Shown: in pieces, positions 1 through 64,000 of the stretch | Position numbering within the stretch: the stretch's first letter is position 1 | Layout: every line of letters starts with the position of its first letter | Origin: an uncultured Ruminococcus sp. | Lineage (GTDB): Bacteria; Bacillota; Clostridia; Oscillospirales; Ruminococcaceae | Length of the DNA stretch: 64,000 nt | Direction of reading: 5' to 3' | NCBI GenBank assembly: GCA_947174365.1 | Contig: CAMWIR010000001.1 | Location: 9,100-73,099 of the forward strand | Notes under the pieces: model-generated | Told to the model about the DNA's origin: nothing | The model's input: only the letters and a program-made list of their open reading frames with translations | The model's database searches: none | Program-made: the position numbers and the translations under genes

Positions 1-552
1 CTCGGGGAAAAATGCAACACTGAAAAAGCCTTCATCCCAAACCGTCAGGCTTTTAAGCCCGGGCAGCCTTGCATCGGACAGTTTATACATATTCATGTAT
101 GAAGGGCTGCCGCCGCCGCCTAATGTTATACGTTCCAGACTTTCCAAACCGTTTAGCAGGCTGAAATCGGTATCCTCGGGCAAAGGCAGCCCAAGGCCCA
201 AAGATTTAAGATTTTTGTAATTGGCAAGATCCCGCAGGTCGTCATCTGTAGGATATCCCAAGCCGACATATTCCTCATCATACTTTCCGTCAGCCTCGGA
301 AATTGTCTCTTCCGCCTCGGTTTCCGTGGGCACTTTTTCGCTTTCGCTGTAGGGCGTTTCGCTTTCACGGGGCGTTTCGGAGGGCTGCAAGCTCTGCTCC
401 GCAGAAGTGCAGGTGCAAGCCTGAACGATCTCGGAAGCGCTTGTCAAATCAGTTTCCGTAACTGCTGCTTCCGGAATATTTTCCGCCGCTTTTCCGCAGC
501 CGGATAATGCCATAATAACCGCCAGAGCTGCGCATATTTTTCTCTTTTTCAT
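1..552 (-). CDS. Lipoprotein with Glu/Thr/Ser-rich linker and LRR-like region (runs off the window start)
   Basis: Manual translation from ATG at 552: MKKRKICAALAVIMALSGCGK (lipobox LSGC), open to base 1, with LRR-like segments NLKSLGL, SLERITL, GLKSLTV. Not in the ORF track because no stop codon lies in the window. Confidence 0.8.
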   Translation of the reverse strand, partial: MKKRKICAALAVIMALSGCGKAAENIPEAAVTETDLTSASEIVQACTCTSAEQSLQPSETPRESETPYSESEKVPTETEAEETISEADGKYDEEYVGLGYPTDDDLRDLANYKNLKSLGLGLPLPEDTDFSLLNGLESLERITLGGGGSPSYMNMYKLSDARLPGLKSLTVWDEGFFSVAFFPE

Positions 553-628
553 AGAGCTTGCCTCCCTGCAATATTTACCGGGCTTTGAATTGTCACCTTC
601 AGCCCTTGTTATATTTTTATTCAACATA

Positions 629-734
629 ATTATACCACACTCATACCCAAAAAGTCAATGTTTTATTTGGAACGCACATAATATCATTAAAATTTACGTA
701 AGCCCTTGAAATATATCGGTGGAAATGTTATAAT
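629..734. promoter_or_regulatory. Divergent sigmaA-type promoters for the lipoprotein and the ABC operon
   Basis: Minus: TTGACT-18-TATAAT (658..629). Plus: TTGAAA-17-TATAAT (706..734). Confidence 0.6.
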
Positions 735-764
735 AAAATAAAGTAAACCGAAAAGAGGGAGAAT

Positions 765-1517
765 GTGAACGAGGTTTTAAAAGTAGAGGGTCTGTCGAAA
801 AGCTACAAAAAAGGCGTTCTGGCGGCGGACGAAGTCAGCTTCACGGTAGGAGAGGGGGAGATTTTCGCCCTGATAGGCCCTAACGGAGCGGGGAAAACCA
901 CCACAATAAGAATGATCTCCACCCTGATAAATCCCACAGGCGGTGACGCTTTTGTGGACGGCCACAGCGTTGTGAAAGAACCCGACAAGGTAAGAGAGTG
1001 CATTACATATCTGCCCGATGAGGCAGGGGCATACAAGAGCATGAAAGGGATAGACTATCTTTATTTTATGGCGGGGCTTTTTTCCACGGATAATGAGACA
1101 ATAGAAAAATATGTCCGCAGGGGCGTGGATATGTGCGGCCTGGGAGACAGACTGGAGGAAAAGATAGGAGGCTACTCCAGAGGAATGATAAGAAAGCTGC
1201 TTTTGTCAAGAGCAGTAATGACAAGACCCAAGCTTGCCATAATGGACGAGGCTACCTCGGGACTTGACGTTATAAATGCGCTGGATATCCGCAAGACCAT
1301 AAAAAAGCTTGCCAAAGAAGAGGGCATGAGCTTTCTGCTTTCCTCCCACAATATGCTGGAGATAGAATATGTTTCCGACAGAGTGGGCATAATGGCGCAT
1401 GGGCGGCTGATGGTCACGGGAACTATCGACGAGCTTAAATCCCGGTTCAATGCGGCGAATTTAGAGGAAGTTTTTGAAAGGACGGTGCAGGGGAATGAAG
1501 CTGGGCAATCTGTTTAA
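765..1517 (+). CDS. ABC-2 type exporter ATP-binding subunit (NatA-like)
   Basis: Walker A GPNGAGKTT, signature variant YSRGM, Walker B IMDEAT, H-loop SSH. Confidence 0.9.
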   Translation: MNEVLKVEGLSKSYKKGVLAADEVSFTVGEGEIFALIGPNGAGKTTTIRMISTLINPTGGDAFVDGHSVVKEPDKVRECITYLPDEAGAYKSMKGIDYLYFMAGLFSTDNETIEKYVRRGVDMCGLGDRLEEKIGGYSRGMIRKLLLSRAVMTRPKLAIMDEATSGLDVINALDIRKTIKKLAKEEGMSFLLSSHNMLEIEYVSDRVGIMAHGRLMVTGTIDELKSRFNAANLEEVFERTVQGNEAGQSV

Positions 1518-2832
1518 AAAGGAGATAAAGGAGCTGCTGTCGCCCCAGGCGATATTCTCCATAATATTCACCTGTCTGCTGTTTGTGATACTGGGGCAGT
1601 TTATGGGGGGCGTAATGGACGAGGCTATAAATAATTCCACAGTTAATATCCGCAATCTGGATAACTCGGAATTTACGGAAAAAATGCTTGCGGCGCTTCC
1701 CGACTACGGCGCAGACCCTGTTATAATAACCGAAGAGGGCAGCCTTGATGAACTGGGGCTGAAAAATCTGGTGATAATCCCCGAGGGATTCGGAGACAGC
1801 GTTGAAAAGGGCGGGGAAAAGATAAAACTCCAATGCGTCAGCCTTGTAAACGGCGGCGGACTTTCCTCCACTATGAGCAGTATGTCCGCATCATCGCTCA
1901 TCGGTTCGATCTACGATTATGTTGACGAGTACACAAGGACGGAGCGTTTGGAGCTTACGGAAGAAGAACTTTCTTTGCTTGACGAGCCTATGATATATGC
2001 GGAATACACAGAGGCAAACGGGAATACCGTTGAATTTTCGGCGAATATGCTCCAGTCGGTGCTTATGACCCAGTCCATGATAGCGCCTATGGCGGTGTTC
2101 TTTCTGGTAATGATGGCGGCGCAGATGATAATGACGGCGATATCCACGGAGAAGATCGACAAGACTCTGGAAACCCTCCTGAGCGCCCCTGTGTCAAGGC
2201 TTTCGGTGCTTATGGCGAAGCTGCTGGCAGCGCTGGTGGTGGCGCTTTTAAATGCGGCGACCATGATCGTGGGAATGCTTTTCTACATTCAGGGAATGAT
2301 CGGCAGCGCAGTGCAGGCAGAAATGGCAGACTTATCTGCGGCGGAAATGTCTGCTGACGGTATCTCGCAGGCGGCAGCGCTTTCGGAGCTGGGTATGTCG
2401 CTGTCCGCAGGGGATATAATATTGTTCGGGGTTCAGCTGTTTCTGACCATTGCCATAGGACTGTCCATATCGCTGATACTGGGAGCAATGGCGACTGATG
2501 TAAAAAGCGTTCAGACTCTTACGCTGCCTGTTATGATGATGACAATGATCCCCTTTTTCCTTACCATGTTTGCGGATGTTAACAGCCTTTCCCCCGTGCC
2601 GAGGCTTGTTATGTACCTTATTCCGTTCACTCATACCTATACCGCCCTTAACAACATAATGTTCGGGCATATGGGAATTTTCTGGGGCGGACTTGTTTAT
2701 CAGCTGATATTCTTTCTGGTATGTATGTACATGGCGGTCAAGATGTTTACCACAGACAGGCTTTTTACCATGTCATTTTCTTTGGATAACCGAAAACCAA
2801 AGGGCAGAAGCCGTGAAAAGACAGCGGAATAA
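1495..2832 (+). CDS. ABC-2 type exporter permease (NatB-like)
   Basis: N-terminal LFKKEIKELL plus TM, extracytoplasmic domain, EK..TLETLLSAPVSR motif and several C-terminal TM helices. Overlaps the ATPase gene; start moved to ATG 1495. Confidence 0.85.
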   Translation: MKLGNLFKKEIKELLSPQAIFSIIFTCLLFVILGQFMGGVMDEAINNSTVNIRNLDNSEFTEKMLAALPDYGADPVIITEEGSLDELGLKNLVIIPEGFGDSVEKGGEKIKLQCVSLVNGGGLSSTMSSMSASSLIGSIYDYVDEYTRTERLELTEEELSLLDEPMIYAEYTEANGNTVEFSANMLQSVLMTQSMIAPMAVFFLVMMAAQMIMTAISTEKIDKTLETLLSAPVSRLSVLMAKLLAALVVALLNAATMIVGMLFYIQGMIGSAVQAEMADLSAAEMSADGISQAAALSELGMSLSAGDIILFGVQLFLTIAIGLSISLILGAMATDVKSVQTLTLPVMMMTMIPFFLTMFADVNSLSPVPRLVMYLIPFTHTYTALNNIMFGHMGIFWGGLVYQLIFFLVCMYMAVKMFTTDRLFTMSFSLDNRKPKGRSREKTAE

Positions 2833-2880
2833 ATCTCCCCTGCCAGTAATGTCAGCAATGTCAGTAAAGGATTTTATATT

Positions 2881-3162
2881 ATGAAATTACACGAACCCTA
2901 TGAACCGAAGCTGAGAAAAAATTATATGCTTGCTGCTGCTGCTGCCGTTTTTGCGGCGGCAGCGGCGACGCTTTGGTTTTTTCACGATAAATTATCATTA
3001 AACACGGGGACTCTTTTCATCATTTCGGGAACGGCGATATTTTCGGTCATACTGACCTTCATAAATTACAAGAGGAAAAAGGAAAATTTTCTGAAAGCCA
3101 AGGAGCTTTCGGAAAAGCAGAATGACATAGGAAAAGACAAGGGAAACGAAATATTTTTTTAA
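2881..3162 (+). CDS. Small two-TM hypothetical membrane protein
   Basis: 93-aa ORF with two hydrophobic helices and a basic tail, co-oriented with the ABC genes. Confidence 0.65.
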   Translation: MKLHEPYEPKLRKNYMLAAAAAVFAAAAATLWFFHDKLSLNTGTLFIISGTAIFSVILTFINYKRKKENFLKAKELSEKQNDIGKDKGNEIFF

Positions 3163-3366
3163 GCGGCGTTATGATTCTGCTGTACGGTAACTTTAAAATG
3201 CATAACCGTTTATACCCTCACGGCTCTTGCGGTCTGCATATCCTTTTATCATATTATCATATAAAATACACATTTGAGTGATATAATATCATTAATTAAA
3301 GAGCATTATGGATTCGGGAAACGCCCGTCAGCGGGATTTTTCCAATAAACCGAAAGGGGTAAAAAA

Positions 3367-4050
3367 ATGTCGGAGAAAAAAATTCTTATTGTAGACGATG
3401 AAAAAAATATCCGCAATGTTATCAGCGAATACGCAAAGTTCGACGGATTTCTCACCGCCGAAGCGGAGGACGGTATGGCGGCTGTGGAAATGTGCCGCAA
3501 TGAGGACTACGACCTTATTATCATGGACATTATGATGCCGAAGCTGGACGGCTACTCCGCCGTGCGGGAAATACGAAAGACAAAGCAGATACCTGTGATA
3601 ATGCTTTCCGCAAGAGGAGAGGAATACGACAAGCTCTTCGGCTTTGAACTGGGTGTGGACGATTACGTTACAAAGCCCTTTTCCCCAAAGGAACTGCTGG
3701 CAAGAATAAGAGCTGTAATAAAAAGAAGCAGCGGCGGAAAGGACAGCCCCGGAGAGCGGCTTAAATTCGAGGGATTGGAAATAAATATGGCAGGCAGAGA
3801 GGTCATAGTCGACGGCAAGCCCGCAGCCCTTACTCCGAAAGAATACGACCTGCTGTTCTACCTTGTGCGCAGCAAGGGTATTGCCCTTTCAAGAGAAAAA
3901 CTTCTGGAAGAGGTCTGGGGATATGATTTTTACGGGGACGACCGCACAGTGGACACGCACATAAAAATGCTGCGGAACTCTTTGGGAGAATACCGCAAAT
4001 TTATCGTGACCCTCAGGGGAATGGGCTATAAATTCGATGCGGGAAGATAA
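3367..4050 (+). CDS. OmpR/PhoB-family response regulator
   Basis: REC domain (IVDDE, IMDIMMP, DDYVTKPF) plus winged-helix RTVDTHIK..LR...RGMGY. Confidence 0.95.
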   Translation: MSEKKILIVDDEKNIRNVISEYAKFDGFLTAEAEDGMAAVEMCRNEDYDLIIMDIMMPKLDGYSAVREIRKTKQIPVIMLSARGEEYDKLFGFELGVDDYVTKPFSPKELLARIRAVIKRSSGGKDSPGERLKFEGLEINMAGREVIVDGKPAALTPKEYDLLFYLVRSKGIALSREKLLEEVWGYDFYGDDRTVDTHIKMLRNSLGEYRKFIVTLRGMGYKFDAGR

Positions 4051-5545
4051 AAAAACAGCGGAAAGATCCGCCGCAGAAGAGATAAGAAACGAAAAGCGGC
4101 GGGAGCGTTTGACGGATATAGGAAGATCCCTGCGCAGCGTCCGCTTTACGGTGTGGATATATTTTGCCATATTCATCACCAGCATACTGGTGCTTATATG
4201 GGTCTCCTTTATCGTGTCCCTGGAGGCGACCTACCGCACGAAAAAAACCAGCGACATCACATCTCTTGCAAACTACATTCTGACCGAATGGGCTGACCAG
4301 GGATTTACCTCGGATACTCTTGACAGGCTTGCCCATGATAATGAAATGTGCGTTTTGCTCCAGGACAGATACGGGCTTACCCTCTATTCCTATGACGTAA
4401 TGGAGCGCAACTGCGTGCTCCATGGGTTTATGAACTTCGGAGAAATTTCCGAATACCGCCGCCTTGCCACGAACAGCGACAAGGGCATATATTACGCCGA
4501 GCTTATCAATACCCGCTTCGGTACAAACACCCTGCTGTTCGCCATGGTAATAGGAGATAAAAGCGACCCCGGAGGGTATCTTTTTCTGAACACATCATTG
4601 GAACCGCTTGAATCAACAGTCTCTATCCTGCGGGTGCAGATGTTCCAGGTGACCTTGTCTATGATGGTGCTGGGCTTCGGCATTTCCATTTTCCTGTCAC
4701 GGCTTATCTCAACGCCCCTTATCCGCATAACCAAATCCGCCGAAAAGCTTGCCCAAGGGGACTATAACGTTAAATTCAACGGCAAGGGCTATACGGAAAC
4801 GGAAAAGCTGGCGGACACCCTTAACTACGCCTCCAATGAAATAACCAAAATAGACACCATGCGCCGCGACCTTATGGCAAACATTTCCCACGACCTGCGC
4901 ACACCTCTTACCATGGTAAAGGCCTATGCGGAAATGGTACGCGACCTGTCGGGAGACGATCCCGAAAAGAGGAATGAACACCTTGGGATAATCATTGAGG
5001 AAAGCGACCGTCTGGCGGCGCTGGTAAACGACATTATGGATCTTACTAAGCTGGAGAGCGGCGCAGCCCCGTTGTCTCCCGAGCTTTTCTGCGTGGGAGA
5101 CAGACTCCGCGAGATAATGACCCGATACACCCTGCTTTCCGAGCGGGACGGCTACAACTTCTACATCAGTGTAAATGAGGACGTCTGGGCAGAGGCAGAC
5201 CTGATAAAATTCGACCAGGTCATCTACAATCTTGTAAACAATGCCGTCAACTATTCGGGAGAGGAAAAGAGCATTTACGTAATGCAGACCGCCACCGCAA
5301 AAACCGTGGAAATAACCGTTACCGACACAGGCAGCGGCATATCACCCGAGCTGTTGCCTCTTATATTTGACCGCTACTACCGTGCGGAAAAGCATAAGCG
5401 TGAGGTAATAGGCACGGGACTCGGCCTCAGCATTGTAAAGCAGATCTTCATACTTCACGGCTTTAAATTCGGCGTAAGATCGGAAGAAGGCGTGGGAAGC
5501 ACCTTTTGGTTTGAGATGGAGCGAAAGCAGCATAAATCGGGCTGA
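4037..5545 (+). CDS. Membrane sensor histidine kinase (HAMP-HisKA-HATPase)
   Basis: Two TM helices, HAMP, H-box NISHDLRTPL, N-box NLVNNAVNYS, G boxes DTGSGI and GTGLGL. Overlaps the response regulator. Confidence 0.95.
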   Translation: MREDKKTAERSAAEEIRNEKRRERLTDIGRSLRSVRFTVWIYFAIFITSILVLIWVSFIVSLEATYRTKKTSDITSLANYILTEWADQGFTSDTLDRLAHDNEMCVLLQDRYGLTLYSYDVMERNCVLHGFMNFGEISEYRRLATNSDKGIYYAELINTRFGTNTLLFAMVIGDKSDPGGYLFLNTSLEPLESTVSILRVQMFQVTLSMMVLGFGISIFLSRLISTPLIRITKSAEKLAQGDYNVKFNGKGYTETEKLADTLNYASNEITKIDTMRRDLMANISHDLRTPLTMVKAYAEMVRDLSGDDPEKRNEHLGIIIEESDRLAALVNDIMDLTKLESGAAPLSPELFCVGDRLREIMTRYTLLSERDGYNFYISVNEDVWAEADLIKFDQVIYNLVNNAVNYSGEEKSIYVMQTATAKTVEITVTDTGSGISPELLPLIFDRYYRAEKHKREVIGTGLGLSIVKQIFILHGFKFGVRSEEGVGSTFWFEMERKQHKSG

Positions 5546-5548
5546 AAT

Positions 5549-5606
5549 AAAAAAGAGGCAAGATGTTTACAGGAGAATCCTTAAAACATCTTGCCTTTTG
5601 TTTCTT
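5549..5606. repeat. CAAGAGGCAAGA hairpin element (family B, copy 1); probable bidirectional terminator
   Basis: AAAAGAGGCAAGATGTTT...AAACATCTTGCCTTTT between convergent genes. Confidence 0.75.
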
Positions 5607-5619
5607 TGCAAGCCTCCGG

Positions 5620-6681
5620 TCACCATTTATCCGTCGATCTGTCCTCGGGCAGCACAGGCGTTATCGCCGCAATTGCCACCTCTATCTGCTTGTCGTCGGG
5701 CTCTTTTGTGGTTATCCGCTGAAGCCACAGCCCGGGAGCGGAAATTATCCTTGTGAAAATATTATCCACACGCCCCGCCAGCTTTATAAGCTCATATCCG
5801 ACCGAGGTTTCCACAGGCAGGAGAAGCAGCTGCATACCGAACCGCTTAAATACATTGTCCCATGGGAGGAATATCCCTATGGCAATGCCGAGAAGAATTA
5901 TCAGCATAATAAAGCTTGTGCCGCAGCGGGGGTGGAAACGGGTCTGCTTTTTTACATTCTCCACCGTCAGCGGCAGACCAGCCTCATAGCAGGCTATGGT
6001 CTTGTGCTCCGCCCCGTGGTATCTGAATGTCCTCGCCATTTCTTTCATATTGGATATGACCCACATATACCCCACCAGCAGACAAAGCTTGATGATCCCC
6101 TCAACTATCGCCTTTAAAATATCCGGTGCACCCAGCTTACCTAGAAGCCCCGATATAAGAGCAGGGAAGAACTTTACTGCGCATACGGCGATTATGCAGC
6201 TTACCACACTCATTACTATCATTAACGTATTCATTACCTCTTTGCCGTTTTCCCCCTCAATGGCGGACTCCAGCTTTTTCATGGGCTTTGTGTTGTAAAG
6301 CCATTCTTCAAATTTTGAAAGCTCTTCCTCTTCATCATCGCCGTCCTCTGCGTCCATTTGCTTCTGAGAGGACTTCATTATGCATTTTGCCCCGTCCGCC
6401 AGTGAAGAGATAAAGTTAAAACAGCCCCTTATAAACGGAGCTTTTACATACCACGGAGCATTGTCACCGTTGTTTACCGCCCATGTCTCAACGTCGATAC
6501 TCCCGTCGGGCAGGCGGCACGCCATGGCGGCAATGCCCACGCCCTTCATCATTATGCCCTCGATAAGAGCCTGTCCGCCTATCTTCGACTTTATAGGCTC
6601 ATTTGCAGCCTCCGCCGCAGGAGTATCCGAGGGTTCTCCCTGTAAGTCTGTCTGCTGATTTTCCGAATCAATGCTCTTCAT
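5620..6681 (-). CDS. DUF1385-family membrane protein (putative metal-dependent enzyme)
   Basis: Motifs IGGQALIEGIMM, YHGAEHKTI, RFHPRCGTSF, LWLQRITTKEPDDKQIEVAI. Confidence 0.9.
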   Translation of the reverse strand: MKSIDSENQQTDLQGEPSDTPAAEAANEPIKSKIGGQALIEGIMMKGVGIAAMACRLPDGSIDVETWAVNNGDNAPWYVKAPFIRGCFNFISSLADGAKCIMKSSQKQMDAEDGDDEEEELSKFEEWLYNTKPMKKLESAIEGENGKEVMNTLMIVMSVVSCIIAVCAVKFFPALISGLLGKLGAPDILKAIVEGIIKLCLLVGYMWVISNMKEMARTFRYHGAEHKTIACYEAGLPLTVENVKKQTRFHPRCGTSFIMLIILLGIAIGIFLPWDNVFKRFGMQLLLLPVETSVGYELIKLAGRVDNIFTRIISAPGLWLQRITTKEPDDKQIEVAIAAITPVLPEDRSTDKW

Positions 6682-6691
6682 AAGCCGCTCC

Positions 6692-8515
6692 TTATGCCTT
6701 TTCTTTTGCCTTTGTCTTTGCCCTCAGTGAATTATCCAGAATGCGCTTTCTTATCCTTATGGACTTGGGAGTTATCTCCAGCAGCTCGTCGTCCGCAATG
6801 AATTCCAGGCTTTCCTCCAAAGAAAGCTTCCTCGGGGGAACAAGCCGCAAAGCGTCGTCCGAACCGCTGGCACGGGTGTTTGTCAGGTGCTTTTTCTTGC
6901 ACACGTTTACAACCAGGTCCTCCGCCTTGGGAGAAGCCCCCACGATCATGCCCTCGTAAACGGGAACGCCCGCCCCGATAAACAGCGAACCTCTCTCCTG
7001 AGCATTGTAAAGCCCGTAGGTAACAGATTCTCCCGTTTCAAAGGAAACCAGCGACCCGCTGCTGCGCCTGGGAATATCTCCCTTGTAAGGCTGATAGGAA
7101 TCGAGAACGCTGCTCATAACGCCCTCGCCCTTGGTGTCGGTAAGGAATTCGCTCTTGTAGCCGAAAAGTCCGCGGGAGGGGATAATAAATTCCATTCTCA
7201 TGCGGCTGCCCTGGGGGTGCATGGACTGTAATTCGCCCTTTCTCGTGCCCATTTTTTCCATAACAGTTCCCGTGCAGTCCTCGGGAACGTCTATAACAAG
7301 CCGCTCCATAGGCTCGCATTCCACGCCGTCTATCTCTTTCATAAGCACCCTCGGGGTGGAAACGCCAAGCTCATACCCCTCACGGCGCATATTTTCAATA
7401 AGTATGGACAGGTGCATTTCCCCTCTGCCGCATACCTTGAAGCTGTCGGTGTTTTCCGTCTCGGAAACACGCAGGGAAACGTCCCTCAAGACTTCTTTAA
7501 AGAGTCTGTCACGCAGCTGCCTGGAGGTTACGAATTTCCCCTCCTTGCCCGCAAAGGGGCTGTCGTTTACGGAGAAGGTCATCTCCACCGTAGGCTCGCT
7601 TATCTTAACAAAGGGCAGAGGCTCAACGCATTCGGTACTGCAAAGAGTATCCCCGATAGTGATGTCCTCTATACCCGATATCCAGACAATGTCTCCCACC
7701 TTTGCCTCGTCAACATTCTGCCGCCCGAGACCCTCGATCTGGCTCACAGTGACAATTTTGCTGTTGTAAGGCTTCTTGCTTTCATGGAAATCGCAGACAG
7801 TCACCTGACTGTTTACCTTGATAACGCCCCTCTCAACTCTGCCTATACCCGTCCTGCCCACATAATCGTTGTAATCAATGGAGGAAATGAGCATTTGCAT
7901 AGCTCCATTCTCGTCCCCCTCGGGAGCGGGAATGTAGTCGAGGATAGTATCAAACAAAGGCTTTAAATCTACGCCCTCCTCATACTGGCTGAGGGAACAA
8001 GTCCCCGCACGGCCCGAGCAGAAAAGCACGGGACTTTCCAGCTGCTCTTCGGAAGCGTCCAAATCGAGAAGCAGCTCCAGCACCTCGTCCCCTATCTCGT
8101 CCAGACGGGCGTCGGGACGGTCTATCTTATTCACCACCACAATTATCCTGTGACCCAGCTCCAGCGCCTTTGACAGCACAAATCTTGTCTGAGGCATAGG
8201 ACCCTCTGCAGCGTCCACCAGCAGCAGAACCCCGTCCACCATTTTAAGCACACGTTCAACCTCGCCGCCGAAGTCCGCGTGCCCCGGGGTGTCGATAATA
8301 TTTATCTTCACATCATTGTAGTAAACGGAAGTATTTTTCGCAAGAATGGTAATGCCCCTCTCACGCTCAATGTCATTGGAGTCCATGACTCTGTCCTCCA
8401 CCGCCTGATTTTCTCTGAATGCGCCCCCCTGTTTCAGCATTTCGTCCACCAGAGTGGTCTTGCCGTGGTCAACGTGGGCAATTATCGCAATGTTTCTTAA
8501 ATCGTTTCTTACCAT
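6692..8515 (-). CDS. typA: Translational GTPase TypA/BipA
   Basis: [64 protein letters not shown]. Start set at MVRNDLRN (8515). Confidence 0.97.
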
Positions 8516-8703
8516 AAAAATTTCCTTTCTTTTTCTTTTATTTTCTGCCTTTTCCGATGAATTTTCACAAATGAAGAGACGTGTAAAATCTCCTAACAAA
8601 TTGTACAAATTTTCTAAATTTAATTTAGAAATAATACCTAAAATCAATGAACCTACAAACGAAAAACAGTTGATGTTAAACAAAAGCACATTTGCATAAA
8701 AAA

Positions 8704-8830
8704 GCCTTGCAGGTAATTATGCAAACCGCTGCCGCAAAATCGGCATCCTCTGCCCCGAAAAATCTTATACGCAAATTTTTCGGGGCATTTTATGGCGATT
8801 TTGCTGTTGCGGTTTGCATACCTGCAAGGC
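8704..8830. repeat. 127-nt long imperfect inverted repeat directly 3' of tRNA-Tyr
   Basis: Nested arms GCCTTGCAGG/CCTGCAAGGC, TATGCAAACCGC/GCGGTTTGCATA, GCAAAATCG/CGATTTTGC, TGCCCCGAAAAAT/ATTTTTCGGGGCA. Confidence 0.85.
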
Positions 8831-8838
8831 AATATACA

Positions 8839-8922
8839 TGGTGGAAGAGGATGGATTTGAACCATCGAAGCCGAAGCAACAGATTTACAGTCTGCCCCCT
8901 TTGACCACTCGGGAACTCTTCC
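8839..8922 (-). tRNA. tRNA-Tyr(GUA), CCA encoded
   Basis: Reverse complement GGAAGAGTTCCCGAGTGG...GACTGTAAATC...GGTTCAAATCCATCCTCTTCCACCA; long variable arm. Confidence 0.97.
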
Positions 8923-8928
8923 GCATGA

Positions 8929-9004
8929 TGGAGCTGGTGGACGGACTTGAACCCCCGACCTGCTGATTACAAATCAGCTGCTCTACCAACTGAGCTACAC
9001 CAGC
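8929..9004 (-). tRNA. tRNA-Thr(UGU), CCA encoded
   Basis: Reverse complement GCTGGTGTAGCTCAGTTGGTAGAGCAGCTGATTTGTAATCAGC...GGTTCAAGTCC...CCAGCTCCA. Upstream promoter TTGACA-17-TATACT. Confidence 0.97.
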
Positions 9005-9207
9005 GCACTTTAAGCGACTATTATAGTATATCACTTGTTTTTCGTTTTGTCAAGGGGATTTTATGAAATTAACATTTTTTTTACAATTGGCCTTATTTTT
9101 CGCCCCGCAAAAAAAATTTCGGGAGAAATTCCCGAAAAACGGTTGATTTTGGGAATAAAACGTGGTATACTAAACGCAGGGAATGAGGTCGGAGAACCGC
9201 TTCTCCG

Positions 9208-9235
9208 ACCTCTTACCTCTAACATCTAACATCTG
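9208..9235. repeat. Heptamer tandem element (family A, copy 1)
   Basis: ACCTCTT ACCTCTA ACATCTA ACATCTG, preceded by hairpin GAGGTCGGAGAA-CCGC-TTCTCCGACCTC and followed directly by the RBS of the next gene. Confidence 0.75.
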
Positions 9236-9253
9236 AAAGGGGCCTGTATCCCA

Positions 9254-9892
9254 ATGAACAATACCGCATTAAACAACATTTCCTACGGACTGTACGTACT
9301 TACCGCCTCGGAAAACGGCAAAGACAACGGCTGCATAATCAACACCCTTATGCAGCAGACAAGCAGTCCATTGCGTGTGTCGGTGACGGTGAACAAGGCA
9401 AATCTCACCTGCGATATGATAGCAAACACAGGGCTGTTCAATGTCTCAATGCTGGACACCACTGCACCATTTGAGCTTATAAAGCATTTCGGCTTTCAGA
9501 GCGGCAGAAATGCACAAAAGTTTGAAGTGCCCGAAGTGTACGGATTTAAGCCCTATTATGCCGACAACGGTCTGATATATTTAAAGGAGCATACCTGCGC
9601 ATTCCTTTCCTGCAAGGTCATATCGCAAACCGACCTTGGCAGCCATATTATGTTTATGGCGGAGGTCACAGACGGTGATACAATAAGCAAAAATCCGCCC
9701 ATGACCTATGCCTATTATCATGCCAACGTCAAGCCGAAGCCCGCTCAGAAGCCCGAGGACAATACTCAGAGCAAAAAAGGCTGGGTCTGCAAAATATGCG
9801 GATATATTTACGAGGGCGAAGAGCTGCCGAAGGATTATGTCTGCCCAATCTGCAAGCACGGTGCGGAGGATTTTGAGAAAATCAACGGTTAA
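9254..9892 (+). CDS. Flavin reductase-like protein with C-terminal rubredoxin-like domain
   Basis: ISYGLYVLTA...NGCIINT, HFGFQSGR, GSHIMF; C-terminal WVCKICGYIY...CPICKHG. Confidence 0.9.
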   Translation: MNNTALNNISYGLYVLTASENGKDNGCIINTLMQQTSSPLRVSVTVNKANLTCDMIANTGLFNVSMLDTTAPFELIKHFGFQSGRNAQKFEVPEVYGFKPYYADNGLIYLKEHTCAFLSCKVISQTDLGSHIMFMAEVTDGDTISKNPPMTYAYYHANVKPKPAQKPEDNTQSKKGWVCKICGYIYEGEELPKDYVCPICKHGAEDFEKING

Positions 9893-10086
9893 TCTTGTCG
9901 TTTTGCCCTAAATTTGGCAAGACTTGCCGACAGAAATTTGCCGCCGGGTATGACCAAAATGTGAAAATATTGTAAAATTACAAAAAAGCCTTGCAATTTA
10001 AGGTGAGTTGTGATAAAATAATAATGTTATGAAATTTTGAGAGATAAAAAATTCCCTCAATGAACGAATTTAAGGAGGTGTGCCCC

Positions 10087-10275
10087 ATGGCAAAATGCGA
10101 TATTTGCGGAAAGGGCGTTACTTTCGGTATAAGGGTTTCCCATTCCCACCGCCGTTCCAACAGAGCGTGGAAGCCCAATGTAAAGCGTGTAAAGGCTATT
10201 GTTGACGGTTCTCCCAAGCATATTCATGTATGCACAAGATGCCTGCGCTCGGGTAAGGTAACCAGAGCAAGCTGA
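10087..10275 (+). CDS. rpmB: 50S ribosomal protein L28 (Cys-containing form)
   Basis: MAKCDICGK...VSHSHRRSNRAWKPNV...CTRCLRSGKV; RBS AAGGAGG. Confidence 0.97.
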   Translation: MAKCDICGKGVTFGIRVSHSHRRSNRAWKPNVKRVKAIVDGSPKHIHVCTRCLRSGKVTRAS

Positions 10276-10327
10276 ATGTAAGCTTTTTTATAACCGAAAC
10301 GTACGTACTTTAGGTAAGAAATTTCAA

Positions 10328-10380
10328 AAGCAAGAGGCAAGAATAGAGCGTGGAAATGCTCCTGTTCTTGCTTTTTTCTT
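10328..10380. repeat. Family B hairpin element (copy 2), downstream of rpmB
   Basis: AAGCAAGAGGCAAGAATAGAGC...GCTCCTGTTCTTGCTTTTTTCTT. Confidence 0.65.
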
Positions 10381-10636
10381 TTTTGTACGCTGAATCTTGT
10401 GTTGACTTTATTCTAAGCTGCAAAATTTTACCCGAAAATATATTGCAGAAATTCGGCAAGAAATACCTTTCCTGCTTTTTGTTTCCGATAGTGAAAATTC
10501 ACAGTGAACGGGGCATAATTTTGTGGGAAAAGATAACGGCATTTTCTTGAAATAAAAGGTGAAATGTGGTATAATAACTATATATAGCCTTTGGCATATT
10601 ATATGCCGCTTCGGACGGCACGAAAGGAACGGACAA

Positions 10637-11338
10637 ATGAACATTGTAAATAAAGTCAAGGTAACTATCTGCGGCAAGGATTACAGTCTGCAAACGGACG
10701 AGACCCCCGAATACATATCTGCGCTGGCGGCAGAAACCGAAAAGCAGATATTCGATCTTATCAAACTGAAGCCCGGCTTCGGCATTCAGAATGCGTCTGT
10801 GTTCGTGGCGCTGACCGCTCTTGACGAGGCGCACAAGGCAGAGAGCAATATCGAAAATATCCGCGCTCAGATAAAAAGCAGCGTAAGCGAGGCGGGCAAG
10901 GCAAGGGCTGCCAAGGAAAAGCTGGCGGCTAAGGTAAAGGACCTGGAGAGCCGCATTGCCGAGCTGGAAAAGGAAAACAAGGAGCTTAAAAAGCGCACTG
11001 CATTCGACTGCGAGCAACTGGTATTGGAAAACACCGTTACTCCCGCTGTGACCGTTTATGCGGGAAATGATACGAGGGATAAGTCAGAGGGCGGCGCTGC
11101 TTCGGAAAATGCCGGAAACAATGCTGCCGATGTTAAAAATCCCGACAGCGTTAATAATGAAAATGCCGGCAATAGCGCCGACAACGGCAATGCAGACAAT
11201 ACAGACGTCAAATCTTCTGCTTCCGCAAAAACTCCCGAGGAAAGCAACCGGGAACAAGACCAAACCTTGTCGTCGGGGAACAGCTCCGGCGACTGTGTCA
11301 GTAGAGGCTCGGACGGAAAAGCAGGGGCAAAAAGGTAA
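10637..11338 (+). CDS. zapA: ZapA-family cell division protein with coiled coil and low-complexity C-terminal tail
   Basis: NKVKVTICGKDYSL...YISALA...ASVFVALTALDE, followed by a coiled coil and an Asn/Ala/Ser-rich tail. Confidence 0.75.
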   Translation: MNIVNKVKVTICGKDYSLQTDETPEYISALAAETEKQIFDLIKLKPGFGIQNASVFVALTALDEAHKAESNIENIRAQIKSSVSEAGKARAAKEKLAAKVKDLESRIAELEKENKELKKRTAFDCEQLVLENTVTPAVTVYAGNDTRDKSEGGAASENAGNNAADVKNPDSVNNENAGNSADNGNADNTDVKSSASAKTPEESNREQDQTLSSGNSSGDCVSRGSDGKAGAKR

Positions 11339-11553
11339 AAAGAGCAAGGGGAAAAAGGGCGGCTCCTCCGTTAAGTTGGGTGAGTCCACAAAACTGATAA
11401 CCCCCTCGGAAAAGCCTCGCAAGACAATGGTTCTCTCCGAGGCGGAGGAACAGCGGCTGCGGGTAATGGCGATAGTTCATAAAATGATAACCTGAAAAAA
11501 GGCTTAAATCCTCCGCATAAAATGCAGGACACAAAAGGAAATGATTTGTTGAT

Positions 11554-13785
11554 ATGGGTCTACCGGAAATTCTCGCTCCCGCAGGGGGCATGGAAAGCGT
11601 TTACGCCGCAGTGCGCTGCGGTGCCCACGGCGTTTATATAGGGGGCAGCGAATTTTCCGCCAGGGCGGGGGCGGAAAATTTTTCGGAGGATATGCTGTAT
11701 GAAGCGGCAAGGTACTGTCATCTTCACGGGGTGAAAATTTACCGTGCCATGAACACGGTGATTTTCGACCGCGAGCGGGAAAGCTTTCGGGAGCAGGTGA
11801 TAATTACCGCTAAGGCGGGCTTTGATGGCTTGATAATACAGGATCTCGGGGGGCTTGCCATTGCGAAAAAAGCCGTGCCAAATATGCCCTTTCATGCCTC
11901 AACGCAGATGACGATACACACCCCCTTGGGTGCGAAGGAAGCAGCTAAGATAGGCTTTTGCAGGGTAGTGCCCGCCAGGGAGCTGACCCTCGGGGGTATT
12001 GCGGAAATTTGCAGGGCAATGGAAGAGGTAAACTGCGAAACGGAGGTTTTCGTTCACGGGGCGCATTGTATGTGCCTTTCGGGGCAGTGCTACATGAGCA
12101 GCGCCATAGGCGGCCGCAGTGCAAACAGGGGACGGTGTGCTCAGAGCTGCCGTTTGCCAATATCTGCCATCGGTGATGTTGGCGTTGCCTGCGTTGCCGG
12201 CAGCGCCGCTAAATGCAGCGGAAAAAAGGTTGAACGGTATGACCTGTCGCTGAAAGATATGTCCCTGGTGGAGCATTCGGAAGAGCTTGCGGCGGCAGGG
12301 GTGGATTCCTTTAAGATAGAGGGACGTATGAAGCGCCCCGAATATGTGGCGGCGGCGGTGACGGCACTGCGGCACGCTCTTTACGGCAGCGAAAATAAGA
12401 ACGCCGACTTTCGGCACAGTCGGCGCGATAAGTGCGATAAGCAAGATATGCGGAGGCTGGAGGCTGTATTTTCCCGAAGCGGCTTTACGGACGGCTATCT
12501 TACGGGCAAAATAGGCAGGGAAATGTTCGGCAGCCGCACAAAAGAAAATGTAACGGCGGCGGGAGACGTTCTGGGAGAGCTTGCCGCTCTTTACGCCGAT
12601 GAGGTAAGGGATGCAGAGTTGGACTTTGCTCTTACGGTGCACGAGGGAACGGCTGTGCGGCTTGATTTTCACTGCAAAAACGACAGAGGCGGGGAAGTAT
12701 CGGGCGGCAATGTATCGGGTATTGTGACCGGGGATATCCCCGAAAAAGCGCAGCGGCGGGAATTTACGGAAGCGGACGGGGTCAAAAATCTCTCGAAGCT
12801 CGGGGGGACGCGGTACCGGCTCGGGAAAATTTCCTGCGATATTTCCCCGGGGCTTGCTCTTTCCGCTGCCTGTGTGAACGACCTGCGCCGCAGGGCTTGC
12901 GAATTGGCGGACAGTCTGACTGTTCAAAAAAATACTCCCGTGTATGAGATAAACGAGGATATTTCAGCAGATGTTCACAAAAATACGGCGGAAATACCGA
13001 AAGATACAGAAGAAATTAAATTCCGCATAATTACCCACAGCGCAGAGACAGCCATTGCAATGGCGAAAAAAGATGACGTTGAATTTGCAATATTGCCCGT
13101 TTCGGAATGCGAAAAGGTTGAGGCTGCCGCTTTTGCAGGAAAGATAACAGTAAGCCTGCCCGATATTGTAACGGACGAAAGTGCGCTGATAAAGCGGTTG
13201 GGCGGTCTTTGCGAAAAAGGATATACTCATTTTTTCTGCAAGAATTTCACACACATGGGGGCGCTGAAAGCCCTTGGAAATGTGCATATCCACGGAGGCT
13301 GGGGAATGAACATTGCCAATGGTGACAGCCTTAAAATGCTGTACGAAATGGGCTTTGAGGACACTTGCCTTTCCTTTGAGATGAAAGCGGGACAGGTGAG
13401 ATATGCGGCGAAAAATTCCCCTGTTCCCGTGGGGATATATGCTTACGGCAGACTGCCGCTTATGGTTGTGAGGAACTGCCCCGTAAAGGCAGCGGTCGGT
13501 TGCAAGGACTGCAAAAGCGGCGGCGGCAGCAACGGCAGCAAGCTGACCGACAGGGACGGCAGGGTTTTCCCCGTGCACTGCGAGGGAGAATATGTTCGGA
13601 TACTCAACTGCGATATATTGCAGGTCTGCGATAAACTCGAAGATTTTGTGGGCGTTTCTTTCGGGCTGCTGGATTTTACGGATATGGATATTTCCGAGGC
13701 ACGGAAAGCCCTTGACGCTTGCATTTCCCGTGAAAAGTCCTGCGGGAGATTTACAAGGGGACTTTATTACAGGGGGATAATTTGA
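11554..13785 (+). CDS. Peptidase U32-family Fe-S hydroxylase (RlhA-like, long form)
   Basis: EILAPAG, GAHGVYIG, HASTQMTIH, EVFVHGAHCMCLSGQCYMS..IGGRSANRGRCAQSCR, FKIEGRMK. Confidence 0.9.
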   Translation: MGLPEILAPAGGMESVYAAVRCGAHGVYIGGSEFSARAGAENFSEDMLYEAARYCHLHGVKIYRAMNTVIFDRERESFREQVIITAKAGFDGLIIQDLGGLAIAKKAVPNMPFHASTQMTIHTPLGAKEAAKIGFCRVVPARELTLGGIAEICRAMEEVNCETEVFVHGAHCMCLSGQCYMSSAIGGRSANRGRCAQSCRLPISAIGDVGVACVAGSAAKCSGKKVERYDLSLKDMSLVEHSEELAAAGVDSFKIEGRMKRPEYVAAAVTALRHALYGSENKNADFRHSRRDKCDKQDMRRLEAVFSRSGFTDGYLTGKIGREMFGSRTKENVTAAGDVLGELAALYADEVRDAELDFALTVHEGTAVRLDFHCKNDRGGEVSGGNVSGIVTGDIPEKAQRREFTEADGVKNLSKLGGTRYRLGKISCDISPGLALSAACVNDLRRRACELADSLTVQKNTPVYEINEDISADVHKNTAEIPKDTEEIKFRIITHSAETAIAMAKKDDVEFAILPVSECEKVEAAAFAGKITVSLPDIVTDESALIKRLGGLCEKGYTHFFCKNFTHMGALKALGNVHIHGGWGMNIANGDSLKMLYEMGFEDTCLSFEMKAGQVRYAAKNSPVPVGIYAYGRLPLMVVRNCPVKAAVGCKDCKSGGGSNGSKLTDRDGRVFPVHCEGEYVRILNCDILQVCDKLEDFVGVSFGLLDFTDMDISEARKALDACISREKSCGRFTRGLYYRGII

Positions 13786-13903
13786 TTAATAATTAATAAT
13801 GAGCGGAACGGCGGGGGAGCAGTTGTATAGTGATAAGCAATTCTCAAAAATAAAATAAAAAGAAAGCAGATAAACCAACCTTAACATACAAAGAGGATTT
13901 CAA

Positions 13904-16279
13904 ATGAGTAAAGCGATCGACAACATCAGATTTATTATACTGATAATATTTACCCTTGCCCTTTTGTCTCTTGGGGCGGTGAGGATAATGAAGATACAGC
14001 TGGTGGACGGCAGCGCATACCTGGAGAAAAGCAAAAGCTCCCGAATTTACGAGCAGGTGATCTCTGCCCCGAGAGGCGAGATCGCCGACGCTGACGGCAA
14101 TTACCTTGTGGGCAACAAATCTGGCTTTAATGTTATGCTGGAAAAGGCCTTTTTCCCCGACGGCAACGAGGGGGCGAACAGGGTAATAGGCGAAACGGCG
14201 GGGCTGCTTGCAACGGAGGGGATAAGTCCGATAGACGAGCTTCCGATCACAAAGCCCGTGTCGGGCAATTCCCCCTTTGAATTTCTGCCCGATAGGGAAA
14301 GCGATATTGCAGTACTGCGGAAAAATATAGGCGTACAGGTCTACGGCACGGCGGAGGACTGCATTATTGCCATGTGCAGGCTTTACGGCATTGATGAAAG
14401 CTTGCCCGACAGCGAAAAGCGGCTTATTGCGGGGGTACGGTATACCATGGCGCTGCGGGACTTTTCCGTGACCAACCGCTACACCTTTGCGGAGGATATC
14501 CCAATGACCGCTGTGGTAAAGATAAAGGAAAAAAGCGATATCCTGGACGGGGTGGATATTTCCCAGGAGGCTGTGAGGGTAACTCATACGGGGGATGTTG
14601 TTCCTCATTTAATAGGCACTGTGGGAGCTATTTCCGCCGAGGAATACGAGAATCTGCGGGACAGCGGCTATGCCCTTAACGATACTCTCGGCAAGGGCGG
14701 CATTGAACGGGCTATGGAAAAAGTCCTGCGTGGGGAAAAGGGCGTTCGCCGTCTGGAAATTTCCGACGGGATAGTGGTGGGGGATGAGACTGCCAAAGAA
14801 GCAGTGCCCGGGAATACCATAAAGCTTACCGTTGACAGCAATTATCAGCGTAAGGTGCAGACTATTCTCGAAAATCATATTACATGGCTGAATAATCAGA
14901 CATCGGTAAACGCCAAGGGTGTGGAAGCAGACGCAGGGGCGATCGTTGTGCTTGACGCCAGAACAGGAGGGCTTTTGGCAGCCGCCACATATCCCACTTA
15001 TGATCTGAAGGATTACATTGCCGATTATCACGCTGTTGCCTCGGGGGAAAATGCGCCTCTTACAAACCGCGCCACTGCGGGAGAATACCGCCCCGGCTCG
15101 ACCTTTAAGACGGTGACAGCCACTGCTGCTCTTAACGAGGGGATAATTTCCCCCGACACCATTGTGAACTGCCAGAAATACTACACCTACTGGGAGGACT
15201 GGAAACCCTATCCCGAGTGCACGGGCTATCATAGCAGGCTAAATGCGGTGGGGGCTTTGCGGGAATCCTGCAATATCTTCTTTTACGAGGTAGGGCGGAT
15301 AATGGGCATTGACAGGATAAACGAATATGCCTCCCTTTACGGTCTGGGTGAGGAAATGGGGCTGGAAACGGGCAGGGGAGTGAAAAAAGGCTATGTTGCC
15401 TCTCCCGAGGTGTTCAAATCCTTACAGCTGGACTGGCAGGCGGGAAATGTTATCCAGGCGGCTATCGGTCAGTCGGACACGGCTGTTACTCCTTTGCAGA
15501 TGGCAGCTCAGGCCATGACCATAGGCAACAGGGGGGTGCGTTATCAAACTTATATGGTGGACAGCATTTACAGCTACAACATGGAGCGGCTCATTTCCAA
15601 GACCGAGCCTGTGAAAGCGGCTGTTATCGAGGATAAAACGGGCTACACCTTTTCCTCCGTAATAAAGGGAATGGAGGAGGCGGCAGCCTTTGAGCAATAT
15701 ACTCTTTATCCCCGAAACAAAGACTATTACACAGGAAATTATCTGCTGACGACGCTTCCCGAGACTGCCGCCATAAAAACGGGCACTCCCCAGAAGCTGA
15801 ACAAAAACGATACCCATTCCGCATTTATCGGATTTTATCCCTCGGACGACCCCGATATTGCCTTTGCGGCATATGTGGAAAAGGGGGAATGGTCGAAGTT
15901 TATGATAAAGGATATTATAAATGCCTATTACAATGAGGATTATTATATCCCGAAGCTCAGCGAAGCACATTCCGAGGCGGAAATGGCGGCAATGCTTGCG
16001 GATATGGAGGTACGCAACATTCCGAAGACACCCGAAAATGAGCCCGGTGATACAAATATAACTGTGAGAAGTGAGGTGGTGCCTGACGGGGCAGCACCGA
16101 ATGAGGACGGTCTTTCGGAGAATGCTTCGGAAGACTTCGATGAAGAGCCTTTGGAGGATAACGGGGACGACTACAGTGAAGATATGCTGAATGTTGATGA
16201 CGATTACGTCTGGCTGCCCGACGACAGCGAGATACTGGCAAGCATACTGAATGAAGAGCAGGAAGAAACGGAGGAATAG
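13904..16279 (+). CDS. Class B penicillin-binding protein (PBP2/MrdA-like) with acidic C-terminal tail
   Basis: N-terminal TM, APRGEI dimerisation motif, SxxK (PGSTFK), SCN and KTG motifs. Confidence 0.9.
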   Translation: MSKAIDNIRFIILIIFTLALLSLGAVRIMKIQLVDGSAYLEKSKSSRIYEQVISAPRGEIADADGNYLVGNKSGFNVMLEKAFFPDGNEGANRVIGETAGLLATEGISPIDELPITKPVSGNSPFEFLPDRESDIAVLRKNIGVQVYGTAEDCIIAMCRLYGIDESLPDSEKRLIAGVRYTMALRDFSVTNRYTFAEDIPMTAVVKIKEKSDILDGVDISQEAVRVTHTGDVVPHLIGTVGAISAEEYENLRDSGYALNDTLGKGGIERAMEKVLRGEKGVRRLEISDGIVVGDETAKEAVPGNTIKLTVDSNYQRKVQTILENHITWLNNQTSVNAKGVEADAGAIVVLDARTGGLLAAATYPTYDLKDYIADYHAVASGENAPLTNRATAGEYRPGSTFKTVTATAALNEGIISPDTIVNCQKYYTYWEDWKPYPECTGYHSRLNAVGALRESCNIFFYEVGRIMGIDRINEYASLYGLGEEMGLETGRGVKKGYVASPEVFKSLQLDWQAGNVIQAAIGQSDTAVTPLQMAAQAMTIGNRGVRYQTYMVDSIYSYNMERLISKTEPVKAAVIEDKTGYTFSSVIKGMEEAAAFEQYTLYPRNKDYYTGNYLLTTLPETAAIKTGTPQKLNKNDTHSAFIGFYPSDDPDIAFAAYVEKGEWSKFMIKDIINAYYNEDYYIPKLSEAHSEAEMAAMLADMEVRNIPKTPENEPGDTNITVRSEVVPDGAAPNEDGLSENASEDFDEEPLEDNGDDYSEDMLNVDDDYVWLPDDSEILASILNEEQEETEE

Positions 16280-16282
16280 CAA

Positions 16283-16996
16283 ATGCCCGAAATAACGCCC
16301 ATTGCGGTCACCCGGAATGATTTTGACGAGAAATTCGGCATACCAAGGCAGGCGGGGCTGTGCAGCAGTGTTTCAAGGATAGTTTTCCTGCCCGGATACC
16401 GTGATCCCGATTCGCTGAGAGGGCTGGAGGGCTTTTCCCACATCTGGCTGCTGTGGGAATTCGGAGAGGCGAAAATGCACGGCAAATGGTCGCCCACGGT
16501 GCGTCCTCCGAGGCTTGGAGGAAATAAGCGGGTGGGGGTGTTTGCCACACGCTCGCCCTTTCGTCCCAATTCCATAGGGCTTTCTTCGGTAAGGCTTCTG
16601 GAGATTCGTCACGGCACGCCCGATGGGTCTGTGCTATACGTATCGGGAGCGGATATGATGAACGGCACGAATATATATGACATAAAACCCTATCTTGCCT
16701 ACACCGATTCTCACCCCGAGGCGCTGTCGGGCTTTGCGCTGACGGAGGGAGGAAGGCTGTCTGTGGATATTCCCGAAGATATTGCAGGGCTGTTACCCGC
16801 GGACAAGCTGCAAGCCCTTAAAGAGATACTGTCACAAGATCCCCGTCCCCAGTATCAGAATGACTCTGCAAGAGTCTACACCATGGCATACGGGGGAATG
16901 GATGTGAGTTTTGTTGTTGAGGGGGGTTGTGTAAGGGTCACAGATGTTAAAGCAAAAATTAATTGCAAAATGCAAAAAATTTGTAAGCCGAAATAA
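16283..16996 (+). CDS. trmO: tRNA m6t6A37 methyltransferase TrmO/TsaA
   Basis: FGIPRQAGL, GLEGFSHIWLLWEF, TVRPPRLGGNKRVGVFATRSPFRPNSIGLS, DIKPY. Confidence 0.92.
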   Translation: MPEITPIAVTRNDFDEKFGIPRQAGLCSSVSRIVFLPGYRDPDSLRGLEGFSHIWLLWEFGEAKMHGKWSPTVRPPRLGGNKRVGVFATRSPFRPNSIGLSSVRLLEIRHGTPDGSVLYVSGADMMNGTNIYDIKPYLAYTDSHPEALSGFALTEGGRLSVDIPEDIAGLLPADKLQALKEILSQDPRPQYQNDSARVYTMAYGGMDVSFVVEGGCVRVTDVKAKINCKMQKICKPK

Positions 16997-17049
16997 TTTT
17001 GATTTACGCAAAAAAATCCGGCGCACAGCACCGAAAACGTTTTTTTCTG

Positions 17050-17077
17050 ACCTCTTACCTATAACATCTAACCTCTT
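17050..17077. repeat. Heptamer tandem element (family A, copy 2)
   Basis: ACCTCTT ACCTATA ACATCTA ACCTCTT. Confidence 0.7.
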
Positions 17078-17137
17078 AATGGGCAATGTACACAAAAATA
17101 CTCTCCAATATTTTTATATTTCAAACGTTTACGCCTC

Positions 17138-17166
17138 TTGACATTTCTTTCCGAGTATGATATACT
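17138..17166 (+). promoter_or_regulatory. Near-consensus extended -10 sigmaA promoter with no downstream ORF
   Basis: TTGACA-17-TATACT with TG extension. Confidence 0.7.
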
Positions 17167-17334
17167 TATACTTGCAACAAATTATTGATGCGGCCAACTA
17201 ATAGAACCTGACCGTGTTATGGCTTGCCGTGAATGTTACAATCTGTATAACTTCTTATTTGCAGTACATTTTGTATAAAAATCTGTACAAAATTTGTGCA
17301 AGTATACAAAATGTAAAAAGTTGCCTTACAGATA

Positions 17335-17363
17335 TTGACAAATCCGGAAAAATGAGTTATAAT
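17335..17363 (+). promoter_or_regulatory. Perfect-consensus sigmaA promoter of a candidate sRNA
   Basis: TTGACA aatccggaaaaatgagt TATAAT (17-nt spacer). Confidence 0.85.
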
Positions 17364-17368
17364 ATAAT

Positions 17369-17491
17369 TGATGTTAAGGTTCTTATATTCTATGTTAACA
17401 TCCGTTTTGTTGTCTCCTTTCTTTTGTTCTACACATAATGATTTTATGTGATTTGATTTTCTCGGCAGGGCTTAGTCCCTGCTATTTTTTT
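17369..17491 (+). ncRNA. Candidate ~120-nt trans-acting small RNA with anti-SD tract
   Basis: 5' stem GATGTTAA/TTAACATC, single-stranded GTCTCCTTTCTTTT, stem CACATAA/TTATGTG, terminator GCAGGG/CCCTGC plus T-run. No credible ORF. Confidence 0.65.
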
Positions 17492-17548
17492 GCTCTCTTA
17501 TAAGCCGGTTTTTTACGGTTAGTAAATTTCGGAAAATATTCAGTGATT

Positions 17549-17636
17549 AAACGCCGCTTGGGCTGTTTTCCCCTCATGCGCCGAGAAAGCAAAGCCGTTA
17601 CCTTGCGCATGAGGAGAGAAAAGCACAGCGGCGTTT
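17549..17636. repeat. 88-nt imperfect long hairpin
   Basis: AAACGCCGCT...TTTTCCCCTCATGCGC / GCGCATGAGGAGAGAAAA...AGCGGCGTTT. Confidence 0.75.
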
Positions 17637-17819
17637 GAGCATAAAATTATCCTTGTGCATTATCTCTTATATAACAGTGCACAGCACAAAATGCCTATAA
17701 ATCGCCGATTCTCGCTGTGTGTCCTATGGAATTCGGAGATTTGACGGGCTTTTCCCGGTTTGTGTCCTGTACATTTTTGCGTTTGGAGTGTTATAATAAG
17801 GTTGATGAAAGGAGGGCTG

Positions 17820-18383
17820 ATGATGGATCAGAAAAAAATCGGAGGATTTCTGAAAACGCTCAGAAAAGAAAAGCAGATGACTCAGGAGCAGCTGGCGGAA
17901 AAGCTGGGAGTGTCGAACAGGAGCGTTTCCCGGTGGGAGAACGGAGTCAATATGCCCGACTTCGATCTGGTCATTGAGCTTGCAAATTTGTATAACGTCA
18001 GTATCGATGAGATACTGGACGGCGAAAGGAGAATGGATATGATCGACAAGGAAACCGAGAAAACATTATTAAAGGTGGCTGAATACGAAAACAGCGGCAA
18101 TGAAAAATTTACAAAACAGCTTTGCGGGCTGTTTATCGGGGCTACGCTGTCCTTTGTGCTTTACGGCGTTCTGGAATTTATGGGGCTGGCGGATAAGCCC
18201 GGGTATTCGGCGCTGGCAAGCTATGCTATGGGGATAGTTTTTGGGGCGCTGCTAGTGGGGGTGCTGTATACGAGCCGTTATGGACGTAAAATTCAGGCGG
18301 CTAAGGCGAGATTTTTGGCAAGAATAAAAATGAGTGAGGGTGCGTCTCAAAAAAGTGCGGACGGATTTGGGGAGGAGGCTTGA
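17820..18383 (+). CDS. XRE-family HTH regulator with C-terminal membrane helices
   Basis: IGGFLKTLRKEKQMTQEQLAEKLGVSNRSVSRWENG, then two TM segments; RBS GAAAGGAGG. Confidence 0.9.
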   Translation: MMDQKKIGGFLKTLRKEKQMTQEQLAEKLGVSNRSVSRWENGVNMPDFDLVIELANLYNVSIDEILDGERRMDMIDKETEKTLLKVAEYENSGNEKFTKQLCGLFIGATLSFVLYGVLEFMGLADKPGYSALASYAMGIVFGALLVGVLYTSRYGRKIQAAKARFLARIKMSEGASQKSADGFGEEA

Positions 18384-18746
18384 GTCTCGGTTTATGGGGG
18401 GATATTGGGTCAAGGCAAAGCGGGCGCAGGTCTGCTTTGCCTTTTTGGGGTGTTTGCGGTTACATTTAATCATAGTATATGTACAGATGTACTCCGAAAA
18501 AATTGAGAGAAACGCTTTGACAAAAGGGCTGCTTTATGGTATCCTTATAATGTTGATACAGTGAGCAAAAAGCCGCAGTTGTCCGTAATAACAAAGGCAG
18601 TAACGGTATAAAAATCGGAGGGAAACGGAATCAAAGGATTTATGTATGAGTTGAAAGTTGTTGGAAAAATGGTTAGGCATATAGGCTTTTAGGAAATAAA
18701 ACCGAAAGCGGAGAGATGATTTGGGAGGTTTTTGAAAAACGCATAA

Positions 18747-19163
18747 ATGAAAATTATAGATTTAATAAAAATCTGTCCGTTTGAACAGGTTGCCGGTAAA
18801 CTAACTCTGCATTATAATCTAACAAACATAGATGAATTTAGGAAACTATATAGTAGATTAGAAAAAATGAAAATAAACGGCGAATTCGATTTTTATATTT
18901 ATATTTCAGCTTTCAAGGCGAGTGATACAGATGATGTATATGTAACCGATTTCGATGAGAATGATACCACATTGTATTATGATGTCAGTGGATATTACGG
19001 AAAATCCGATTCCACAATTTACTCTATTGCGTCATTCTCATTTTCGGATTTTATATCGTTTCAAATAGACGGGGATACACTATCAAAATACTCATATGAT
19101 ACTATTCTTGCACATTGTTTATATGAGATAACATATTATGGATTTGATGACACAGACAGATAA
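18747..19163 (+). CDS. AT-rich hypothetical protein (DUF6557-like)
   Basis: 138 aa, visibly AT-rich. C-terminal ILAHCLYEITYYGFD resembles a motif I recall from DUF6557 proteins. Confidence 0.65.
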   Translation: MKIIDLIKICPFEQVAGKLTLHYNLTNIDEFRKLYSRLEKMKINGEFDFYIYISAFKASDTDDVYVTDFDENDTTLYYDVSGYYGKSDSTIYSIASFSFSDFISFQIDGDTLSKYSYDTILAHCLYEITYYGFDDTDR

Positions 19164-19309
19164 AAATATCAACACATTTTTTAATATAGTATATGTACAT
19201 AGTGTGTAAACAAGCGTATATGCGCAGATCCTTTGTCGTTTGATTTTGTTTCGGGGAAAAAATATGCAGAAAAAATTTCCGAAAATTATACAAAATTTCT
19301 CAAAACCCC

Positions 19310-19338
19310 TTGACAAAGGGGATTTTTTGTGGTATGAT
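19310..19338 (+). promoter_or_regulatory. sigmaA promoter of the rpmG-secE-nusG-rplK-rplA cluster
   Basis: TTGACA-17-TATGAT, about 175 nt upstream of rpmG. Confidence 0.7.
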
Positions 19339-19515
19339 TAATATACCTCTTTTTGGGGCTTGTTTTTTTGTGCGCTTTTTTAAGGCAACAAAAATTCCCC
19401 GTGAAGCCTTTTACGGGCATTCGAGAGGGAGGCAAAACAGGGATTCTCTTAATGGAAAGTCCCTTAAAGTAAAGAGAAGCTGTGTTTTTCACAGCCATTA
19501 ACAGGAGGTGCCGAT

Positions 19516-19665
19516 ATGAGAGTAAAGGTAACACTTGCTTGCACAGAGTGCAAACAGCGCAATTACAACACTAAGAAGAACAAGAAGAACGACCCTGACA
19601 GACTGGAGATGAACAAGTTCTGCAAATTCTGCAAGAAGCATACCGTCCACAGGGAAACTAAGTAA
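19516..19665 (+). CDS. rpmG: 50S ribosomal protein L33 (Zn-ribbon form)
   Basis: Manual translation [49 protein letters not shown]. Below the ORF-track length cutoff. Confidence 0.97.
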
Positions 19666-19680
19666 GGCGGAGGGACAAGA

Positions 19681-20067
19681 ATGGCAAAGAAAAAATCCGC
19701 AGGGAAGAAAAAATCTGCGGCAAACAATGCTGCAAAAGCAAAGCCTGTAGAAAAGCTCCCCGCCGATAAATCGGAGGCAACCCCGGAAACTGCCCCCGTA
19801 AAGGCAAAAAGCGAAAGCAAGCCCGATACCGCCAAGGCTAAGGGTGCGGACGCCAAGAAGCAGGCTAAAAAGCCCGGCAAGGTTGCCAAGTATTTCAGAG
19901 ATCTCAGAAGCGAATTCAAAAAGGTGGTCTGGCCTTCCAAAAAGACTGTGGTCAACAACACAGGCGTTGTGCTTGTGGTAATGATCGGATCTGCTCTTGT
20001 GATGTGGGGACTGGATTCGGGCTTTGCGGCGCTTTTGAAGGGACTGCTCTCCTTAGCGGGAGCGTAA
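19681..20067 (+). CDS. secE: Preprotein translocase SecE with Lys/Ala/Pro-rich N-terminal extension
   Basis: YFRDLRSEFKKVVWPSKK plus TM; lies between rpmG and nusG. Confidence 0.93.
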   Translation: MAKKKSAGKKKSAANNAAKAKPVEKLPADKSEATPETAPVKAKSESKPDTAKAKGADAKKQAKKPGKVAKYFRDLRSEFKKVVWPSKKTVVNNTGVVLVVMIGSALVMWGLDSGFAALLKGLLSLAGA

Positions 20068-20091
20068 CGGCTGAAAGGAGAGGTCGGGAAT

Positions 20092-20628
20092 ATGTCAGAC
20101 GAGGCTAAATGGTACGTTGTTCATACTTATTCCGGATATGAGAATAAGGTCGCTCAGACTATCCTGCAGGTTGTGGAAAACCGCAAGCTTCAAGGGCTTA
20201 TTACGGAGGTAAAGGTACCTACCGAAAGAGTGATGGAGAAAAACGACAAGGGCGTTCTGCGAGAGGTTGAGAGGAAAATTTTCCCCGGATATGTGCTTGT
20301 TAAAATGATACTCACCGATGACAGCTGGTACATTTGCAGAAATACCCGTGGAGTAACAGGCTTTGTGGGTCCCGAGAGCAAGCCCGTTCCTTTGAGCGAA
20401 AAAGAGGTCGAAGCTCTTGGCGTTGAAAGCGGCGTTAAGGCTGCCGAGATCGACATCAAGACCGGGGACAGGGTCAAGATCTCCGCAGGGCCTATGGACG
20501 GCTTTGTGGGCGAGGTGAGATCCATTGATCCCGAGGAAAATTCGGTTACGGTCTCTGTTTCCATGTTCGGCAGGGAAACACTGGCTACTCTTGATCTGAG
20601 CCAGGTCAAGGCCGTTACGGACTATTAA
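20092..20628 (+). CDS. nusG: Transcription factor NusG
   Basis: WYVVHTYSGYENKV, FPGYVLV, RNTRGVTGFVG, KOW domain, MFGRET. Confidence 0.97.
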   Translation: MSDEAKWYVVHTYSGYENKVAQTILQVVENRKLQGLITEVKVPTERVMEKNDKGVLREVERKIFPGYVLVKMILTDDSWYICRNTRGVTGFVGPESKPVPLSEKEVEALGVESGVKAAEIDIKTGDRVKISAGPMDGFVGEVRSIDPEENSVTVSVSMFGRETLATLDLSQVKAVTDY

Positions 20629-20700
20629 TTTATTAAAACAAGACGTCTGCGTCCGAAGCAGTTCGGGCAAAGATGTATACGATTTATGGAGGTGTGCGTT

Positions 20701-21126
20701 ATGGCACAGAAAGTTGTTGGCTTAATTAAGCTTCAGATCGCAGCAGGCAAGGCAACTCCTGCTCCCCCTGTTGGTCCTGCTCTGGGTCAGCATGGCGTAA
20801 ATATTATGTCCTTTACAAAGGAATTCAACGAGAGAACAAAGAATGATATCGGTCTTATAATCCCTGTGGTTATCACGGTTTATGCCGACCGTTCATTCTC
20901 ATTCATCACTAAGACCCCTCCTGCCGCAGTCCTCATCAAGAAGGCTATCAATCTTCAGAGCGGCTCGGGCGTTCCCAACAAGACTAAGGTGGGCAAAATA
21001 ACAAAGGATCAGATCAGAAAGATCGCTGAGACCAAAATGCCCGACCTTAACGCTGCTTCCGTGGAAAGCGCTATGAGCATGATCGCAGGCACAGCCCGCT
21101 CCATGGGTGTAGAGGTTGTTGACTAA
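20701..21126 (+). CDS. rplK: 50S ribosomal protein L11
   Basis: [22 protein letters not shown]...[10 protein letters not shown]. Confidence 0.98.
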
Positions 21127-21138
21127 CCGAAAATTTAA

Positions 21139-21184
21139 GTGGGAGGATAAACTTTCCGTTGTCTTTTAAGTAAGGCGTTACCAC
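21139..21184 (+). promoter_or_regulatory. Putative L1-binding autoregulatory mRNA site upstream of rplA
   Basis: GTGGGAG...ACCAC arms in the rplK-rplA spacer, matching the known L1 target mimic pattern. Confidence 0.6.
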
Positions 21185-21205
21185 AAATTTACAGGAGGAA
21201 ATTAT

Positions 21206-21901
21206 ATGAAACACGGTAAGAATTATATAGAAAGCTCAAAGCTTGTTGACAAGAACAAGCTCTATGACAGCGCAGAGGCTCTGGAGCTGGCCTGCAAGGC
21301 TGCAAAGGCAAAGTTTGACGAGACTGTTGAGGTACACATCCGTCTGGGCGTTGACTCCCGTCATGCCGATCAGCAGGTAAGAGGCGCAGTTGTACTTCCC
21401 AACGGCACGGGCAAGAAGGTAAGAGTTCTTGTTATCTGCAAGGAGGACAAAATGGAGGCTGCTACGGCGGCAGGCGCCGAATATGTAGGCGGCCAGGATT
21501 ACATTGACAAGATCATGAAGGAAAACTGGATGGACTTTGACGTGCTTATCGCTTCCCCCGATATGATGGGTATGGTAGGCCGTATCGGTAAGATATTAGG
21601 TCCCCGCGGACTTATGCCTAACCCCAAGGCAGGCACTGTTACCCCCGATGTTGCAAAGGCTGTAACAGAGGCTAAGGCAGGTAAGATCGAGTACCGTCTT
21701 GACAAGTCCAACATCATTCACTGCCCTATCGGCAAGGTTTCTTTCGGCAAGGATAAGCTTTCCGAGAACTTCGAGACACTGCTTGAGGCTGTAGTTAAGG
21801 CTAAGCCTGCCGCTGCAAAGGGAACTTATATCAAGTCCTGCTCGGTGGCTTCCACTATGGGCGTTGGTATCCCTGTTTCCACAACCAAGTACGGAGTTTG
21901 A
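21206..21901 (+). CDS. rplA: 50S ribosomal protein L1
   Basis: [16 protein letters not shown]...[32 protein letters not shown]. Confidence 0.98.
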
Positions 21902-21904
21902 GTT

Positions 21905-21975
21905 AGAAGCAAGAATGCGAATCCGCAGGTTCGCCAAGAAACAAGAGGCAAGAGTTTTTCTTGCCTTTGTTTTTT
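21905..21975. repeat. Family B hairpin element (copy 3), downstream of rplA
   Basis: AGAAGCAAGA...AAGAAACAAGAGGCAAGAG-TTTTTCTTGCCTTTGTTTTT. Confidence 0.7.
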
Positions 21976-22117
21976 TGTCGTTAATGCACAAGACAGCTGC
22001 CGTATTTTGTTAATAATCACAATGTATTATTAAAAAATACCGTTTTTCTTGAAAATTTATGTGATGTGTGATATAATATTTTAAATTTCGAAATAGGTAA
22101 AATTATGAGGTGATTTT

Positions 22118-23248
22118 ATGAGATTAAAAAGATCGGCAAGATCGGTATTTTCACTGGCAATGGCTCTGGCTGTTATTTCAAGCGTTTCCGCTTCGGCTTT
22201 TGCTCACCCGGGCAGGACGGACAGCAGCGGCGGACACTACAACAGGTCTACAGGCGAATATCATTACCATAACGGCGGGAGTTCGTCGGGTTCAAGCTCG
22301 AGGTCGACAAGTACAAACACGGGGAGCTCGTCAAGTTCAAGGTCGGGCAGCAGCTCTTCAAGCTCAGCAAACTCAGCAAGCTCACGCAAGGCCAAATGGG
22401 ACGGCGACAAATACTGGAACGGCAGCAAATATGTCACGGGCTTTTGTACCATAGACGGTAAAAAATACTGCTTTGACAGCAGCGGAAAGCTTTACAAAAA
22501 CGAATGGGTAACAAACAGTTCGGGCGAACGCTTTTACATAGGCAGCGACGGCACCGTGTGCACGGGCTGGCACCATGTGGACGGGCACAAATACCACCTT
22601 TGCGACGACGGCAGTATGAGCACAGGCTGGTGCAAGGTGGACGGCAAAAGTTACTTTTTGGGCAATGACGGCATTGCACGCACGGGTTTCAGGAGCATTG
22701 ACGGCAAGGTGTACTGTTTCGACAAGAACGGCGCTATGTGCACAGGCTGGCAGAAGATCGACGGCAGCACCTATTATTTCAAAAGCAGCGGAGAACGTGT
22801 TTCGGGAAAGGTGAAAATAGACGGCAAGGTCTACACCTTTGATGAAAACGGCAGGCTGCAAAATGCAGCTTCCACGGCTGCGGCGGCAGGACAGACCTCC
22901 GCTTTGAAGTGGGGCATGACCATGGACGAGGTAATTGAGGCAAGGCAGCTGGACAAGTATGTGATAGATGAAGATGTGATAATTACAACGGATAAGGTCA
23001 TCAGTGACTGTTATTTCTTTTATGAGGATTCCCTCTGCGGCTACGGCAAATGGACTCTCTACTCAAAGAGTTCCCTTAAAAGCTTTAAGAAAACTCTGGA
23101 GGACGACGGCTGGGAAAATGCAGGCAGCAGCTATGAGGACGGGGTAAGCTATATATATTACACCAAGGACGGTCATATTACAGTGATATTCTATGATGAC
23201 GCTTCGCTGTTCCGGGTAAGATATGCCGATGATTTTATGGATATGTGA
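22118..23248 (+). CDS. Secreted YHYH-domain protein with Ser-rich linker and cell-wall (choline/glucan-type) binding repeats
   Basis: Signal peptide, HPGRTDSSGGHYNRSTGEYHYHN, poly-Ser, about six ~20-aa repeats of type TGWxKIDGKxYYFxxxG. Confidence 0.88.
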   Translation: MRLKRSARSVFSLAMALAVISSVSASAFAHPGRTDSSGGHYNRSTGEYHYHNGGSSSGSSSRSTSTNTGSSSSSRSGSSSSSSANSASSRKAKWDGDKYWNGSKYVTGFCTIDGKKYCFDSSGKLYKNEWVTNSSGERFYIGSDGTVCTGWHHVDGHKYHLCDDGSMSTGWCKVDGKSYFLGNDGIARTGFRSIDGKVYCFDKNGAMCTGWQKIDGSTYYFKSSGERVSGKVKIDGKVYTFDENGRLQNAASTAAAAGQTSALKWGMTMDEVIEARQLDKYVIDEDVIITTDKVISDCYFFYEDSLCGYGKWTLYSKSSLKSFKKTLEDDGWENAGSSYEDGVSYIYYTKDGHITVIFYDDASLFRVRYADDFMDM

Positions 23249-23254
23249 GAACGC

Positions 23255-23310
23255 AGAAGCAGGAAATCAAGAAGCATGAGGCAGGAAAAAGTTTCTTGCC
23301 TCCTTTTTGC
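23255..23310. repeat. Family B hairpin element (copy 4, degenerate)
   Basis: AGAAGCAGGAAATCAAGAAGCATGAGGCAGGAAA...TTTCTTGCCTCCTTTTTGC. Confidence 0.55.
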
Positions 23311-23408
23311 ATTTGACATAGTATACGATTTGACTATGCGGGCTTGTCCGCTTTTTCAAAGCGGGGAGAATTTGCATAAATTATATAAAATTTCGGGAGG
23401 TAAAAAAT

Positions 23409-24221
23409 ATGTTGTGCAAAAGCTGTGGAAATTTTGTAGAAAAATACAGCGTTTTCTGCCGTTTCTGCGGGGCTAAGCAGGCGGCACAAACAGTGCTCCG
23501 TGATTTTGAGATCCAAAACGGTGTGCTGATAAAATATAAGGGAAGAAAGAAAAATGTTGTTATTCCGGATGGTGTAAGGGCGATATGGTTTGAGGCATTT
23601 AAGGACTGCAAATTTATTAAAAGCGTAACTATTCCCCTTAGTGTAAGCTTTATACAGAGTGAGGCATTCGGTGGCTGCACAGCTCTTGAAGAAATAACCA
23701 TTCCGAGTTTATTAGAGCGTATAGGCTCAGAGGCGTTTAATATGTGCACGTCTCTTAAAAGCATAAGCATTCCCTTTGGCATAGAGCATATATACTGGGG
23801 TACATTCCGAAATTGCACATCTCTTAAAAGTGTAACTTTTCCTGATAGTGTAATGACGATAAGTCACCATGCATTTGAAAATTGTACAGCTCTTGAAAGC
23901 ATAAGCATTCCCAACCGTGTAACAGATATAGGCTGGGCTGTATTTAAGAACTGCACATCTCTTAAAAGCGTCACTATTCCCGATAGTGTAATGACGATAT
24001 GGCGATGTGCATTTGAAAACTGCACATCTCTTGAAAGCATAAGTATTTCGGACAGTGTAAGAGAAATACAGATAGGTGCATTTTCCGGCTGCACGAGCCT
24101 TACCGAGGTGAGCGTTCGGGATATTGAATTTAAGCTGGAAAGCACTGCATTTAAAGACTGCCCCCTTGACCCGGACTCAAAAAAGGCGCTTGAAAAATAC
24201 AGTATATACGATAAGGAATGA
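23409..24221 (+). CDS. Zinc-ribbon plus BspA-type leucine-rich repeat protein
   Basis: CKSCG...FCRFCG, then 23-aa repeats AFxNCTSLKSxTIPDSVxxI. No signal peptide. Confidence 0.88.
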   Translation: MLCKSCGNFVEKYSVFCRFCGAKQAAQTVLRDFEIQNGVLIKYKGRKKNVVIPDGVRAIWFEAFKDCKFIKSVTIPLSVSFIQSEAFGGCTALEEITIPSLLERIGSEAFNMCTSLKSISIPFGIEHIYWGTFRNCTSLKSVTFPDSVMTISHHAFENCTALESISIPNRVTDIGWAVFKNCTSLKSVTIPDSVMTIWRCAFENCTSLESISISDSVREIQIGAFSGCTSLTEVSVRDIEFKLESTAFKDCPLDPDSKKALEKYSIYDKE

Positions 24222-24429
24222 TTCACAGCTTCGGGCAGTTTGTGCTTTTATTCCGACCGAAAGCAGAATTGAGCCGGGAATATAGAGTGCAGATAATTTT
24301 CTCCAAAATTTTCGTGAAAATTACCAATAACTACTTGAAAAATCCAAAAGAATATGTTATAATAGCAATATGAACCGGTGCAGGGAAGTGCAATGCACCG
24401 AAAAAACAAGAAAAGAGGTCGTTTGAATC

Positions 24430-25230
24430 ATGGGTTTTCTTACAGGTAAAACAGCGATAATCACAGGCGCAGGCAGGGCTGTACTTTCCGACGGCAAGTG
24501 CGGTTCTATCGGCTACGGCATTGCTACCGCTTATGCAAAAGAGGGCGCAAACCTTGTTATCACGGGACGTAACGTGAAAAAACTGGAGGACGCCAAGGAG
24601 GAGCTAGAAAGGCTCTATGGCATTAAGGTGCTTATCTGTCAGGCGGACATCTGCGACGGTGCGGACAATGAGGCTGTTGCCGGGGACGTTGTAAAGCAGA
24701 CAATGGAAGCTTTTGGCAGGATAGATGTACTTATCAACAATGCTCAGGCTTCCGCTTCGGGCGTGCCTTTGGCCGAGCATACCACAGAGCAGTTCAACCT
24801 TGCAATGTATTCGGGACTGTATGCAACATTCTATTATATGAAAGCCTGCTATCCTCATTTAAAGGAGACCAAAGGCACTGTCATCAACTTTGCCTCGGGC
24901 GCAGGACTTTTCGGTAACTTCGGTCAATGCTCCTACGCTGCTGCAAAAGAGGGCATAAGAGGACTTACAAGAGTTGCCGCTACAGAGTGGGGCAAGGACG
25001 GGATAAATGTAAACATTGTCTGCCCGCTGGCGTGGACGGCGCAGCTGGAGAACTTCGAGAAAGCATATCCCGATGCATTCAAGGCCAATGTTAAAATGCC
25101 CCCCATGGGTCACTATGGCGACAGCGAACTGGAGATAGGCAGAGTTTGCGTACAGCTGGCAAACCCCGACTTCAAGTATATGACGGGCGAGACTATCACC
25201 CTCGAGGGCGGAATGGGTTTAAGACCGTAA
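24430..25230 (+). CDS. SDR oxidoreductase, probable bile-acid 12-alpha-hydroxysteroid dehydrogenase
   Basis: SDR fold (NNAQASASG, YAAAK) with the distinctive insertion TGAGRAVLSDGKCGSIGYGIA and terminus GETITLEGGMGLRP, recalled from clostridial 12-alpha-HSDHs. Confidence 0.8.
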   Translation: MGFLTGKTAIITGAGRAVLSDGKCGSIGYGIATAYAKEGANLVITGRNVKKLEDAKEELERLYGIKVLICQADICDGADNEAVAGDVVKQTMEAFGRIDVLINNAQASASGVPLAEHTTEQFNLAMYSGLYATFYYMKACYPHLKETKGTVINFASGAGLFGNFGQCSYAAAKEGIRGLTRVAATEWGKDGINVNIVCPLAWTAQLENFEKAYPDAFKANVKMPPMGHYGDSELEIGRVCVQLANPDFKYMTGETITLEGGMGLRP

Positions 25231-25296
25231 ATTACGGAGTTTTGTTTGTGGTCTTGATGCTGCGTTGCTTTGTTTTGGGCTGTGACATAACGGCTC

Positions 25297-25331
25297 GGAG
25301 GTTAGAGGTTAGAGGTTAGATGTGAAAGGTG
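25297..25331. repeat. Heptamer tandem element (family A, copy 3, reverse orientation)
   Basis: GGAGGTT AGAGGTT AGAGGTT AGATGTG AAAGGTG. Confidence 0.75.
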
Positions 25332-25377
25332 TTACCTGCTCTTTGAGTTGTTAAAATGTAAAAATGCAGAAAAGTTA

Positions 25378-25420
25378 AATGCTCCCCTTTGGTCGGAATG
25401 TCCGTCAAAAGGGGAGCATT
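25378..25420. terminator. Hairpin between the convergent SDR and EAL genes
   Basis: AATGCTCCCCTTT...AAAGGGGAGCATT. Confidence 0.7.
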
Positions 25421-25442
25421 ATGTGTATGTTATACTGAGAAT

Positions 25443-27179
25443 TTATTCTTTTGTAAGCAGTGCGAAAAAATCGTCCTCGGGCATGGGCTTTGCATAATAA
25501 TATCCCTGTACCTGGTCGCAGCCGATATTCCTCAGAAGCTCCACCTGCTCCTTTGTTTCAACGCCCTCCGCAAGTACGGTTATGTCCAGATTTGCCGCCA
25601 TCTGAAGCACCTGCTCCAGTATACTGCGACCCTTGCTGGAGGTCATCATATTTTCAATGAAACGTTTGTCAAGCTTTATAACGTCAAAGGGGGATTCCAG
25701 CAGAACGTTCAGGGAGGAATATCCGCTTCCGAAATCGTCCATAAGCAGGGTAAATCCGCTTTCTTTCAGCAGGGCAGTCTGCCTGCTGATCTGAAGATCG
25801 TCTGCGGTCTCGGTTATTTCAAGCTCCAGCAGATGCCCGGGAATGCCGCATGAGCGTATCATTTCGGAAAGTATCCGGGTGCACCCGTCCTCTCGTAAAT
25901 GAACTCTCGAAACATTTACCGAAACAGGACACGGTCCGACCCCTGCGTCAATGCACCTGCGGATGAACATACACGCCCTGCGCCATATGTAATGATCGAC
26001 CTTTACGATCGCCCCGTTTTCCTCGATTATGGGTATGAACTGATTGGGATAGATTATTCCCCGTTCGGGGTGCACCCACCGCACAAGCGCCTCCGCTCCT
26101 ATGATCTCATTTTTGGAAATGCTGTATTTGGGCTGAAGATACATACAAAGCTGATTTTCGTCAATTGCTTTTTGAAGATTTTCCTCAATGAATTTCATGT
26201 TATACAGGGAATCCTTGAATTGATCCTTGTAGAAAACGATATTGGAGGAAAAGCCCAGCTTTGCGGTGCGCCTTGCCATGGCAGCCCTGTCCTCAATACG
26301 CCGCAGCTCCATGGTCTTGTCCTCTGCGATATACACGCCGTAGGAGATCTGGAGGGTAACATTCTTGTATTTGCATATACGGGCGTCAAGCTCGGTTATG
26401 AACCGCCTGGGGTAATCCTCGTCGGGAGCTTCCGTTACCACAATAAATACATCGCTGCGCAAATTCAGGTAATATTGCTTCTCGTTGCACTGCTCCTTTA
26501 ATCCCCGCACGATATGATCCAGCACTTCATTTCCGAACTTTTCGCCGTAAAGATCGTTGATGATCTTGAAGCGGCGTATATCAAACTGAATAAAAGCAAC
26601 CTTATCGGCAGTTTCCAGAAGCTCGGTAACATGGCGGCGGAATCTGTTGGAGCGCCCCATGCGCTTGACCATAGTCTGAAGCTCGTCGTTTTCCGGCAGA
26701 TACTCCGGGTCTATGGAAATATCCGCTTTGTAGTTTATGTATTCCGCAGTCATTTCCTCAAGGATCTCTATACTGGCTTCAAGGGCAGCGGGACATCTTT
26801 TGAGGATAAGCCCGTTCTGCCGTATTTCCGCCATTTGATCGGGAATGGATATGTCCTTCCCGAGAATGTCACGGCAGTTCACCTTGCCGTTCATTCTTTC
26901 GGAGAAACGCTTTATAAATTCCTCGGTTTTCTTGTTTCCGTAGACCTCCTGCTCGGTATCGCTGGCATTATAGAAGCCGAAGGTCATACCGAGAACGAGA
27001 AGTCCTGCCGTAATGCACCCGCAGGTATTTCCGCAGCGCATACCGCCTCCGAAACAGGTGCTTATTTTAAAAGCCGTTTTCAGATCAAGCCCGAGATCAT
27101 GGGCAAAAGCGCCGAAAAGAGCCTGTGTGCAGTGATATTTTTCATTCAGAAGCTTGATAGCATTTTCCTTATGAGTCAT
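25443..27179 (-). CDS. C-GCAxxG-C-C domain / degenerate GGDEF / EAL fusion protein
   Basis: N-terminal HCTQAL...FGGGMRCGNTCGCITAG...NCRDIL...RCP; GGDEF-like region with RSDVF; EAL motifs EALVRW, ELEITE, DDFGSGYSSL, AEGVET, QGYYY. Start set at MTHKENA. Confidence 0.88.
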   Translation of the reverse strand: MTHKENAIKLLNEKYHCTQALFGAFAHDLGLDLKTAFKISTCFGGGMRCGNTCGCITAGLLVLGMTFGFYNASDTEQEVYGNKKTEEFIKRFSERMNGKVNCRDILGKDISIPDQMAEIRQNGLILKRCPAALEASIEILEEMTAEYINYKADISIDPEYLPENDELQTMVKRMGRSNRFRRHVTELLETADKVAFIQFDIRRFKIINDLYGEKFGNEVLDHIVRGLKEQCNEKQYYLNLRSDVFIVVTEAPDEDYPRRFITELDARICKYKNVTLQISYGVYIAEDKTMELRRIEDRAAMARRTAKLGFSSNIVFYKDQFKDSLYNMKFIEENLQKAIDENQLCMYLQPKYSISKNEIIGAEALVRWVHPERGIIYPNQFIPIIEENGAIVKVDHYIWRRACMFIRRCIDAGVGPCPVSVNVSRVHLREDGCTRILSEMIRSCGIPGHLLELEITETADDLQISRQTALLKESGFTLLMDDFGSGYSSLNVLLESPFDVIKLDKRFIENMMTSSKGRSILEQVLQMAANLDITVLAEGVETKEQVELLRNIGCDQVQGYYYAKPMPEDDFFALLTKE

Positions 27180-27290
27180 AATAAACCTCCGCCGCAGTTG
27201 ATGGTTTTTACTAAAATCAATTGCTTTGTACAGTTTAATTTTATCACAAATGCTGCCCATTGTCAAGGGATAATAAAAAAGATTATGTAT

Positions 27291-27318
27291 AGAAGTTAGA
27301 GGTAAGAGGTTAGAAAGT
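27291..27318. repeat. Heptamer tandem element (family A, copy 4, reverse orientation)
   Basis: AGAAGTT AGAGGTA AGAGGTT AGAAAGT. Confidence 0.75.
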
Positions 27319-27325
27319 TTTTGGC

Positions 27326-27407
27326 GTCCTCTCATTTTCATTGAGAAATAGAATAAAGAAACAAGAGGCAAGATGTTGGTTTTCTTCATCTAGCCTTTTG
27401 CTTCTAA
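27326..27407. repeat. Family B element (copy 5); left copy of an ~80-bp imperfect direct repeat
   Basis: CTCATTTT...GAGAAA...CAAGAGGCAAGATG...TTCATCTAGCCTTTTGCTTCTAA, matching 28338..28420. Confidence 0.75.
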
Positions 27408-27413
27408 ATGTGA

Positions 27414-27515
27414 CTATTTCTTTTTCTTTTTATTTGCTTCGACCGTAAAAACGACCGCCAAACCAATTCCTAAGATTATCCACGGAAATGCCGCGTTAAA
27501 AAAATCCTGTATCAT
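27414..27515 (-). CDS. 33-aa single-TM small protein
   Basis: Manual translation MIQDFFNAAFPWIILGIGLAVVFTVEANKKKKK; RBS GAGGTG; directly downstream of the 144-aa membrane gene. Confidence 0.65.
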   Translation of the reverse strand: MIQDFFNAAFPWIILGIGLAVVFTVEANKKKKK

Positions 27516-27525
27516 GATTTTCACC

Positions 27526-27960
27526 TCACATTTTTCTTTTATAATATACATTAACAATGACCGTTGCCAATGCGCTGAAAAGCAGTACGGCAACTAAGGA
27601 AAAACAAATTTTTTCATTGAAAAAACCTGCCGCAACAGCAGCCATAGCAGTCCCCATCATTGATATAGCCGAACTCTTTTGCGATGTCTCCTTATTGATG
27701 GCAATGTTGCGCTCATCGGTTTCGTTTATGTACATTTCTTTTAATTTTTTCTCATTGCGCAGGGTGGCAAATGTTCTCGTAAGACTATATACTGCAAATG
27801 ATTCCATTCCGACAAAAACACCCATTGAAACTGCCTGCGCAATATCACTTGCACCATTTGTGAGAAATACGAGCATGAAATACAGTGCAAGACTGCACAG
27901 ACAAACCAAAGTATCAAGTTTAAAACGCCTTTCGACCTTTTTTCTGAAATTCTCCATCAT
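27526..27960 (-). CDS. Four-TM hypothetical membrane protein
   Basis: 144 aa, hydrophobic helices flanking LKEMYINETDERNIAI. Start overlaps the XRE stop (ATGA). Confidence 0.8.
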   Translation of the reverse strand: MMENFRKKVERRFKLDTLVCLCSLALYFMLVFLTNGASDIAQAVSMGVFVGMESFAVYSLTRTFATLRNEKKLKEMYINETDERNIAINKETSQKSSAISMMGTAMAAVAAGFFNEKICFSLVAVLLFSALATVIVNVYYKRKM

Positions 27961-28175
27961 GATCCTCCTTTAAAATTTTCTTCTCCCTCAAAAATGAACA
28001 GCTTCTCGATCGTCATACCAAAGAACTGCGCTGCCTTGTGCGCAAGGATAAGAGAAGCATTATATTTTCCGTTTTCCAATGAAATAATTGTTTGACGAGT
28101 AACACTCAGTGCATCGGCAAGCTCTTGCTGTGTGACCTTCCTTGCCTTGCGAAGTTCCTGAATTCTGTTTTGCAA
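27957..28175 (-). CDS. Small XRE-family HTH regulator
   Basis: MQNRIQELRKARKVTQQELADALSVTRQTIISLENGKYNASLILAHK. Confidence 0.93.
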   Translation of the reverse strand: MQNRIQELRKARKVTQQELADALSVTRQTIISLENGKYNASLILAHKAAQFFGMTIEKLFIFEGEENFKGGS

Positions 28176-28195
28176 TCATATCGCCCTCCTATGAG

Positions 28196-28258
28196 GTAAA
28201 GTTAACTTTACAATATTAGTATAGCACGCTTTACATTAAATGTCAAGTACTTTTTACA
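28196..28258 (-). promoter_or_regulatory. XRE operon promoter with probable operator sites
   Basis: Minus-strand TTGACA-17-TATACT; perfect palindrome GTAAAGTTAACTTTAC (28196..28211) plus two more TTTACA half-sites overlapping the promoter. Confidence 0.7.
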
Positions 28259-28337
28259 TTTTTAGTTTTTTTAACAAAACGATACCAACAAAAGAGTACC
28301 TGTCTGTACATTTCATATCATAAGACAGAAATGATAT

Positions 28338-28420
28338 GTCGCTCATTTTGAGAAAATTGAAATAACACAAAAAGCAAGAGGCAAGATGAACATACCATTC
28401 ATCTTGCCTCTTGCTTCTAA
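28338..28420. repeat. Family B element (copy 6); terminator-like, directly 3' of tRNA-Tyr
   Basis: Perfect 19-bp stem AAGCAAGAGGCAAGATGAA / TTCATCTTGCCTCTTGCTT. Confidence 0.8.
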
Positions 28421-28421
28421 G

Positions 28422-28503
28422 TGGAGGAGGATGGATTCGAACCATCGAAGCTGAAAGCAACAGATTTACAGTCTGCCCCCTTTGGCCACTCGGGAACTCC
28501 TCC
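28422..28503 (-). tRNA. tRNA-Tyr(GUA), second copy, CCA not encoded
   Basis: Reverse complement GGAGGAGTTCCCGAGTGGCC...GACTGTAAATC...GGTTCGAATCCATCCTCCTCCA followed by CTT. Confidence 0.96.
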
Positions 28504-28531
28504 GTATTTTTTACGCTTGTGGGATTTTACT

Positions 28532-28559
28532 ATTCTAACCTCTTACCTCTAACATCTAA
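28532..28559. repeat. Heptamer tandem element (family A, copy 5) in the tRNA spacer
   Basis: ATTCTAA CCTCTTA CCTCTAA CATCTAA. Confidence 0.75.
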
Positions 28560-28561
28560 AA

Positions 28562-28635
28562 TCGGGGCGACAGGACTTGAACCTGCGGCATCTTGCTCCC
28601 AAAGCAAGCACTCTACCAAACTGAGTTACGCCCCG
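28562..28635 (-). tRNA. tRNA-Pro(UGG), CCA not encoded
   Basis: Reverse complement CGGGGCGTAACTCAGTTTGGTAGAGTGCTTGCTTTGGGAGCAAG...GGTTCAAGTCCTGTCGCCCCGA. Confidence 0.95.
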
Positions 28636-28945
28636 CCGTCTTTGATTATATTATATAGTCTGCCCGGTAAAAGAGCCTATCCACAACTAATTCATAATAA
28701 CATATTTGCGGCGGATTGTCAAGACTTTTTTTAAAGTTGTACCGAAATTGTAAAATGTTACAAAAGTGACCTTTGTGAGTTTCCGAATAATTGTAATTAT
28801 GTATAATTTTTTGGGGAAAATGTATAAAATTTGCAATAACGGTTGCTTTTTTTTTCTTGATTTGGTATAATATAAGTTGTATAAGTGTGTCATTTATTAT
28901 TAAAATGACTTGGTTTATACACGGCAAAGGAGCTGCGGCAGGCAT

Positions 28946-29353
28946 ATGAAAATTCCCTTTTTAAGCAGAATGGTAAATGAACAGTTCAATTTCATAATGC
29001 CCAAGGCTCTGTTTGCGGATCTGTTGGTTTTTGTTGCTGCATTGCCCTTTTACGGGCTTCGGCCGGAGGTTCCTCTGGGGCTGCTGCTGGGTACGGCTGC
29101 TATGACGGCGAATTTCCTTCTTCTGGGGTATTCCGCCGAGCGGGCTGTGGAAAAAACCACGCAGAAAAGCGCTCAAAGGTATATGTTCAGCTTCTATCTC
29201 ATTCGTCTGACTGTTATGGGGGCTGCTTTGGTCGTGGGCTTTAACTGTGACGGGATAAATCCTGTGGCAGTGTTTCTCCCTCTTTTATGGCCAAAGACCA
29301 TATACACGGCGGACGCAGCGATAAAGCATTTCAAAAACAGAGACAGGAAATAG
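28946..29353 (+). CDS. atpI: ATP synthase protein I
   Basis: Four-TM small protein, first gene of the atp operon. Confidence 0.75.
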   Translation: MKIPFLSRMVNEQFNFIMPKALFADLLVFVAALPFYGLRPEVPLGLLLGTAAMTANFLLLGYSAERAVEKTTQKSAQRYMFSFYLIRLTVMGAALVVGFNCDGINPVAVFLPLLWPKTIYTADAAIKHFKNRDRK

Positions 29354-29394
29354 GAGACAAACAAATCTGAGGGAAAGGAGGGTGACTGTTTTCT

Positions 29395-30225
29395 ATGGTT
29401 AATAAAATCGCCGCCGGGCTTTTTGCTGCGACCGAAGGCGCTGTGAAGGCTTTTGACACCGAGCTTCATGTGGACGTTGTGGGTCCCAAGAAAATGATAA
29501 TCTTTTTTAACGGTGATACGGAGCTTTTCGCCATTTCCGAAACGGTCGTTACGGGGTGGCTGCTGATAATTGTGCTGTTTGCGCTTATGTGCTGGCTCAC
29601 AAGCGATCTGAAGGTAGTTCCCACGTCGAAAAGGCAGGTTCTGGCTGAGTGGTTCGTCACGTTCTTCAATGACCTTGTAAGGGAAAATATGGGAGCTAAA
29701 ATGATGCACATGGCGCCTTATATCGCCACCATATTCACCTTTGCTCTGACGGGTTCACTGGTCAGTGTATTGGGGCTTCGCAGTATGACCGTTGACATCA
29801 ACTGCACCGGCACATGGGCTGCTGTGACACTTATCCTCATAACCTTCTACAAGATAAAGAGCAACGGATTCGGAGGCTATCTCAAAGGGTTTACCGAGCC
29901 TGTGCCCGTTATTACGCCCATTAACATACTGAGCGAGGTCGCAACGCCTGTGGCTATGGCGCTCCGTATGTTCGGCAACATTTCCAGCGGCATGATCATC
30001 AGCTCCATTATTTACGCTTTTCTGACGGTACTGAGCAATGTGGTGTATAATCTTATCCCTGCGCTGGCTTCCGCCACATTCCTTAACAATTTCCACATTT
30101 TCCAGATAGGCGTTCCTGCGGTGCTGTCGATCTATTTTGACTTTTTCTCAAGCGTTATCCAGTCTTACGTTTTCATAATGCTGACTATGGCTTATGTGGG
30201 CGACGCGGCAGGGAAAGAGGAATAA
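29395..30225 (+). CDS. atpB: F0 subunit a
   Basis: PINILSEVATPVAMALRMFGNI...IQSYVFIMLTMAY. Confidence 0.96.
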   Translation: MVNKIAAGLFAATEGAVKAFDTELHVDVVGPKKMIIFFNGDTELFAISETVVTGWLLIIVLFALMCWLTSDLKVVPTSKRQVLAEWFVTFFNDLVRENMGAKMMHMAPYIATIFTFALTGSLVSVLGLRSMTVDINCTGTWAAVTLILITFYKIKSNGFGGYLKGFTEPVPVITPINILSEVATPVAMALRMFGNISSGMIISSIIYAFLTVLSNVVYNLIPALASATFLNNFHIFQIGVPAVLSIYFDFFSSVIQSYVFIMLTMAYVGDAAGKEE

Positions 30226-30350
30226 TTACGGTGATTGCAGATCATCAAGGCAAATTTATTATGCGGTTTTGATAAAAACCACAGCGACACAAGTTGACGC
30301 AGAAAATGTAAATACATACATTTTCCGAAAATAAAAATTTATGGAGGTAA

Positions 30351-30647
<297 letters not shown>

Positions 30648-30687
30648 TCGGACGGGAAAGCGGCAGAATAGGGAGGAAAGTGTAAAT

Positions 30688-31206
30688 ATGAATGTTACAA
30701 GTCAATGGTTCGATTTTTTCAGCATTGAGCCGAGTACAATAATCGGCGTTCTGTGCAATACTCTTATTCTGTTTTTACTGTTCAAAAAATTTCTGTTTGC
30801 TCCTGTGAACAAGATAATCGAAGAACGGAAGGCGCAGGTCTCAAAGACCTATGAAGAAGCCGACGCAGCTCTTGCATCTGCCAAAAGCAAGGAGACCGAG
30901 TACAACGAAAAGCTTGCTGCTGCCAAAAGCGAGGCGGACGAGCGTGTGAGAGAGGCTACCAGAAAGGCTCAACAGCGCTCCGACGAGATCATCGCAAATG
31001 CAAAGCAGGAAGCCGCAGGGCTTGTTGATAAGGCTAATGCCGACATTGAAAGGGAGCGCAAGCGCGCTGTAAACCGCATCAAGGACGAGATATCCGATAT
31101 TGCCGTAACTATTGCGGGCAAGGTCATCGGCAGAGAGGTTGCCGGGGACGAGGAGCAGGACAGGCTTATTGATGAGTTTATAGGCGGCTTGGGAGAAGAT
31201 GAATGA
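30688..31206 (+). CDS. atpF: F0 subunit b
   Basis: N-terminal TM, FAPVNKIIEERK, Ala-rich coiled coil. Confidence 0.95.
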   Translation: MNVTSQWFDFFSIEPSTIIGVLCNTLILFLLFKKFLFAPVNKIIEERKAQVSKTYEEADAALASAKSKETEYNEKLAAAKSEADERVREATRKAQQRSDEIIANAKQEAAGLVDKANADIERERKRAVNRIKDEISDIAVTIAGKVIGREVAGDEEQDRLIDEFIGGLGEDE

Positions 31207-31239
31207 CCCCTTTGAAATGTAGGAAAGGAGTGGCTTTAT

Positions 31240-31785
31240 ATGGCGACCTCTGTTGACAAGGTTTATTCTTCCGCCTTGTTATCTATAGCAAGAGAGGATA
31301 AATCCGCAAAGGCCATGGACAAGGAGCTGAGCACCTTGGCGGGCATTTGCGGGGACAATCCCGAGCTTGCAGCGGTGCTGTGCGCCCCCACTGTTACAGA
31401 GGGCGAGAAGCTTTCCCTTATTGAGAAGATCTTCAAGGGGAGAGTGAGCGGCATTATCTATAATTTCCTTTGCGTGCTTGTTACGAAAAACCGTTTCGGC
31501 TGCCTTAGCGGCATTGCCGAGGAGTTCCGAAAGGAATACTACGAGGAATACGGCATAAGGGAGGTCACTGTCACAACGGCAGTTCCCTTAAAGGATAAGC
31601 TGCGGGAAAAGCTTATGGCAAAGCTCCGCAAGATGTACGGCAAGGAGATCATCCTTATCGAAAAGACCGACCCCTCGATAATAGGCGGTATGGTCATTAC
31701 CTGCGGAGGCAGTATGCTGGACGGCTCGGTCAAAACAGAGCTTGAAAATATGCACAGGCAAATCAAGGATATGGTTGCGGGCTAA
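31240..31785 (+). CDS. atpH: F1 subunit delta
   Basis: [25 protein letters not shown]...DGSVK. Confidence 0.95.
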
Positions 31786-31829
31786 AACCCCGCCATAGAC
31801 ACTTTTTGAAAAACGAAAGGGTGAATCAG

Positions 31830-33344
31830 ATGGATTTGCGCCCGGATGAAATAACCGGTATAATTAAAAATCAGATCAAGAACTTCAGTTCCAAAATTGA
31901 GCGGACCGACACGGGCACGGTCGTTACCGTGGGTGACGGTATTGCACGTATCCACGGGCTTGACAGCTGTATGTCGGGCGAGCTGCTAGAGTTTGAAGGC
32001 GGCGTATACGCCATGGCCATGAACCTGGAGCAGGAATTCGTGGCAGCGGTGCTGCTTGGTGCGGACACTGAGATCAAGGAGGGCGACACCGTTAAGAGAA
32101 CGGGCAACGTTGTTTCCGTTCCTGTGGGCGATGAGATGCTGGGAAGAGTTGTAAATTCCCTGGGTCAGCCCATTGACGGCAAGGGTCCTGTCCTTGCAAA
32201 AGAGAAAATGCCCATTGAGCAGCCTGCCTACGGTATTATCACAAGGAAATCCGTAAGCAGACCTTTGCAGACGGGCATTAAGGCGATAGACTCAATGATA
32301 CCCATCGGAAGAGGTCAGCGTGAGCTTATCATAGGCGACCGCCAGACGGGTAAAACAGCGATTGCGCTGGATACAATCATCAACCAGAAGGGCAAGGACG
32401 TTATCTGCATTTATGTTGCGATAGGTCAGAAGCGCTCCACTGTGGCAAACGTGGTGGAAACGCTGGACAAGAACGGGGCTATGGGCTACACTATTGTGGT
32501 TTCCGCTACCGCCTCAGAGCTTGCGCCCTTGCAGTATATTGCGCCTTATACGGGCGTTGCCATGGGCGAGTATTTCTTGAAGCAGGGCAAGGACGTGCTT
32601 TGCGTGTACGACGATCTGTCAAAGCACGCTGTGGCTTACCGTACCCTTTCTTTGCTGCTTAAAAGACCGCCCGGACGTGAGGCATACCCCGGAGATGTAT
32701 TCTATCTCCATTCAAGACTGCTCGAAAGAGCTTGCTGCCTGAACGAGAAATACGGAGGCGGGTCGATAACGGCACTTCCTGTTATCGAAACTCAGGCGGG
32801 AGACGTTTCTGCGTACATTCCCACCAACGTTATCTCCATTACCGACGGGCAGATATTCCTGGAAACAGACCTGTTCAACTCGGGCGTTCGTCCTGCCGTA
32901 AACCCCGGTATCTCCGTATCGAGAGTTGGAGGCGCAGCGCAGATAAAGGCTATGAAAAAGGTTTCGGGTTCCTTAAAGCTCACCTATTCCCAGTACAGAG
33001 AGCTGCAAAGCTTCTCCCAGTTCGGTTCGGATCTGGACAAGGATACCAAGGACAGGCTTGCGCTGGGTGAGAGAGTGGTTGAGGTATTGAAGCAGGACAG
33101 AAACTCGCCTCTTACCGTTGAAAATCAGGTAATCATTATCTATGCCGTTACCAACGGCTATTTAAAGGATATCCCCGTGGAGAAGATACACGACTTCGAG
33201 GCTGAGTTGTTTGCGGATATTGCGGAAACTGCTCCCGAGATCGTAAACTCCATTAAGGAAACCAAGGAGCTGACAAAGGATAACGAGCAGGCTCTTAAAG
33301 ACAAACTTGAGGAATTCGTAAAGAAATTCCTTGAAAGCCTGTAA
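31830..33344 (+). CDS. atpA: F1 subunit alpha
   Basis: [40 protein letters not shown]. Confidence 0.98.
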
Positions 33345-33358
33345 GGCGGTGAGGACGC

Positions 33359-34222
33359 ATGGCAACAGGAAATATGAAGGACATAAAACGCCGTATAAAA
33401 AGCGTTGAGTCCACTATGCAGATCACAAAAGCCATGGAACTGGTTGCCTCCTCCAAGCTCAGAAAGGCAAAGGAGAAGGCAGACAAAGCCAGACCTTATT
33501 ATAAAGAGCTGTATGATACCATGTGCGTTATACAGGCGGAAAACCCCAAGTTCCTCTCTCCGTTCACAAAAAGCGACAGCGAGGGTAAGACCCTGCTTGT
33601 TGTGGTTGCGGGCGACAGAGGTCTTGCAGGCGGCTTTAACTCCAATGTGTTCAAAATGGCGGCTGCAAGGATAGAAGAGCTGGGGGGCAAGGATAATGTT
33701 GACATTCTTGCGATCGGCAAAAAGGCTGTGGAGTATTTCGACAAAAGGGGCTATAACCTTATTGAGCGCCACGCCGCAATAGCCGAGGGAATAAAGATAC
33801 ACCAGGCATCCTATATAGCGGATGCGGTGGTAGATCCCTATATCAAGGGCGTTTACAGGGGGGCGGAAATATTCTACACGGAATTCGTTTCCGCCATTAC
33901 CCAGCAGGCTGTGACAAAGCACCTGCTGCCTGTGGAGCTGCGTGATATCGAGGTATCGAAAGCGCTGCCCATTTATGAGCCGTCCGTCGGTGAGGTTTTC
34001 AACCACATTGTTCCCAGGTATATCACGGGAATGATCTTCGGAGCGGTGGTGGACAGCTTTGCTTCCGAGCAGGCTGCAAGGCGCAATGCCATGGAGAACG
34101 CTTCGGACAACGCCAGCGAGATGATCAGCAACTTGTCGCTCATTTACAACCGTGCCCGTCAGGCGTCCATTACTCAGGAGATCACCGAGATCGTGGGCGG
34201 TGCAAGCGCAGGGTCGGAATAA
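33359..34222 (+). CDS. atpG: F1 subunit gamma
   Basis: IKSVESTMQITKAMELVASSK...NRARQASITQEITEIV. Confidence 0.98.
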   Translation: MATGNMKDIKRRIKSVESTMQITKAMELVASSKLRKAKEKADKARPYYKELYDTMCVIQAENPKFLSPFTKSDSEGKTLLVVVAGDRGLAGGFNSNVFKMAAARIEELGGKDNVDILAIGKKAVEYFDKRGYNLIERHAAIAEGIKIHQASYIADAVVDPYIKGVYRGAEIFYTEFVSAITQQAVTKHLLPVELRDIEVSKALPIYEPSVGEVFNHIVPRYITGMIFGAVVDSFASEQAARRNAMENASDNASEMISNLSLIYNRARQASITQEITEIVGGASAGSE

Positions 34223-34276
34223 TTATACATTTTGTATATTTAAGTGAATTTATACAGCATATATATTTTTATTTTT

Positions 34277-34313
34277 AGAGGTTATAAAATCTAACCTCTT
34301 ACCTCTAACTTCT
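34277..34313. repeat. Heptamer tandem element (family A, copy 6) inside the atp operon spacer
   Basis: GGTTATAAAATCTAACCTCTTACCTCTAACTTCT (34280..34313) is the exact reverse complement of 41648..41681. Confidence 0.8.
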
Positions 34314-34396
34314 TCCGCAGAAATCTGCATAACAGTGTAAATGAAATGCGGGCAGAGTAAGGAGCAACTCAAAACAAACAAACTTCTAAGAGCTGA

Positions 34397-35806
<1,410 letters not shown>

Positions 35807-35820
35807 GGGGGTAGAGTAAT

Positions 35821-36228
35821 ATGGCAACTCCCTTTAAGCTTACGGTGATAACGCCCGAAAAGACCTTTTTCGACGATAACGCCGAGCAGGTAATCGTGCG
35901 CACCACCGAGGGCGACATAGGTATACTTGCGAACCACATAAGCCTTGTGGCAAGTCTGCCTTCGGGACCTATGAAAATAACCACCGAGAGCGGCAGCCGT
36001 GCCGCAGCGGTTTCCGCAGGACTGATAAAGGTCGGCGGAAACGAGGTGCACATTTTCGCAGACGCTGTGGAATGGGCTGACGAGATTGACCTTGACTGGG
36101 CGCAGCGCTCCAGAGAAAACGCCGAGCAGAGAATTGCCGCAAAGAACAGCGAGCGTGACTTTGCTCTTGCGGAGCTCAAGCTCAAGCGTGCCCTTAACAG
36201 GATCAGCGTGCATAATAATTTAAAGTAA
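35821..36228 (+). CDS. atpC: F1 subunit epsilon
   Basis: LTVITPEK, GDIGILANH, C-terminal helices LKRALNRI. Confidence 0.96.
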   Translation: MATPFKLTVITPEKTFFDDNAEQVIVRTTEGDIGILANHISLVASLPSGPMKITTESGSRAAAVSAGLIKVGGNEVHIFADAVEWADEIDLDWAQRSRENAEQRIAAKNSERDFALAELKLKRALNRISVHNNLK

Positions 36229-36268
36229 AATGTTTAATTAAATCCAAGTCATACTTATAAAGAAGTTT

Positions 36269-36306
36269 AAGCCCCGAAGCAATTATTGATAACTGCTTCG
36301 GGGCTT
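36269..36306. terminator. Terminator hairpin after the atp operon
   Basis: AAGCCCCGAAGCA...TGCTTCGGGGCTT. Confidence 0.85.
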
Positions 36307-36369
36307 ATTGTTTGTATCCGATTACTCGCATAAACAGGAATTCAGCGATTTACCTTAGTAATAACCCAT

Positions 36370-37338
36370 TTATCCTTTTCTTCCCTTCATCATCGGAAAC
36401 ACCTTTGCATGCAGCAGCCCGACCAAATTAACAGCAATTTTCCTCGGCAGCATTTTGTAAACCGCTGCCGCAATTTTTTTCTTTCTCGGGCGATTGTCGT
36501 TCATAGGGGGTATATCACGCCATGGGGACATATTTTTATATCTTGCCCATTCGGAAGAATACGGGTGCTCACATCCCTTGACCCAGGGTCTGACCGATAA
36601 AAAGCTTGATGTAAAATGAACGATCGCAGGATCTTTTTTCGCCTCCCGTATCTCTTTTTCCGAATAATATTCCTTTGGCTGTCGAAAAGCCATAAGATCA
36701 TTGTATGAAAAATCAAAAAGCGCGGTATAACAATTGTAGCAAGGGTGGACGCAAAGCATTCTTTCGGAGCATACGCCGTTTATCACATCCTGATCGGGAT
36801 ATGTCACAGAATTAATGTGAGCTTTAAGAAAATCCATAAATTCATCCTCGTGCCATTTGTTCGGATCAATAAGCAGCACCCCGCTGTTGCAGTACAGATC
36901 ATGCTCACCCATTCCAAGGTTTTTCAGATAATTTTTGCTTACGCAGTCCCGCACTCCCGCTGCGGAATAGCCCCGGGTATCCGTCATGTAAAATTTTTCC
37001 AAATTTCTGCGCACCAGCACATCGCAGTCCAGATAAAGCACTCTGTCAATTTCCTTCGGCAAAAGCCGCCGCAGATATATCCTTGTAAAAGCGCTTTTGC
37101 TCCACCGCAGAGACCGCACCTCCTGAGGGACCTGCACATTTTCCACGGAAATATACGATATTTTCCGGTTATATTTATCCCCTATCGAATTTATTTTTTT
37201 CTTATTGCCGCTGCTGATCTTGTCGTCAAGGATATAAACCGCAATATCCTCACATTTTTTATTATTTTCAAACAACGAGATTATTGATATGCCAAGCATT
37301 TGGGAAAAATTATCATCGCTTGCATAAACTACATTCAT
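36370..37338 (-). CDS. Glycosyltransferase family 8
   Basis: MNVVYASDDNF, RVLYLDCD, YCNSGVLLI, PDQDVIN, IVHF...RPW. Confidence 0.92.
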   Translation of the reverse strand: MNVVYASDDNFSQMLGISIISLFENNKKCEDIAVYILDDKISSGNKKKINSIGDKYNRKISYISVENVQVPQEVRSLRWSKSAFTRIYLRRLLPKEIDRVLYLDCDVLVRRNLEKFYMTDTRGYSAAGVRDCVSKNYLKNLGMGEHDLYCNSGVLLIDPNKWHEDEFMDFLKAHINSVTYPDQDVINGVCSERMLCVHPCYNCYTALFDFSYNDLMAFRQPKEYYSEKEIREAKKDPAIVHFTSSFLSVRPWVKGCEHPYSSEWARYKNMSPWRDIPPMNDNRPRKKKIAAAVYKMLPRKIAVNLVGLLHAKVFPMMKGRKG

Positions 37339-37464
37339 ATTAAAAGCTCCATTTTTTAACAGCATTACCAAGATTACCCAAGAAAGCATACGCCCTCTTG
37401 GGTAATGATGTACTGCGCTGCACACTGTTTTCGGTATCTGCGCTGTAAAGGGATTTAGTCAAAT

Positions 37465-37752
37465 TCAGTCGGTAGCAGGGTCGTCGGCATATGTAGCCAC
37501 GGAATCGGCGGTTTCCTCACCCTTGTCGGCCTCGGCGGAGGTCTTTTCTTCATCAACGACCTTGTTTGCAGCCTCATCGTAAACGCTCTTTACGAAATCG
37601 GTTGCACCGTTCACAACCTTGATACCCGCAGCCATAATATCAACCGCCGTCTTGCGGACAGTTTCCGATTCTGCGATCTTCTGCCCTACCAGAACAGCCG
37701 CCGCACCCGCTAACGTGCAGCATATTTTAACGCGCTGAAAATAGCCTAACAT
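37465..37752 (-). CDS. Small hypothetical protein (DUF1490/DUF6110-like)
   Basis: N-terminal hydrophobic/amphipathic helix and acidic tail; own promoter TTGACA-17-TATAAT upstream on the minus strand. Confidence 0.65.
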   Translation of the reverse strand: MLGYFQRVKICCTLAGAAAVLVGQKIAESETVRKTAVDIMAAGIKVVNGATDFVKSVYDEAANKVVDEEKTSAEADKGEETADSVATYADDPATD

Positions 37753-37968
37753 AAAAAATCATTCCTTTCATAATGAGGGTTTCCCCTTCAGGAGAAAATC
37801 CCGACAGCTTTTGTTTACAATTAAATTATACTCCCAAAATCCTTGCCTGTCAATAGATATTGCCGTTTTTTAATCAGATTTTAATGTGGTGTAATGTTAT
37901 TTTAATATAAGCTTAGGAAAAATTAAAAATTATTAATGGTTGTCGGTTTTACAGTGTAAGCTGCCATT

Positions 37969-38823
37969 TTAAAGCGAGCGGTAATAATTCTGCATCTCCG
38001 CCGCATCTTCCGTTTGCGTGCCCGAGCTTTCGCAGATTATCGTGGGCGACCAGCCCCGACGGTAAATCTCCTCCAAAAGAGGTTCATAATCCGGACCGAA
38101 GCCGTTGTTATTTTCAAAAGTAACGTGGCGCTTTTCGCCGCCCGGGACAGTAAATTCTATCTTGGAAAAATGGCTGTGGAAAATCTTTGCCCTATCTAAG
38201 CCCACGCCGTTTTCCATAAGATCAAGCATTTTGGCGTAGTCCTCTTTGCCTTTTATCCCGCCGAATGTGCGGGCGTTAAGGTGTCCGAAATCCACAGTGG
38301 GCAAAAAGCTGTCGTCCACCTTGCAAATTTCAATGACCTCTTCCAAAGTCCCCAGCTGATTTACCTTTCCCATAGTTTCAGGGCAGCAGATAATATCCGA
38401 AAGACCCGCCTCGTCAAGAGCTTTTTTCGCCCTTTTCATAGTGTCCTTCGCCAGTGCCAGCGCCTCTTCACGGGAAATTTTGGCGCATGAGCCGCTGTGA
38501 ATAACTATTCTTTGCGCTCCCATTGCTTTGGCAGCTTTGGCGGATTCCAGAATATAGCTCACAGAGTTCAGACGTTTTTCCTCGTCTGTTCCCGAAAGGG
38601 ATATGAAATAAGGAGCATGCAGGGATAATGTCATACCTGCGTTTTTAAAGGCTGTGCCTATTTCCTCCGCTGCCTTTTGTGATATCCTTACTCCCTGCCC
38701 GCACTGGTATTCCATATGGGTAAGTCCGAATTTCTCCAAATACTCAGGGCTCTGAACGGATCTTTTATATCCCATGGTTTTAAAGCTGTCTCCGCTGCCT
38801 GCGGGTCCGAATGTTGCCGACAA
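37969..38823 (-). CDS. nfo: Endonuclease IV-like AP endonuclease (TIM barrel)
   Basis: LHAPYFISL, VIHSGS, PETMG, DFGHL, HSHFS, RH, ICES metal ligands; TTG start. Confidence 0.8.
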   Translation of the reverse strand: MSATFGPAGSGDSFKTMGYKRSVQSPEYLEKFGLTHMEYQCGQGVRISQKAAEEIGTAFKNAGMTLSLHAPYFISLSGTDEEKRLNSVSYILESAKAAKAMGAQRIVIHSGSCAKISREEALALAKDTMKRAKKALDEAGLSDIICCPETMGKVNQLGTLEEVIEICKVDDSFLPTVDFGHLNARTFGGIKGKEDYAKMLDLMENGVGLDRAKIFHSHFSKIEFTVPGGEKRHVTFENNNGFGPDYEPLLEEIYRRGWSPTIICESSGTQTEDAAEMQNYYRSL

Positions 38824-38927
38824 TTAAAACACATCCTTTTTGTTTTTTCGGTAAAGCACCGATCAAACCGTTTTTAAAATATTTTGATCTCACAAACGGT
38901 TATTGGCGGCTTTTCCCTAACCTCCGA

Positions 38928-41624
38928 CTATCTGTTTATGTACAGATCGGCTATGTCCTTTTTCCACTCGTCCGCTATGGCTGTGCAGGTATCTATATCG
39001 CAATCCTCGGCGGCGTTTTTGAGATTTGTGAAAAATTCCCCGAATACATTGTCGTATACAAAGCCGTTCATCTTTTCTATTACATCGTCTATCATAAGCG
39101 TGTCAAAATTCTCCAGCGCTTCTTTAAGCTCGTCAAGCATATCCATGATCTCCACAGGATCGGCAGCTCTGTGTATTTCCTTGACCTCCGAATCGGGGAA
39201 CACGGGGGAAAGTATACGCTTATAGTCTTTGTACATCTTCAGCATAGCTCCATGCTTTGCCTTGATAAACTCGGTGTTTTGTTCCTTGCCCGCTTTTTCC
39301 AGTTCAGCTGCCATAGTGGCAAGGTCGTCTGCGCCGATCTGGCGGGAAGTGCTTTTAAGAGAATGTACCTCAATGGTATACTCCGACCACAGCTCGTTTT
39401 TGAAATAATCCTCGATAACAGCCGACTTTTTCTCGATCGTCATATAGTATTCCTTGAGCACAGCCATATAGAGACTTTCGCTGCCAAGAAGATTTACGGC
39501 GCTCTCTATATTGAGACCCTCTATGCGCAAGGGAGCGTTCTCTTTATTTTCCTTTTCAGAGGCTTCCGCCTCGTCCTTATTAATTGGAATAAGCTTTTCA
39601 GACGGCAGCCATTTGCGCACCATGGAGATAATATCCTTGGCGTCCATTGGCTTTGGCAGGAAATCGTTCATACCTTCCCGCAGGAACATTTCCCTTGCTC
39701 CTCCTATGGCATTGGCGGTAAGGGCTATTATGGGGACGTTGGCATATTCGGGCATAAGACGGCGGATTATACGTGTAGTCTCCACGCCGTCCACCTCGGG
39801 CATCATATGATCCATAAATATGATGTCGTACATCATGCCCTTGACCTTTTCAATGGTTTCTCCTGCATTCATGGCTGTGTCCACCCGCATATTGAGCGGG
39901 GCGATAAGCCCTTTGGCTACGGTAAGGTTGACGGAGTTATCGTCAACTATGAGAATATTGGCGTCGGGGGCGGTAAAGGCAAAGTCCTCCTCGCTTTCCG
40001 TTTCCCCATGAGCATATTCGGGGATAAGCCCCATGGCTGCAAACAGGTTCAGGAAATACACGGGCTTTCGGATTATCCTTACATCCTCGGAGGTATCATC
40101 GTGGAAATTGCTGCCGAAATTATCTATGATAATGCACTTTACAGGCTCCTTGCCCGGGTTGAAGAATTTGCTTATTTTATCCGAATAAAGAGTGCGTTCC
40201 ACGATAAGATAATCGTGATATTCCGAGAGGCTGCTTGCCTCCTCCATATCGGTAGCGGCAATGCCTATTCTTTCAAGGTCAATCATTACCTGCTTTTTAA
40301 GGTAGCCGTTGTTGATAAGCACGGCTGTTCTGGGCAGGTTGTTCCTCCGGATATTCATTGCGGATTCGCTCACCAACTGCTGGGGGAGGACAAAGGAGAA
40401 GCAGCTGCCTTTATTGTATTCGCTTTCCACGCTGATATCGCCGTTCATAAGGGAAAGAAGCTGGCGGCATATGGCAAGCCCCAGACCCGTGCCCTCAATA
40501 TTGCGGTTTCGCTTGCTGTCCAGCTGCTGGAATGAGCGGAAAAGCTTGTTCAGATCCTCACGCTTTATGCCGCTGCCCGTGTCGGTAACGGAGACCTTCA
40601 TCATCACCGTATCTCCCCCGAAGGGCACGCACTCCATTTTAAGCACTACCTGTCCTTGCGTGGTGAATTTTACGGCATTGGTGAGCAGGTTCATGATTAT
40701 CTGCTGTATACGGACGTTATCCCCAAGAAGTCTGTGAGGCATATCGGGAGAAATATCCATAATGAATTCGATATTTTTTGAGCCGATACGGGTGCTGATT
40801 ATGCTGGCGATATCGTTGATAAGGCTCAGCGGCTCGTATGTAACGGGCGTTATTTCCATTTTTCCCGATTCTATTTTGGAGAAGTCGAGTATATCGTTGA
40901 TAATTACCAGCAGGCTTTTGGACGCCGATCTGATCTGGTGTATATATTCCCTTGCGGCAGGGGACATTTCCTCCCTCAGCGCCATTTCCGACATACCCAG
41001 AGCCGCATTCATGGGGGTGCGTATCTCGTGGCTCATATTGGCAAGAAAGTCGGATTTTGCACGGGCGATCTTTTCTATTTCAAGGTTGCTCAGATAGAGC
41101 ATATAGCTGTTATAGGCAATATTTGAGAGAATGGCTGCCATGGTGTAGAGGAATTTTGCCGAACGGTCTACGGTCTCCCTGTCGACTATGCGCACCTTGC
41201 AGGCTGCGTCGTAATACTCGCCTATATCTATCCCCAGATCCGATGCGATACGGGCAAACTTGGCAGGGTCGGGGGGATTTGTCAGCACCTGTCCGCCTAT
41301 AAAGCTGCCCACCATTCGCCCGTTGGCTATAATGGGGGCGGCAAAGTCCACCAGTCCTGCATGGCAGGTGTATACGCTGGCTGTGCCCTCGGTCATTGCC
41401 TGCTCTGCTCCCATTTTATCGCAGGCATTGCAGCGCTTGTTTCCTTTAACGGTGCATCGGGTATATTTCATGCAGAAGTCGGTAAAGTTCGAGCCTTTTG
41501 TTACGGCAACTCCGTCCTTATCGGTGGTCAGCGCTGCCATTCCCGTCATTTCGGAAAATGCGTCCTGCAATTGCTGGAGAATGTCAACGTTTATAAGATC
41601 GGTTAATTTGAGCTCAGCATTCAT
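38928..41624 (-). CDS. Cytoplasmic hybrid histidine kinase: PocR-HisKA-HATPase-REC-Hpt
   Basis: PocR domain (LQQLQDAFS..TG, FC...C..CD, YTCHAGLVDFAAPI), FLANMSHEIRTPMN, IFMDHMMP, Hpt VHSLKSTSRQIGA. No TM helix. Confidence 0.92.
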   Translation of the reverse strand: MNAELKLTDLINVDILQQLQDAFSEMTGMAALTTDKDGVAVTKGSNFTDFCMKYTRCTVKGNKRCNACDKMGAEQAMTEGTASVYTCHAGLVDFAAPIIANGRMVGSFIGGQVLTNPPDPAKFARIASDLGIDIGEYYDAACKVRIVDRETVDRSAKFLYTMAAILSNIAYNSYMLYLSNLEIEKIARAKSDFLANMSHEIRTPMNAALGMSEMALREEMSPAAREYIHQIRSASKSLLVIINDILDFSKIESGKMEITPVTYEPLSLINDIASIISTRIGSKNIEFIMDISPDMPHRLLGDNVRIQQIIMNLLTNAVKFTTQGQVVLKMECVPFGGDTVMMKVSVTDTGSGIKREDLNKLFRSFQQLDSKRNRNIEGTGLGLAICRQLLSLMNGDISVESEYNKGSCFSFVLPQQLVSESAMNIRRNNLPRTAVLINNGYLKKQVMIDLERIGIAATDMEEASSLSEYHDYLIVERTLYSDKISKFFNPGKEPVKCIIIDNFGSNFHDDTSEDVRIIRKPVYFLNLFAAMGLIPEYAHGETESEEDFAFTAPDANILIVDDNSVNLTVAKGLIAPLNMRVDTAMNAGETIEKVKGMMYDIIFMDHMMPEVDGVETTRIIRRLMPEYANVPIIALTANAIGGAREMFLREGMNDFLPKPMDAKDIISMVRKWLPSEKLIPINKDEAEASEKENKENAPLRIEGLNIESAVNLLGSESLYMAVLKEYYMTIEKKSAVIEDYFKNELWSEYTIEVHSLKSTSRQIGADDLATMAAELEKAGKEQNTEFIKAKHGAMLKMYKDYKRILSPVFPDSEVKEIHRAADPVEIMDMLDELKEALENFDTLMIDDVIEKMNGFVYDNVFGEFFTNLKNAAEDCDIDTCTAIADEWKKDIADLYINR

Positions 41625-41640
41625 ATATCCGTACTCCTTT

Positions 41641-41681
41641 AGAGGTTAGAAGTTAGAGGTAAGAGGTTAGATTTTATAACC
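41641..41681. repeat. Heptamer tandem element (family A, copy 7, reverse orientation)
   Basis: AGAGGTT AGAAGTT AGAGGTA AGAGGTT AGATTTT; abuts the RBS of the PocR kinase gene. Confidence 0.8.
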
Positions 41682-41774
41682 GCCTGTAACTTATCCTCTT
41701 TAAATAATTTTTATGCCTTGTTTTGTGCATATATACAAATATTTCAAACATCATAACATTTTTGCATAAAGCTA

Positions 41775-41803
41775 TTGACAAGCAAATCAAAATCTGTTAT
41801 AAT
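41775..41803 (+). promoter_or_regulatory. Perfect-consensus sigmaA promoter with no plus-strand ORF, facing the polA 3' end
   Basis: TTGACA agcaaatcaaaatctgt TATAAT. Confidence 0.75.
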
Positions 41804-41903
41804 ATTATTATAGCGAAACACATTTTTGCCTAACGCCCAAGCTCATCACATTGTCTCACTCAAACAGTCAATCAAAATAAAGCAAATCCCGTCCCATCAC
41901 TCT

Positions 41904-41937
41904 CTTCTAACCTCTTACCTCTAACATCTAACCTCTG
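41904..41937. repeat. Heptamer tandem element (family A, copy 8)
   Basis: TCTAACCTCTTACCTCTAACATCTAACCTCT, directly after the polA stop codon. Confidence 0.8.
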
Positions 41938-44511
41938 TCAATGGCATTCGTACCAGCTTTTGCCTGTTTCCACGTCGGCGGCTAAGGGGACGGCGATATT
42001 CGCTGCGGAGCGCATTTCCTCGCCCAGTATTTTTACCGCTGCCGCCGAGTCTTTTTCGGGGACTTCTATGATAAGCTCGTCATGGATCTGTAAAATGAGC
42101 TTTGCGCTTGGCAGCTCCTTTTCAAGTCGGCGGTAGACCTTTACCATAGCCATTTTAATAATGTCTGCGGCTGTGCCCTGGACGGGGGCGTTCATGGCGG
42201 CACGCTGACCGAACGCCTGCAAATTTTTGTTTTTGGCGGCAAGCTCGGGGATATACCGCCGTCTGCCGAACATGGTGCAGCTCCAGCCTTTTTCAGTGGC
42301 GTCCTCAACGGACTTTTCCATAAACTCCTTTACGCCTCTGAAATTGGTGAGGTAGCCGTTTATATACTGCTTTGCCTGCGCCACGGTAACGTCTATATCC
42401 TTAGAGAGAGAAAAGGGACTTATTCCGTAGACTATGCCGAAATTTACCGCCTTGGCAGCCCGCCGCATTTCGGGGGTCACCATATCGGGGGGCAGTCCGA
42501 AAACCTGTGCGGCTGTGGTGGTATGGATATCGCCGCCACTGTTAAAGACTTCCTGCATATTTTTATCGCCGCTGAGGTGGGCGAGGATACGAAGCTCGAT
42601 CTGGCTGTAGTCGGCGTCTGCGAACACCTTGCCCTCGCCGCTTACAAAGAACCGCCGCATATTCCGTCCAAGCTCGGTGCGCACAGGAATATTCTGCAAA
42701 TTCGGCTCGGTGGAGGATATACGCCCTGTGCGGGTCTCGGTCTGCTTATAAACGGTATGGATACGGCCGTCGGGGGAAACGGCTTTAAGAAGCCCCTCCA
42801 CATAGGTGGACTGGAGCTTTGTATACTGCCTGTAGGTGAGCACCATATCTATTATGGGGTCTTTGTCACGAAGCTCTTCGAGAACCTCCGCTCCCGTGGA
42901 ATAGCCTGTTTTGGTTTTTGTCTTTTTGCCGTGGGGCAGCCCCATTTCCTCAAAAAGAACAACGCCCAGCTGTTTGGGAGAGGATATGTTGAACTTATGA
43001 CCTGCACGGAAATATATCTGCTCCTCCAGTCCCTCTATCTCGCCCAAGAGGCTGTTGCCGAATTCTCTTATGCCGTCGGTATCGGGCTTTACGCCGATAT
43101 ATTCCATGGAAGCAAGAACTTCCGTTAGGGGCAGCTCGGTCTCATGATATAATTTGCCCATGCCAAGGCGCTCCACCGCGCTGTCAAGGCGCTCGCAAAG
43201 TCCCGACAGTGCGGCTATATCGCTGTATTCCCCTAAATCTTCATAGACAGGGCAGTTATATTCCGCAGAGAGCATACTTATTCTGTATTCGGCAGCGGAA
43301 GCGTTCAGGAGATAGCCTGCAATATCGGCGTCGCTTATAATGCTGCGGAGCTTTTTGCCCTGCTCAAAGCAATATCTGTAGGCGGGCTTGGCGGCAAAGG
43401 TCACCTTTTCGCATTCGCTTGAAAGGAGATTTAAAATATCCTCGTTGCTGTCGAATTTACAAAGCTTTTCGTCCTGTGCGACATAAAGAGAATTTGCAAG
43501 CAGACCGTCCCCGGGGGTAAAGATAAAGGCAAATTTACGGGCGCTGCGGGTAATGTCCGCCGCTGTCATTTGTTCGATCTTATAGGGGATAGGCTTCATT
43601 TCGGGCAATGCTTCGCTGACGTCCGCAGACTTAGCAGCCTTTGGAAAAAGGCTCAGTTTATCTAAGAGTCTTGTCATTTCAAGCTCCGTTAGAATCTCCG
43701 AAAGCTTTTCCTTGTCGCATTCCGCTGTTTTGTATTGGTTTATATCCCGGTCTATCGGAGCGTTTGTTACGATAGTTGCAAGCCATTTGCTTTCCTTGGC
43801 GGAGTCTGCACCGTCCTCCAGCTTGGCTATGACGGATTTTGTGGCGGTGACCTGCCCTTTGGAGAGCTTTTCGTAAAGCTCTTCTATGGAGGAATATTCC
43901 TTGATAAGACTCATGGCTGTTTTTTCGCCAATGCCTTTAACGCCGCTGATATTGTCGGAGCTGTCGCCCATAAGTCCTTTAAGGTCAATTATCTGTTTTG
44001 GAGAGAGTCCCTGATACATTTCGGCAAATTTCTCGGGAGTGCAGCGGATAAGCTCCTTTGTGCCGTGGAGAAGTACGGTGACGTTATCGGTTATAAGCTG
44101 TAAGCTGTCTCTGTCGCCTGTGAGGATAAAGCATTCATCCCCTGCCTCTTTTTTGCACAAGGAAGCAAGGGTGCCTAAAATATCGTCCGCCTCAAAGCCG
44201 GGGCATTCAAGTACCTTTATGTCCATAGCTTTCAGAATGTCTTTTATAAGGGGCATTTGCATTGCAAGCTCATCGGGCATACCGTGGCGGTTTGCTTTAT
44301 AGCTGACGTTTGCTTTATGCCTGAATGTAGGTTCACGCAGGTCAAAGGCAACCGCAACTCCCTCGGGAGAAATTTCCGAGGATATTTTCATATAGATATT
44401 CATAAAGCCCGTAATGGCGTTGGTGAACACGCCTTTTTTATTGGACAGGGCTTTTATTCCGTAAAAGGCTCGGTTCATTATGCTGTTGCCGTCGATCGCA
44501 AGCAGTTTCAT
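41938..44511 (-). CDS. polA: DNA polymerase I
   Basis: 5' nuclease LLAIDGNS, EADDILGT, GDSSDNISGVKGIG; polymerase motifs DYSQIELR, RRAAKAVNFGIVYG, QIHDEL. Confidence 0.98.
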   Translation of the reverse strand: MKLLAIDGNSIMNRAFYGIKALSNKKGVFTNAITGFMNIYMKISSEISPEGVAVAFDLREPTFRHKANVSYKANRHGMPDELAMQMPLIKDILKAMDIKVLECPGFEADDILGTLASLCKKEAGDECFILTGDRDSLQLITDNVTVLLHGTKELIRCTPEKFAEMYQGLSPKQIIDLKGLMGDSSDNISGVKGIGEKTAMSLIKEYSSIEELYEKLSKGQVTATKSVIAKLEDGADSAKESKWLATIVTNAPIDRDINQYKTAECDKEKLSEILTELEMTRLLDKLSLFPKAAKSADVSEALPEMKPIPYKIEQMTAADITRSARKFAFIFTPGDGLLANSLYVAQDEKLCKFDSNEDILNLLSSECEKVTFAAKPAYRYCFEQGKKLRSIISDADIAGYLLNASAAEYRISMLSAEYNCPVYEDLGEYSDIAALSGLCERLDSAVERLGMGKLYHETELPLTEVLASMEYIGVKPDTDGIREFGNSLLGEIEGLEEQIYFRAGHKFNISSPKQLGVVLFEEMGLPHGKKTKTKTGYSTGAEVLEELRDKDPIIDMVLTYRQYTKLQSTYVEGLLKAVSPDGRIHTVYKQTETRTGRISSTEPNLQNIPVRTELGRNMRRFFVSGEGKVFADADYSQIELRILAHLSGDKNMQEVFNSGGDIHTTTAAQVFGLPPDMVTPEMRRAAKAVNFGIVYGISPFSLSKDIDVTVAQAKQYINGYLTNFRGVKEFMEKSVEDATEKGWSCTMFGRRRYIPELAAKNKNLQAFGQRAAMNAPVQGTAADIIKMAMVKVYRRLEKELPSAKLILQIHDELIIEVPEKDSAAAVKILGEEMRSAANIAVPLAADVETGKSWYECH

Positions 44512-44679
44512 ATTTTTATTTCCTCCCGGCAGTTAATAGTCACAGACTTACAGAATGCCGCTCATTATTAATTTCCTTTTCGGAAAAGTGTTCCCACCGC
44601 TTAAAATTTGAAGTACATTGCATATTCTCACACGCGATTACTGAATTGCATTTTTCCAACAATTTTTCACACCGAAATT

Positions 44680-45174
44680 TTATACTGCAAGCCAAAAATG
44701 TATCAAGCATCCCGATAACAATGCCACAACTGCTCCTAAACCAACACCGATACAAGCACCTCTTACATGGAACATATAATCTTTATATTCTTTTTCCATA
44801 TCTTCCGTGCCGGATATTCTCAGCTTCTTACTGTGACAGAAGATCCCCCAGTCCAGGACAAGCAGATCATAGATATTCACAACGAAAAATAATATAAATA
44901 CATGAACAAAGGTTGTGCCAAAGCTCCTGCATCCTGACAAATAGGCAACGCCGGATAAAACAATCACAAAAAATATCAGCCCAAATATTTTTTTGTATAC
45001 ATGAACTTTTTCCCTTTGCTTAATCGTTCCTTTGTATTGCGGTAATTCTTCCACTCTTTGTCTGATTTTAGGAGGATAAGACATAATCATATTTATAGGA
45101 TCTTTATATTGTGCCGGCAGAATTGCTAATGTTAAAATCAAACAACACACCACGCACTGAATAAATAAAATCAT
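44680..45174 (-). CDS. AT-rich four-TM hypothetical membrane protein
   Basis: Hydrophobic helices, IMSYPPKIRQRV and IYDLLVLDW segments; lower GC than its flanks. Confidence 0.75.
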   Translation of the reverse strand: MILFIQCVVCCLILTLAILPAQYKDPINMIMSYPPKIRQRVEELPQYKGTIKQREKVHVYKKIFGLIFFVIVLSGVAYLSGCRSFGTTFVHVFILFFVVNIYDLLVLDWGIFCHSKKLRISGTEDMEKEYKDYMFHVRGACIGVGLGAVVALLSGCLIHFWLAV

Positions 45175-45370
45175 TTCCTTTGCCTCACACATACTTAAGC
45201 TTTAATTTTCTATTTTCTTGCAAATACCGATTACTTGATTATAAAATAGCTGCCTGCTATTTGAAATGCATATTTACAGGTTCATTTAATATGGGTGCAT
45301 AATTCCGAAAAGGGAGTATTTATATAACGGATTTTGCAGGGAACACAAAGCCTGATCGGGACATTATTTA

Positions 45371-45985
45371 TTAACACTCAATGCCTATTTTACCCATAAA
45401 TTTCTTGATAGTCTGCAGTTCGGGAAAAAAGAGGACGTTAAAGCTTTTTTTGCAGTCAACTATTTCCATGGTATTGTTGATAAAGCAGACAGTATTCGTG
45501 CCTATGTCGTTCTGCGCCATGATCTTTGAAGAGGGGGCTGTGGTGGACTCGGGCACGGATATATCCACCATAAAGCCCGACAGCATGGCAAAGTTATTGG
45601 CGTATGATGCGGCAACGATATTCACCATTTCACGCACCACGGACGCCGCCATTTCGTCAAAATCCGCCTTGCACTTTATGGAAGCCCCGGGGAAATAGGT
45701 CTGCACCAGCCGCTCCACAAAGGCAAAGGGTATGACGAACAGAAGCGAACCTTTCAAATCGCCGCAAAGGGTTATAAGATATGCCTCGGTGCGCCCGCTG
45801 AGCATATCCGCAAGTTTTGCCGCTTCGGCGGCGGAGATTATTTTTACTGTGGGCACGGAAATATCCGTGGGTGCTGTTATCATATCCGAAAGGGCTGTCG
45901 CCGCATTGCCCGCTCCCATATTGCCTATCTCCTGCAAAAAGGATGTGTGCATTTCGGTGAAGTCCGCAAAGCTGTTTACAGACAC
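45371..45985 (-). CDS. cheC: CheC-family protein phosphatase (orphan)
   Basis: Two ExxN...P sites: LQEIGNMGAGNAATALS...SVP and VREMVNIVAASY...SVP; GTG start. Confidence 0.8.
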   Translation of the reverse strand: MSVNSFADFTEMHTSFLQEIGNMGAGNAATALSDMITAPTDISVPTVKIISAAEAAKLADMLSGRTEAYLITLCGDLKGSLLFVIPFAFVERLVQTYFPGASIKCKADFDEMAASVVREMVNIVAASYANNFAMLSGFMVDISVPESTTAPSSKIMAQNDIGTNTVCFINNTMEIVDCKKSFNVLFFPELQTIKKFMGKIGIEC

Positions 45986-46181
45986 TGTTCATACCTCGTT
46001 TCTTTTGTGTTTTTCCCTGTTTTGTTTTTCCCGTACTCTATCTTTATCGTTTTTTCGGGACATACTCATACTTATATTTATTATACCATATTTATCCGTT
46101 TTTTTCCACAATTAATTATAATTTTTTGACAAAAAATTACAATTGGATTTTTGGTTAATTTGACGAAAAAACATACTGCTC

Positions 46182-46850
46182 TTACGGGTTGTAATATCTG
46201 CCCTTTTTGAATGCAAGGATCAATATATCAATTAAGTTGCCTATACCGAATAGTCCGCACGTGCAAAGCCATAGAATGCCTGTGGCGATTTTTCCCTCGT
46301 AAAAGCGGTGCACACCGAACCAACCCAAAAATACGCACAAGGGCAGAGAAATATATTTATCCTTTACCCTGCCGTTCATATTAAAGCCCGCATTTATATT
46401 GCCGCTGTTTATATTATTGTTGCTGTTGTAATAATAGTTGTTGACTACAGGAGCCGAGCCGAACTGCGCTCCTTGAGTGCGGTTTCCGTAGGCGTCCATT
46501 GGAGGCTGCCCCTGCACGCCCCCCTGAATATTCATGGGAATGCCGCTTTGAATATTGCCGCCGTAGCCTTGCTGTGACTGCTGCATTTGCTGTGCTTGCT
46601 GCCTTTGCAGCGCATTGTCCTGCCTGTTGCCGTAGGTTTTTGTGCCGCACTTGCTGCAAAAGGCGTCTCCCGGTTCTATGGGGTTGCCGCAGCGGCTGCA
46701 ATACACAGGTCCGTCGTCCACTACTATATTAAGCTCGGGTGCAGGCTCTTCATAAGTCGTATAGCCTCCCGAATAGCCGCTTTTTCTATATGGCTTATCA
46801 AGACTTACTTTTCCCTGATCGGGATCGTTGGGATTATAAAATTCGCTCAT
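46182..46850 (-). CDS. Zinc-ribbon / Q-N-rich linker / TM2-domain protein
   Basis: CSRCG...FCSKCG, Q/N/G/Y-rich middle, LCVFLGWFGVHRFYEGK TM2 motif. Confidence 0.85.
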   Translation of the reverse strand: MSEFYNPNDPDQGKVSLDKPYRKSGYSGGYTTYEEPAPELNIVVDDGPVYCSRCGNPIEPGDAFCSKCGTKTYGNRQDNALQRQQAQQMQQSQQGYGGNIQSGIPMNIQGGVQGQPPMDAYGNRTQGAQFGSAPVVNNYYYNSNNNINSGNINAGFNMNGRVKDKYISLPLCVFLGWFGVHRFYEGKIATGILWLCTCGLFGIGNLIDILILAFKKGRYYNP

Positions 46851-46896
46851 GGTTTATCCTCCGAAAAAATTGGGGTATTATTTGCCGCTGCCCTCA

Positions 46897-49230
46897 TTAG
46901 TTGAATACTATCTGCACCGCCGATTCTTTATCGGTGACAAAGCTGTAAACATTGCCCTCTTTTGTCACATCAAGGGGTTCTTCCTTTTTTTGCGCGCCTA
47001 TGCCGCTGACCTTTGTAAACCTTGCGGGAATATCCGAACGCAGCTTTGCCTTTACGCCCTCAATGCAGCTCACGACAGCTTTTTTTATCTTGCCCTCCTG
47101 CCACTCAAATTCAATGCACATGCCGCCTCTGCCGTAAAGTCTTGCCTTGCCCGACTGCCATGAGGGGGGCAGGGCGGGCAATAGCTTTATCTCACGGCTA
47201 TGGGTCTGCAAAAGGGCTTCGATTATGCCTGCCGCACCTCCGAAGTTGCCGTCTATCTGGAAAGGCGGGTGCATATCGAACATATTTATTGAAGTAGACC
47301 AGCTGAGCAGAGCCTTTATATTCTCCTCCACCTTTTCGCCCTCGTGGAGACGTGCCCACATATTGATTATCCATGCCCTTGACCAGCCCGTATGTCCGCC
47401 TCCGTGGGCAAGTCTGCGCTCCAGTGTAGCTTTAGCTGCTGCGGCAAGCTCGGGTGTTTCTTCGGGGGTTATTATATTTGACGGATAGAGGGCATATAGC
47501 TGAGAGATATGCCTGTGTCCGGGCTCTACCTCGTCATAGTCCTCCGCCCACTCCATTATCTGACCGTATTTGCCTATTTCGGGCTTTGGCAGACGTTCCC
47601 TTGCCGCCATTATTTTTTTCACGGTTTCCTCCTGCTCGGGCGTTATCTTTCTTTCGTCGATCCCGAGATTCACCCAAAAACCGTACACATCCGTAAACAG
47701 GGTGTAAAGTATCTGACTGTCCATGGAAGGACCTTTGCAGAGAGTTCCCGTGCTGCCGTTTTTGGCGTAATAGGTATTTTCGGGGGAAACAGAGGGGTTT
47801 GTTACAAGTCTGCCCTTTTCGTCCTCGGTAAGAAAGTCAAGGAAAAATTCCGCTGCCTCCAGCATGGTATCAAATTTTTCCTCAAGGAAATCATAATCAC
47901 GTGTGTAGCAGAAATGCTCCCATAAATGGGTGCACAGCCACGCCATGCCCATTGGCCACAGAGTGCCGGGCAGCCACTTGTCCTGGGGGGCGGTATCTCC
48001 CCAGATGTCGGTGTTATGGTGGCAGACTGTGCCCCGGCAGTTGTACATTTTCCTTGCGGTGACTCTGCCGTTTTCACGCATTCTCTCGATATGGTCAAAG
48101 AGGGGTGTGTGGCAAACGCCCAGACCCTGCGCCTCGGCTGCCCAGTAGTTCATTTCCGTATTGATGTTTACGGTATATTTTCCCCCCCAGGCAGGCCACA
48201 TATCCTTATTCCATATGCCCTGGAGATTCAGGGGCAGCGTGCCCTCACCCGAACCGGAGATCATAAGATATTTGGAAAAATTGAAGTAGAGGTTCACAAG
48301 CTCGTTGTCCTTTGCCCCGTTTTTGACAGCGTTAAGGCGTTCCTCGGTGTTTGCGGGGACTTCATTTATCGGGTCAATGTGGACATACGAACGGGAATAC
48401 AGAGAGTTGTAATATCTGTCATGTCGTTTCCAAAGGGTATCGTAAGCTTTTCTTGCGGCGGTTTTCGCCTCGCTTACCGCTTTTTTCACATAATCCCCCG
48501 TGCGCCATGAGGACTGGGCGGATATGAAAATATCGGCGGAACTTGCATTTTTGCAGTATATCCTGTTAGCCTCCGTGCCGCATTCTCCGTCATCTGAGCG
48601 GACGGTTATGGCGCAGGCATAGGGAATGCCGTCGGAAACGGTGAAAAGGAGGGTCTTATCGTCGTATGCCTCGTTTTTGTCGTAGTTGTCGTCTCTGCCG
48701 TCAATGGCGGCGGTAAAGCTTATGCCGCCCTTTGCGGATGTGAAATGAATGACTATTACCTCGTCGGGCTTTGAGGCGAAAATCTGACGTGTGAATGTGT
48801 TATCGCCCACGGTAAATTTTGTTTCCTGCAAAGCAAAATCAAGGAGCAGCGTTCTTTGGTAATCGGAATACTCGCCATCAAAATGCTGCCAAATATGCAG
48901 GTCGCCCAAAGGCTGATAATGGCGTTGGTTTTCGTTTGTGCCGTAAAAGGCGTGTGAGCAGAGCGCCTCCGCTTCGGTGGTTTTTTCCTCGTTTATGAGG
49001 GTGCGCATTTTCTCCAAATTATCATATGCCAGCGGATTGTTTCTGTCACGGAAATCTCCCGACCAGAGGGAATCCTCGTTGAGCTGTATCAACTCGGCGG
49101 CGGGGTCGCCGAAAACCATTCCCCCCAGTCTGCCGTTGCCGACAGGCAAAGCCTCGTTCCAGTCGGCGGCAGGGCGGGTGTAGAATAGGGTGTGGGATCT
49201 ATCTATTTTTTCCTGACTGTTTCCGAACAT
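46897..49230 (-). CDS. GH95 alpha-1,2-L-fucosidase (cytoplasmic)
   Basis: WNEALPVGNGRLG, QLNEDSLWSG, NLQGIWN, KYTVNINTEMNYW, EPGHRHISQL, TGWSRAW, PPFQIDGNFG. No signal peptide. Confidence 0.92.
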   Translation of the reverse strand: MFGNSQEKIDRSHTLFYTRPAADWNEALPVGNGRLGGMVFGDPAAELIQLNEDSLWSGDFRDRNNPLAYDNLEKMRTLINEEKTTEAEALCSHAFYGTNENQRHYQPLGDLHIWQHFDGEYSDYQRTLLLDFALQETKFTVGDNTFTRQIFASKPDEVIVIHFTSAKGGISFTAAIDGRDDNYDKNEAYDDKTLLFTVSDGIPYACAITVRSDDGECGTEANRIYCKNASSADIFISAQSSWRTGDYVKKAVSEAKTAARKAYDTLWKRHDRYYNSLYSRSYVHIDPINEVPANTEERLNAVKNGAKDNELVNLYFNFSKYLMISGSGEGTLPLNLQGIWNKDMWPAWGGKYTVNINTEMNYWAAEAQGLGVCHTPLFDHIERMRENGRVTARKMYNCRGTVCHHNTDIWGDTAPQDKWLPGTLWPMGMAWLCTHLWEHFCYTRDYDFLEEKFDTMLEAAEFFLDFLTEDEKGRLVTNPSVSPENTYYAKNGSTGTLCKGPSMDSQILYTLFTDVYGFWVNLGIDERKITPEQEETVKKIMAARERLPKPEIGKYGQIMEWAEDYDEVEPGHRHISQLYALYPSNIITPEETPELAAAAKATLERRLAHGGGHTGWSRAWIINMWARLHEGEKVEENIKALLSWSTSINMFDMHPPFQIDGNFGGAAGIIEALLQTHSREIKLLPALPPSWQSGKARLYGRGGMCIEFEWQEGKIKKAVVSCIEGVKAKLRSDIPARFTKVSGIGAQKKEEPLDVTKEGNVYSFVTDKESAVQIVFN

Positions 49231-49366
49231 AATTATTCTCTCCTAAATTTTTTTATATACCAACCTCAAAATATCAATTTTCTTATTATTTACTCTTAAT
49301 TACATTAAAGAAATTTGATTTTTCAAATTGCCGAACTTGCCGACAAGCAGAAACTCAATGATATTA

Positions 49367-49777
49367 TTATGAACATTTAACAGATAACAATATTTTTATA
49401 TCGTCAAAATGTTCCTTGCCTGTAACACGGTAATGTATCCAACCGCCGTCACCGCAAGGATACTTGTTGTCTATATATTCCTGTGCATACTTTTGCAGCT
49501 GACTGTAGACGGTTTCATACTGTTTATCCGATAACCTCATCATAACAGTGAACGCATTGTTTTCGGCAAAAATATTGCAAATAAGCTTGTTTTTCTTTTT
49601 ATGGGCAACTCCCCAACCGTAGTTATTACCGTAAGGGAAAACGACCTTTTGTTCTGTATCAAAGGCAGATGTCAGCCATTCGTTAAGTAAAGAAAATCTT
49701 TCCGAATTTTCACCGCAAAATTCTGTCATTTCTTCTATGGTAGGTTCTGCCTGTTTATTAAGCATTCTTTCGTACAT
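49367..49777 (-). CDS. DUF3788-family protein
   Basis: MLNKQAEPT, FPYGNNYGW, FTVMMRL, DGGWI; AT-rich. Confidence 0.75.
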   Translation of the reverse strand: MYERMLNKQAEPTIEEMTEFCGENSERFSLLNEWLTSAFDTEQKVVFPYGNNYGWGVAHKKKNKLICNIFAENNAFTVMMRLSDKQYETVYSQLQKYAQEYIDNKYPCGDGGWIHYRVTGKEHFDDIKILLSVKCS

Positions 49778-49894
49778 AAATACCTCCATAAATTTATCCG
49801 AAAAGTTTGGCGGATCAGAAGATTTCCTTTAAAAAACAACTGCTGATCTAATCGGACGGCAAATTCGGTTAAATCAGCACTTGCTTTTTTTATT

Positions 49895-49980
49895 TGCAAA
49901 GTGTGCAGCAGTTTCCTGCCGCACACGTTTACAAACATAAGGGTGGTTTTCCCCCGCTCTGCGGCGGCGGAAAACACAGT
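49895..49980 (-). terminator. Hairpins ending the carbohydrate ABC operon
   Basis: GTGTGC.GCAG...CTGC.GCACAC and GTTTTCC.CCGC...GCGG.GGAAAAC stems. Confidence 0.55.
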
Positions 49981-49988
49981 GTTACACA

Positions 49989-51074
49989 TTACATACCGGT
50001 GAGACCCGATCTTGCGATACCCTCGGTAAAATTCTTCTGCAAGAAGATGTACATTATCAGAATTGGGGTAATGGAGATAAGGCAGCCCGATTCCATCCAC
50101 ACGATAAGCTCACGCTGGTTTACCTTAACGTTACCGTTGTTAAAGATAACTCTTGTAAGAGAAGCGTCCAGGTTTTTCAGCTGAAGCGCAATGGTGCTGT
50201 TGTCGGTGAAGAAAGATGTACTTACATAGTAATCATTCCAGTACCATACGACCGAAAGCAGGAATACCGTAAGGAAAGTCGAACCTGCGTTGGGGATCAT
50301 TATGCTGACAAATGTTTTAAGGGGTGAGCAGCCGTCGAGGTACGCTGCATCCTCCAGTTCCTTGGGAAGCCCTCGGAAAGACTGACGGAAGAGGAATATA
50401 AACAGTCCCGCTTTGATCCCGTTAGCCGTAAGGGCGGGCATATACATGGTCAGTGGAGAGTTGATAAGGTTGATATAATTTCCCGTAATCATGTGGTAAA
50501 CGCCCAGGGGGTTAAAGTAACGGAAGAACATATACTGGGGAATGAGTATGATCTGGGGCGGCATAAGGATCATCATTATTACCACGCCGAACAGTATTCC
50601 CTTGCCCTTGAAGTTGAAACGCCCGAAGCCGTAGCCTGTGATGGCGCAGGTGATTACCTGCAGGACGGAGCAGCCGATATTGAGGAACAGTGTATTCATC
50701 AGCGTTTTGCCGAATTCCATTGTTCTTGCGGCGTCCTTGATATTGGACAAGGTATATGTCCTTGACAGCCAGATTATGGTGGGGTCGTTCATCTCCGAAC
50801 GGGGGCGGAATGCTGCTGTTATCATATACAGCAGGGGGTAGATGATTACGAAGCAAAGTCCGAAAACCAGAAGCGCACGGCATATGGGCCACACTGCATC
50901 AAAGGCTCTTTTCCTTTTCAGGTACTTCTGCTCCATGGGGGTAAGGGTGGCCAGTCTTTTCTTAAAGCGCTCCCTTTCCTCCTTGCGGGATCTTTTTTCC
51001 TCCTTGGGAGGCTTGTCGGCAGCTCGTTTTTTCATGAACGCCGAAATGGGGTTATCCTTTACTGCTTCTGCCAT
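49989..51074 (-). CDS. Carbohydrate ABC permease (MalG-like)
   Basis: GYGFGRFNFKGK, EAA loop LPKELEDAAYLDG, VWYWND. Confidence 0.93.
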   Translation of the reverse strand: MAEAVKDNPISAFMKKRAADKPPKEEKRSRKEERERFKKRLATLTPMEQKYLKRKRAFDAVWPICRALLVFGLCFVIIYPLLYMITAAFRPRSEMNDPTIIWLSRTYTLSNIKDAARTMEFGKTLMNTLFLNIGCSVLQVITCAITGYGFGRFNFKGKGILFGVVIMMILMPPQIILIPQYMFFRYFNPLGVYHMITGNYINLINSPLTMYMPALTANGIKAGLFIFLFRQSFRGLPKELEDAAYLDGCSPLKTFVSIMIPNAGSTFLTVFLLSVVWYWNDYYVSTSFFTDNSTIALQLKNLDASLTRVIFNNGNVKVNQRELIVWMESGCLISITPILIMYIFLQKNFTEGIARSGLTGM

Positions 51075-51088
51075 TATTCTGCCTCCTT

Positions 51089-51979
51089 TTAATCATCATA
51101 GTAGACGATACGGTTCATTACTGCGAAGATAATGCCGACCGCCAGCAGTACGATTGCGAAGTAACTCCATGCCATTGCCGCCGAGTAGCCGTAGCGCCAG
51201 TCATCCTGTACGGAAAGCACCTGCTCCATGACAACGTTGGTGGGGTCTGTAAAGGTGTCAATAATGGTGTAAACCAGGTTTACAAGGATCATGGGGGATA
51301 CATAGGGAAGAGTTATCTTCCAGAAGAATTCCCATGAAGTAGCACCCTCAATGGCTGCGGCTTCCTTAGCCGAGGTGGGTATGCCCTGAAGTGCGGACAG
51401 GAAAATGATTATCTGAATGCCGCATTTCCACACAAGGTTCAGAATGTCGGAAGTCATGGTGGAAAGCATATCGGTAAGCTGGTCGTTAAAGCCGTAAATT
51501 CCCACAAATTCCAGCAGCTCGTCAACCATATCCGAGGAGAACATTGTGGAAAACTGCTCGGCGTCGGCTGTTCCGCTGGTGTCAAGGTTACCTGTGATGA
51601 TTGCATATACAGGACCTGTGGCGATAATTACAGGCAGGAAGAATACCGCTCTTGCAAATGTTCTTCCTCTGAATTTCTGGTTGATGATGATCGCCACAAA
51701 CAGGGAGAACACCAGTATTACAGGCAGCTGCCATGCGGTCTGCCCCAGAACCGAGGTGAGGTTTACTCTGAAATCAGGGTCGGTGGCAAAGGCTCTTTTG
51801 TAGTTTGCAAATCCCAAGGGAGACATTATCAGCGCACCGACGTCGGGCTTTACATCATAGAATGAGTAAATGAAAGACTGGATAACAGGGATAATGAAGA
51901 ACATCAGCGCTCCCACAAACCACAGGGCTATAAAGCCGTAGCCGTAGAGACCCTTTTTCTTTTCGTAGGACATTCTCAT
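51089..51979 (-). CDS. Carbohydrate ABC permease (MalF-like)
   Basis: FARAVFFLPVII, IFLSALQGIP...EAAAIEGAT. Confidence 0.93.
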   Translation of the reverse strand: MRMSYEKKKGLYGYGFIALWFVGALMFFIIPVIQSFIYSFYDVKPDVGALIMSPLGFANYKRAFATDPDFRVNLTSVLGQTAWQLPVILVFSLFVAIIINQKFRGRTFARAVFFLPVIIATGPVYAIITGNLDTSGTADAEQFSTMFSSDMVDELLEFVGIYGFNDQLTDMLSTMTSDILNLVWKCGIQIIIFLSALQGIPTSAKEAAAIEGATSWEFFWKITLPYVSPMILVNLVYTIIDTFTDPTNVVMEQVLSVQDDWRYGYSAAMAWSYFAIVLLAVGIIFAVMNRIVYYDD

Positions 51980-54282
51980 TTGCCGAGTACCTCCTCTCCC
52001 AGATAGTCGGACAGCTTATAGGTCTTGCCGTCCGCTTCAATGGATTTTTTCTTGTAGTTTACCACTGTTTTGTAGCCGTTGCTGTAGGTAGTCTCTATTT
52101 CGTTGCCCTCGTGGGTTATCTCATAGGAAACTATGGTAGCGTCGGCAGCAGGGGTAAGCACTTCGTTTGCCAGGCTGTAAAGCTTTGCAGCGTCGTCAGC
52201 CCAGTTTGCATAGTATGCGTAGTAGTATTTATCCAGCTTGGTGTCTTTAAGCTCGGCTGCGGGAATGCCCACAAAGTCAAAGCTCAGGTTGCTGCCTGCG
52301 GCAAGGTCGGTGAGAACTGCCTCGGCAATATCCGCCTCGCTGTTTACAGCACAGCCTGCATAGGGTGTAATCCCGTGCATTACCATCTGATAGAAGGGGA
52401 TCTCATAATCAAACAGGTCGAATTTGCTGGAATAGGAGGGAACATTGGCGATATAGTCCGCATAGGGCAGAACATAAGCTGCTGCGTTATCCGCCAGCAC
52501 TGTACCGTCGGACTTTGCGTCGGCATATATATCGGTGATTATTCCCTTTGCCTTTTCTCTTGACACAGCCTTTCTGCTGTAGTCACCGTAAATGGTATTG
52601 GAAAGAGCGCCGAAAGAGTAATTGCTTATGCCGTTCTTGCGATAGCTCTTCAGGAGCTTTGTAAACGCCTTGTTATAGGAATCGGGAGTAAAGAGCGACA
52701 GCGGATCGTAATACTCGTTCGCTATACCGTGTGCCCTGTCATATTCGGAGATCTGAGCATAGGCGTTGGAAACTCTCATGGCGGTGTTGGTCATATTCCA
52801 GTAGCCGTTGCCTGTCTTATAGGTAAGATTCGTTACCGAGGGGAAAAGCTTTATGTTGTTTGACTCGGCGTAGGATTTGAGGCTCTTGAACTTGCTCTTG
52901 CCGCCGAGCTTTGAGGCGGGGTTAAAGGAATCGGTTATCTTCTCGCCTATGTCCTCATCGGTATACTTGTGGTAAGTCACGACCATATCGTCAACGCCGT
53001 TTTCACCCAGGGTCTGAAGCAGATACTGAGCTGTAGCAAAGGTGGTAACGGGTTCTTTTACCGTTACGGGCAGCCCTGCTACGGACTCGGTTTTAAGCGT
53101 GCCGCCGTACAGGTCAAGGAAAAGGGAGGAAGAATCGGTGAGATCCTTATCCACAACGCCCTTGTCGTTAATGAGATATTCCCTGTACTTTTCGGCAATG
53201 TCCACATAGTCCACTTTACCGTCGTCGGAGGATACGGGGTAATATCTTACCTCTACCTCGGGAACGAGTATGCCTCGCTTTTCAAATACCTTTAAGGGGT
53301 TCGACTCGCCGCCCATAAGGTATTCATCCTGGGTGCGAAGCTCGAAATCGAAATAAGTCGAGTTGTAATCGGTGTTCTGCTGGTTGGAAACGTAGGTATT
53401 GATAGAAGCGCAGGTGTCGCCCTTGTCGGCAACCACCATAAGTCCCGCATCCTGACCGCCGTCCCTGCCCTGCTTTACTATGCCGAACATGGGCATATTC
53501 ACATTCTGGATAACAGCCTGCTTCTGGGTCTTTACTATTGTAATGTTCCTGCCGTAGACAATGCCCGTATAGGTTTTCATGCCGGTCTTGCCGTTATTGA
53601 ACTCTATTACAGCGCCGCCGCCGTCGGGCACTACAAAGTAGCCCTCGTCCTCCAGTCCCGCAGCGCCGAAGGTAGTCATAAGCGCAAGGTCGCATACAAG
53701 CTGACCGTCATAGCTGGAGGGGTTGTTTTCATGTATCTGTTTTGTGTCGATATAGAGCTTTAAGTAGCCGTCCTGCAAGGTGAACTCCACGGGAATATCA
53801 ATGCCGGGCTGGTCGAAGGAATAGGTTATCCGAACGCCGTCTGTGATCTTCTCCATTTTATAGCTGCCCTTGCCGTGGCTGTTCTGGGTAGTTGTGGAAC
53901 GGGGGTACGGCTCACCGTAGGTAAGGGTCATTCCCGAGGCAAGCTCCTGCTTCTGGCTGAGCTTTGCATTGGAAGTCTCCAGATCCACGGGGTTCGACCA
54001 CCATATCTTGCCCGACTTCTTGTCCTCTAAGGCAAGAGTTCCCTCCTTGGAGTTCATATACAGAGTAAGGTCTCCCTTAGTGGAGAGCTTCTCCATTAAA
54101 GCCATTGCCTCTTCCTCTGTTCTCGGAGTTTCCTCTTCCTCCTCTTCTTCATCCGCAGACTCGGAGGATTCGGCAGATGTGTCCTCCTCGGGAGCGTCCT
54201 CGGAATAAACGGAAGCGGCAGAGGGTATCATCATTGCCAGACACAGCAGGAAAGCCAGACTCTTTTTAAGCTTTGAATTCAT
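51976..54282 (-). CDS. Secreted DUF5696-like protein
   Basis: Signal peptide MNSKLKKSLAFLLCLAMMIPSAA, acidic linker, GYFVVPDGGGAVI motif; stop overlaps the permease start. Confidence 0.75.
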   Translation of the reverse strand: MNSKLKKSLAFLLCLAMMIPSAASVYSEDAPEEDTSAESSESADEEEEEEETPRTEEEAMALMEKLSTKGDLTLYMNSKEGTLALEDKKSGKIWWSNPVDLETSNAKLSQKQELASGMTLTYGEPYPRSTTTQNSHGKGSYKMEKITDGVRITYSFDQPGIDIPVEFTLQDGYLKLYIDTKQIHENNPSSYDGQLVCDLALMTTFGAAGLEDEGYFVVPDGGGAVIEFNNGKTGMKTYTGIVYGRNITIVKTQKQAVIQNVNMPMFGIVKQGRDGGQDAGLMVVADKGDTCASINTYVSNQQNTDYNSTYFDFELRTQDEYLMGGESNPLKVFEKRGILVPEVEVRYYPVSSDDGKVDYVDIAEKYREYLINDKGVVDKDLTDSSSLFLDLYGGTLKTESVAGLPVTVKEPVTTFATAQYLLQTLGENGVDDMVVTYHKYTDEDIGEKITDSFNPASKLGGKSKFKSLKSYAESNNIKLFPSVTNLTYKTGNGYWNMTNTAMRVSNAYAQISEYDRAHGIANEYYDPLSLFTPDSYNKAFTKLLKSYRKNGISNYSFGALSNTIYGDYSRKAVSREKAKGIITDIYADAKSDGTVLADNAAAYVLPYADYIANVPSYSSKFDLFDYEIPFYQMVMHGITPYAGCAVNSEADIAEAVLTDLAAGSNLSFDFVGIPAAELKDTKLDKYYYAYYANWADDAAKLYSLANEVLTPAADATIVSYEITHEGNEIETTYSNGYKTVVNYKKKSIEADGKTYKLSDYLGEEVLGK

Positions 54283-54313
54283 TATATAATCACCACTTTT
54301 CAAATTTGATCTG

Positions 54314-54943
54314 CTACACTCTCAGCCGGTAGGAAATTTCCGTGTAGATCGTGAAGATGAATATCAGCACCTGCTGGAAAAGGGTCAGCAGCAGCACCAA
54401 CAGGAATATCACCGCTATCATTGCCACTAAGGTAAGGGCAATAAGTGCAAGGGTCTTTCCGAAAGAGAACTGGTGGACCGCTTTCATTGCCGAGATGAAC
54501 AGCACCACTGTCCATGCCGTGCCTATGACCTCAAATGCCTGAATGAATATGTACTCATCTCTTATAAGCACATGGGACAGCACCGTACCGATAAGATACC
54601 CCGCTATATAAGGTATCAGCGAGTAGGCGGTAACAATGAAGATATTTTTCATTGACCCCTCCCCGTCGAAGAGGGTGCACATTGCCCAGTTGCAGACAAC
54701 ATACAGCAGGAACAGTCCGAAAGACTGGAAAATGTAGGGAATGATGTTGAAAAGCTTATCGTAGTCGGTGTAATACTGGAAGCCGTACATACGGTTGTAA
54801 GCCAGCGCCTGTATAAACAGCAGGCAGACTATGCCCAAAGCTATTTTCATAGAACCGGCTTTTTTCCACCGCAGATCCTCAAAGCCCTCAAAGGGGTGCA
54901 TAACTACGTGTTTTACAAATTGCCCCTGGGTAAGATCCAGCAT
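54314..54943 (-). CDS. Yip1-family membrane protein
   Basis: HPFEGFEDLR, MCTLFDGEG, AYSLIPY; about five TM helices. Confidence 0.8.
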   Translation of the reverse strand: MLDLTQGQFVKHVVMHPFEGFEDLRWKKAGSMKIALGIVCLLFIQALAYNRMYGFQYYTDYDKLFNIIPYIFQSFGLFLLYVVCNWAMCTLFDGEGSMKNIFIVTAYSLIPYIAGYLIGTVLSHVLIRDEYIFIQAFEVIGTAWTVVLFISAMKAVHQFSFGKTLALIALTLVAMIAVIFLLVLLLTLFQQVLIFIFTIYTEISYRLRV

Positions 54944-54946
54944 AAC

Positions 54947-56566
54947 TTACACACCTCCCTTTCTTTGCCACGGGAATGTGATGATTCCCTTTTTGTTGAG
55001 CGAGCCTATCACCTTGACCGCCACAACGATAACTATTATAAGGATTATCGCAGGGGTGAACCATTTCTGGAGTATCTGGTCACGGTAGCCCTCAAAGGCT
55101 CTGTTATACCGTCTGCGGCTTTGGGAAATTTTAAAGTATTCCATAGCCTCCTTGTACTGCTCTGCGGAAAGCAGGGCATTGCCTACGCCCACATATGCTC
55201 TGCGGTAGTTGCCGTCAAACTTGATAACGGTCTGCCAGGGCTGGAAGGATTCCTCATAATAGCCCGCATTGTAAAGGTTGGTCGCCTCGGTAACAATATC
55301 GCCGAAGGCGGTACGCTCAAATACGGTTATGCCGTTTTTGCGGGAGTCGAGAACAAACAGCTTGTTGTCATAGCTCTCAATGGCGGAAACGCTGCGGAAG
55401 GTACCCAGCTGGTCGCCGTCGCCGCCCAGTACGAACATAAGGTTTGCCATTTTATCGTACTGGAACACTCTGCCGTGAGCAAAATCCAGAATGTTCATCT
55501 CTCCGTTGGGACCTATATCAATATCCGTAAGAGCGGAAGTCTTGGTATAGATAGAATAGTATGCGGGAGGGATATCTCCGAAAAAGGTATCGTCACCCAG
55601 CGCCGAGGAAAGGATATTTGCGCCTCGGGGGTTAAGCTTCTTTACAACGTCCGTCTTAACGTCCGCAGACTCGGTAACGGTGTAGATAAAGCCGTCGTCA
55701 TCAAGATCGAAGTTGGTGAAGCCTACAGGAGTGGTCTTCGTCATTCTGTCACGCTGCGCCTGGGTGGAGATAGTGTTCCAGAATGCGTTCATGATTATCT
55801 CGGAGGTAGCCTCAACTCGGTTCGCACCGTAGAAGCCTATGAACTCTCCCGCAATGTCGAACATTACCGCACCCCTTGTTACCGAGCGGACTACAATGTA
55901 AACATTGCCCGCTTTGTCCACAGCAACTTTTCTGGGGTTATAGGTAAGGTTCTGGTCGTAAAGCTCAGTCACGGGCTTTTCAAACAGTCTGTCGACTGTG
56001 CCTCGTGTATCGCACTTTATGACTCTGCCTATGGCGTTGTTCACTATCTCGCCCTCGTCATTCAGCTCTCCGCCGCCCTCGGAATCGCATATGTAGATAT
56101 ATCCCGTGTACTTATCCACAAACACGCCCTCGGGGTTTTTGAGCTTTAAGGTCTTGCCGTTGTAATAGAAAGTGTCAAGATAGTTTACAAGGTTGAAATC
56201 AAGGTCTGTCACCAGTATTCTGTTGTTTGCCTTATCAGCTATATAAAGCAGATTGTCGCCCGATATGAACATATCCGCAGGCTCTTTCATGTTAAGGAGA
56301 TTTTTCCATTCCTCCTCGTCATAATCGAAGCCGTTCATTGCCTCAACGTGCTCATACAGTCCTTTTATTTTCTGACCGTCAATAAATTCGGAAGCGGTAT
56401 ATCCTGCCTGGGAGGAAACTGCGTCTCCCCACTGGTCATAGCTGTAAGGGTCGTAGCTTTCCGCAGCGCCGGCATTAACTGCGTTCACGGCACAAGCCGA
56501 GATCATCACAGCCGCTGCGCCTGCCGTGCAGAACAGTCTTTTAAGAACGTGCCCTTTGCCTGACAT
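54947..56566 (-). CDS. Exported NHL-repeat beta-propeller / TPR-like protein with C-terminal membrane anchor
   Basis: Signal peptide, LYIADKANNRI, PEGVFVD, PRKVAVDKAGNVYI, helical AYVGVGNAL repeat, C-terminal TM. Confidence 0.82.
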   Translation of the reverse strand: MSGKGHVLKRLFCTAGAAAVMISACAVNAVNAGAAESYDPYSYDQWGDAVSSQAGYTASEFIDGQKIKGLYEHVEAMNGFDYDEEEWKNLLNMKEPADMFISGDNLLYIADKANNRILVTDLDFNLVNYLDTFYYNGKTLKLKNPEGVFVDKYTGYIYICDSEGGGELNDEGEIVNNAIGRVIKCDTRGTVDRLFEKPVTELYDQNLTYNPRKVAVDKAGNVYIVVRSVTRGAVMFDIAGEFIGFYGANRVEATSEIIMNAFWNTISTQAQRDRMTKTTPVGFTNFDLDDDGFIYTVTESADVKTDVVKKLNPRGANILSSALGDDTFFGDIPPAYYSIYTKTSALTDIDIGPNGEMNILDFAHGRVFQYDKMANLMFVLGGDGDQLGTFRSVSAIESYDNKLFVLDSRKNGITVFERTAFGDIVTEATNLYNAGYYEESFQPWQTVIKFDGNYRRAYVGVGNALLSAEQYKEAMEYFKISQSRRRYNRAFEGYRDQILQKWFTPAIILIIVIVVAVKVIGSLNKKGIITFPWQRKGGV

Positions 56567-56636
56567 ATCATCACCCTTTTCTGTAAATTCTTCACGCTGT
56601 AAATTGCACCCGGTGCAATTTACACAGTACAAATGC

Positions 56637-57614
56637 TTAGTCTTTCATACCTGCGTGAGCCATGGTTTCCATAACGTTTCTCTGCGCCAGAACGAACACC
56701 AGCAGGGGAGGTATCATAAGTACCACCGCAGAGGCTGCGATCGCGCCCTGCCTTGCCATACCTGCCGCCGCTATCTGCTGGACTACTACAGGAATGGTCT
56801 TGAGCGCCTCATCATAGACAAGGCCGCCGCCGTTGGTGTTCCATGCAGTCTGGAACTCAAAGATGATAATTGTCATAAGCGCAGGCTTACAGTTGGGCAT
56901 TACTATGCCCCAGCATATCCGCAGCAGCCCCGAGCCGTCCACCTTGGCTGCCTCTATCATAGCGTCGGGTATGGTGCTCATGCTCTGCCTCATCAGGTAA
57001 AGACCCATAGTGGAAGCAATGATAGGCAGGATCAGTGCGGAATATGTATTGATCATGCCGAGGGTAGCCATTACCATATACTGCATGATGTACAGTACAG
57101 TGGAGTTAAAGAGCAGGGCAATGACTACTACCTGGTTGAGAAGCGCATTTCCGGGGAATTTGCACTTTGAGAGTACAAACGCCGCAGTGGAGGCAAACAG
57201 CACGTGGAACACGCACGCCACAACAGTAACGAAAATACTGTTGAACACGTTTCTCGAAAAGGGAACCCAGGAATCGCTGGCGATCTTGAAAAGGTCGCGG
57301 AAGTTATCTGTGGTGGGGTCCATCGCATAAAGCTTAGGCGGCATGAGGAATACCTCCTGCACAGGCTTTATGGAGTTTACCACTGCAAGATAAATGGGGA
57401 AGATCATAAACAGACCCGTAAAGAACAGCAGCAGGAAAATGCCTACATCATTTTTCCAGGATTTGCCCACCTGTTTGTTGGAGCCTTTGGATTTGAGCAT
57501 TTTCTTATGCTCTTTTTCTCTGCGCTTTTTTAAGGCTTCCAGCGCCGCAGCGTTTTCCGCCTCCTGAAGAGCGGCAAGCTCGGAGGGCTTCAGATTCTTC
57601 TTGTTTTTCTTCAT
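56637..57614 (-). CDS. Carbohydrate ABC permease (MalG-like)
   Basis: YLMRQSMSTIPDAMIEAAKVDG, FQTAWN. Confidence 0.93.
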   Translation of the reverse strand: MKKNKKNLKPSELAALQEAENAAALEALKKRREKEHKKMLKSKGSNKQVGKSWKNDVGIFLLLFFTGLFMIFPIYLAVVNSIKPVQEVFLMPPKLYAMDPTTDNFRDLFKIASDSWVPFSRNVFNSIFVTVVACVFHVLFASTAAFVLSKCKFPGNALLNQVVVIALLFNSTVLYIMQYMVMATLGMINTYSALILPIIASTMGLYLMRQSMSTIPDAMIEAAKVDGSGLLRICWGIVMPNCKPALMTIIIFEFQTAWNTNGGGLVYDEALKTIPVVVQQIAAAGMARQGAIAASAVVLMIPPLLVFVLAQRNVMETMAHAGMKD

Positions 57615-57635
57615 TTTACGTAAACTCCCCCCTTA

Positions 57636-58601
57636 TCAGTCAACATATTTGCCAAGCAGCTTGCTTATAAGGTTGTTGCACACAAGCATTGCTATGAACA
57701 GAACGAAACATACAGCGGAGGCGTAACCCATCTCATACCTTACCCAGCCGTAGTCATAAGCGTGGGTCATAATGGTATGTACCTTGTAGTCGGTAGAAGG
57801 GAAGCCCGCAAGGGTTCTACCCACGATATCAACGGTAAAGGAGGAAACTATCTGCATTACCGCAGCGAACATCAGGGAGGGCCCCATGGAGGGTATGGTT
57901 ATGTAGATAAGCTCCTGGAAACGGGACTTGATTCCCTCGATAGCGCCCGCCTCATACATGGACTTGTCAATACCCTGGAAGCCCGCTCTCATAGCAAGGA
58001 AGCCCGCACCCATGGATACCCACAGCTGAACCACGATAACGCAGCCGAGCACATAGTTTCCGTCGGTGAGCCACTGCTTGGCAGCGGAGGTAAAGCCCAG
58101 CTCCATAAGGAAAGCGTTGAGATAACCGTACTGGTCGCCCGAGAAAATGAGCTGCCATACGAAGTAGATGTTACCTGCCATTGACGGTGCGTAGAACACC
58201 AGAGTAAACAGGGTCTTAAGAGTGGGGTGCAGCTCGTTTATCAGCCACGCCAGCATAAAGCTCATGGCATAGCTGAGAGGCCCTGTAAAAATTGCGAAAA
58301 TAAGGGTCGTTCTGATGGACTGGATAAATACATCGTCCTCCAGGAACATTGAGTAGAAATTCTGAAAGCCGATCCACTTGGGAAAGCTTGCCATATTAAA
58401 GTCGGTAAAGCCCATGGGAAGCGACATTACTACAGGTATTACCGTAAATATGAGAAACAGTATCATAAACGGCGCAAGCATTACATAGCACATATAGTTT
58501 CGCTTCATCTCGTGGAGAGTGTAGTCGCGCTTTTCCTTGCGGGACATTTTTCTCTCTGAGGGCAGCAGAATTTCCTTTTTTACTGAAGTATTTTCAGCCA
58601 A
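57636..58601 (-). CDS. Carbohydrate ABC permease (MalF-like)
   Basis: FTLVFYAPS, AGFQGIDKSMYEAGAIEG, EMGYASA. Confidence 0.93.
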   Translation of the reverse strand: MAENTSVKKEILLPSERKMSRKEKRDYTLHEMKRNYMCYVMLAPFMILFLIFTVIPVVMSLPMGFTDFNMASFPKWIGFQNFYSMFLEDDVFIQSIRTTLIFAIFTGPLSYAMSFMLAWLINELHPTLKTLFTLVFYAPSMAGNIYFVWQLIFSGDQYGYLNAFLMELGFTSAAKQWLTDGNYVLGCVIVVQLWVSMGAGFLAMRAGFQGIDKSMYEAGAIEGIKSRFQELIYITIPSMGPSLMFAAVMQIVSSFTVDIVGRTLAGFPSTDYKVHTIMTHAYDYGWVRYEMGYASAVCFVLFIAMLVCNNLISKLLGKYVD

Positions 58602-58621
58602 GGCTAAAGCCCTCCTTTCTT

Positions 58622-61558
58622 TTAGTCATCAAGACCTAAGTTTTTGCGCTTACGGGTAATTTCCGTGTTGATATCCTTATTGTACCAGCGAAGGGTCTCA
58701 CGGGCGTTGTCAGCGTCGTTTACAACGGCTCTGAATGCGTTCATGATACTTCTTGTTACAACGTAGGAGGACGGGATAATGGGTATTTCGTCCAGCTCGT
58801 TCAGCTGAGCGTTGATCTTTGAAAGGTCGGATTTCGACCAGTTGAGCTTCTGAAGAGCCTCAACATTTGCAGACTCAAACCGCCCTAAGGGGCCCATTAC
58901 GCCCTCAACATTCTGACCGTAGGTCACCATTGTGTCGGTGTCGGTGAACCACTTGATGTATTCCCAGGCGCCGTCCACATTCTTGCAGTCCTTTAATACG
59001 ATAAAGCCCGAACCGGAGGAGTTAGCCGCATGGGAAACAGTGCCGTCCTCACGTCTTGTTCCGGGAACGGGGCAGAAGTCCCACGCACCCTTTATTTCGG
59101 GAGCTGCCACATTCAGCTGATTGTAGAATGAGCAGTAGTTCTGGATAACTATAGGCGCTTCACCTGTTCTGAATCGGGAGAATGCGTCGTAAACCTGATC
59201 GAAGTTGTATGTAGTGTAGAATTTTGTCCACATATCAAATGCGTCAACCGCTGCCACAGTATCAAAGTTTGTGGCGGTCTGGTCGGCATTGTAGTAGTTC
59301 TGACCCGTTTGCAGCATAAGCATTGCAAAGGTGTGGCCTACCTCGGTGGAGGGGGCAACAGCGTTTCCGTTGACATTGGCGGGGAGGATAAGCCCGGGCT
59401 GCATATATTTGCGCTGGATAGCAGGGAGCATATCTATAAGATCCTGCCAGGTCTCGGGAGGCTCTGTAATGCCTATTTCCGAAAGGGTATCGGTGCGGTA
59501 GAACATCATGGGGAATGTTCTCTGAATGGGTATGCCGTATGCCTTATCATCATAAGTGTAATGAACCATTGCAGTTTCCTGGAAACGGCTCTTCACCTCG
59601 TCAAAGCCCGGCATATCGTCAAGAGGGATAAGCAGATCGCGGATAGCAAGGTTTACGGGGAACTCACCGCCTACGAACATTGCAACGTCCGGTCCTTTAC
59701 CTGCAAGCACTGCCTCCATAATAGTACCTTGTACCAGGTTAATGGAAACGTCAATGCCTGTCTGGGGAGTAAATTCCGACTCGGTAAGCTGCTTTACAAC
59801 CGTTGTCTGGTCACGTCCGAGACCTACCCATACAATTACCGAATCCGCCGAGGAATCGGAAAGCACGGTGTAATCCTCAAAGAAAGAACCGAAAAATCCT
59901 TTTGCGGAAAATGCTATCGACTTAAAGAAATTTTCCTTGACGCTTGTGAATTCCGACTTTTTGCCCTTGCCGTCAAAGGCGGGGAGCAGCTCAATAAAAT
60001 CTATCTCCAGGGGCTGGTCGCGGTATTCTCTCATCCAGGAGGAAACTGCGCTTATATTATCCTTCATGGAGGAGTTGGAGATATAGTCGGGGATCTTGTT
60101 GGGCTTGTTAATGCAGCGGTCAAACACGTCTGCAAGACGGGCAAGCACCGTTGCTTCCGAACCCGAGGAATCGGAGAGGCCCTCTATGATCTCCTGCTCG
60201 TTTTTCAGCTCCGCCGACAACGTTACACACGCCTCCATAAAATCGGGCATTTCGTTGTAAATACGGTAATCGGTGTATTTGTCGGGGTTAGGACCCGTTA
60301 TCATCAGTATCTTGCGGTAGTAGCTGTTAGCCTCGTAAACCACACTGTCCAGACGGCGCATGGATTCGCCGATTTCCCCGGGAATAGCCTCAAGAGTAAG
60401 CTCGTGAGTTCCTGCGGTAAGGTAAACATACGCTTCCTCTCCCGTGCTGTCCGTGGGGGAAACCATGATCCAGTCAGTGGAGTAGTTGAACTTCACCTGC
60501 TCGAAAGGCTCGGAAGGAACTTCGCCGTCAATATAAATGCGGCGATTGGAATACAGACCTCTCATTACGTCCTGTCTGCCCTTTATGCCTATTTTATAGT
60601 ACCCGTCCTGGGGCACGTTCATTTCCCAGGTAACAGTCTGTCCCGATGTGTCCCAGGTGCCGTCGCCTACGGTGTTGTACCGCTCTTTAACGGGGTGGGA
60701 GGGGTTGCCCGTATGATCCTCGGTCAGATATGTGCCTCGGTCATAGGTGGGGAATATGGTCTGGGAATTGGTATTCTTGTAGCTCTCACCCTGTAATCTG
60801 ATAGGCTCTGCACCGTCGTTTTTGTGCAGATCATCATCGGAGGGGCGCTTGTATGCCTGTGCAGGCTCATATTGGAAAAGACTGAGATCGGCAATAGCCA
60901 CGGAAGCTTTTTCCGAAGAAAGACTTATGGTATGCTCTCCTTCATCCAGATAGAAGTACAGCGGTTCATTGAAAAGTCCGTCGGAATCCTTAAAAGAGGT
61001 CGTTACCCACTTGGGATCCTCTATCTGCGGGGGACGGGTCTCGTTGTCCCTCTCGTTGGGTGCGATCTCATACTTAGACTTCCATACCCTGGGGAATGAA
61101 ACACGGCTTGCTGTGTCGAAAGGAATTTCGCCGTCAATAAGCACGGACATTTCCGAGGTAGTGTTGCCGCCCGTAATGGGGAAATATGTCGCCTGAATGT
61201 TGTAAGCGCCCGCTGTTTCCACATTGACCTTGAAATTCAGCTTGCCGTCCTCATTGCTCCATATGACAACATTGTTCTTGCCCTCGTAAGAACCCACCTC
61301 GACCTCTGCGCCGTTTTCGCAGGAATCGTAGGTCATGGACATACCCTCGATATTCTTGGTTCTTGGCCGCGGGGCGTCAGCGATCTCGTCGTGGTAATCG
61401 CTGTAGGTCTTTTGCTTTTCGTACATGATTGTCGCTTGTCCGTCCGACTGCGAGCCGCCCGATTCATCGGCAAGCGCAGTAAAGGAGAATGAACCGAGAC
61501 ATACGGTCACAGCTGTAACGCCGGACAAAAATCGTTTCAGACTGGTTTTCCTTGACAA
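58622..61558 (-). CDS. Very large extracellular solute-binding protein (N-terminal beta-sandwich-like domains plus SBP family 1 domain)
   Basis: Signal peptide without lipobox; C-terminal FTPQTGIDVSI, GPDVA, PMMFYRTD, PPETWQDL, WDFCPVPG, AWEYIKWF. TTG start inferred from RBS spacing (ORF-track start 61570). Confidence 0.85.
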   Translation of the reverse strand: MSRKTSLKRFLSGVTAVTVCLGSFSFTALADESGGSQSDGQATIMYEKQKTYSDYHDEIADAPRPRTKNIEGMSMTYDSCENGAEVEVGSYEGKNNVVIWSNEDGKLNFKVNVETAGAYNIQATYFPITGGNTTSEMSVLIDGEIPFDTASRVSFPRVWKSKYEIAPNERDNETRPPQIEDPKWVTTSFKDSDGLFNEPLYFYLDEGEHTISLSSEKASVAIADLSLFQYEPAQAYKRPSDDDLHKNDGAEPIRLQGESYKNTNSQTIFPTYDRGTYLTEDHTGNPSHPVKERYNTVGDGTWDTSGQTVTWEMNVPQDGYYKIGIKGRQDVMRGLYSNRRIYIDGEVPSEPFEQVKFNYSTDWIMVSPTDSTGEEAYVYLTAGTHELTLEAIPGEIGESMRRLDSVVYEANSYYRKILMITGPNPDKYTDYRIYNEMPDFMEACVTLSAELKNEQEIIEGLSDSSGSEATVLARLADVFDRCINKPNKIPDYISNSSMKDNISAVSSWMREYRDQPLEIDFIELLPAFDGKGKKSEFTSVKENFFKSIAFSAKGFFGSFFEDYTVLSDSSADSVIVWVGLGRDQTTVVKQLTESEFTPQTGIDVSINLVQGTIMEAVLAGKGPDVAMFVGGEFPVNLAIRDLLIPLDDMPGFDEVKSRFQETAMVHYTYDDKAYGIPIQRTFPMMFYRTDTLSEIGITEPPETWQDLIDMLPAIQRKYMQPGLILPANVNGNAVAPSTEVGHTFAMLMLQTGQNYYNADQTATNFDTVAAVDAFDMWTKFYTTYNFDQVYDAFSRFRTGEAPIVIQNYCSFYNQLNVAAPEIKGAWDFCPVPGTRREDGTVSHAANSSGSGFIVLKDCKNVDGAWEYIKWFTDTDTMVTYGQNVEGVMGPLGRFESANVEALQKLNWSKSDLSKINAQLNELDEIPIIPSSYVVTRSIMNAFRAVVNDADNARETLRWYNKDINTEITRKRKNLGLDD

Positions 61559-61801
61559 AAGATAGACCACCTTTCGTGTGAGAATAGGTCATATTGTGAG
61601 CAGCACACGCAGTGCACATACCGCGCCGTGCATTCCATACCTTTCGGACATACAGCACACACCATTTGTGATACACACAACATTCACCGCCGCAATTTTG
61701 CTGTTTGTTGTTTTGCATGGCGGTAATATTTAACCAAACGCCGCTTCATTTATGTATTTTTGTAATGTGCATTTGGTGAAAAAATATGAACCCGTATAAT
61801 A

Positions 61802-61829
61802 ATTATAACAATTATACAAAGACTTGTCA
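61802..61829 (-). promoter_or_regulatory. sigmaA promoter of the carbohydrate ABC operon
   Basis: Minus strand TTGACA-16-TATAAT, about 240 nt upstream of the first gene. Confidence 0.6.
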
Positions 61830-62042
61830 AGTAATTGTAGAATTTTTTGTGTATATTTTCGCGCTAATATTTTGGTAATTTGTCACAAAATTTTCAAAGT
61901 CCTATTGTTGCATTCTACGGATTGTATAATTAAAATCACATAATACGGGGAATTATGACATATTTTTTAGACAATATGTACAATTAACAAGCTCACCAAA
62001 ACAAAAACATCATATTTTTTTGTCAGGTCATTCTGCCGCCCA

Positions 62043-62082
62043 AAAAGAATACGGACAGGAATATCTCCTGCCCGTATTCTTA
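62043..62082. terminator. Terminator hairpin
   Basis: AAGAATACGGACAGGA...TCCTGCCCGTATTCTT. Confidence 0.7.
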
Positions 62083-62128
62083 AAGACCATATTATCCTGT
62101 GAGCATTCAGGTTTGCCCCTATTGCCTT

Positions 62129-62278
62129 TTAATTATTCTCGCTGCTGCCCTTTATCTGAGGTTCATTTTCTCTTGGTTCATGAGTTTCAATATACCTTAT
62201 AATTCGTATGATCTCATCTCCGGGAATATCCTTCTCCCGCAAAACATCAATTAAATTAACGAGCTCCTTATCTGTCAT
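62129..62278 (-). CDS. 49-aa small hypothetical protein
   Basis: MTDKELVNLIDVLREKDIPGDEIIRIIRYIETHEP...; RBS AAGGGGTG; own terminator. Confidence 0.6.
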   Translation of the reverse strand: MTDKELVNLIDVLREKDIPGDEIIRIIRYIETHEPRENEPQIKGSSENN

Positions 62279-62438
62279 TATCTTCACACCCTTTTTATAC
62301 ATAACCGTAAGCAAATTGCAGCGCCATGACACTTTTACAAACAAAAACTGCAAAATGCAGCTAAAGAATATAGAAAATATTGTTCATTCATTATTATACA
62401 ACACTTTTTTTTATTTTGTCAATAGCCGCACAGCACAA

Positions 62439-62468
62439 AAAAACTGCCCGCATTTCTGCGGGCAGTCT
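62439..62468 (-). terminator. Terminator of the surface-protein gene
   Basis: ACTGCCCGC...GCGGGCAGT followed on the minus strand by a T-run. Confidence 0.8.
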
Positions 62469-62510
62469 ATAAACCTTTTAGGAATTAACCCTTAAAGCCT
62501 AAGGCTTCAA

Positions 62511-64000
62511 TTAGCCTCTCTTCTTAGCAACAACTGCTGCTGCTGCAAGAGCTACAGGGATAACAGCCAGAGCAACGGGAGCGTTGCCGGTCTTAGGAGA
62601 CTGAACAGGCTCTACAGGAGCAACTGCCTCAGTTACAGGAGCCTCAGTTACAACAGGCTCGTCAACTACTGCGGGCTCGTCAACTTCGTCAATAGGATCG
62701 ATAACGATCTCATCGCCGTCATCAGTGATCTCATCGCCGTCGCCCTCAGCGCCCTCACCGGGAACAATATCGTCCTCCTCGAGGTTGCCAACGGTTACGG
62801 TAAGAGTATCCCAGTACCAATCAACAGGAGTGTACAGGAGCATCTTGGTGAGGAATGTCTTAGCCTCTGTTACCTTGCCCTCGTCGGTGATAGTGAACCA
62901 GTCGAAGGAGAGGGTATCAGCGCCCCAGTTGAACTTATCGGTGTCGGACAGCTGCATTGTAAGGCCGCTGTTTACAACGATAGCACCGGTGAACAGGTTC
63001 TGAGCCCATGCAGCGCTGTAGGAACCGAACATATCGAACTCAGTAGAGCCCATGAGGCTGTAGGAGTTGTCAAGGTTGGTGTACAGGTGCTGGCCAAAGG
63101 TAGGATTGTACCAGTCCTGAGAATTTACCTGCCAGCCGTAAGCACGGTCAACTTCAATCCAGTCGCCGCCGAAGAGCTTGGACTTAGCAGTTGCAACATA
63201 GCCGTTGTAGCTTCTGAACTCGAATACTACGTTCTCGTTGTTAGCGATAGCGTCGTTAAGAACTGCTACAGGGTTGGTGTAGTACTTGCCGCCTGCCTTA
63301 CGCTCGGTAAGAGCCTTGGTAACATTTGCGGGATTGGTAAGAGAAGACTTCAGAGGATAAATCTTGTCTTCACTTGCGCCTGCCTTGAAAGCGCCTACAG
63401 CGATAGGCTGTGCTGCACCTGTAATGCCTGATACATTTGCAGTAACGCCCTCCATAAGCTCCTTCTGACCGAGAGTCTTGTCGCCCTTAGGATCAACGCC
63501 AAGCCACTCAAGAACAGTCTTGCCGTTCCAACCGAAGCTCATGTCGCCCTCAGCAATATTGGTATATACAGTTGCGGGAACCTCATAGTTGAGCTTGATA
63601 ACGCCGCTCTGGAAAGAGAAATCAAATGCAGACTCACTCTGACCAAGCTTTTCATTATCAAAGCCGCTGATGTTCAGTGTATCTGCTGCGGGCGAATCCC
63701 CTTTCTTGTCAAGCTTAATGGTAAAATCCTTTCCTCCCAGTGAAACGGGTGTGTAGTTCTTGATTATGAAATCACCCGCATCATTTGCACCGCTGTTAAC
63801 CCACTTCTGAGTTACAGTTACAGAACCTGTGTCGGTAAGCTTGTTCTTGAGAGAAGTAAATGCAACCTCAACATCATGCAGCTCGCCAGTAACCTCATCG
63901 TTAAACCATGTGCCCTTATTAACGCCTACAGTAATCTTGTCATTGGCACTGGTAAAACCGTAGTCGGAAGCACCATTGGTGTAGTTGATTACGAACTGAA
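62511..64000 (-). CDS. Sortase-anchored surface protein (SPKTG sorting signal), 5' end outside the window
   Basis: Frame is open from base 64000 through the ORF-track start at 63542 to 62511; acidic, Pro/Val-rich spacer, then SPKTG + hydrophobic helix + KKRG. Confidence 0.88.
   Translation of the reverse strand, partial: QFVINYTNGASDYGFTSANDKITVGVNKGTWFNDEVTGELHDVEVAFTSLKNKLTDTGSVTVTQKWVNSGANDAGDFIIKNYTPVSLGGKDFTIKLDKKGDSPAADTLNISGFDNEKLGQSESAFDFSFQSGVIKLNYEVPATVYTNIAEGDMSFGWNGKTVLEWLGVDPKGDKTLGQKELMEGVTANVSGITGAAQPIAVGAFKAGASEDKIYPLKSSLTNPANVTKALTERKAGGKYYTNPVAVLNDAIANNENVVFEFRSYNGYVATAKSKLFGGDWIEVDRAYGWQVNSQDWYNPTFGQHLYTNLDNSYSLMGSTEFDMFGSYSAAWAQNLFTGAIVVNSGLTMQLSDTDKFNWGADTLSFDWFTITDEGKVTEAKTFLTKMLLYTPVDWYWDTLTVTVGNLEEDDIVPGEGAEGDGDEITDDGDEIVIDPIDEVDEPAVVDEPVVTEAPVTEAVAPVEPVQSPKTGNAPVALAVIPVALAAAAVVAKKRG

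Follow-up and report, generated by a model that had tools for sequence, protein, structure and literature searches.

Heptad arrays in the window

The window analysed here is a 64,000-nt stretch of contig CAMWIR010000001.1 from an uncultured Ruminococcus sp. It carries eight arrays of three to five imperfect heptads and one remnant, lying beside genes that Pfam assigns to a flavin reductase/rubredoxin (ATG at 9254), TrmO, SDR, EAL, AtpG/AtpD, PocR kinase (38928-41624) and PolA (41938-44511), and beside a tRNA-Pro gene (28562-28635, - strand) (Table 1). Apart from TrmO, whose label is the Pfam annotation, these are the gene labels of the original prediction, with which Pfam agrees. The unit is TCT-N-R-Y-N, and the two strands read CCUCU (the pyrimidine or CU strand) and AGAGG (the purine or AG strand). 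Units occur in two flavours with this common skeleton: flavour A comprises TCTAACC and TCTTACC, together with TCTAACA units, and flavour B comprises TCTTGCC and TCTTGCT. A 19-mer core matched the window 12 times with at most three mismatches, compared with 0.01 matches expected from shuffles, and all eight copies and the remnant were found where the original prediction had placed them. The 34-nt identity that it reported between the copies at 34277 and 41641 is real (C1:43379-43412 equals query positions 749-782 at 100%).

Table 1 Positions of heptad arrays and related hairpins in the window, with examples of flavour-B terminator-like loci
Position	Strand	Feature	Context
9204-9234	+	Flavour-A CU array, TCCGACC TCTTACC TCTAACA TCTAACA TCT	Leader end, flavin reductase/rubredoxin gene
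17046-17079	+	Degenerate flavour-A CU array	50 nt 3′ of trmO stop codon (16996)
21903-21975	+	Flavour-B module	Directly 3′ of TGA stop at 21899-21901
25297-25320	-	Flavour-A array, AG-rich on +	Between convergent SDR (stop 25230) and EAL (stop 25443) genes
27291-27314	-	Flavour-A CU array	112 nt 5′ of EAL gene start, upstream of EAL promoter
27357-27410		Flavour-B hairpin, AACAAGAGGCAAGATG ... CATCTAGCCTTTTGCTT	Degenerate in G000 (this genome), perfect in G008
28534-28557	+	Flavour-A array	AG strand begins 4 nt past tRNA-Pro 3′ end
34275-34284 and 34290-34313	+	AG arm TTAGAGGTTA (34275-34284), AT loop, flavour-A CU array (34290-34313)	atpG-atpD spacer, ATP synthase operon
38917-38930	+	Remnant, 1.5 heptads (CCTAACCTCCGA)	AG strand directly 3′ of PocR kinase TAG stop
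41641-41671	-	Flavour-A CU array, terminal sequence TCTAAAGGAG	Leader end, PocR hybrid histidine kinase gene (ATG 41624)
41906-41936	+	Flavour-A array	AG strand begins 1-4 nt past polA stop codon (41938-41940)
C7:31583, C9:17293, C27:4566, C43:2248, C54:10696, window 21903-21975		Flavour-B terminator-like loci (examples)	

We compared these sites with orthologous spacers in three relatives (G008, G011 and G014). In front of the flavin reductase/rubredoxin gene, the array has TCTGAAAGGGG as its end, in register with the Shine-Dalgarno site (SD), and both G011 and G008 have kept it; upstream of it lie a promoter-like TTGATT-17-TGGTATACT (9143-9171) and a hairpin (9187-9210) whose 3′ arm is the first degenerate heptad of the array. 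The array before the PocR kinase gene is conserved in all three relatives and forms a 30/31 inverted repeat with the array past polA. In G008 both members of this pair have shifted in parallel to a TCTAGCC/TCTGAC flavour. The site behind trmO is occupied in G011 and G008 with heptad substitutions, and G014 has no array there; this array lies upstream of the next promoter and therefore abuts no gene. Between the convergent SDR and EAL genes, G008 reads GGTCAGA GGCAAGA GGCAAGA and G014 reads GGTTAGA GGCTAGA GGCTAGA, with flanks diverged in both. The array upstream of the EAL promoter has exactly one additional heptad in G008 (a 7-nt indel). The array in the tRNA-Pro/tRNA-Tyr spacer, within a tRNA operon with its own promoter, has a counterpart in G014 at the identical position. 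The atpG-atpD spacer is occupied in G011 by a flavour-B array and its matching arm and in G014 by a variant; the same spacer in 13 array-negative species of the genus is 82-103 nt long and holds no array. In the module at 21903-21975, AG heptads (GTTAGAAGCAAGA) are succeeded by a small hairpin, a terminator hairpin (AAGAGGCAAGAG-TTTTT-CTTGCC) and a T-run. At this site the hairpin unit is tandemly duplicated in G008 and single in G011, and in G000 two hairpins surround a 376-aa gene.

Genome-wide abundance and polarity

We searched the whole 3.02-Mb genome (G000) for three or more consecutive TCT N R Y N units and found 89 arrays, 36 of them of flavour B; a looser pattern of at least two units plus TCT gave 141. 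Neither pattern matched the reversed-sequence control (0 arrays in each case). Fully intergenic arrays numbered 71 of 89 and only two lay inside genes; coding sequence makes up 84% of this genome. Conserved flanks were not found around the flavour-A copies of G000. We conclude that the arrays are a lineage-restricted family of short dispersed repeats, with about 90-140 copies per 3-Mb genome, almost confined to untranslated gene margins. The dispersed element anticipated by the original prediction thus exists, in 89 arrays.

The pyrimidine strand runs 5′ to 3′ toward the neighbouring gene. Among 67 intergenic arrays, 49 had a gene within 35 nt of the CU 3′ end and seven had one within 35 nt of the CU 5′ end, and the median distance to a gene was 21 nt on the former side and 99 nt on the latter (p=2e-5). 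A symmetric test using only open reading frames counted 70 adjacencies at the CU 3′ side and 19 at the other, and loci in sister species followed the same polarity in 18 cases against 0. Thirty arrays end 3-6 nt 5′ of the SD of a same-strand gene (12-35 nt before the start codon). Another 20 lie, as the AG strand, 1-28 nt past a stop codon, a position that the CU form occupies in about two cases, and three are located behind tRNA 3′ ends. All 20 flavour-A arrays before an SD end in TCT[AGT]AA, and the G-rich SD lies only a few bases further on. Gene and operon transcripts would carry either the CU form, over the final 20-35 nt in front of the SD and in register with it, or the AG form directly past a stop codon or tRNA 3′ end. 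Orientation was independent of replichore: of 77 arrays, the G-rich strand bore 34 (p=0.36). This rules out replication direction as its driver, an outcome that the original prediction had named as one that would refute it. The position-dependent orientation described in the original prediction (CU before genes, AG after gene and tRNA ends) accordingly stands genome-wide. Flavour B, the frequent inverted purine arm 5′ of the array and the exact placement of arrays at gene boundaries are additions to that prediction. There were exceptions: several arrays lie outside likely transcripts or distant from genes, such as that at 17046 and the promoter-upstream array at 27291. The array-adjacent genes, about 50, had no common functional theme. 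Looking at them post hoc, we noticed gyrA, gyrB, a second gyrB/parE-like gene and polA.

Transcription and translation context

Many of the genes with an SD-adjacent array are operon-internal (fliG, flbD, flhA, dnaJ, gyrA, fmt and atpD), and the CU strand is therefore very likely transcribed. AG arrays are located within tRNA operons that have their own promoters, to which the candidate AG-strand promoters of array RNAs were resolved. Strong promoters upstream on the CU strand occurred at 12 of 89 arrays compared with 15 in the control, and we rejected the idea that arrays are leaders of antisense or small RNAs; no stand-alone small-RNA gene with an AG array was seen in the promoter analysis. 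A perfect CU-strand upstream promoter was present in the polA case only.

We next compared leaders carrying arrays with 400 control leaders. The unpaired probability of the ribosome-binding region was 0.52 with arrays and 0.50 in controls, with similar minimum free energies, and the strength of the SD behind arrays (4.03) did not differ from the genome average (4.08). With predicted accessibility and SD strength unchanged, a benefit to translation is not visible in silico. Both an opening of the ribosome site and sequestration of the SD were rejected on these grounds, and with them the anti-SD translational modulator that had been put forward in the original prediction. The element does not supply its own SD either: the empty G014 site before the gyrB/parE-like gene already has AAAAAGGAG, showing that the SD belongs to the gene. 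Arrays neither replace nor switch the SD.

Hairpins and terminator-like modules

Many arrays are preceded by a short inverted purine arm that pairs with the array. Pairing with the 30 nt upstream was enriched for both flavours, with duplex energies of -7.4 kcal/mol for flavour A and -10.7 kcal/mol for flavour B compared with -4.2 and -6.7 kcal/mol in controls (p=4e-6). The same duplex-energy comparison gave no enrichment for downstream sequence. Long-range AG:CU pairing was rejected as a general design, as G000 has a single such pair within 400 nt.

At no fewer than eight flavour-B loci, a stop codon is followed in turn by an AG array, a loop, a CU arm and a T-run, giving a GC-containing stem-loop and T-run 3′ of a gene. 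Judged by their sequences, flavour-B hairpins with T-runs look like intrinsic terminators. For most flavour-A arrays past stop codons there is no partner arm close by (duplex energy -5.3 compared with -4.1 in controls), and a distinct canonical terminator often comes next. About half of all arrays, chiefly flavour A after stops, have no clear partner arm, and for these an account of polarity in terms of hairpins is incomplete. Before ribosome sites, flavour A would form a small stem-loop with a G-free tail. The 5′ ends, 3′ ends and processing of RNAs that carry arrays are likewise predictions.

Distribution and turnover among relatives

Within the genus, arrays were present in 7 of the 30 species, and elsewhere in the family about 7 of 150 other genera had them. 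A rough tree built on two proteins places the carriers within the genus in at least three lineages and not in one clade. The absence of arrays from the other 23 species of this Rho-less genus indicates that they are dispensable. In all, about 13 genomes were array-positive and more than 160 relatives array-negative, which provides a basis for profiling a factor that writes or reads the repeat.

Sites persist in sister species while flavour, unit number and presence change fast. Orthologous sites were still occupied at flank identities of 78-94%, with variation in flavour and unit number, and arms covaried with arrays across these sites. The AGAGG/CCTCT skeleton was kept even where the non-coding flanks had diverged beyond alignment. 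At one site the flavour was swapped between species whose flanks are 93% identical. Very close species pairs capture flavour replacement at fixed sites. Presence itself varied: the array at C7:21023 was found only in G000, and several sites were empty in G014. A master sequence particular to each genome recurs there in dozens of near-identical copies, with a fixed heptad order (TCTAACC-TCTTACC-TCTAAC in G000, TCTGACA-TCTGACC-TCTAATT in G071 and TCTAACA-TCTAATA-TCTAATC in G162), and at least two flavours coexist within one genome. Some copies may be MITE-like, MITEs being elements with terminal inverted repeats, a target-site duplication and a conserved internal sequence. G162, from another genus, has at least eight composite copies with a conserved 45-nt spacer and an AG/CU pair situated between a terminator and the next promoter; in G096 the spacing from arm to arm is 163 nt at at least four loci; and G008 has a 124-nt unit, with paralogs, that was inserted 3 nt 5′ of an ATG and has TIR-like ends and a GATA direct repeat. 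The flavour-A copies of G000 have no conserved flanks.

Search for an accounting gene or RNA family

We then searched for protein and RNA families that might account for the arrays. The RNA-binding domain of Rho (PF07497) was absent from all 30 genomes of the genus, although 9 of 14 control genomes scored, which rules out Rho rut sites. The genus is thus a natural setting in which to ask how gene borders are marked without Rho. HutP (PF09021) was also absent from 30 of 30 genomes, whereas the Bacillus subtilis control scored, and HutP-like NAG-N4 sites were rejected; the UAG-N4 period is confined to the AG strand of flavour A. Hfq, which in Gram-positive bacteria binds AG repeats, was present in 28 of 30 genomes irrespective of array status and was rejected as the determinant of the arrays because it also occurs in array-negative species. 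A 7-nt period is unsuited to dimeric binders of double-stranded DNA and fits ring proteins such as HutP.

Mobilizing enzymes gave a similar picture. Reverse transcriptase (PF00078) was absent from G000, which is 99.7% complete, and from 28 of the 30 genomes of the genus, and retro-insertion at A-runs was rejected. The Y1/RAYT transposase (PF01797) was absent from G000 and from six of seven array-positive genomes while controls scored, so that a REP/RAYT origin was rejected as well. The proposal that arrays are the footprint of a repeat-adding or mobilizing enzyme was thus not supported, as G000 has no enzyme of these two kinds. S23p/23S_rRNA_IVP (PF05635) was missing from six of the seven array-positive genomes (G000, G008, G011, G014, G015 and G043) and present in G003 and six array-negative genomes, and no small gene was held between inverted arrays in G000. 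Of the Rfam covariance models, Gut-1 included, only those for tRNAs passed the gathering threshold; at E values up to 1 the sole additional hits were microRNA-like ones on flavour-B hairpins, attributable to chance. We therefore rejected both the Gut-1 motif and S23p cassettes.

Comparison with known repeats

Tandem heptamers at the borders of genes, of which the cyanobacterial STRRs and the TAACTGA repeats are earlier examples, are still unexplained, and the arrays described here add a case from Clostridia (Oscillospiraceae/Ruminococcus-like). They are a genuine relative, apparently not described before, of the cyanobacterial and sulfur-bacterial heptamer repeats, and they offer a simple rule: the pyrimidine strand runs into the gene and the purine strand past stops and tRNAs, regardless of replication direction. 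The TAACTGA direct repeats of marine Beggiatoaceae, some Cyanobacteria and Bacteroidetes comprise two to six tandem units per set and more than 100 sets per genome, lie in intergenic regions just 5′ of start codons, mostly in one orientation, and precede genes without a functional theme; their phylogeny is patchy, and their transfer mechanism and function are not known (MacGregor 2015, PMC4679880). Our arrays share with them an abundance of tandem intergenic heptamers far above chance (89 arrays of 3-5 units compared with 0 in the control), a frequent position shortly 5′ of start codons in one orientation, a patchy distribution (7/30 species, ~7/150 other genera) and neighbours without a theme. 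They differ in host and in sequence, with units TCTAACC, TCTTACC, TCTAACA, TCTTGCC and TCTTGCT having only TAAC in common after a register shift. They also differ in having a second mode of placement on the opposite strand directly past stop codons and tRNAs, often a partner arm that yields a hairpin, and at least two flavours per genome. Whereas TAACTGA repeats overlap or replace the ribosome site, arrays here stop 3-6 nt before a canonical SD, and this retention of a normal SD separates the repeats from ideas of SD-less initiation.

STRR heptamers are found in heterocystous cyanobacteria, and other intergenic heptameric repeats have been described (for example by Rehm et al. 2015, PMC4692102), among them Nostoc heptamers near start codons (bioRxiv 10.1101/2022.06.06.494920). 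As in our arrays, tandem, lineage-specific 7-nt units are located in intergenic regions by promoters or start codons and are suspected of a regulatory role. Sequences and hosts differ, and arrays here are short (3-5 units), imperfect and fixed in unit order and have no G-quadruplex potential; strict gene-border polarity is unreported for STRR-type repeats in PMC4692102 and bioRxiv 10.1101/2022.06.06.494920. The earlier description as clostridial STRR-like is a fair analogy, although TAACTGA and REP-like hairpin repeats are closer in behaviour.

Genomes of Enterobacteria and Pseudomonas contain hundreds of short, extragenic, hairpin-forming REP/BIME/REPIN copies with species-specific sequences, often no more than about 15 nt from stop codons, with known roles as terminators and stabilizers of mRNA 3′ ends. 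The arrays resemble them as short extragenic repeats of species-specific sequence, many with a pairing arm, after genes or between cistrons. Their arms, however, are tandem heptads and not the single imperfect palindrome of REP, they have no GTAG tag, G000 has no Y1/RAYT transposase, and an unpaired tail of two or three heptads frequently abuts the SD. Flavour B is also like Rho-independent terminators, with a stem of 9-12 bp, a loop and a T-run directly 3′ of stop codons, and its units can read as hairpins on both strands. Unlike ordinary intrinsic terminators, its stems are drawn from a common dispersed heptad vocabulary and not from unique sequences, and flavour A has no T-run.

Interpretation

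We tentatively favour, as a plausible account, that the arrays are heptad hairpin repeats of a REP-like kind, that slippage and conversion drive them, and that they would act within untranslated regions as cistron punctuation. The units would be part of hairpins whose 5′ arm is purine and whose 3′ arm is pyrimidine, and since such a hairpin reads alike on both strands, polarity would follow. The gene-facing arm may have been lengthened by extra heptads. Orthologous comparisons suggest that slippage during replication, together with ectopic conversion among the copies, both preserves and rearranges the arrays, which would keep copies alike within a genome while sites gain, lose and swap flavours fast. 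In this Rho-less genus, the arrays would serve in cis as RNA punctuation where cistrons begin and end. Their function may include transcription termination or attenuation, stem-loop protection of 3′ ends and intercistronic regions, and provision, before the ribosome-binding site, of a stop-codon-rich spacer without start codons or SD-like motifs. As a counterpoint to conversion, the near-identical copies and fixed order TCTAACC-TCTTACC-TCTAAC could reflect a trans-acting reader or recent copying.

Selfish or neutral repeats, which we think possible but rather doubtful, would be functionless slippage microsatellites or spreading and decaying MITE-like cassettes, some co-opted as terminator arms, with positions that reflect only tolerance, for example the avoidance of a tandem SD-like AGAGG right before a start codon. 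The patchy, polyphyletic carriers (7/30 species, at least three lineages, ~7/150 other genera), the rapid gain and loss (C7:21023 in G000 only, empty G014 sites), the conserved-spacer composites of G162 (45 nt, at least 8 copies) and G096 (163 nt, at least 4 loci), the 124-nt unit with paralogs and TIR-like ends that was inserted in G008 3 nt 5′ of an ATG, the lack of a common theme among neighbours and the unaffected accessibility of predicted ribosome sites are all consistent with such an origin. Yet tolerance alone fails to explain exact abutment on the SD or stop codon, or the roughly two CU cases against 20 AG cases past stops. The skeleton also outlasts flanking non-coding DNA at orthologous sites, G000 copies have no conserved flanks, and the expected kinds of transposase were not found in G000. 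The arrays might instead be binding sites of a dedicated trans-acting reader of units spaced 7 nt apart, either an oligomeric protein that binds single-stranded RNA or DNA or a complementary small RNA, which would control a global post-transcriptional or termination regulon; horizontal spread and co-evolution of reader and sites would give each genome its own flavours. This is unlikely in our view. A master sequence per genome, with fixed heptad order and dozens of near-identical copies (G000, G071, G162), the recurrence of one skeleton in scattered lineages, a 7-nt period that suits ring proteins such as HutP, and the presence of Hfq, which in Gram-positive bacteria binds AG repeats, argue for it. 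However, candidates were not found (HutP and Rho are absent, and S23p is absent from 6/7 array-positive genomes), Hfq also occurs in array-negative species, a small-RNA gene with an AG array was not seen, and flavours that coexist and swap at 93% flank identity are hard to square with specific recognition. Nor do we expect the more specific version to hold, in which the arrays are cis sites of a putative horizontally mobile system whose reader binds UCU/AGA units 7 nt apart and controls termination, processing or translation start of about 100 genes in Rho-less Clostridia, although co-evolution of reader and sites would account for genome-specific flavours and patchy distribution.

The remaining readings are less probable still. 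That CCUC-rich leaders sequester the SD or recruit Rho to untranslated incoming transcripts, as anti-SD modulators or rut sites, was suggested by CCUC motifs adjoining the SD and by a C-rich, G-free, gene-directed CU strand that would suit a gatekeeper on incoming transcription. We regard this as barely credible: predicted SD accessibility equals that of controls, CCUCU is not complementary to the AGGAG SD of this genome, and the absence of the Rho domain (0/30 in the genus, 9/14 controls) refutes the Rho part. Action on duplex DNA, whether as polar binding arrays of a BIME-like kind for a protein of the nucleoid or of DNA topology, or as a directional barrier at gene borders, seems very unlikely. 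A 7-bp period sets successive units on different faces of the helix, the strand-symmetric purine/pyrimidine hairpin of our preferred punctuation reading explains polarity equally well, and no candidate protein is known. Consistent with a DNA-like property, the polarity rule is indifferent to whether a gene starts or ends, some arrays have a terminator on one side and a promoter on the other, and gyrA, gyrB, the gyrB/parE-like gene and polA are, post hoc, among the roughly 50 adjacent genes.

Abundance and make-up of the heptad arrays

Allowing three mismatches at most, we counted 12 matches to the 19-mer core CTAACCTCTTACCTCTAAC in the window, where shuffled sequence would give 0.01, and Tandem Repeats Finder lists period-7 arrays there. 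We confirmed in their sequence context all eight intergenic copies of the original prediction and its remnant, and the copies at 34277 and 41641 do share the claimed 34-nt identity. The source genome, G000 (3.02 Mb in 223 contigs, 46% G+C), is a Clostridia MAG of Oscillospiraceae/Ruminococcus type, to judge by the closest relatives of its PocR kinase. Across it, at least three consecutive units of the skeleton TCT-N-R-Y-N form 89 arrays, and a relaxed scan (at least two units plus TCT) gives 141; the reversed genome gave none in either scan. We conclude that the arrays are real and far above chance. Flavour A (TCTAACC/TCTTACC/TCTAACN; 53 arrays) favours the order TCTAACC-TCTTACC-TCTAAC, flavour B is TCTTGCC/TCTTGCT (36 arrays), and TCCTGCC was seen as a further variant. 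Flavour-A copies share a purine-rich patch 8–14 nt upstream and an AT-rich linker, and no conserved flanks were found beyond these. An Rfam scan of the arrays returned no family matches.

Polarity at gene borders

Against gene calls made for this analysis (2713 genes, 84% coding), 71 of the 89 arrays fall entirely within intergenic sequence; another 16 overlap the edge of a gene, and 2 are contained in genes. The pyrimidine (CU) strand is directed to the nearest gene. A gene lies within 35 nt of the CU 3′ end in 49/67 intergenic arrays and of the CU 5′ end in 7/67, with median gene distances of 21 versus 99 nt (p = 2e-5). A symmetric adjacency test using open reading frames only counted 70 events on the CU 3′ side versus 19 on the other, and the sister-species loci gave 18 versus 0. 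The original prediction, which tied array orientation to gene position within the window, is therefore correct and general, and we extend it here to a genome-wide polarity rule. Replichore was ruled out as the driver of orientation, since the CU strand lies on the G-rich strand in 34/77 arrays (p = 0.36); 78% of genes lie on that strand. Pfam also bore out the predicted neighbours: flavin reductase/rubredoxin, TrmO, SDR, EAL protein, AtpG/AtpD, the PocR hybrid kinase and PolA.

Two modes of adjacency were observed. In mode 1 (30 arrays), an array ends 12–35 nt upstream of the start codon of a gene that lies downstream on the same strand. All 20 flavour-A arrays of this mode end in TCT[AGT]AA with a G-rich Shine–Dalgarno sequence (SD) within a few bases, so that the SD starts where the next heptad would be expected. 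The genes next to mode-1 arrays form a mixed housekeeping set (thrS, fliG, flbD, flhA, ppa, dnaJ, gyrB, gyrA, a second gyrB/parE-like gene, pfk, rsfS, an NFACT/RqcH gene, fmt, NAPRTase, a GH26 enzyme, the PocR kinase and others); many are operon-internal, and the CU strand is therefore very likely part of polycistronic mRNA. In mode 2 (20 arrays), the array lies 1–28 nt from the stop codon of a neighbour encoded on the opposite strand, such that the mRNA of that neighbour carries an AG-rich array (GGTTAGA GGTAAGA ...) directly 3′ of the stop codon. This array has TAG or TAA within every heptad and sometimes supplies the stop itself. Pfam domains were detected in nine of the ten mode-2 genes that were scanned, with PolA, CarB, Alr and SpoIVA among them. 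Three further arrays lie within tRNA operons, each placed in the same sense after the 3′ end of a tRNA.

Hairpin anatomy

Arrays pair with the 30 nt upstream of them at duplex energies of −7.4 (flavour A) and −10.7 kcal/mol (flavour B). Random intergenic 30-mers give −4.2 and −6.7, so that upstream complementarity is enriched (p = 4e-6); complementarity to downstream sequence is not. A unit typically consists of a short AG arm of one inverted heptad, a 4–25-nt loop and the CU array, whose first heptads are paired and last two or three unpaired. Flavour B, read on the coding strand of the upstream gene, commonly runs stop codon, AG array, loop, TCTTGCCTCTT and T-run, a layout that, as read from sequence, has the form of an intrinsic terminator. 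Because the reverse complement of a purine arm–loop–pyrimidine arm keeps the identical order, hairpin polarity could by itself yield the observed rule: purine-5′/pyrimidine-3′ hairpins with extra heptads on the gene-facing arm would produce polarity at gene starts and ends alike. This account is incomplete, since flavour-A arrays after stop codons mostly have no nearby partner arm (−5.3 versus −4.1 kcal/mol) and in many cases precede a distinct, ordinary terminator.

Turnover among sister species

Three sister species, G011, G008 and G014, share about 92%, 90% and 78% identity with G000. Array sites are mostly retained in them, and array content has changed, as detailed in the table. The pattern fits slippage (7-nt indels) together with ectopic conversion or replacement between copies, and occasional movement of larger units alongside. 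The 124-nt unit of G008 looks MITE-like, and the difference between G000 and G011 at the 376-aa gene indicates a deletion or insertion between repeats.

Features of the window and of compared loci
Feature	Position	Observation
Array	window 17046	absent from G014
Array	window 25297	TT/TT/TT in G000, TC/CA/CA in G008, TT/CT/CT in G014; flanks unalignable
Array	window 27291	one extra heptad in G008
Remnant	window 38917	
Inverted PolA/PocR pair	window 41641-41671 (-), 41906-41936 (+)	occupied in all four species; both arrays shifted in parallel to TCTAGCC/TCTGAC units in G008
PocR hybrid kinase	window 38928-41624	
PolA	window 41938-44511	
Promoter	window 41775-41803 (+)	perfect TTGACA-17-TGnTATAAT; -35 and -10 boxes invariant in four species
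376-aa gene	window 22118-23248	absent from G011 (locus L120)
Flavour-B hairpins flanking the 376-aa gene	window 21903-23330	two in G000; one at the G011 junction
Flavour-B hairpins	window 27355-27408, 28367-28420	sub-threshold Rfam matches to animal mir-31 (E 0.002-0.008), rejected as chance resemblance of GAGGCAAGAUG to the model
124-nt insertion	G008 L130:3705-3845 (orthologous to window 11551-11554)	3 nt before ATG; carries B array and new SD; TIR-like ends (ACTGTTTCC ... GGAAACA), GATA direct repeat; paralogs of 75-80% identity in G008 and G011
atpG-atpD spacer		flavour A in G000; flavour B with matching arm in G011; 82-103 nt without array in 13 array-negative species
Array	G000 C7:19791	A, B and AGCC flavours in three species; flanks 90-96% identical
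Array	G000 C7:21023	G000 only, compared with sister species
gyrB/parE-like leader	G000 C18:14519	single flavour-A array in G000; in G011 and G008, tandem 110-120-nt duplications that each carry a flavour-B array; no array and SD already in place in G014
Segment between inverted arrays	G000 C38:18970-19743 (locus L346)	740 nt; no ORF above 66 aa, no Rfam match

Distribution across genomes

Within the genus, 7 of 30 genomes are rich in the skeleton (G000 90 matches, G003 70, G008 165, G011 85, G014 196, G015 34, G043 35), and its count is near zero in the rest. The positive species fall into at least three lineages of a rough two-protein tree with weakly supported deep nodes. Among 150 other genera of the family, sampled by one genome each, the skeleton is abundant in G071, G096, G107, G125, G135 and G162 and weak in G168. 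Each of these genomes shows a flavour of its own and a fixed order of units; G162 has at least eight AG-array/spacer/CU-array composites with a conserved 45-nt spacer, and in G096 at least four loci show an identical 163-nt arm-to-arm spacing. In a small sample drawn from these other genera, arrays mostly lie next to stop codons, tRNA ends and GC hairpins, and the SD-abutting mode was rare.

Relation to known repeats and possible roles

For the host lineage these arrays are previously undescribed, and longer B-type strings were not found in the published papers searched. The closest published case by behaviour is the TAACTGA repeats, tandem heptamers in one orientation before start codons, with patchy distribution and no mechanism (PMC4679880). 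The arrays here differ in unit and host phylum, retain the SD, and have hairpin arms and a second mode after stop codons and tRNAs. They resemble REP/BIME elements in location and hairpin formation but have no defining RAYT gene; STRR and other heptameric repeats bear a looser resemblance.

We tentatively rank highest, at somewhat below an even chance, REP-like heptad hairpin repeats that are driven by slippage and conversion and act in untranslated regions as putative cistron punctuation: terminators, intercistronic stem-loops and G-free spacers before the SD. As modelled, the arrays neither replace nor visibly mask the SD, because genes with arrays show no difference from controls in SD strength (4.03 versus 4.08), in the folding energy of the leader or in the predicted probability that the ribosome-binding region is unpaired (0.52 versus 0.50). 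Strong promoters showed no enrichment on the upstream side of arrays. Next comes the rather unlikely reading that the arrays are selfish or neutral repeats shaped by tolerance only.

That the arrays are putative sites of a dedicated trans-acting reader seems improbable. Of the candidate writers or readers of the arrays, Y1/RAYT transposase, reverse transcriptase, HutP and S23p/23S_rRNA_IVP are each absent from G000, their presence elsewhere being uncorrelated with arrays; no small gene lies between inverted arrays in G000, and Hfq occurs in 28/30 genomes of the genus irrespective of array status. A C-rich, G-free strand might also have loaded Rho to guard gene borders. We ruled this out because the Rho RNA-binding domain (PF07497) was found in 0/30 genomes of the genus, which appears to have no Rho; 9/14 control genomes score. 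A putative DNA-level binding array ranks below the trans-acting reader and is very unlikely by our estimate.

Other features near arrays

The roughly 50 array-abutting genes include gyrA, gyrB, the second gyrB/parE-like gene and polA, an apparent excess of genes for replication and DNA topology that was noticed post hoc. The promoter between the PolA/PocR arrays is directed through the CU array at 41906-41936 and reads antisense to the 3′ end of polA, neither an ORF nor a terminator being visible; it may give rise to an antisense RNA to polA.

Follow-up and report, generated by a model that had tools for sequence, protein, structure and literature searches.

The window analyzed here, a stretch of 64,000 nucleotides from the genome of an uncultured Ruminococcus sp., contains a compact unit on the forward strand that is flanked by trmO and a gene for an XRE-type protein and has the layout of a small RNA (sRNA) gene. 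A sigma-70-type promoter, formed by TTGACA (17335-17340), a 17-nt spacer and TATAAT (17358-17363), matches the consensus in 12 of 12 positions and is the only such match in the 3.5 kb scanned. Transcription is predicted to start at approximately 17370, where the minimum free energy (MFE) fold and covariation place a 5'-terminal hairpin (17370-17402; arms 17370-17377 and 17395-17402). The hairpin leads directly into the tract CCGUUUUGUUGUCUCCUUUCUUUUGUUCUACACAUA (17402-17437), which was delineated by fold and conservation and is the proposed base-pairing interface; in the predicted fold, its first base, C17402, closes the hairpin, positions 17403-17431 are unpaired, and positions 17432-17437 belong to the 5' arm of a second small stem-loop (17432-17450). 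Within the tract, we distinguish a 26-mer core (17409-17434) and, inside the core, a sequence resembling an anti-Shine-Dalgarno (anti-SD) element, CUCCUUUC (CTCCTTTC in the DNA; 17414-17421). The unit ends with an intrinsic terminator detected by a terminator scan (17464-17491), with a GC-rich stem at 17464-17483 followed by a run of seven T residues. The predicted transcript (17370-17491, 122 nt) has an MFE of -26.1 kcal/mol (z = -3.8), and none of 200 shuffled sequences folds as well.

The initial annotation had reported a perfect TTGACA-17-TATAAT promoter, a 5' stem, an unpaired tract, a second stem and a terminator, and these features are all present at the coordinates given above, so the original observation is confirmed. 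The same applies to the claimed absence of a coding region, given that the sole open reading frame overlapping the unit has 27 codons and no SD sequence, and that no frame is conserved among relatives, and to the claimed complementarity to ribosome-binding sites: the sequence GAAAGGAG, the complement of CTCCTTTC, precedes the XRE gene (17807), nusG (20073), atpB (29373) and atpH (31223). The unit is present in a single copy in its own genome (3.0 Mb, GC content 46%), and a search of this genome for a long antisense partner yielded nothing beyond 12-17 nt. The assembly of this genome (G000) contains no rRNA genes.

Upstream of the promoter, at 17293-17310 on the forward strand, lies the inverted-repeat motif TTTGTGCAAGTATACAAA, with the consensus AAATTTGTGCA-N5-6-TACAAAA. 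A motif of this TTGTGCA type precedes the promoter in 94 of the 169 distinct units collected from relatives, compared with a background expectation of 0.015 per 110 nt, and its distance from the -35 hexamer falls into clusters at 32, 41-43, 52-54 and 86 nt, about one helical turn apart, suggesting that a transcription factor is bound there. The motif is likely to be a transcription factor site for the sRNA promoter, and it may resemble operators of the Rex or CRP/FNR type. Farther upstream, a second near-consensus promoter, TTGACA-17-TATACT, is located at 17138-17166, and no terminator separates it from the sRNA promoter. Like this second promoter, approximately 160 nt immediately ahead of the sRNA promoter (within 17138-17334) are conserved, in blocks, in the majority of species in the genus; a long hairpin at about 17272-17324 shows moderate pair support, and RNAalifold gave no convincing consensus. 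The segment 17138-17334 could encode an additional RNA or extend the sRNA into a longer isoform; alternatively, it could be regulatory DNA, to which the TTTGTGCA...TACAAA site would belong.

Comparison with related genomes shows a broad distribution of the unit within the family. The sRNA was identified in 22 of the 24 genomes of the same genus and, in a family-level search, in 142 of the 401 sampled genomes, representing 68 of 166 genera. A scan of one genome per species detected the exact 26-mer GTTGTCTCCTTTCTTTTGTTCTACAC in at least 120 genome records; the matches listed include Ruminococcus flavefaciens ATCC 19208, 007c and MA2007, Ruminococcus sp. YE71, Anaerotruncus sp. MC2020 and many metagenome-assembled genomes (MAGs) from rumen and gut. 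When up to three mismatches to the 26-mer were allowed, hits came from 16 of the 26 genomes sampled within the family, and from none of the 374 genomes that represented 29 further families of this order. Phage and plasmid records contained no match to the unit, and an origin from such elements was dropped from consideration.

When 22 species of the genus are aligned, a block of about 45 nt that surrounds the tract shows no variation, whereas divergence is seen in the flanks, the terminator and the loop of the hairpin. The tract CCGUUUUGUUGUCUCCUUUCUUUUGUUCUACACAUA itself is unchanged in these 22 species and essentially invariant over the 169 distinct copies, so that the conservation of the CU tract, which had been set in advance as a test of the proposal, is borne out. 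The elements that delimit the transcript are kept as well: a promoter of the form TTGACx-16..18-TATAAT (with at most three mismatches) occurs in 161 of the 169 distinct units, and a hairpin with a T-run terminator in all 169, with terminator stems that vary in sequence among relatives and retain complementarity. The predicted RNA has a median length of 122 nt (111-134 nt at the 10th and 90th percentiles of the 169 distinct units). Such conservation in relatives places the unit far beyond chance. The second stem fares differently from the other elements: it is found in the fold of the window, as originally described, but is a genus-specific feature that is absent outside close relatives; divergent members have no such stem, and in other genera its position is occupied only by an AU-rich spacer.

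The collection of homologs followed by a covariation analysis, which had been suggested as a check, shows that the 5' hairpin co-varies. In the alignment used (A1), the variable loops were excised, the arms were kept in register, and eight basal pairs were counted. Standard pairs are formed in 90.7% of the cells, compared with 79.0% in shuffled alignments, and in six of the eight pairs both partners have changed, with replacements such as G-C by A-U and A-U by G-C in the two closing pairs. Covariation is scored at 0.451 versus 0.224 in shuffles; none of 500 shuffled alignments reaches the real value, and controls in which the arms were slid score at most 0.13. The hairpin starts at the seventh nucleotide past the -10 hexamer, the expected transcription start, in 117 of the 124 type-A members. 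A different 5' hairpin is present in 32 of the 156 members, and 18 of these 32 variants carry a second CUCC or CCUC in the hairpin apex, compared with 2 of the 124 type-A members.

The unit was proposed at the outset to belong to no named RNA family, and searches at both stringent and permissive thresholds agree with this. At gathering scores, Rfam 15 yields only four tRNAs in the entire window and nothing on the sRNA unit; at E <= 10, only models of eukaryotic miRNAs and the like, at chance level, overlap the unit within 16950-17850. A tRNA or tRNA-like RNA is ruled out, given that ARAGORN found no such gene in 16900-17700 and no tRNA model matched at E <= 10. Nor did the sequence of the sRNA have a match in the literature or in the first 200 of the 408 supplementary files of a survey of structured RNAs in the human microbiome. 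With no paper or Rfam entry found, the unit appears to be a new family of a known kind: it is an independent, non-coding transcription unit that is conserved while its neighbors vary, the hallmarks of trans-encoded sRNAs. The proposal of a self-contained, non-coding RNA acting in trans is thus strongly supported by the conservation across the family, the variable neighborhoods, the covariation and the presence of terminators in 169 of 169 units. Very probably, the segment 17370-17491 on the forward strand is a real, previously undescribed regulatory RNA gene of about 120 bases.

To assess the tract as a pairing surface, we scored 2,867 putative initiation regions of this genome by an ungapped helix score with a cut-off of 30. 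The real tract reaches this score with 25 initiation regions, compared with 7.1 +/- 3.9 for shuffles that keep CUCC and 10.8 +/- 4.7 for shuffles that keep TCTCCTTTCT; none of the 60 shuffles of either kind reaches 25, and only 8 internal SD-like control windows score 30 or more with the real tract. This enrichment is modest (about 2- to 3-fold), and part of it arises because any anti-SD-like sequence fits SD regions. The fit has two sources: UUUC is complementary to the GAAA often found ahead of GGAG, and GUUGU and UUUUG can form pairs, G-U wobbles included, with the purine-rich spacer that leads to the start codon. The top predicted targets include an ABC ATPase, an AraC-type regulator, a transglutaminase-like membrane protein and a KH protein of the KhpA type (identified through Pfam), along with others identified by eye, namely a probable GrpE, dipicolinate synthase B, TrmL, NrdD, LysS and MurC. 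The target prediction that had been recommended was thus carried out in silico for initiation regions and gave many plausible matches to SD regions that do not form a coherent set; the scans of initiation regions in this genome revealed neither a functional theme among the top predicted targets nor an outstanding target. The best non-self site for the 26-mer in this genome pairs at 23 of 26 positions and lies inside a cupin gene upstream of trpB; we judged it to be a chance match.

Far more extensive complementarity is found in two relatives (loci L063, L196 and L198), where the leaders of operons with homologous genes contain tandem repeats of about 79 nt on the sense strand. Each repeat includes a site of 34-36 nt that is complementary to the whole tract CCGUUUUGUUGUCUCCUUUCUUUUGUUCUACACAUA with a single mismatch; the predicted duplexes comprise 34-36 bp with energies of -47 to -52 kcal/mol, and 25 of the 26 core positions are paired, versus 23 of 26 for the best site in the genome of the window. 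At L063, in a genome of another genus that also carries the sRNA, three tandem repeats of about 79 nt, in sense orientation, separate an NfeD-type gene from one that encodes a membrane-anchored protein. A scan of metagenomes revealed a similar array before a homologous gene (31% identity, no Pfam family), and on a longer contig the order is NfeD-like gene, DUF3784 gene, array, X1, a single site, the paralogue X2, a Band_7 gene and a gene with a transglutaminase core. A search for relatives of the array-linked protein returned only the protein itself, which belongs to no Pfam family. The array sites lie 33-46 nt upstream of start codons. As no promoter or terminator was found inside the arrays, the simplest reading is that they are transcribed together with the operon. 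Neither the array-bearing operon with its gene family nor any near-perfect partner site is present in the genome of the window.

The single mismatch of the array sites always falls where GGAG would be (GGAAGA, AGAAGA or GGCAGA), which indicates that these are not SD sites and that SD occlusion is not the mechanism at the arrays. The idea that the RNA acts by blocking SD sequences through an 8-nt anti-SD element therefore holds in part: the tract does better than shuffles at initiation regions, and some variants contain a second CUCC, but the conserved unit is the whole 36-nt tract, not only CUCCUUUC, and the near-perfect partner sites in relatives are not SD sites. The arrays could also be complementary because they derive from a copy of the sRNA gene in inverted orientation, rather than because pairing was selected for. 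Apart from the sites themselves, the array operon (L198, positions 1-6000; L063) encodes an NfeD-like protein, a DUF3784 protein, two membrane-anchored paralogues, a Band_7/flotillin-like protein and a transglutaminase-core protein, and one array of the purine-rich repeats of about 79 nt has been annotated by gene callers as a "gene" of 44 amino acids.

The best explanation of these observations, to which we assign a probability of roughly 70%, is that the unit encodes an sRNA of about 122 nt that pairs in trans through its invariant tract. A near-perfect sigma-70-type promoter and an intrinsic terminator, both belonging to the unit, would start and end its transcription, and the 5' hairpin, as 5' stem-loops do in other Firmicutes, probably shields the RNA from decay that depends on the 5' end. 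The invariant tract would be the working surface that pairs in trans with purine-rich segments of mRNAs. Most of the targeted segments are expected to be translation initiation regions, where CUCCUUUC would cover an SD sequence of the GAAAGGAG type and the U/G-rich arms flanking CUCCUUUC would cover the purine-rich spacer and an upstream A-tract; binding of the 30S subunit would be blocked at such regions, with lower translation and often lower mRNA stability as the expected outcome. In the relatives with arrays, the tract would pair with the dedicated leader sites of 34-36 nt, which could serve as strong targets or as decoys; these long sites could form duplexes of a size suitable for RNase III, or the sRNA could be titrated by them. 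The AU/U-rich tail together with the terminator would suit Hfq, and homologues of both Hfq and CsrA are encoded in this genome. In this scheme, we infer that the sRNA is transcribed and pairs in vivo, in which direction it regulates, that Hfq is involved and which genes of its own genome are targeted.

A wider reading, which we offer as tentative and on balance doubtful, casts the sRNA as a master regulator throughout the family that uses its entire 36-nt single strand for pairing, with a level set through the conserved upstream factor site and, in some species, with operon arrays that either titrate the sRNA or allow it to split and silence the operon by way of long duplexes. The array operon, in this reading, encodes membrane-microdomain proteins, namely NfeD, DUF3784, the two membrane-anchored proteins, the Band_7/flotillin-like protein and the transglutaminase-like protein.

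It appears unlikely that the RNA mainly binds or sequesters a protein, with the U/C-rich strand as a platform for Hfq, a KH-domain protein or a ribosomal protein. A platform of this kind would account for the 36 nucleotides that are invariant across more than 60 genera, a length in excess of typical seed requirements, and would be compatible with the presence of Hfq and a KhpA-type KH protein in this genome and with the fact that no dominant mRNA target emerges there. However, RNAs complementary to the entire tract exist naturally in relatives, and the order of bases in the tract fits initiation regions better than that of shuffles, both of which argue for pairing with RNA. The candidate proteins can be narrowed down as well: the tract contains no GGA motifs of the kind that CsrA binds, and a tblastn search of the whole genome (G000) with Bacillus subtilis CspB detected no cold-shock protein homologue at E < 0.01. 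Cold-shock proteins are the best-known binders of pyrimidine tracts, and the lack of a detectable homologue thus removes the foremost candidate.

The genes next to the sRNA change from clade to clade, and this bears on whether the unit could act in cis. A divergently oriented gene for pyruvate:ferredoxin oxidoreductase (PFOR) lies upstream in 33-40 loci, a gene for a highly conserved AAA_5 ATPase follows the unit in 19 loci, which belong entirely or almost entirely to the genus Ruminococcus, and in other loci a gene for an M16-type peptidase or metG adjoins the unit. No special complementarity to the tract was detected in the initiation regions of PFOR or any other recurrent neighbor, and the neighboring genes were dropped as targets for this reason. 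In 14 of the 21 loci inspected within the genus (L006-L017, L019 and L022), the AAA_5 ATPase (McrB/dynein type, 336 aa) is encoded just downstream of the sRNA, about 200-1250 nt from its core. The protein is unusually conserved, with 86-98% amino acid identity, compared with only about 77% identity for the intergenic DNA; in the genome of the window, the gene is found on another contig (C49:5472-6467).

In 14 species of the genus, the ATPase gene starts about 100-150 nt past the sRNA terminator, and this conserved proximity, together with the second promoter-like site and the conserved sequence upstream of the unit within the genus, would be expected if the unit were a leader or attenuator acting in cis on the downstream gene, or the 3' end of an upstream transcript. 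We regard this as highly improbable. The downstream gene differs between clades, and in the genome of the window the ATPase gene is on a separate contig; 161 of the 169 copies have a consensus promoter of their own and all 169 a terminator; the folds show no evident alternative antiterminator pairing, and no riboswitch or leader family matches. The variable context, in itself, already largely refutes a function in cis.

A still smaller probability is given to the unit being a leaderless mRNA for a small hydrophobic peptide, which in the window would be MLRFLYSMLTSVLLSPFFCSTHNDFM, starting from the ATG at 17371. An ATG does lie 1-2 nt past the predicted transcription start, and the frame is open through the core in the window and its nearest relatives. 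Over the 156 units compared, however, 29 have no 5'-proximal start codon and in 81 the frame ends ahead of the core; the other 46, which stay open into the core, are split over all three frames (24, 16 and 6). Moreover, the core shows no variation at third (synonymous) positions in the alignment of 22 species, and changes in loop length break the frame, so that a peptide-coding role can already be considered largely refuted. Finally, a hairpin followed by CUCCUUUCU, which is the end of the bacterial anti-SD tail, lends the RNA a superficial resemblance to the 3' tail of 16S rRNA, but that it mimics this tail as a decoy for a tail-recognizing factor or nuclease is hardly credible, since the tract reads UCUCC rather than CCUCC, its invariant part runs about 20 nt beyond any resemblance, and the existence of the complementary arrays points to pairing with RNA along the entire tract.

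An sRNA pairing in trans would place this unit beside several well-characterized regulators of Firmicutes. The cia-dependent csRNAs of Streptococcus (ccnA-E) are RNAs of about 90-150 nt in which 5' and terminator stem-loops flank a conserved unpaired region (PMC3091779); this region is complementary to the SD sequence and the start codon, and a block of translation initiation has been proposed and shown (PMC3091779, PMC4507080). The sRNA described here is likewise a self-contained unit from promoter to terminator, with two stem-loops around an unpaired region, and it has the same sequence of elements, namely a 5' stem-loop, an unpaired anti-SD region and a terminator stem-loop, a likeness of design only. 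The csRNAs belong to another order (Lactobacillales), occur as several siblings per genome and are controlled by CiaR, whereas the present sRNA is single-copy, has a different upstream motif, and contains a much longer invariant tract that reads UCUCC and not CCUCC. The upstream motif, TTTGTGCA-N5-6-TACAAA, presumably differs from the CiaR direct repeat. No sequence or covariance-model similarity to csRNAs was detected for the sRNA, which is distributed in Ruminococcaceae.

In Listeria monocytogenes, LhrC1-5 are RNAs of about 100 nt with exposed, redundant CU-rich motifs, placed in loops and single-stranded stretches, that pair with the ribosome-binding regions of several mRNAs (PMC4132741, PMC5880928). 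The redundancy of these motifs is paralleled by the second CUCC in some variants of the sRNA, but LhrC RNAs have short UCCC motifs, are multicopy and depend on LisR, whereas the sRNA has one long tract and a single copy; it contains one UCUCC tract and no UCCC, and does not form a multicopy tandem. The RsaE/RoxS RNAs of Bacillales are unusually conserved and use C-rich unpaired motifs to pair with the SD regions of many metabolic mRNAs. These loop motifs are CCCC, at least two of them exposed, whereas no CCCC occurs in 17370-17491, and the taxonomic range is different. For the arrays, the closest parallel is found in enterobacteria, where the chbB-chbC intergenic region traps ChiX, so that an extended complement inside an operon acts on a constitutive sRNA. 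The arrays in L063 and L198 are similarly placed between DUF3784/NfeD-type genes and downstream genes; in contrast to the chb site, these putative decoy sites are 34-36 nt long and are repeated up to three times in units of about 79 nt. Taken together, the sRNA is best classified as a new family that probably works like the streptococcal csRNAs or the LhrC RNAs of Listeria.

Given that it is single-copy and has a 36-nt tract that is invariant across more than 60 genera, the sRNA is likely to be a central regulator in Ruminococcaceae; few bacterial sRNAs show invariance to this degree. R. flavefaciens and other members of this group are key fiber degraders in the rumen and gut, in which RNA-based regulation is almost unknown, and the present analysis offers a defined gene, a pairing surface, a candidate upstream site and natural sites of full-length complementarity. 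A new family in an RNA database would improve the annotation of thousands of MAGs from rumen and gut.

Two minor features accompany the sRNA. Between its terminator and the XRE-type gene, positions 17549-17643 form a long, nearly perfect inverted repeat (AAACGCCGCT...AGCGGCGTTT) that recurs widely in close relatives (G011 and G008) and once more in this genome; because it recurs at many places, it looks like a dispersed palindromic element similar to REP sequences. In addition, a second, diverged copy of the core is present in some genomes, at L101 (minus strand, around 7293) and at G642:C3:126307-126332, with UUCCUUUCUUUUGUUCUACAC behind a GC-rich hairpin and GTTGTTTCCTTTCTTTTGTTCTATAT as examples, and such copies may represent paralogous sRNAs.

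Follow-up and report, generated by a model that had tools for sequence, protein, structure and literature searches.

The locus raises the question of whether a gene that joins a C_GCAxxG_C_C domain (PF09719) to a c-di-GMP-turnover module is a genuine fusion and, if so, what the N-terminal domain (N-domain) contributes to the output. Neither an assigned function nor a solved structure for PF09719 was found in the literature or the PDB. The gene lies in the window, i.e. the whole stretch of 64,000 nucleotides of an uncultured Ruminococcus sp. that was analysed. We argue below that the product is a one-component phosphodiesterase of the cytoplasm whose activity would be controlled by a putative Cys-ligated Fe-S or other metal centre, a reading to which we assign a probability of roughly 0.5. 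The features that carry the argument are, in the direction of transcription:

27238..27266, minus strand: predicted sigma-70-type promoter, TTGACA, 17 nt, TG-extended TAAAAT (11 of 12 matches)
27186..27190, minus strand: RBS GGAGG, 6 nt ahead of the ATG, invariant in the alignment of homologous loci
25443..27179, minus strand: whole gene, encoding the 578-aa C_GCAxxG_C_C / degenerate GGDEF / EAL protein (ORF, translation, Pfam)
26751..27137, minus strand: C_GCAxxG_C_C domain, aa 15-143 (structural domain aa 1-145), Pfam E 4e-24
27015-27023, minus strand: CGC motif, aa 53-55 (C53 family-invariant, C55 clade-specific)
26604..26744, minus strand: variable acidic linker and helix into the GGDEF fold, aa 146-192, the least conserved segment (52% identity)
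26259..26645, minus strand: degenerate GGDEF domain, aa 179-307, Pfam E 4e-13
26445-26459, minus strand: RSDVF in place of GG(D/E)EF, aa 241-245
25485..26183, minus strand: EAL domain, aa 333-565, Pfam E 2e-65, complete catalytic set
26085-26093, minus strand: EAL motif
25713-25739, minus strand: EAL loop 6, DDFGSGYSS
25443-25445, minus strand: stop codon of the fusion gene

The longest open frame at the locus (25443-27389, minus strand) would encode 648 aa. Judged from the sequence, the true start is nevertheless the ATG at 27179, giving 578 aa, because the RBS and the conserved promoter both lie inside the longer frame. The promoter is kept as CTTGACA-N17-TGTGATAAAAT in 6 of 7 divergent homologous loci, and upstream of the -35 hexamer the similarity ends and the sequences of these loci are unrelated. 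Nucleotide homology with six distant loci spans exactly 27267..25450 and runs unbroken across the domain junction. The promoter would place the start of transcription near 27230. Start, RBS and promoter together bear out the coordinates of the preliminary description (25443-27179) to the nucleotide. The GC content of the gene (0.48-0.49) equals that of its surroundings, so that composition gives no sign of transfer. The protein has no signal peptide and no pair of transmembrane segments, its maximum hydropathy (1.55) being located in the core helix.

The preliminary description had asked how prevalent the architecture is and whether it is really encoded by one open reading frame, and on both points the answer is clear. 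The same three domains are common to all of the 120 best clusters at 90% identity; the N-domain is matched by 1069 clusters of proteins between 318 and 1011 aa long, and that of the fused clade comprises more than 150 protein clusters. Relatives of the N-domain are encoded by 261 GTDB species genomes, and among the best 80 of these loci 71 specify a product of 560 aa or more that includes the EAL domain, the shorter ones being mostly cut at contig ends. Carriers include cultured isolates with megabase scaffolds (e.g. Eubacterium sp. 14-2, a mouse isolate), and an orthologue is also present in another isolate from mice, Acetatifactor muris. Because the source genome is a draft assembly in 223 contigs, one could suspect that assembly or gene calling had joined two genes; yet the same uninterrupted frame recurs in hundreds of independent assemblies, isolate genomes included, and the homology over the junction in the six distant loci is continuous at the nucleotide level. 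Recurrence and junction-spanning homology rule this artefact out for practical purposes, and the fusion architecture is confirmed as real and recurring.

The assignment of the N-domain to the C_GCAxxG_C_C family, as originally proposed from its Cys pattern, holds (PF09719, 85.3 bits against a cut-off of 27 over aa 15-143; TIGR01909, 55.7 against 47.4), but the first Cys is C17 and not C15. The family cysteines are C17, C53, C102 and C129, the columns of which contain Cys in 123-125 of 125 stand-alone members and are invariant also in alignment A4. To these the fused clade adds invariant C42, C55 and H16. Within CGNTCGC (aa 49-55) C49 is variable, most relatives having Q. The central family motif C-G-A-x-x-G reads C-G-C-I-T-A here, with the Cys and the Gly kept, and throughout the fused clade the A is replaced by C and the final G by A (C-G-C-x-x-A); on alignment evidence this is a variant form of the domain and not its loss. 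Stand-alone and fused members thus have the four invariant Cys, the GGG loop and the core helix in common, whereas they differ in the central motif, in position 16 (N16 as opposed to H16) and in C42, which is added in the fused clade. The nearest stand-alone relatives of the fused clade also have its extra Cys.

The N-domain has a mean pairwise identity of 80%, compared with 76% for EAL, 67% for GGDEF and 52% for the linker, and 43% of its columns do not vary at all, among them those of six Cys and two His. By this measure it is better conserved than any other part of the protein and under the strongest constraint. The AF2 model of the N-domain (pLDDT 88) contains eight helices and places three of the four family Cys at helix N-termini. 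Neither the single sequence nor a 60-sequence profile matched a PDB entry, and Foldseek with the model returned designed helical proteins at best (E 0.79, TM 0.35), which is not meaningful. The structure alignments were shallow because the homologue search with the N-domain alone yielded no stand-alone proteins from further afield, all of its hits being fragments of fused-clade members at contig ends. Behind the N-domain, pLDDT drops below 50 (aa 152-171) before a helix at 165-190, and the full-length model (pTM 0.47) does not define the relative arrangement of the domains.

In the output half, the GGDEF domain is recognized well above threshold (PF00990, 49.9 bits against 23.8), and the AF2 secondary structure agrees with the GGDEF fold. 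That its active site is gone, as had been noted, is confirmed by RSDVF, the first four positions of which are conserved in the clade as R (38/45), S (38/45), D (45/45) and V (43/45). There is no RxxD I-site five residues ahead of it, where the residues are NEKQ. The nucleotide-contact residues D200, K205, N208, D209 and K307 are retained, in a comparison with the genome's 18 other GGDEF domains. The domain therefore looks cyclase-dead, with RSDVF in place of the active-site motif, and still nucleotide-competent. The EAL domain covers profile positions 2-236 of 236 (PF00563, 221 bits against 31.3). The earlier claim that its catalytic motifs are intact extends to every residue: E363, R367, N422, E452, E454, E457, D481, D482, K502, D504, E538, E541 and Q558, together with loop 6, show no variation across diverse homologues (45/45), and the domain looks catalytically competent. 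A degenerate GGDEF followed by EAL is also the architecture of LapD and FimX, and the EAL domain might accordingly serve as a c-di-GMP receptor, which would make the protein an effector. Receptors of that type have lost catalytic EAL residues, whereas here all catalytic and metal-binding residues are preserved in every homologue aligned; the NCBIfam LapD model gives a weak, far sub-threshold match and nothing more, and we consider a receptor role highly improbable.

What the N-domain might do outside the fusion can be approached through its stand-alone relatives. Of 300 Clostridia genomes sampled evenly, 182 (~60%) encode PF09719 proteins, which according to the literature also occur in Bacteroides, sulfate reducers and archaea. 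In agreement with the description of the family as usually small and stand-alone, its other members are almost always proteins of 130-200 aa without any output domain (the open frames of typical members measure 131-200 aa), as opposed to the ~430 aa of output in the fused protein. A PF09719-GNAT fusion exists as well (P0258), which is not a signalling protein. A 600-aa frame with a PF09719 match (G298) was rejected as a fusion, its upstream part being read-through opposite a radical-SAM-like frame.

In 12 of 72 stand-alone Clostridia loci (17%) a gene for an Mrp/NBP35-type iron-transfer ATPase (PF10609, E ~1e-88) lies directly upstream on the same strand, usually overlapping the start codon of the PF09719 gene. 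The adjacent cases in the first batch of 37 loci are spread over at least 8 families, and no other neighbour gene recurs in more than 4 loci. The association is concentrated in the most canonical subfamily (10/37 vs 2/35), and it is not these linked members that stand nearest to the fused clade. An Mrp-like gene adjoins neither the fused genes nor the PF09719 gene in four stand-alone loci of the same genus; the source genome does encode an Mrp/NBP35-type ATPase. Selenocysteine forms of the family have been reported (PMC13188914, PMC9312934). A search of 399 Clostridia genomes for such forms with the NF045501 profile (E 1e-20) and a search of the source genome for c-di-GMP-I riboswitches gave no match, the controls being equally silent in both cases.

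Taken as a whole, these data can be read as a sensor-output protein in which the eight-helix N-domain would be the input. We infer gating by redox state or by metal, an inference strengthened by two observations: the Cys-rich domain is extremely conserved, and its stand-alone relatives are linked in operons to an Fe-S-transfer ATPase. C17, C53, C102 and C129 would most likely hold an Fe-S cluster or other metal centre, assisted by the clade-specific C42, C55 and H16. Oxidation, loss or ligand attack of this putative centre would change the N-domain, candidate agents in the cytoplasm of an anaerobe being O2, peroxide, NO, sulfide and iron supply. The change would pass via the final helix of the sensor and that of the linker to GGDEF-EAL and alter phosphodiesterase activity, in whichever direction. 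The EAL domain is predicted from its complete, invariant catalytic set to hydrolyse c-di-GMP. The GGDEF domain, having lost the cyclase motif and retained the nucleotide-contact residues, is probably a structural or allosteric relay, possibly one that binds GTP as in Caulobacter PdeA. The wide spacing of the four family Cys in the sequence, without a classical Fe-S motif, counts against a cluster, as do the restriction of the Mrp/NBP35 link to 17% of the stand-alone loci, mostly in a subfamily that is not the nearest to the fused clade, and the lack of the ATPase gene beside the fused genes, and in view of the selenocysteine forms redox-active thiol chemistry fits at least as well as cluster binding.

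Such chemistry is the core of the strongest competing explanation, in which a metal-free switch, i.e. a reversible disulfide or persulfide, senses the cytoplasmic redox state or reactive sulfur and oxygen species and gates the EAL domain, for example by a bond across the clade-specific C53-G-C55 or between C42 and a family Cys. It would account for the invariable C-G-C of the fused clade where the family has C-G-A, for C42, and for the extra Cys common to the nearest stand-alone relatives; selenoprotein forms are typical of redox-active Cys, and PdeC, with its periplasmic CSS domain, already provides a case of an EAL enzyme under disulfide control (PMC5897775; PMC8846402). However, six invariant Cys plus His in a small helical domain exceed the needs of a simple switch, the Mrp/NBP35 link suggests a cluster or metal, and a strict anaerobe would not usually have a stable disulfide in its cytoplasm, for which reasons we regard a metal-free switch as unlikely, if worth serious attention. 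We rank somewhat lower still the idea that the N-domain keeps the redox or carrier activity of its stand-alone relatives, so that the fusion, acting like a trigger enzyme or a scaffold, ties this activity or a protein partner to the local turnover of c-di-GMP. Stand-alone members do occur in redox and metal operons (PMC5640608, PMC10434189), the fused copy of PF09719 is the only one in the source genome and may thus have to supply the basal function of the family, and a 222-aa derivative consisting of N-domain and linker alone persists in many assemblies. On the other hand, a position N-terminal to a linker helix and GGDEF-EAL is the standard one for a sensor, a paralogue in the same genome has the same output behind an N-terminal module that is unrelated, and a conserved partner gene beside the fused genes was looked for and not found.

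The gated phosphodiesterase that we favour resembles several known systems without coinciding with any. One parallel is DosP (PdeO), the direct oxygen-sensing c-di-GMP phosphodiesterase of Escherichia coli, likewise a cytoplasmic one-component protein, in which a cofactor-based sensor of gas or redox state (proposed here) precedes a degenerate GGDEF and an active EAL domain (predicted here). The output half of the fusion matches the DosP structures (E 1e-49), and the NCBIfam model of DosP is the best match, although its score of 225 bits falls far short of the cut-off of 857 and concerns the output half only (aa 177-571). DosP senses via haem in PAS domains, whereas the fusion has no PAS match and no haem motif; its sensor is all-helical in the model, Cys-rich and without a solved structure. 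The best PDB sequence match is MorA of Pseudomonas aeruginosa (E 4e-57), and the EAL domain aligns along its length with both MorA and DosP. MorA and PdeA (CC3396) of Caulobacter have the tandem GGDEF-EAL output in common with the fusion and differ from it in their sensors. The GGDEF domain of MorA is catalytically intact, unlike the RSDVF-bearing domain of the fusion. In PdeA the GTP that is bound by the altered GGDEF acts as an activator, and the altered GGDEF of the fusion, which keeps the nucleotide-contact residues, could do likewise.

In the CSS-domain phosphodiesterases (E. coli PdeC and its paralogues) N-terminal Cys chemistry controls an EAL domain (PMC5897775; PMC8846402), as Cys control is proposed for the fusion. 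The CSS domain, however, is periplasmic, is flanked by two transmembrane helices, contains two Cys and comes without GGDEF, whereas the fusion is soluble and has six invariant Cys in another fold; Pfam gives no CSS-domain match in the fusion protein. The proposed logic is also that of FNR and NreB, where a Cys-ligated cluster reporting O2 or sulfide switches an output (for NreB, see PMC13478379). FNR has a CRP-like fold and NreB a PAS domain, with DNA binding and kinase activity as the respective outputs; the fusion differs in both fold and output, and its cluster is putative.

The pairing had been put forward as undescribed, and indeed no publication was found that links C_GCAxxG_C_C to c-di-GMP, nor does the name appear in a 2022 census of c-di-GMP sensor domains. 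The known inputs comprise haem, flavin, zinc, hemerythrin and periplasmic disulfides (PMC8846402); if the gating proposed here is true, a cytoplasmic Cys, metal or Fe-S input joins them, and does so in strictly anaerobic gut Clostridia, in which the inputs to c-di-GMP have barely been studied. In its most far-reaching form, in which C_GCAxxG_C_C is an unrecognised Fe-S (or metal-sulfur) sensory fold, the fused proteins are the first Fe-S-gated c-di-GMP phosphodiesterases and the phosphodiesterase output reveals the function of PF09719, the proposal is a tentative one that we hold to be possible but rather less than probable. For the stand-alone family, the operon link to Mrp/NBP35 is a separate lead that can be put to the test. 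The natural fusion to a phosphodiesterase moreover gives PF09719 a quantitative read-out, in that any in-vitro modulator of hydrolysis is a candidate signal.

The protein that joins a C_GCAxxG_C_C domain to a GGDEF-EAL output half is encoded within a longer open frame, the first 70 codons of which are read-through upstream of the real start. A near-consensus promoter lies inside this read-through and a GGAGG stands 6 bases 5' of the ATG at 27179, and the protein therefore starts there and counts 578 aa, which makes the coordinates of the preliminary description exact.

Gene features and domains of the fused protein
25443-27389 (-): longest open frame, 648 aa
27266-27238 (-): promoter; TTGACA, 17 nt, TG-extended TAAAAT
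25443-27179 (-): fused gene
aa 15-143: C_GCAxxG_C_C domain (Pfam E 4e-24)
aa 179-307: GGDEF domain (Pfam E 4e-13)
aa 333-565: EAL domain (Pfam E 2e-65)

The three-domain layout that had been read from the sequence is thus recovered by Pfam; the TIGR01909 cut-off is passed as well, and none of the NCBIfam full-length equivalogs scores near its own cut-off against the fused protein. No signal peptide was found in it and its sole hydrophobic stretch is a Gly-rich core helix (aa 52-70, hydropathy 1.55); we read the protein as cytoplasmic.

The fusion is genuine and common. The best 120 clusters at 90% identity (100% to 68% identical to the query) share the three Pfam domains, with the exception of one 482-aa entry that does not have the N-terminal domain; 1069 clusters match when aa 1-150 are scored against proteins of 318-1011 aa; and 261 genomes were positive when two N-domain peptide patterns were run against a single genome of each GTDB species. 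In 71 of the 80 best loci the product has an EAL motif and measures 560 aa or more, the shorter ones being mostly truncated at contig ends. The carriers are, by record title, mostly Lachnospiraceae, Oscillospiraceae or Ruminococcus MAGs, many of them from mouse-gut and other gut catalogues, but they include cultured isolates, i.e. Acetatifactor muris, isolates C77 and B58, and Eubacterium sp. 14-2, whose gene lies on a 2.2-Mb scaffold. Since the architecture recurs across clusters, species genomes and isolates, an assembly artefact is excluded as its origin. Public annotation of these proteins reads 'EAL domain-containing protein' and nothing more. Another locus has a pair of long open frames that run in opposite directions and overlap around its stand-alone C_GCAxxG_C_C gene, L096:2426-4018 (-) and L096:2198-4345 (+), and the apparent 530-600-aa fusion there was rejected as read-through without real architecture.

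The N-terminal domain is the most conserved part of the fused protein, an order of conservation that is the reverse of what would be expected for an incidental appendage.

Conservation by region (mean pairwise identity)
N-domain: 80% (43% of columns invariant)
EAL: 76%
GGDEF: 67%
Linker: 52%

Alignment with 125 stand-alone family members identifies C17, C53, C102 and C129 (fused-protein numbering) as family-invariant, so that the cysteine pattern of the preliminary description stands for these residues; it does not for C49, also counted there, which is Q in most relatives. At the other four of the five positions compared (16, 42, 49, 55 and 58), the fused clade has H16, A58 and invariant C42 and C55, whereas the stand-alone proteins have N at 16, G at 58, mostly G, P or A at 42, and A at 55; C55 thereby yields a C-G-C motif. 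The nearest stand-alone relatives already have C42 and/or C55, and the most divergent full-length member (P0169, 48% N-domain identity) keeps the six cysteines, H16 and RSDVF. A confident AF2 model of aa 1-150 (pLDDT 88, pTM 0.85) has eight helices, with C17, C53 and C102 at helix N-termini and a GGG loop (45-47) as its sole low-confidence spot. This model has no significant structural neighbours in the PDB, and no solved chain was matched by sequence or by family profile.

The output half is an intact EAL domain preceded by a degenerate GGDEF domain, as had been proposed in both respects. In 45 diverse homologues, neither loop 6 nor any catalytic or metal-binding residue of the EAL domain varies, and the domain aligns over its whole length with the MorA and DosP structures. 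Alignment with the remaining 18 GGDEF domains that this genome encodes confirms RSDVF in place of GG(D/E)EF; the I-site is missing from the sequence, position 217 is D or N, and the invariant D200, K205, N208, D209, G212, G216 and K307 are retained. Taken together, these features predict a GGDEF domain that is dead as a cyclase and plausibly still able to bind nucleotide. A 566-aa paralogue in the same genome (L115:1015-2715) is 45% identical over this xSDVF-GGDEF-EAL unit, with LSADVF as its degenerate motif, but its N-terminal 165 aa are unrelated, match no Pfam family and may represent another undescribed input domain. The GGDEF-EAL output thus acts like a chassis for different input modules. 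With 19 GGDEF, 10-11 EAL and one PilZ matches in 3.0 Mb, the genome has many c-di-GMP genes for its size.

PF09719 has no function assigned in the literature. Its members are described as putative redox proteins, some being induced under redox- or iron-related conditions and some being selenoproteins (PMC13188914, PMC9312934). Searched exhaustively, 1.8 billion representatives gave 3808 matches at E up to 0.001, the source of the 125 aligned members, with the top 150 mostly 140-155 aa long, and the domain is present in 182 of 300 evenly sampled Clostridia genomes, almost always in open frames of 131-200 aa, in line with the earlier statement that it is usually a small stand-alone protein. From this even sample 80 neighbourhoods were taken, in 72 of which the gene could be delimited. 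In 12 of the 72, a count inflated by kinship among the sampled genomes, the next gene upstream has the same orientation, codes for a Mrp/NBP35/ApbC-type iron-transfer P-loop ATPase (PF10609, E about 1e-88) and usually overlaps the C_GCAxxG_C_C start codon by 4 bases, e.g. L118:3081-3959 (PF10609) followed by L118:3956-4429 (the remaining 11 pairs being at L120, L121, L129, L135, L140, L142, L145, L152, L156, L165 and L168). All other neighbours occur in 4 of the 72 loci at most. The nine adjacent cases in a first batch of 37 loci come from at least 8 GTDB families, and the link is densest in the most canonical members (10/37 versus 2/35) and is absent beside the fused genes; no mention of this pairing was found in the literature searched.

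The association is a real but partial lead to the family being a partner or client in the delivery of Fe-S clusters. Combined with four invariant cysteines at helix ends, it points to an Fe-S or metal centre as the likeliest cofactor of the sensor domain, and we put the probability that the phosphodiesterase is gated via such a cysteine-ligated centre at about 0.5. The main rival is a metal-free thiol switch acting through the C-G-C motif, which is specific to the fused clade.

The fused gene itself appears to be mobile. When the window is compared with six distant loci (L017, L018, L022, L025, L030 and L031), nucleotide similarity (78-84%) is confined to 27267..25450, i.e. from the -35 hexamer through the stop codon, such that the promoter is kept and the sequence 5' of it is wholly unrelated. 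Of 25 genomes in the genus, only 2 have the fused form, and in all four genome pairs compared the N-domain is closer than ribosomal protein L1.

Identity between genome pairs (N-domain; L1)
Pair 1: 93%; 73%
Pair 2: 86%; 76%
Pair 3: 75%; 64%
Pair 4: 71%; 62%

On these comparisons, the gene and its own promoter are likely a one-gene cassette that spread horizontally. Very strong purifying selection would be the alternative to such spread, and base composition gives a signal neither for nor against transfer.

No conserved neighbour of the fused gene was found. Within three genes, in 79 loci, a gene of about 309 aa, GGDEF-like but lacking the canonical motif, recurs in 13 (10 directly downstream; e.g. 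L041:7818-8747), PilB and PilC in 5 (immediately upstream in those examples that were inspected) and flagellin in 4 (example loci for recurring neighbours, L036:2900-5862 and L040:7898-8977). A 222-aa derivative consisting of N-domain and linker only (P0334, L161:3001-3669; indexed in 62 blocks of the collection) is encoded just upstream of pilC, pilin and prepilin peptidase genes. Such neighbours fit the usual c-di-GMP targets and are no proof. Other features in the window are as follows.

27415-27960 (-): separate small unit 5' of the fused gene (own promoter-like site 28246-28218), with a 144-aa ORF (weak DUF6442 match, E 5e-4) and a hydrophobic Lys-tailed ORF of roughly 33 aa; replaced in the closest relative, L016
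22118-24221 (+): low-GC (about 0.40) stretch coding for a choline-binding-repeat protein of 376 aa and, next to it, a BspA-type leucine-rich-repeat protein of 270 aa, both putative surface proteins; the genes for ribosomal protein L1 and an SDR lie on either side
28422-28635 (-) and 8842-9004 (-): tRNA gene pairs; in L016, additional partial copies of the tRNA region at 28.4 kb lie beside the phosphodiesterase gene

Sensor-domain swapping is routine among one-component GGDEF-EAL phosphodiesterases, and specialists would therefore not be astonished by the fusion; that design is already well known, and the new part is the input domain. The closest functional analogue, DosP, likewise places a cofactor sensor before a degenerate GGDEF and an EAL domain, but its haem-PAS sensor is absent here, and the CSS-domain enzymes, which share the proposed cysteine control, differ in being membrane-bound and periplasmic. 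Haem, flavin, zinc (CZB), hemerythrin and periplasmic disulfides are the inputs named in a 2022 census of c-di-GMP sensing, in which neither 'iron-sulfur' nor the C_GCAxxG_C_C name occurs (PMC8846402). Searches by domain names and accessions found no publication linking the domain to c-di-GMP, in agreement with the initial impression that the pairing had not been described; the fused proteins are a genuine, widespread family for which we found no published description. The fusion gives a measurable output to an orphan, structurally unsolved and very common cysteine-rich domain, which may be the first Fe-S-type input to c-di-GMP.

Follow-up and report, generated by a model that had tools for sequence, protein, structure and literature searches.

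Tandem heptamer arrays at gene boundaries frame a putative polA-directed promoter in the spacer between polA and a PocR-sensor kinase gene of an uncultured Ruminococcus

Invertible promoters are exemplified by fimS of Escherichia coli, the capsule promoters of Bacteroides fragilis and the cwpV and flgB switches of Clostridioides difficile. Inverted pairs are also found, in some cases, among the REP and BIME elements of enterobacteria, short dispersed repeats located mostly 3' of genes in or between operons, and the individual REPs are palindromic and linked to RAYT (Y1) transposases. Heptamers repeated in tandem have been described as well. The TAACTGA direct repeats are intergenic elements of marine Beggiatoaceae, Cyanobacteria and Bacteroidetes (MacGregor 2015, PMC4679880), forming arrays of 2-6 copies that mostly adjoin start codons, have unrelated neighbour genes and no known function (PMC4679880). 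Cyanobacteria carry the STRR, and units of 7 nt are also on record for long simple sequence repeats (Mrazek 2007, as summarised in PMC4679880), whilst the four-heptanucleotide elements of Geobacter metallireducens are GC-rich and occur within genes too (PMC2700814).

The window, that is, the whole stretch of DNA that was analysed, comprises 64,000 nucleotides from an uncultured Ruminococcus sp. (GenBank assembly GCA_947174365.1, contig CAMWIR010000001.1). An earlier note had picked out in it a segment of about 300 bp, located between polA and a kinase gene and having inverted repeats at its ends and a promoter inside, for which three readings were offered: a MITE-like unit, an invertible promoter, or a source of antisense or small RNA. 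The features of this region, in which the genes are longest-ORF calls, are the following.

38928..41624, minus strand: gene of a PocR-sensor hybrid histidine kinase (PocR, HisKA, HATPase_c, REC and Hpt domains), from Pfam and ORF call
41634..41639, minus strand: Shine-Dalgarno AAGGAG of the kinase, 9 nt 5' of the ATG and abutting the left array, read from the sequence
41639..41671, AGAGG strand plus: left arm, a start-proximal array of 4.7 heptamers (unit TTAGAGG), whose 5' end touches the opposite-strand kinase Shine-Dalgarno
41699..41815, plus strand: copy of a promoter module, one of about 35 dispersed copies
41775..41803, plus strand: TTGACA-17-TATAAT promoter of sigma-A type, 12/12 match, with an extended -10 TG
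41816..41905, plus strand: poorly conserved spacer, 40% identical to that of the relative G014, G-poor as judged by eye and not by a count of composition, expected to make up the 5' part of the putative antisense transcript
41906..41936, AGAGG strand minus: right arm, a stop-proximal array of 4.4 heptamers on the polA sense strand
41938..44511, minus strand: polA, the gene of DNA polymerase I, from Pfam and ORF call

The observations from which those readings had been drawn could be reproduced. The arms at 41641-41671 and 41906-41936 (31 nt each, 234 nt apart) are 97% complementary, in accordance with the 30 of 31 matching positions claimed before, and the promoter at 41775-41803, on the plus strand, agrees with the consensus at all 12 hexamer positions and is indeed aimed at the 3' end of polA, with a predicted start near 41810. 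The statement that neither an ORF nor a terminator follows it on the plus strand also holds: no ORF of at least 40 aa starts downstream of the promoter within the segment, and no terminator-like site is present in 41440-42600. The kinase gene had been placed close to the left of the segment, and its ATG (41624-41622 on the minus strand) is separated from the left arm by 16 nt; the polA stop codon (41940-41938) is 1 nt away from the right arm. A target-site duplication is missing, as reported, and the two flanks are the ribosome-binding site of the kinase and the stop codon of polA. The earlier description did not take into account the tandem heptamer nature of the arms and the genome-wide family to which they belong. 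The 296-bp "unit" is the entire spacer of two co-directional genes, at either end of which stands an independent copy of a gene-boundary repeat dispersed in the genome.

In both arms TRF recognised tandem repetition with a period of 7 (4.4-4.7 copies), the unit being formed by a core AGAGG and two variable bases. The array pattern matches 14 times in the window and 0 times in shuffled windows, and the arm-type array occurs eight times within the window. The genome searched (G000) comprises 3.0 Mb in 223 contigs and is 99.7% complete. A strict search with AGAGGTT yielded about 55 copies in it, and a search for the core only, defined as at least three units of AGAGG plus two free bases, yielded at least 72 arrays as compared with 1 in the reversed-genome control. 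The dominant period-7 units found by TRF in the genome are AAGAGGC (47), AACCTCT (29) and AAGAAGC (25). Nearly all arrays are intergenic and solo, and the AGAGG strand of the array is devoid of C and not self-complementary. Within 80 nt on their 3' side, 12 of the 72 arrays are accompanied by a partial inverted copy (7 nt or longer), versus 2 of the 72 on the 5' side. The AGAGGCA-type arrays at window 28376-28420 and 27356-27400 form perfect short-loop hairpins, which on the minus strand resemble intrinsic terminators after tRNA-Tyr.

Several origins and functions known for other repeats were discarded for this family. A REP/RAYT origin was rejected because the Y1 transposase (PF01797) is absent from the genome and the unit is not palindromic. 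For a telomerase-like or retroelement origin a reverse transcriptase was sought, and none was present in G000 or, more widely, in four of the five array-rich genomes, the remaining one (G014) having one match. Binding of a HutP-type protein to UAG-N4 repeats was dismissed, the HutP gene being absent, and a regulon of array-bearing genes was rejected since the 15 checked genes behind start-proximal arrays, which include a gyrB/parE-like gene, pfk, fmt and genes for a GH26 mannanase, an NFACT protein and a flagellar rod protein, are functionally unrelated.

The disposition of the arrays with respect to genes follows a rule of polarity. Read on the AGAGG strand, the 5' end of the array lies against a gene and the 3' end is directed towards variable intergenic DNA. 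A called gene is found within 26 nt of the 5' end in 41/61 arrays and of the 3' end in 9/61 (sign test, 7e-8), the median distances to a gene being 17 nt and 73 nt, respectively. Two contexts can be distinguished. In one of them the array is on the sense strand directly 3' of a stop codon, which it often supplies itself, and the same disposition is seen after tRNA 3' ends, for example at window 28534-28559 after tRNA-Pro. In the other the array is on the opposite strand, and the mRNA reads (CCUCUAA)n, AAGGAG, 7-10 nt and ATG; the Shine-Dalgarno placed against the array, as at the kinase, recurs at other start-proximal arrays. polA carries the stop-proximal kind and the PocR kinase gene the start-proximal kind. 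Since the arrays point away from the gene that they touch, two of them bounding a single spacer constitute an inverted repeat, and the inverted repeat of the polA-kinase spacer is thus a consequence of array polarity. From 61 arrays and about 2,670 spacers approximately 0.7 double-array spacers are expected by chance and one was observed among opposite-strand pairs. Only three convergent and three divergent opposite-strand pairs are no more than 3 kb apart in the genome; that of polA and the kinase is the closest, and the only one closer than 1.2 kb. The other convergent pairs bracket the genes def and flhB.

G000 C133:4782-5527: def bracketed by convergent arrays, in the order priA, array, def, array, fmt
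G000 C8:30239-31621: flhB bracketed by convergent arrays, in the order fliR, array, flhB, array

These two pairs are plainly neither mobile nor invertible, and the genes enclosed by them are ordinary operon members.

Among 30 genomes of the genus, the polA-spacer-kinase arrangement with this promoter was found in four (G000, G011, G008 and G014), in which arms and promoter are identically oriented; three further independent assemblies agree, to make seven, and the related genomes compared are not independent of one another. The -35 and -10 hexamers are invariant across the four species, which constitute one clade. The left arm is 100% identical in G011 and 94% identical in G014, which is the most divergent of the four and in which the identities amount to 94% for the arms, 68% for the promoter module, 37-40% for the remaining spacer and 78-79% for the coding flanks. 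In both G011 and G014 the polA stop codon is the first TAA or TAG of the array. Relatives with 79-80% identical kinase proteins also have polA followed by the kinase gene, separated by promoter-free spacers of 155 and 81 nt. In the P0004-type relative the stop-proximal array is (AGAGGAT)n and the start-proximal one is made of another unit type; the P0003-type relative has a single short array, stop-proximal. Boundary arrays are therefore kept without the promoter-bearing interior, and hence they are independent of it. More distant members of the genus have another gene after polA, sometimes with a degenerate array behind the stop; their 64%-identical kinase is encoded elsewhere, array-free and preceded at about 75 nt by a co-oriented TTGACA promoter of its own. 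In orthologous spacers elsewhere the arrays persist and the unit type differs between species. Only G000, G008, G011, G014 and G015 are rich in exact three-unit arrays, which are rare in three and absent from 22 of the 30 genomes.

Beyond the genus, the 20-mer array core is also present in MAGs of Prevotella, Bacteroidales, Nitrospirae, Phycisphaerae and Gaiellales, often as hairpin pairs. Of 112 matches to this core 13 are inside long ORFs of up to 4.1 kb (e.g. L099, L101, L104, L040 and L075), where the arrays are stop-free in frame and would be translated to a 7-residue peptide repeat (Prevotella and other MAGs). Two metagenome scans, one with the kinase-side junction and one with a conserved interior word, retrieved no further copies, and exact look-ups with the kinase and polA of the window gave no match. 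Length differences between arrays were also noticed within the window. At the site orthologous to window 25234-28376, G014 is devoid of the approximately 3.1 kb between the arrays, including a 648-aa ORF at 25443-27389, and has a single array at the junction; in G008 about 960 nt (approximately 27406-28368) are missing from the interval that the convergent arrays at 27291 and 28537 delimit. These differences indicate that arrays bound variable segments.

Perfect TTGACA-N17-TATAAT sites amount to 200 in the genome against 0.6 expected from its composition; 113 of them have the extended -10 TG, 136 are intergenic and face a gene, and 21 are intergenic and convergent. With such an excess there is hardly any doubt, judging from its sequence, that the spacer promoter is real, and a perfect match to the consensus is unexceptional here. 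The promoters of this organism are unusually near consensus in general. The one in the spacer forms part of a dispersed module of about 115 nt with approximately 35 members, composed of an upstream TTTGTGCA...ACAAA motif, the element TTGCATAAAGCTA abutting the -35, and then the -10. The upstream motif sits about 40 nt before TTGCATAAAGCTA and corresponds in the polA-kinase spacer to 41721-41740. The majority of members are aimed at a co-oriented gene; in a few cases, that of the spacer copy among them, the target is the end of a convergent one. The module has the look of a site for a shared regulator, or of a promoter that was propagated. Copies were located at window 41699-41815 and 17290-17370 and on contigs C44, C129, C2, C32 and C17 of G000, among others. 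The promoter of a candidate small-RNA gene at 17335-17491 is of this type as well, with the upstream motif at a spacing one helical turn shorter. The module family has a second orphan promoter at G000 C32:18025-18230, again directed at a convergent gene, behind whose stop codon come an array and a terminator; the transcript predicted for this promoter, about 80 nt long, is C-rich, ends in a shared hairpin and represents a candidate small RNA.

We propose that gene-boundary arrays frame a polA-directed promoter, that the kinase is expressed from polA read-through and damped by antisense transcription, and that the segment is neither mobile nor invertible, an account to which, on sequence evidence, we assign a slightly better than even chance. 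According to this proposal the kinase would be produced from polA read-through RNA, because no terminator-like site was found between polA and the kinase gene and because promoter-free relatives exist; in those relatives, whose spacer has no promoter, transcription of the kinase gene would have to come from polA. The idea that the kinase has a minus-strand promoter of its own within the spacer was discarded, inspection having revealed only weak and non-conserved candidates. The spacer promoter would fire against the read-through, giving, from about 41810, a non-coding RNA that runs antisense to the polA 3' end and carries the CCUCU form of the array, and convergent transcription together with the formation of an RNA duplex would damp the read-through into the kinase. 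The next plus-strand terminator-like sites are at 43636 and 44361-44471, none being present for at least 1.8 kb from the antisense start. In the read-through RNA the two arrays would zip into a 31-bp stem with the kinase ribosome-binding site at its foot, and the minus-strand RNA is predicted to fold with the arms paired at -99 kcal/mol (z -6.3). The antisense stretch 41809-42010, which includes spacer, right arm and the first 74 nt antisense to polA, shows no excess folding (z-score +0.77). No Rfam match was obtained in the segment, and with these two results a structured small RNA was rejected. The Rho RNA-binding domain (PF07497) was not found in the 99.7%-complete genome, and Rho-dependent termination of the G-poor antisense RNA was discarded on that account. 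RNase III is encoded at G000 C186:350-739. With regard to what is expected of a cis-antisense or small RNA, the promoter is present, a terminator is not, and the body of the transcript is not conserved in G014. We consider that the promoter probably makes antisense RNA against polA read-through. Among the three readings offered before, the source of antisense or non-coding RNA is the one that stays plausible, with a promoter conserved as the other spacer DNA decays; the MITE and the invertible promoter find no support.

The possibility that the promoter was brought into the spacer by a non-autonomous, MITE-like transposon whose terminal inverted repeats measure 31 bp draws on a small, non-coding segment limited by 31-nt arms that match at 30 of 31 positions. 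However, the 234-bp interior has no second copy in the genome, in which only the arms and, weakly, the promoter module recur; a target duplication is absent, most arms are solo, no Y1 transposase was found in the genome, and relatives without the interior still have arrays at the polA stop or the kinase start. This reading finds no support in the data, is largely refuted and retains hardly any probability. In the reading as an invertible promoter, a recombinase would flip the 234-bp interior, the flipped promoter would drive the kinase and all the assemblies would show the OFF state. The geometry of the spacer fits that of known invertons: 31-bp inverted repeats limit about 300 bp with a strong promoter, and the target ribosome-binding site is directly past one of them. 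Kinase homologues in other members of the genus have a co-oriented TTGACA promoter, with which an inverted promoter beside the kinase would be the expected look of a switch in its OFF state, and the recombinases found in the genome number 4 of the serine and 13 of the tyrosine type, one of them 201 aa long. Nevertheless, the inverted orientation, which the earlier note had advised to seek in strain assemblies, did not appear, seven assemblies from four species presenting a single one, and the genome-wide search for a candidate invertase found recombinases only on contigs other than that of the locus, whose 78 kb contain no recombinase match. There are no arrays beside the small 201-aa serine recombinase, the supposed inverted repeat is present at least 72 times, nearly always solo and also flanking essential operon genes, and relatives do without a spacer promoter. 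Kinase expression from polA read-through is what the earlier note itself had set against a switch, and the relatives in which polA and the kinase gene are adjacent and promoter-free match it. An invertible promoter is thus not supported and we regard it as very improbable; on the evidence of the assemblies, the segment appears to be neither mobile nor invertible.

The pairing of the arms could itself be the selected property, with a 31-bp helix in the polA-kinase co-transcript acting as a stalk for processing, comparable to the RNase III stems on either side of rRNA, or as a translational lock, and separating or silencing the kinase cistron by occlusion of the stretch immediately upstream of its Shine-Dalgarno. 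In the predicted fold the 31-bp stem is the dominant element (z -6.3), the helix is kept in four species, the arms are more conserved than the coding flanks and RNase III is encoded in the genome; in G008 one T-to-C unit variant is found in the two arms alike, four paired changes that hint at an interaction between them. The C variant is, however, common among the arrays of G008 in general, which weakens these changes as proof of an RNA helix. Moreover, arrays are conserved throughout the genome with or without a partner, those of the P0004-type relative differ in unit type and pair poorly, the P0003-type has one array only, and the arrays at def and flhB, if paired, would leave an entire gene in the loop. 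We consider a selected helix, either as a stalk or as a lock on the kinase, unlikely. Another explanation is that the promoter drives a trans-acting small RNA, whose CCUCU array pairs with the AGAGG arrays in the 3' UTRs or tRNA trailers of about 28 other genes. The predicted transcript is unstructured, promoter and array are the only parts of it conserved in G014, and the promoter type, including the TTTGTGCA...ACAAA motif, is shared with the candidate small-RNA gene at 17335-17491. Against this stand the lack of a terminator and of an Rfam match, the absence of conservation downstream of the promoter in G014, and a pairing energy of the CU tract with ribosome-binding regions (-9.1 kcal/mol) no better than that with random sequence (-8.1 kcal/mol), for which reason a sponge of anti-Shine-Dalgarno type was also rejected; such a small RNA is highly doubtful. 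A link to the nearby pyrimidine-tract small RNA was discarded too, the array pairing being only marginally above random sequence. In its widest form, the arrays would be a cross-phylum "punctuation" of UTRs, and a CCUCU anti-array RNA would pair in trans with arrays after about 28 stop codons or tRNA ends, joining unrelated genes in one post-transcriptional network with the polA-kinase locus as sender and receiver in cis; to this we concede very little likelihood.

Returning to the antisense account, a conserved strong promoter placed head-on into polA read-through, in a genome where no Rho was detected, may represent a regulated insulator for a sensor kinase, for which the sequence makes it a candidate. 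An apparent phase switch or MITE is explained here by the rule of a repeat family, and this calls for caution on inverton calls made from inverted repeat plus promoter geometry alone in repeat-rich gut genomes. The heptamer family, which keeps strictly to its polarity at the stop codons, tRNA ends and ribosome-binding sites that it marks and is conserved above coding DNA, is a more interesting object than the polA-kinase locus alone, and the AGAGG arrays provide a tractable case of the old puzzle of heptanucleotide repeats.

As regards the systems mentioned at the beginning, the spacer shares with invertons a promoter segment of a few hundred bp between inverted repeats and beside a regulated gene, but a second orientation was not seen in seven assemblies, no dedicated recombinase is nearby and the repeat is mostly solo genome-wide. 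Like REP and BIME elements, the AGAGG arrays are short, dispersed, intergenic and sometimes found as inverted pairs; unlike them, they are not palindromic and the genome has no Y1 transposase. A full-text literature search for the array sequence returned only unrelated primers and no description of the unit, and AGAGGNN is neither the TAACTGA nor the STRR unit. With the STRR and the Geobacter elements the arrays have in common the dispersal of tandem heptanucleotides, about four units long and in tens of copies per genome, although for those elements, as summarised or described in the sources cited above, no polarity rule or hugging of stop and start codons is reported. The likeness to the TAACTGA repeats comprises short arrays of one heptamer at many intergenic sites, functionally unrelated neighbours and a patchy spread across phyla; the differences are the unit AGAGGNN itself, the two fixed positions on opposite strands (after the stop codon and before the Shine-Dalgarno), and the retention of a canonical Shine-Dalgarno rather than its replacement by the repeat. 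The TAACTGA repeats of Beggiatoaceae are the closest match among known heptamer repeats, and the AGAGG arrays fall within the class, itself loosely defined, of dispersed intergenic tandem heptanucleotide repeats, in which their unit and their two-position polarity set them apart.
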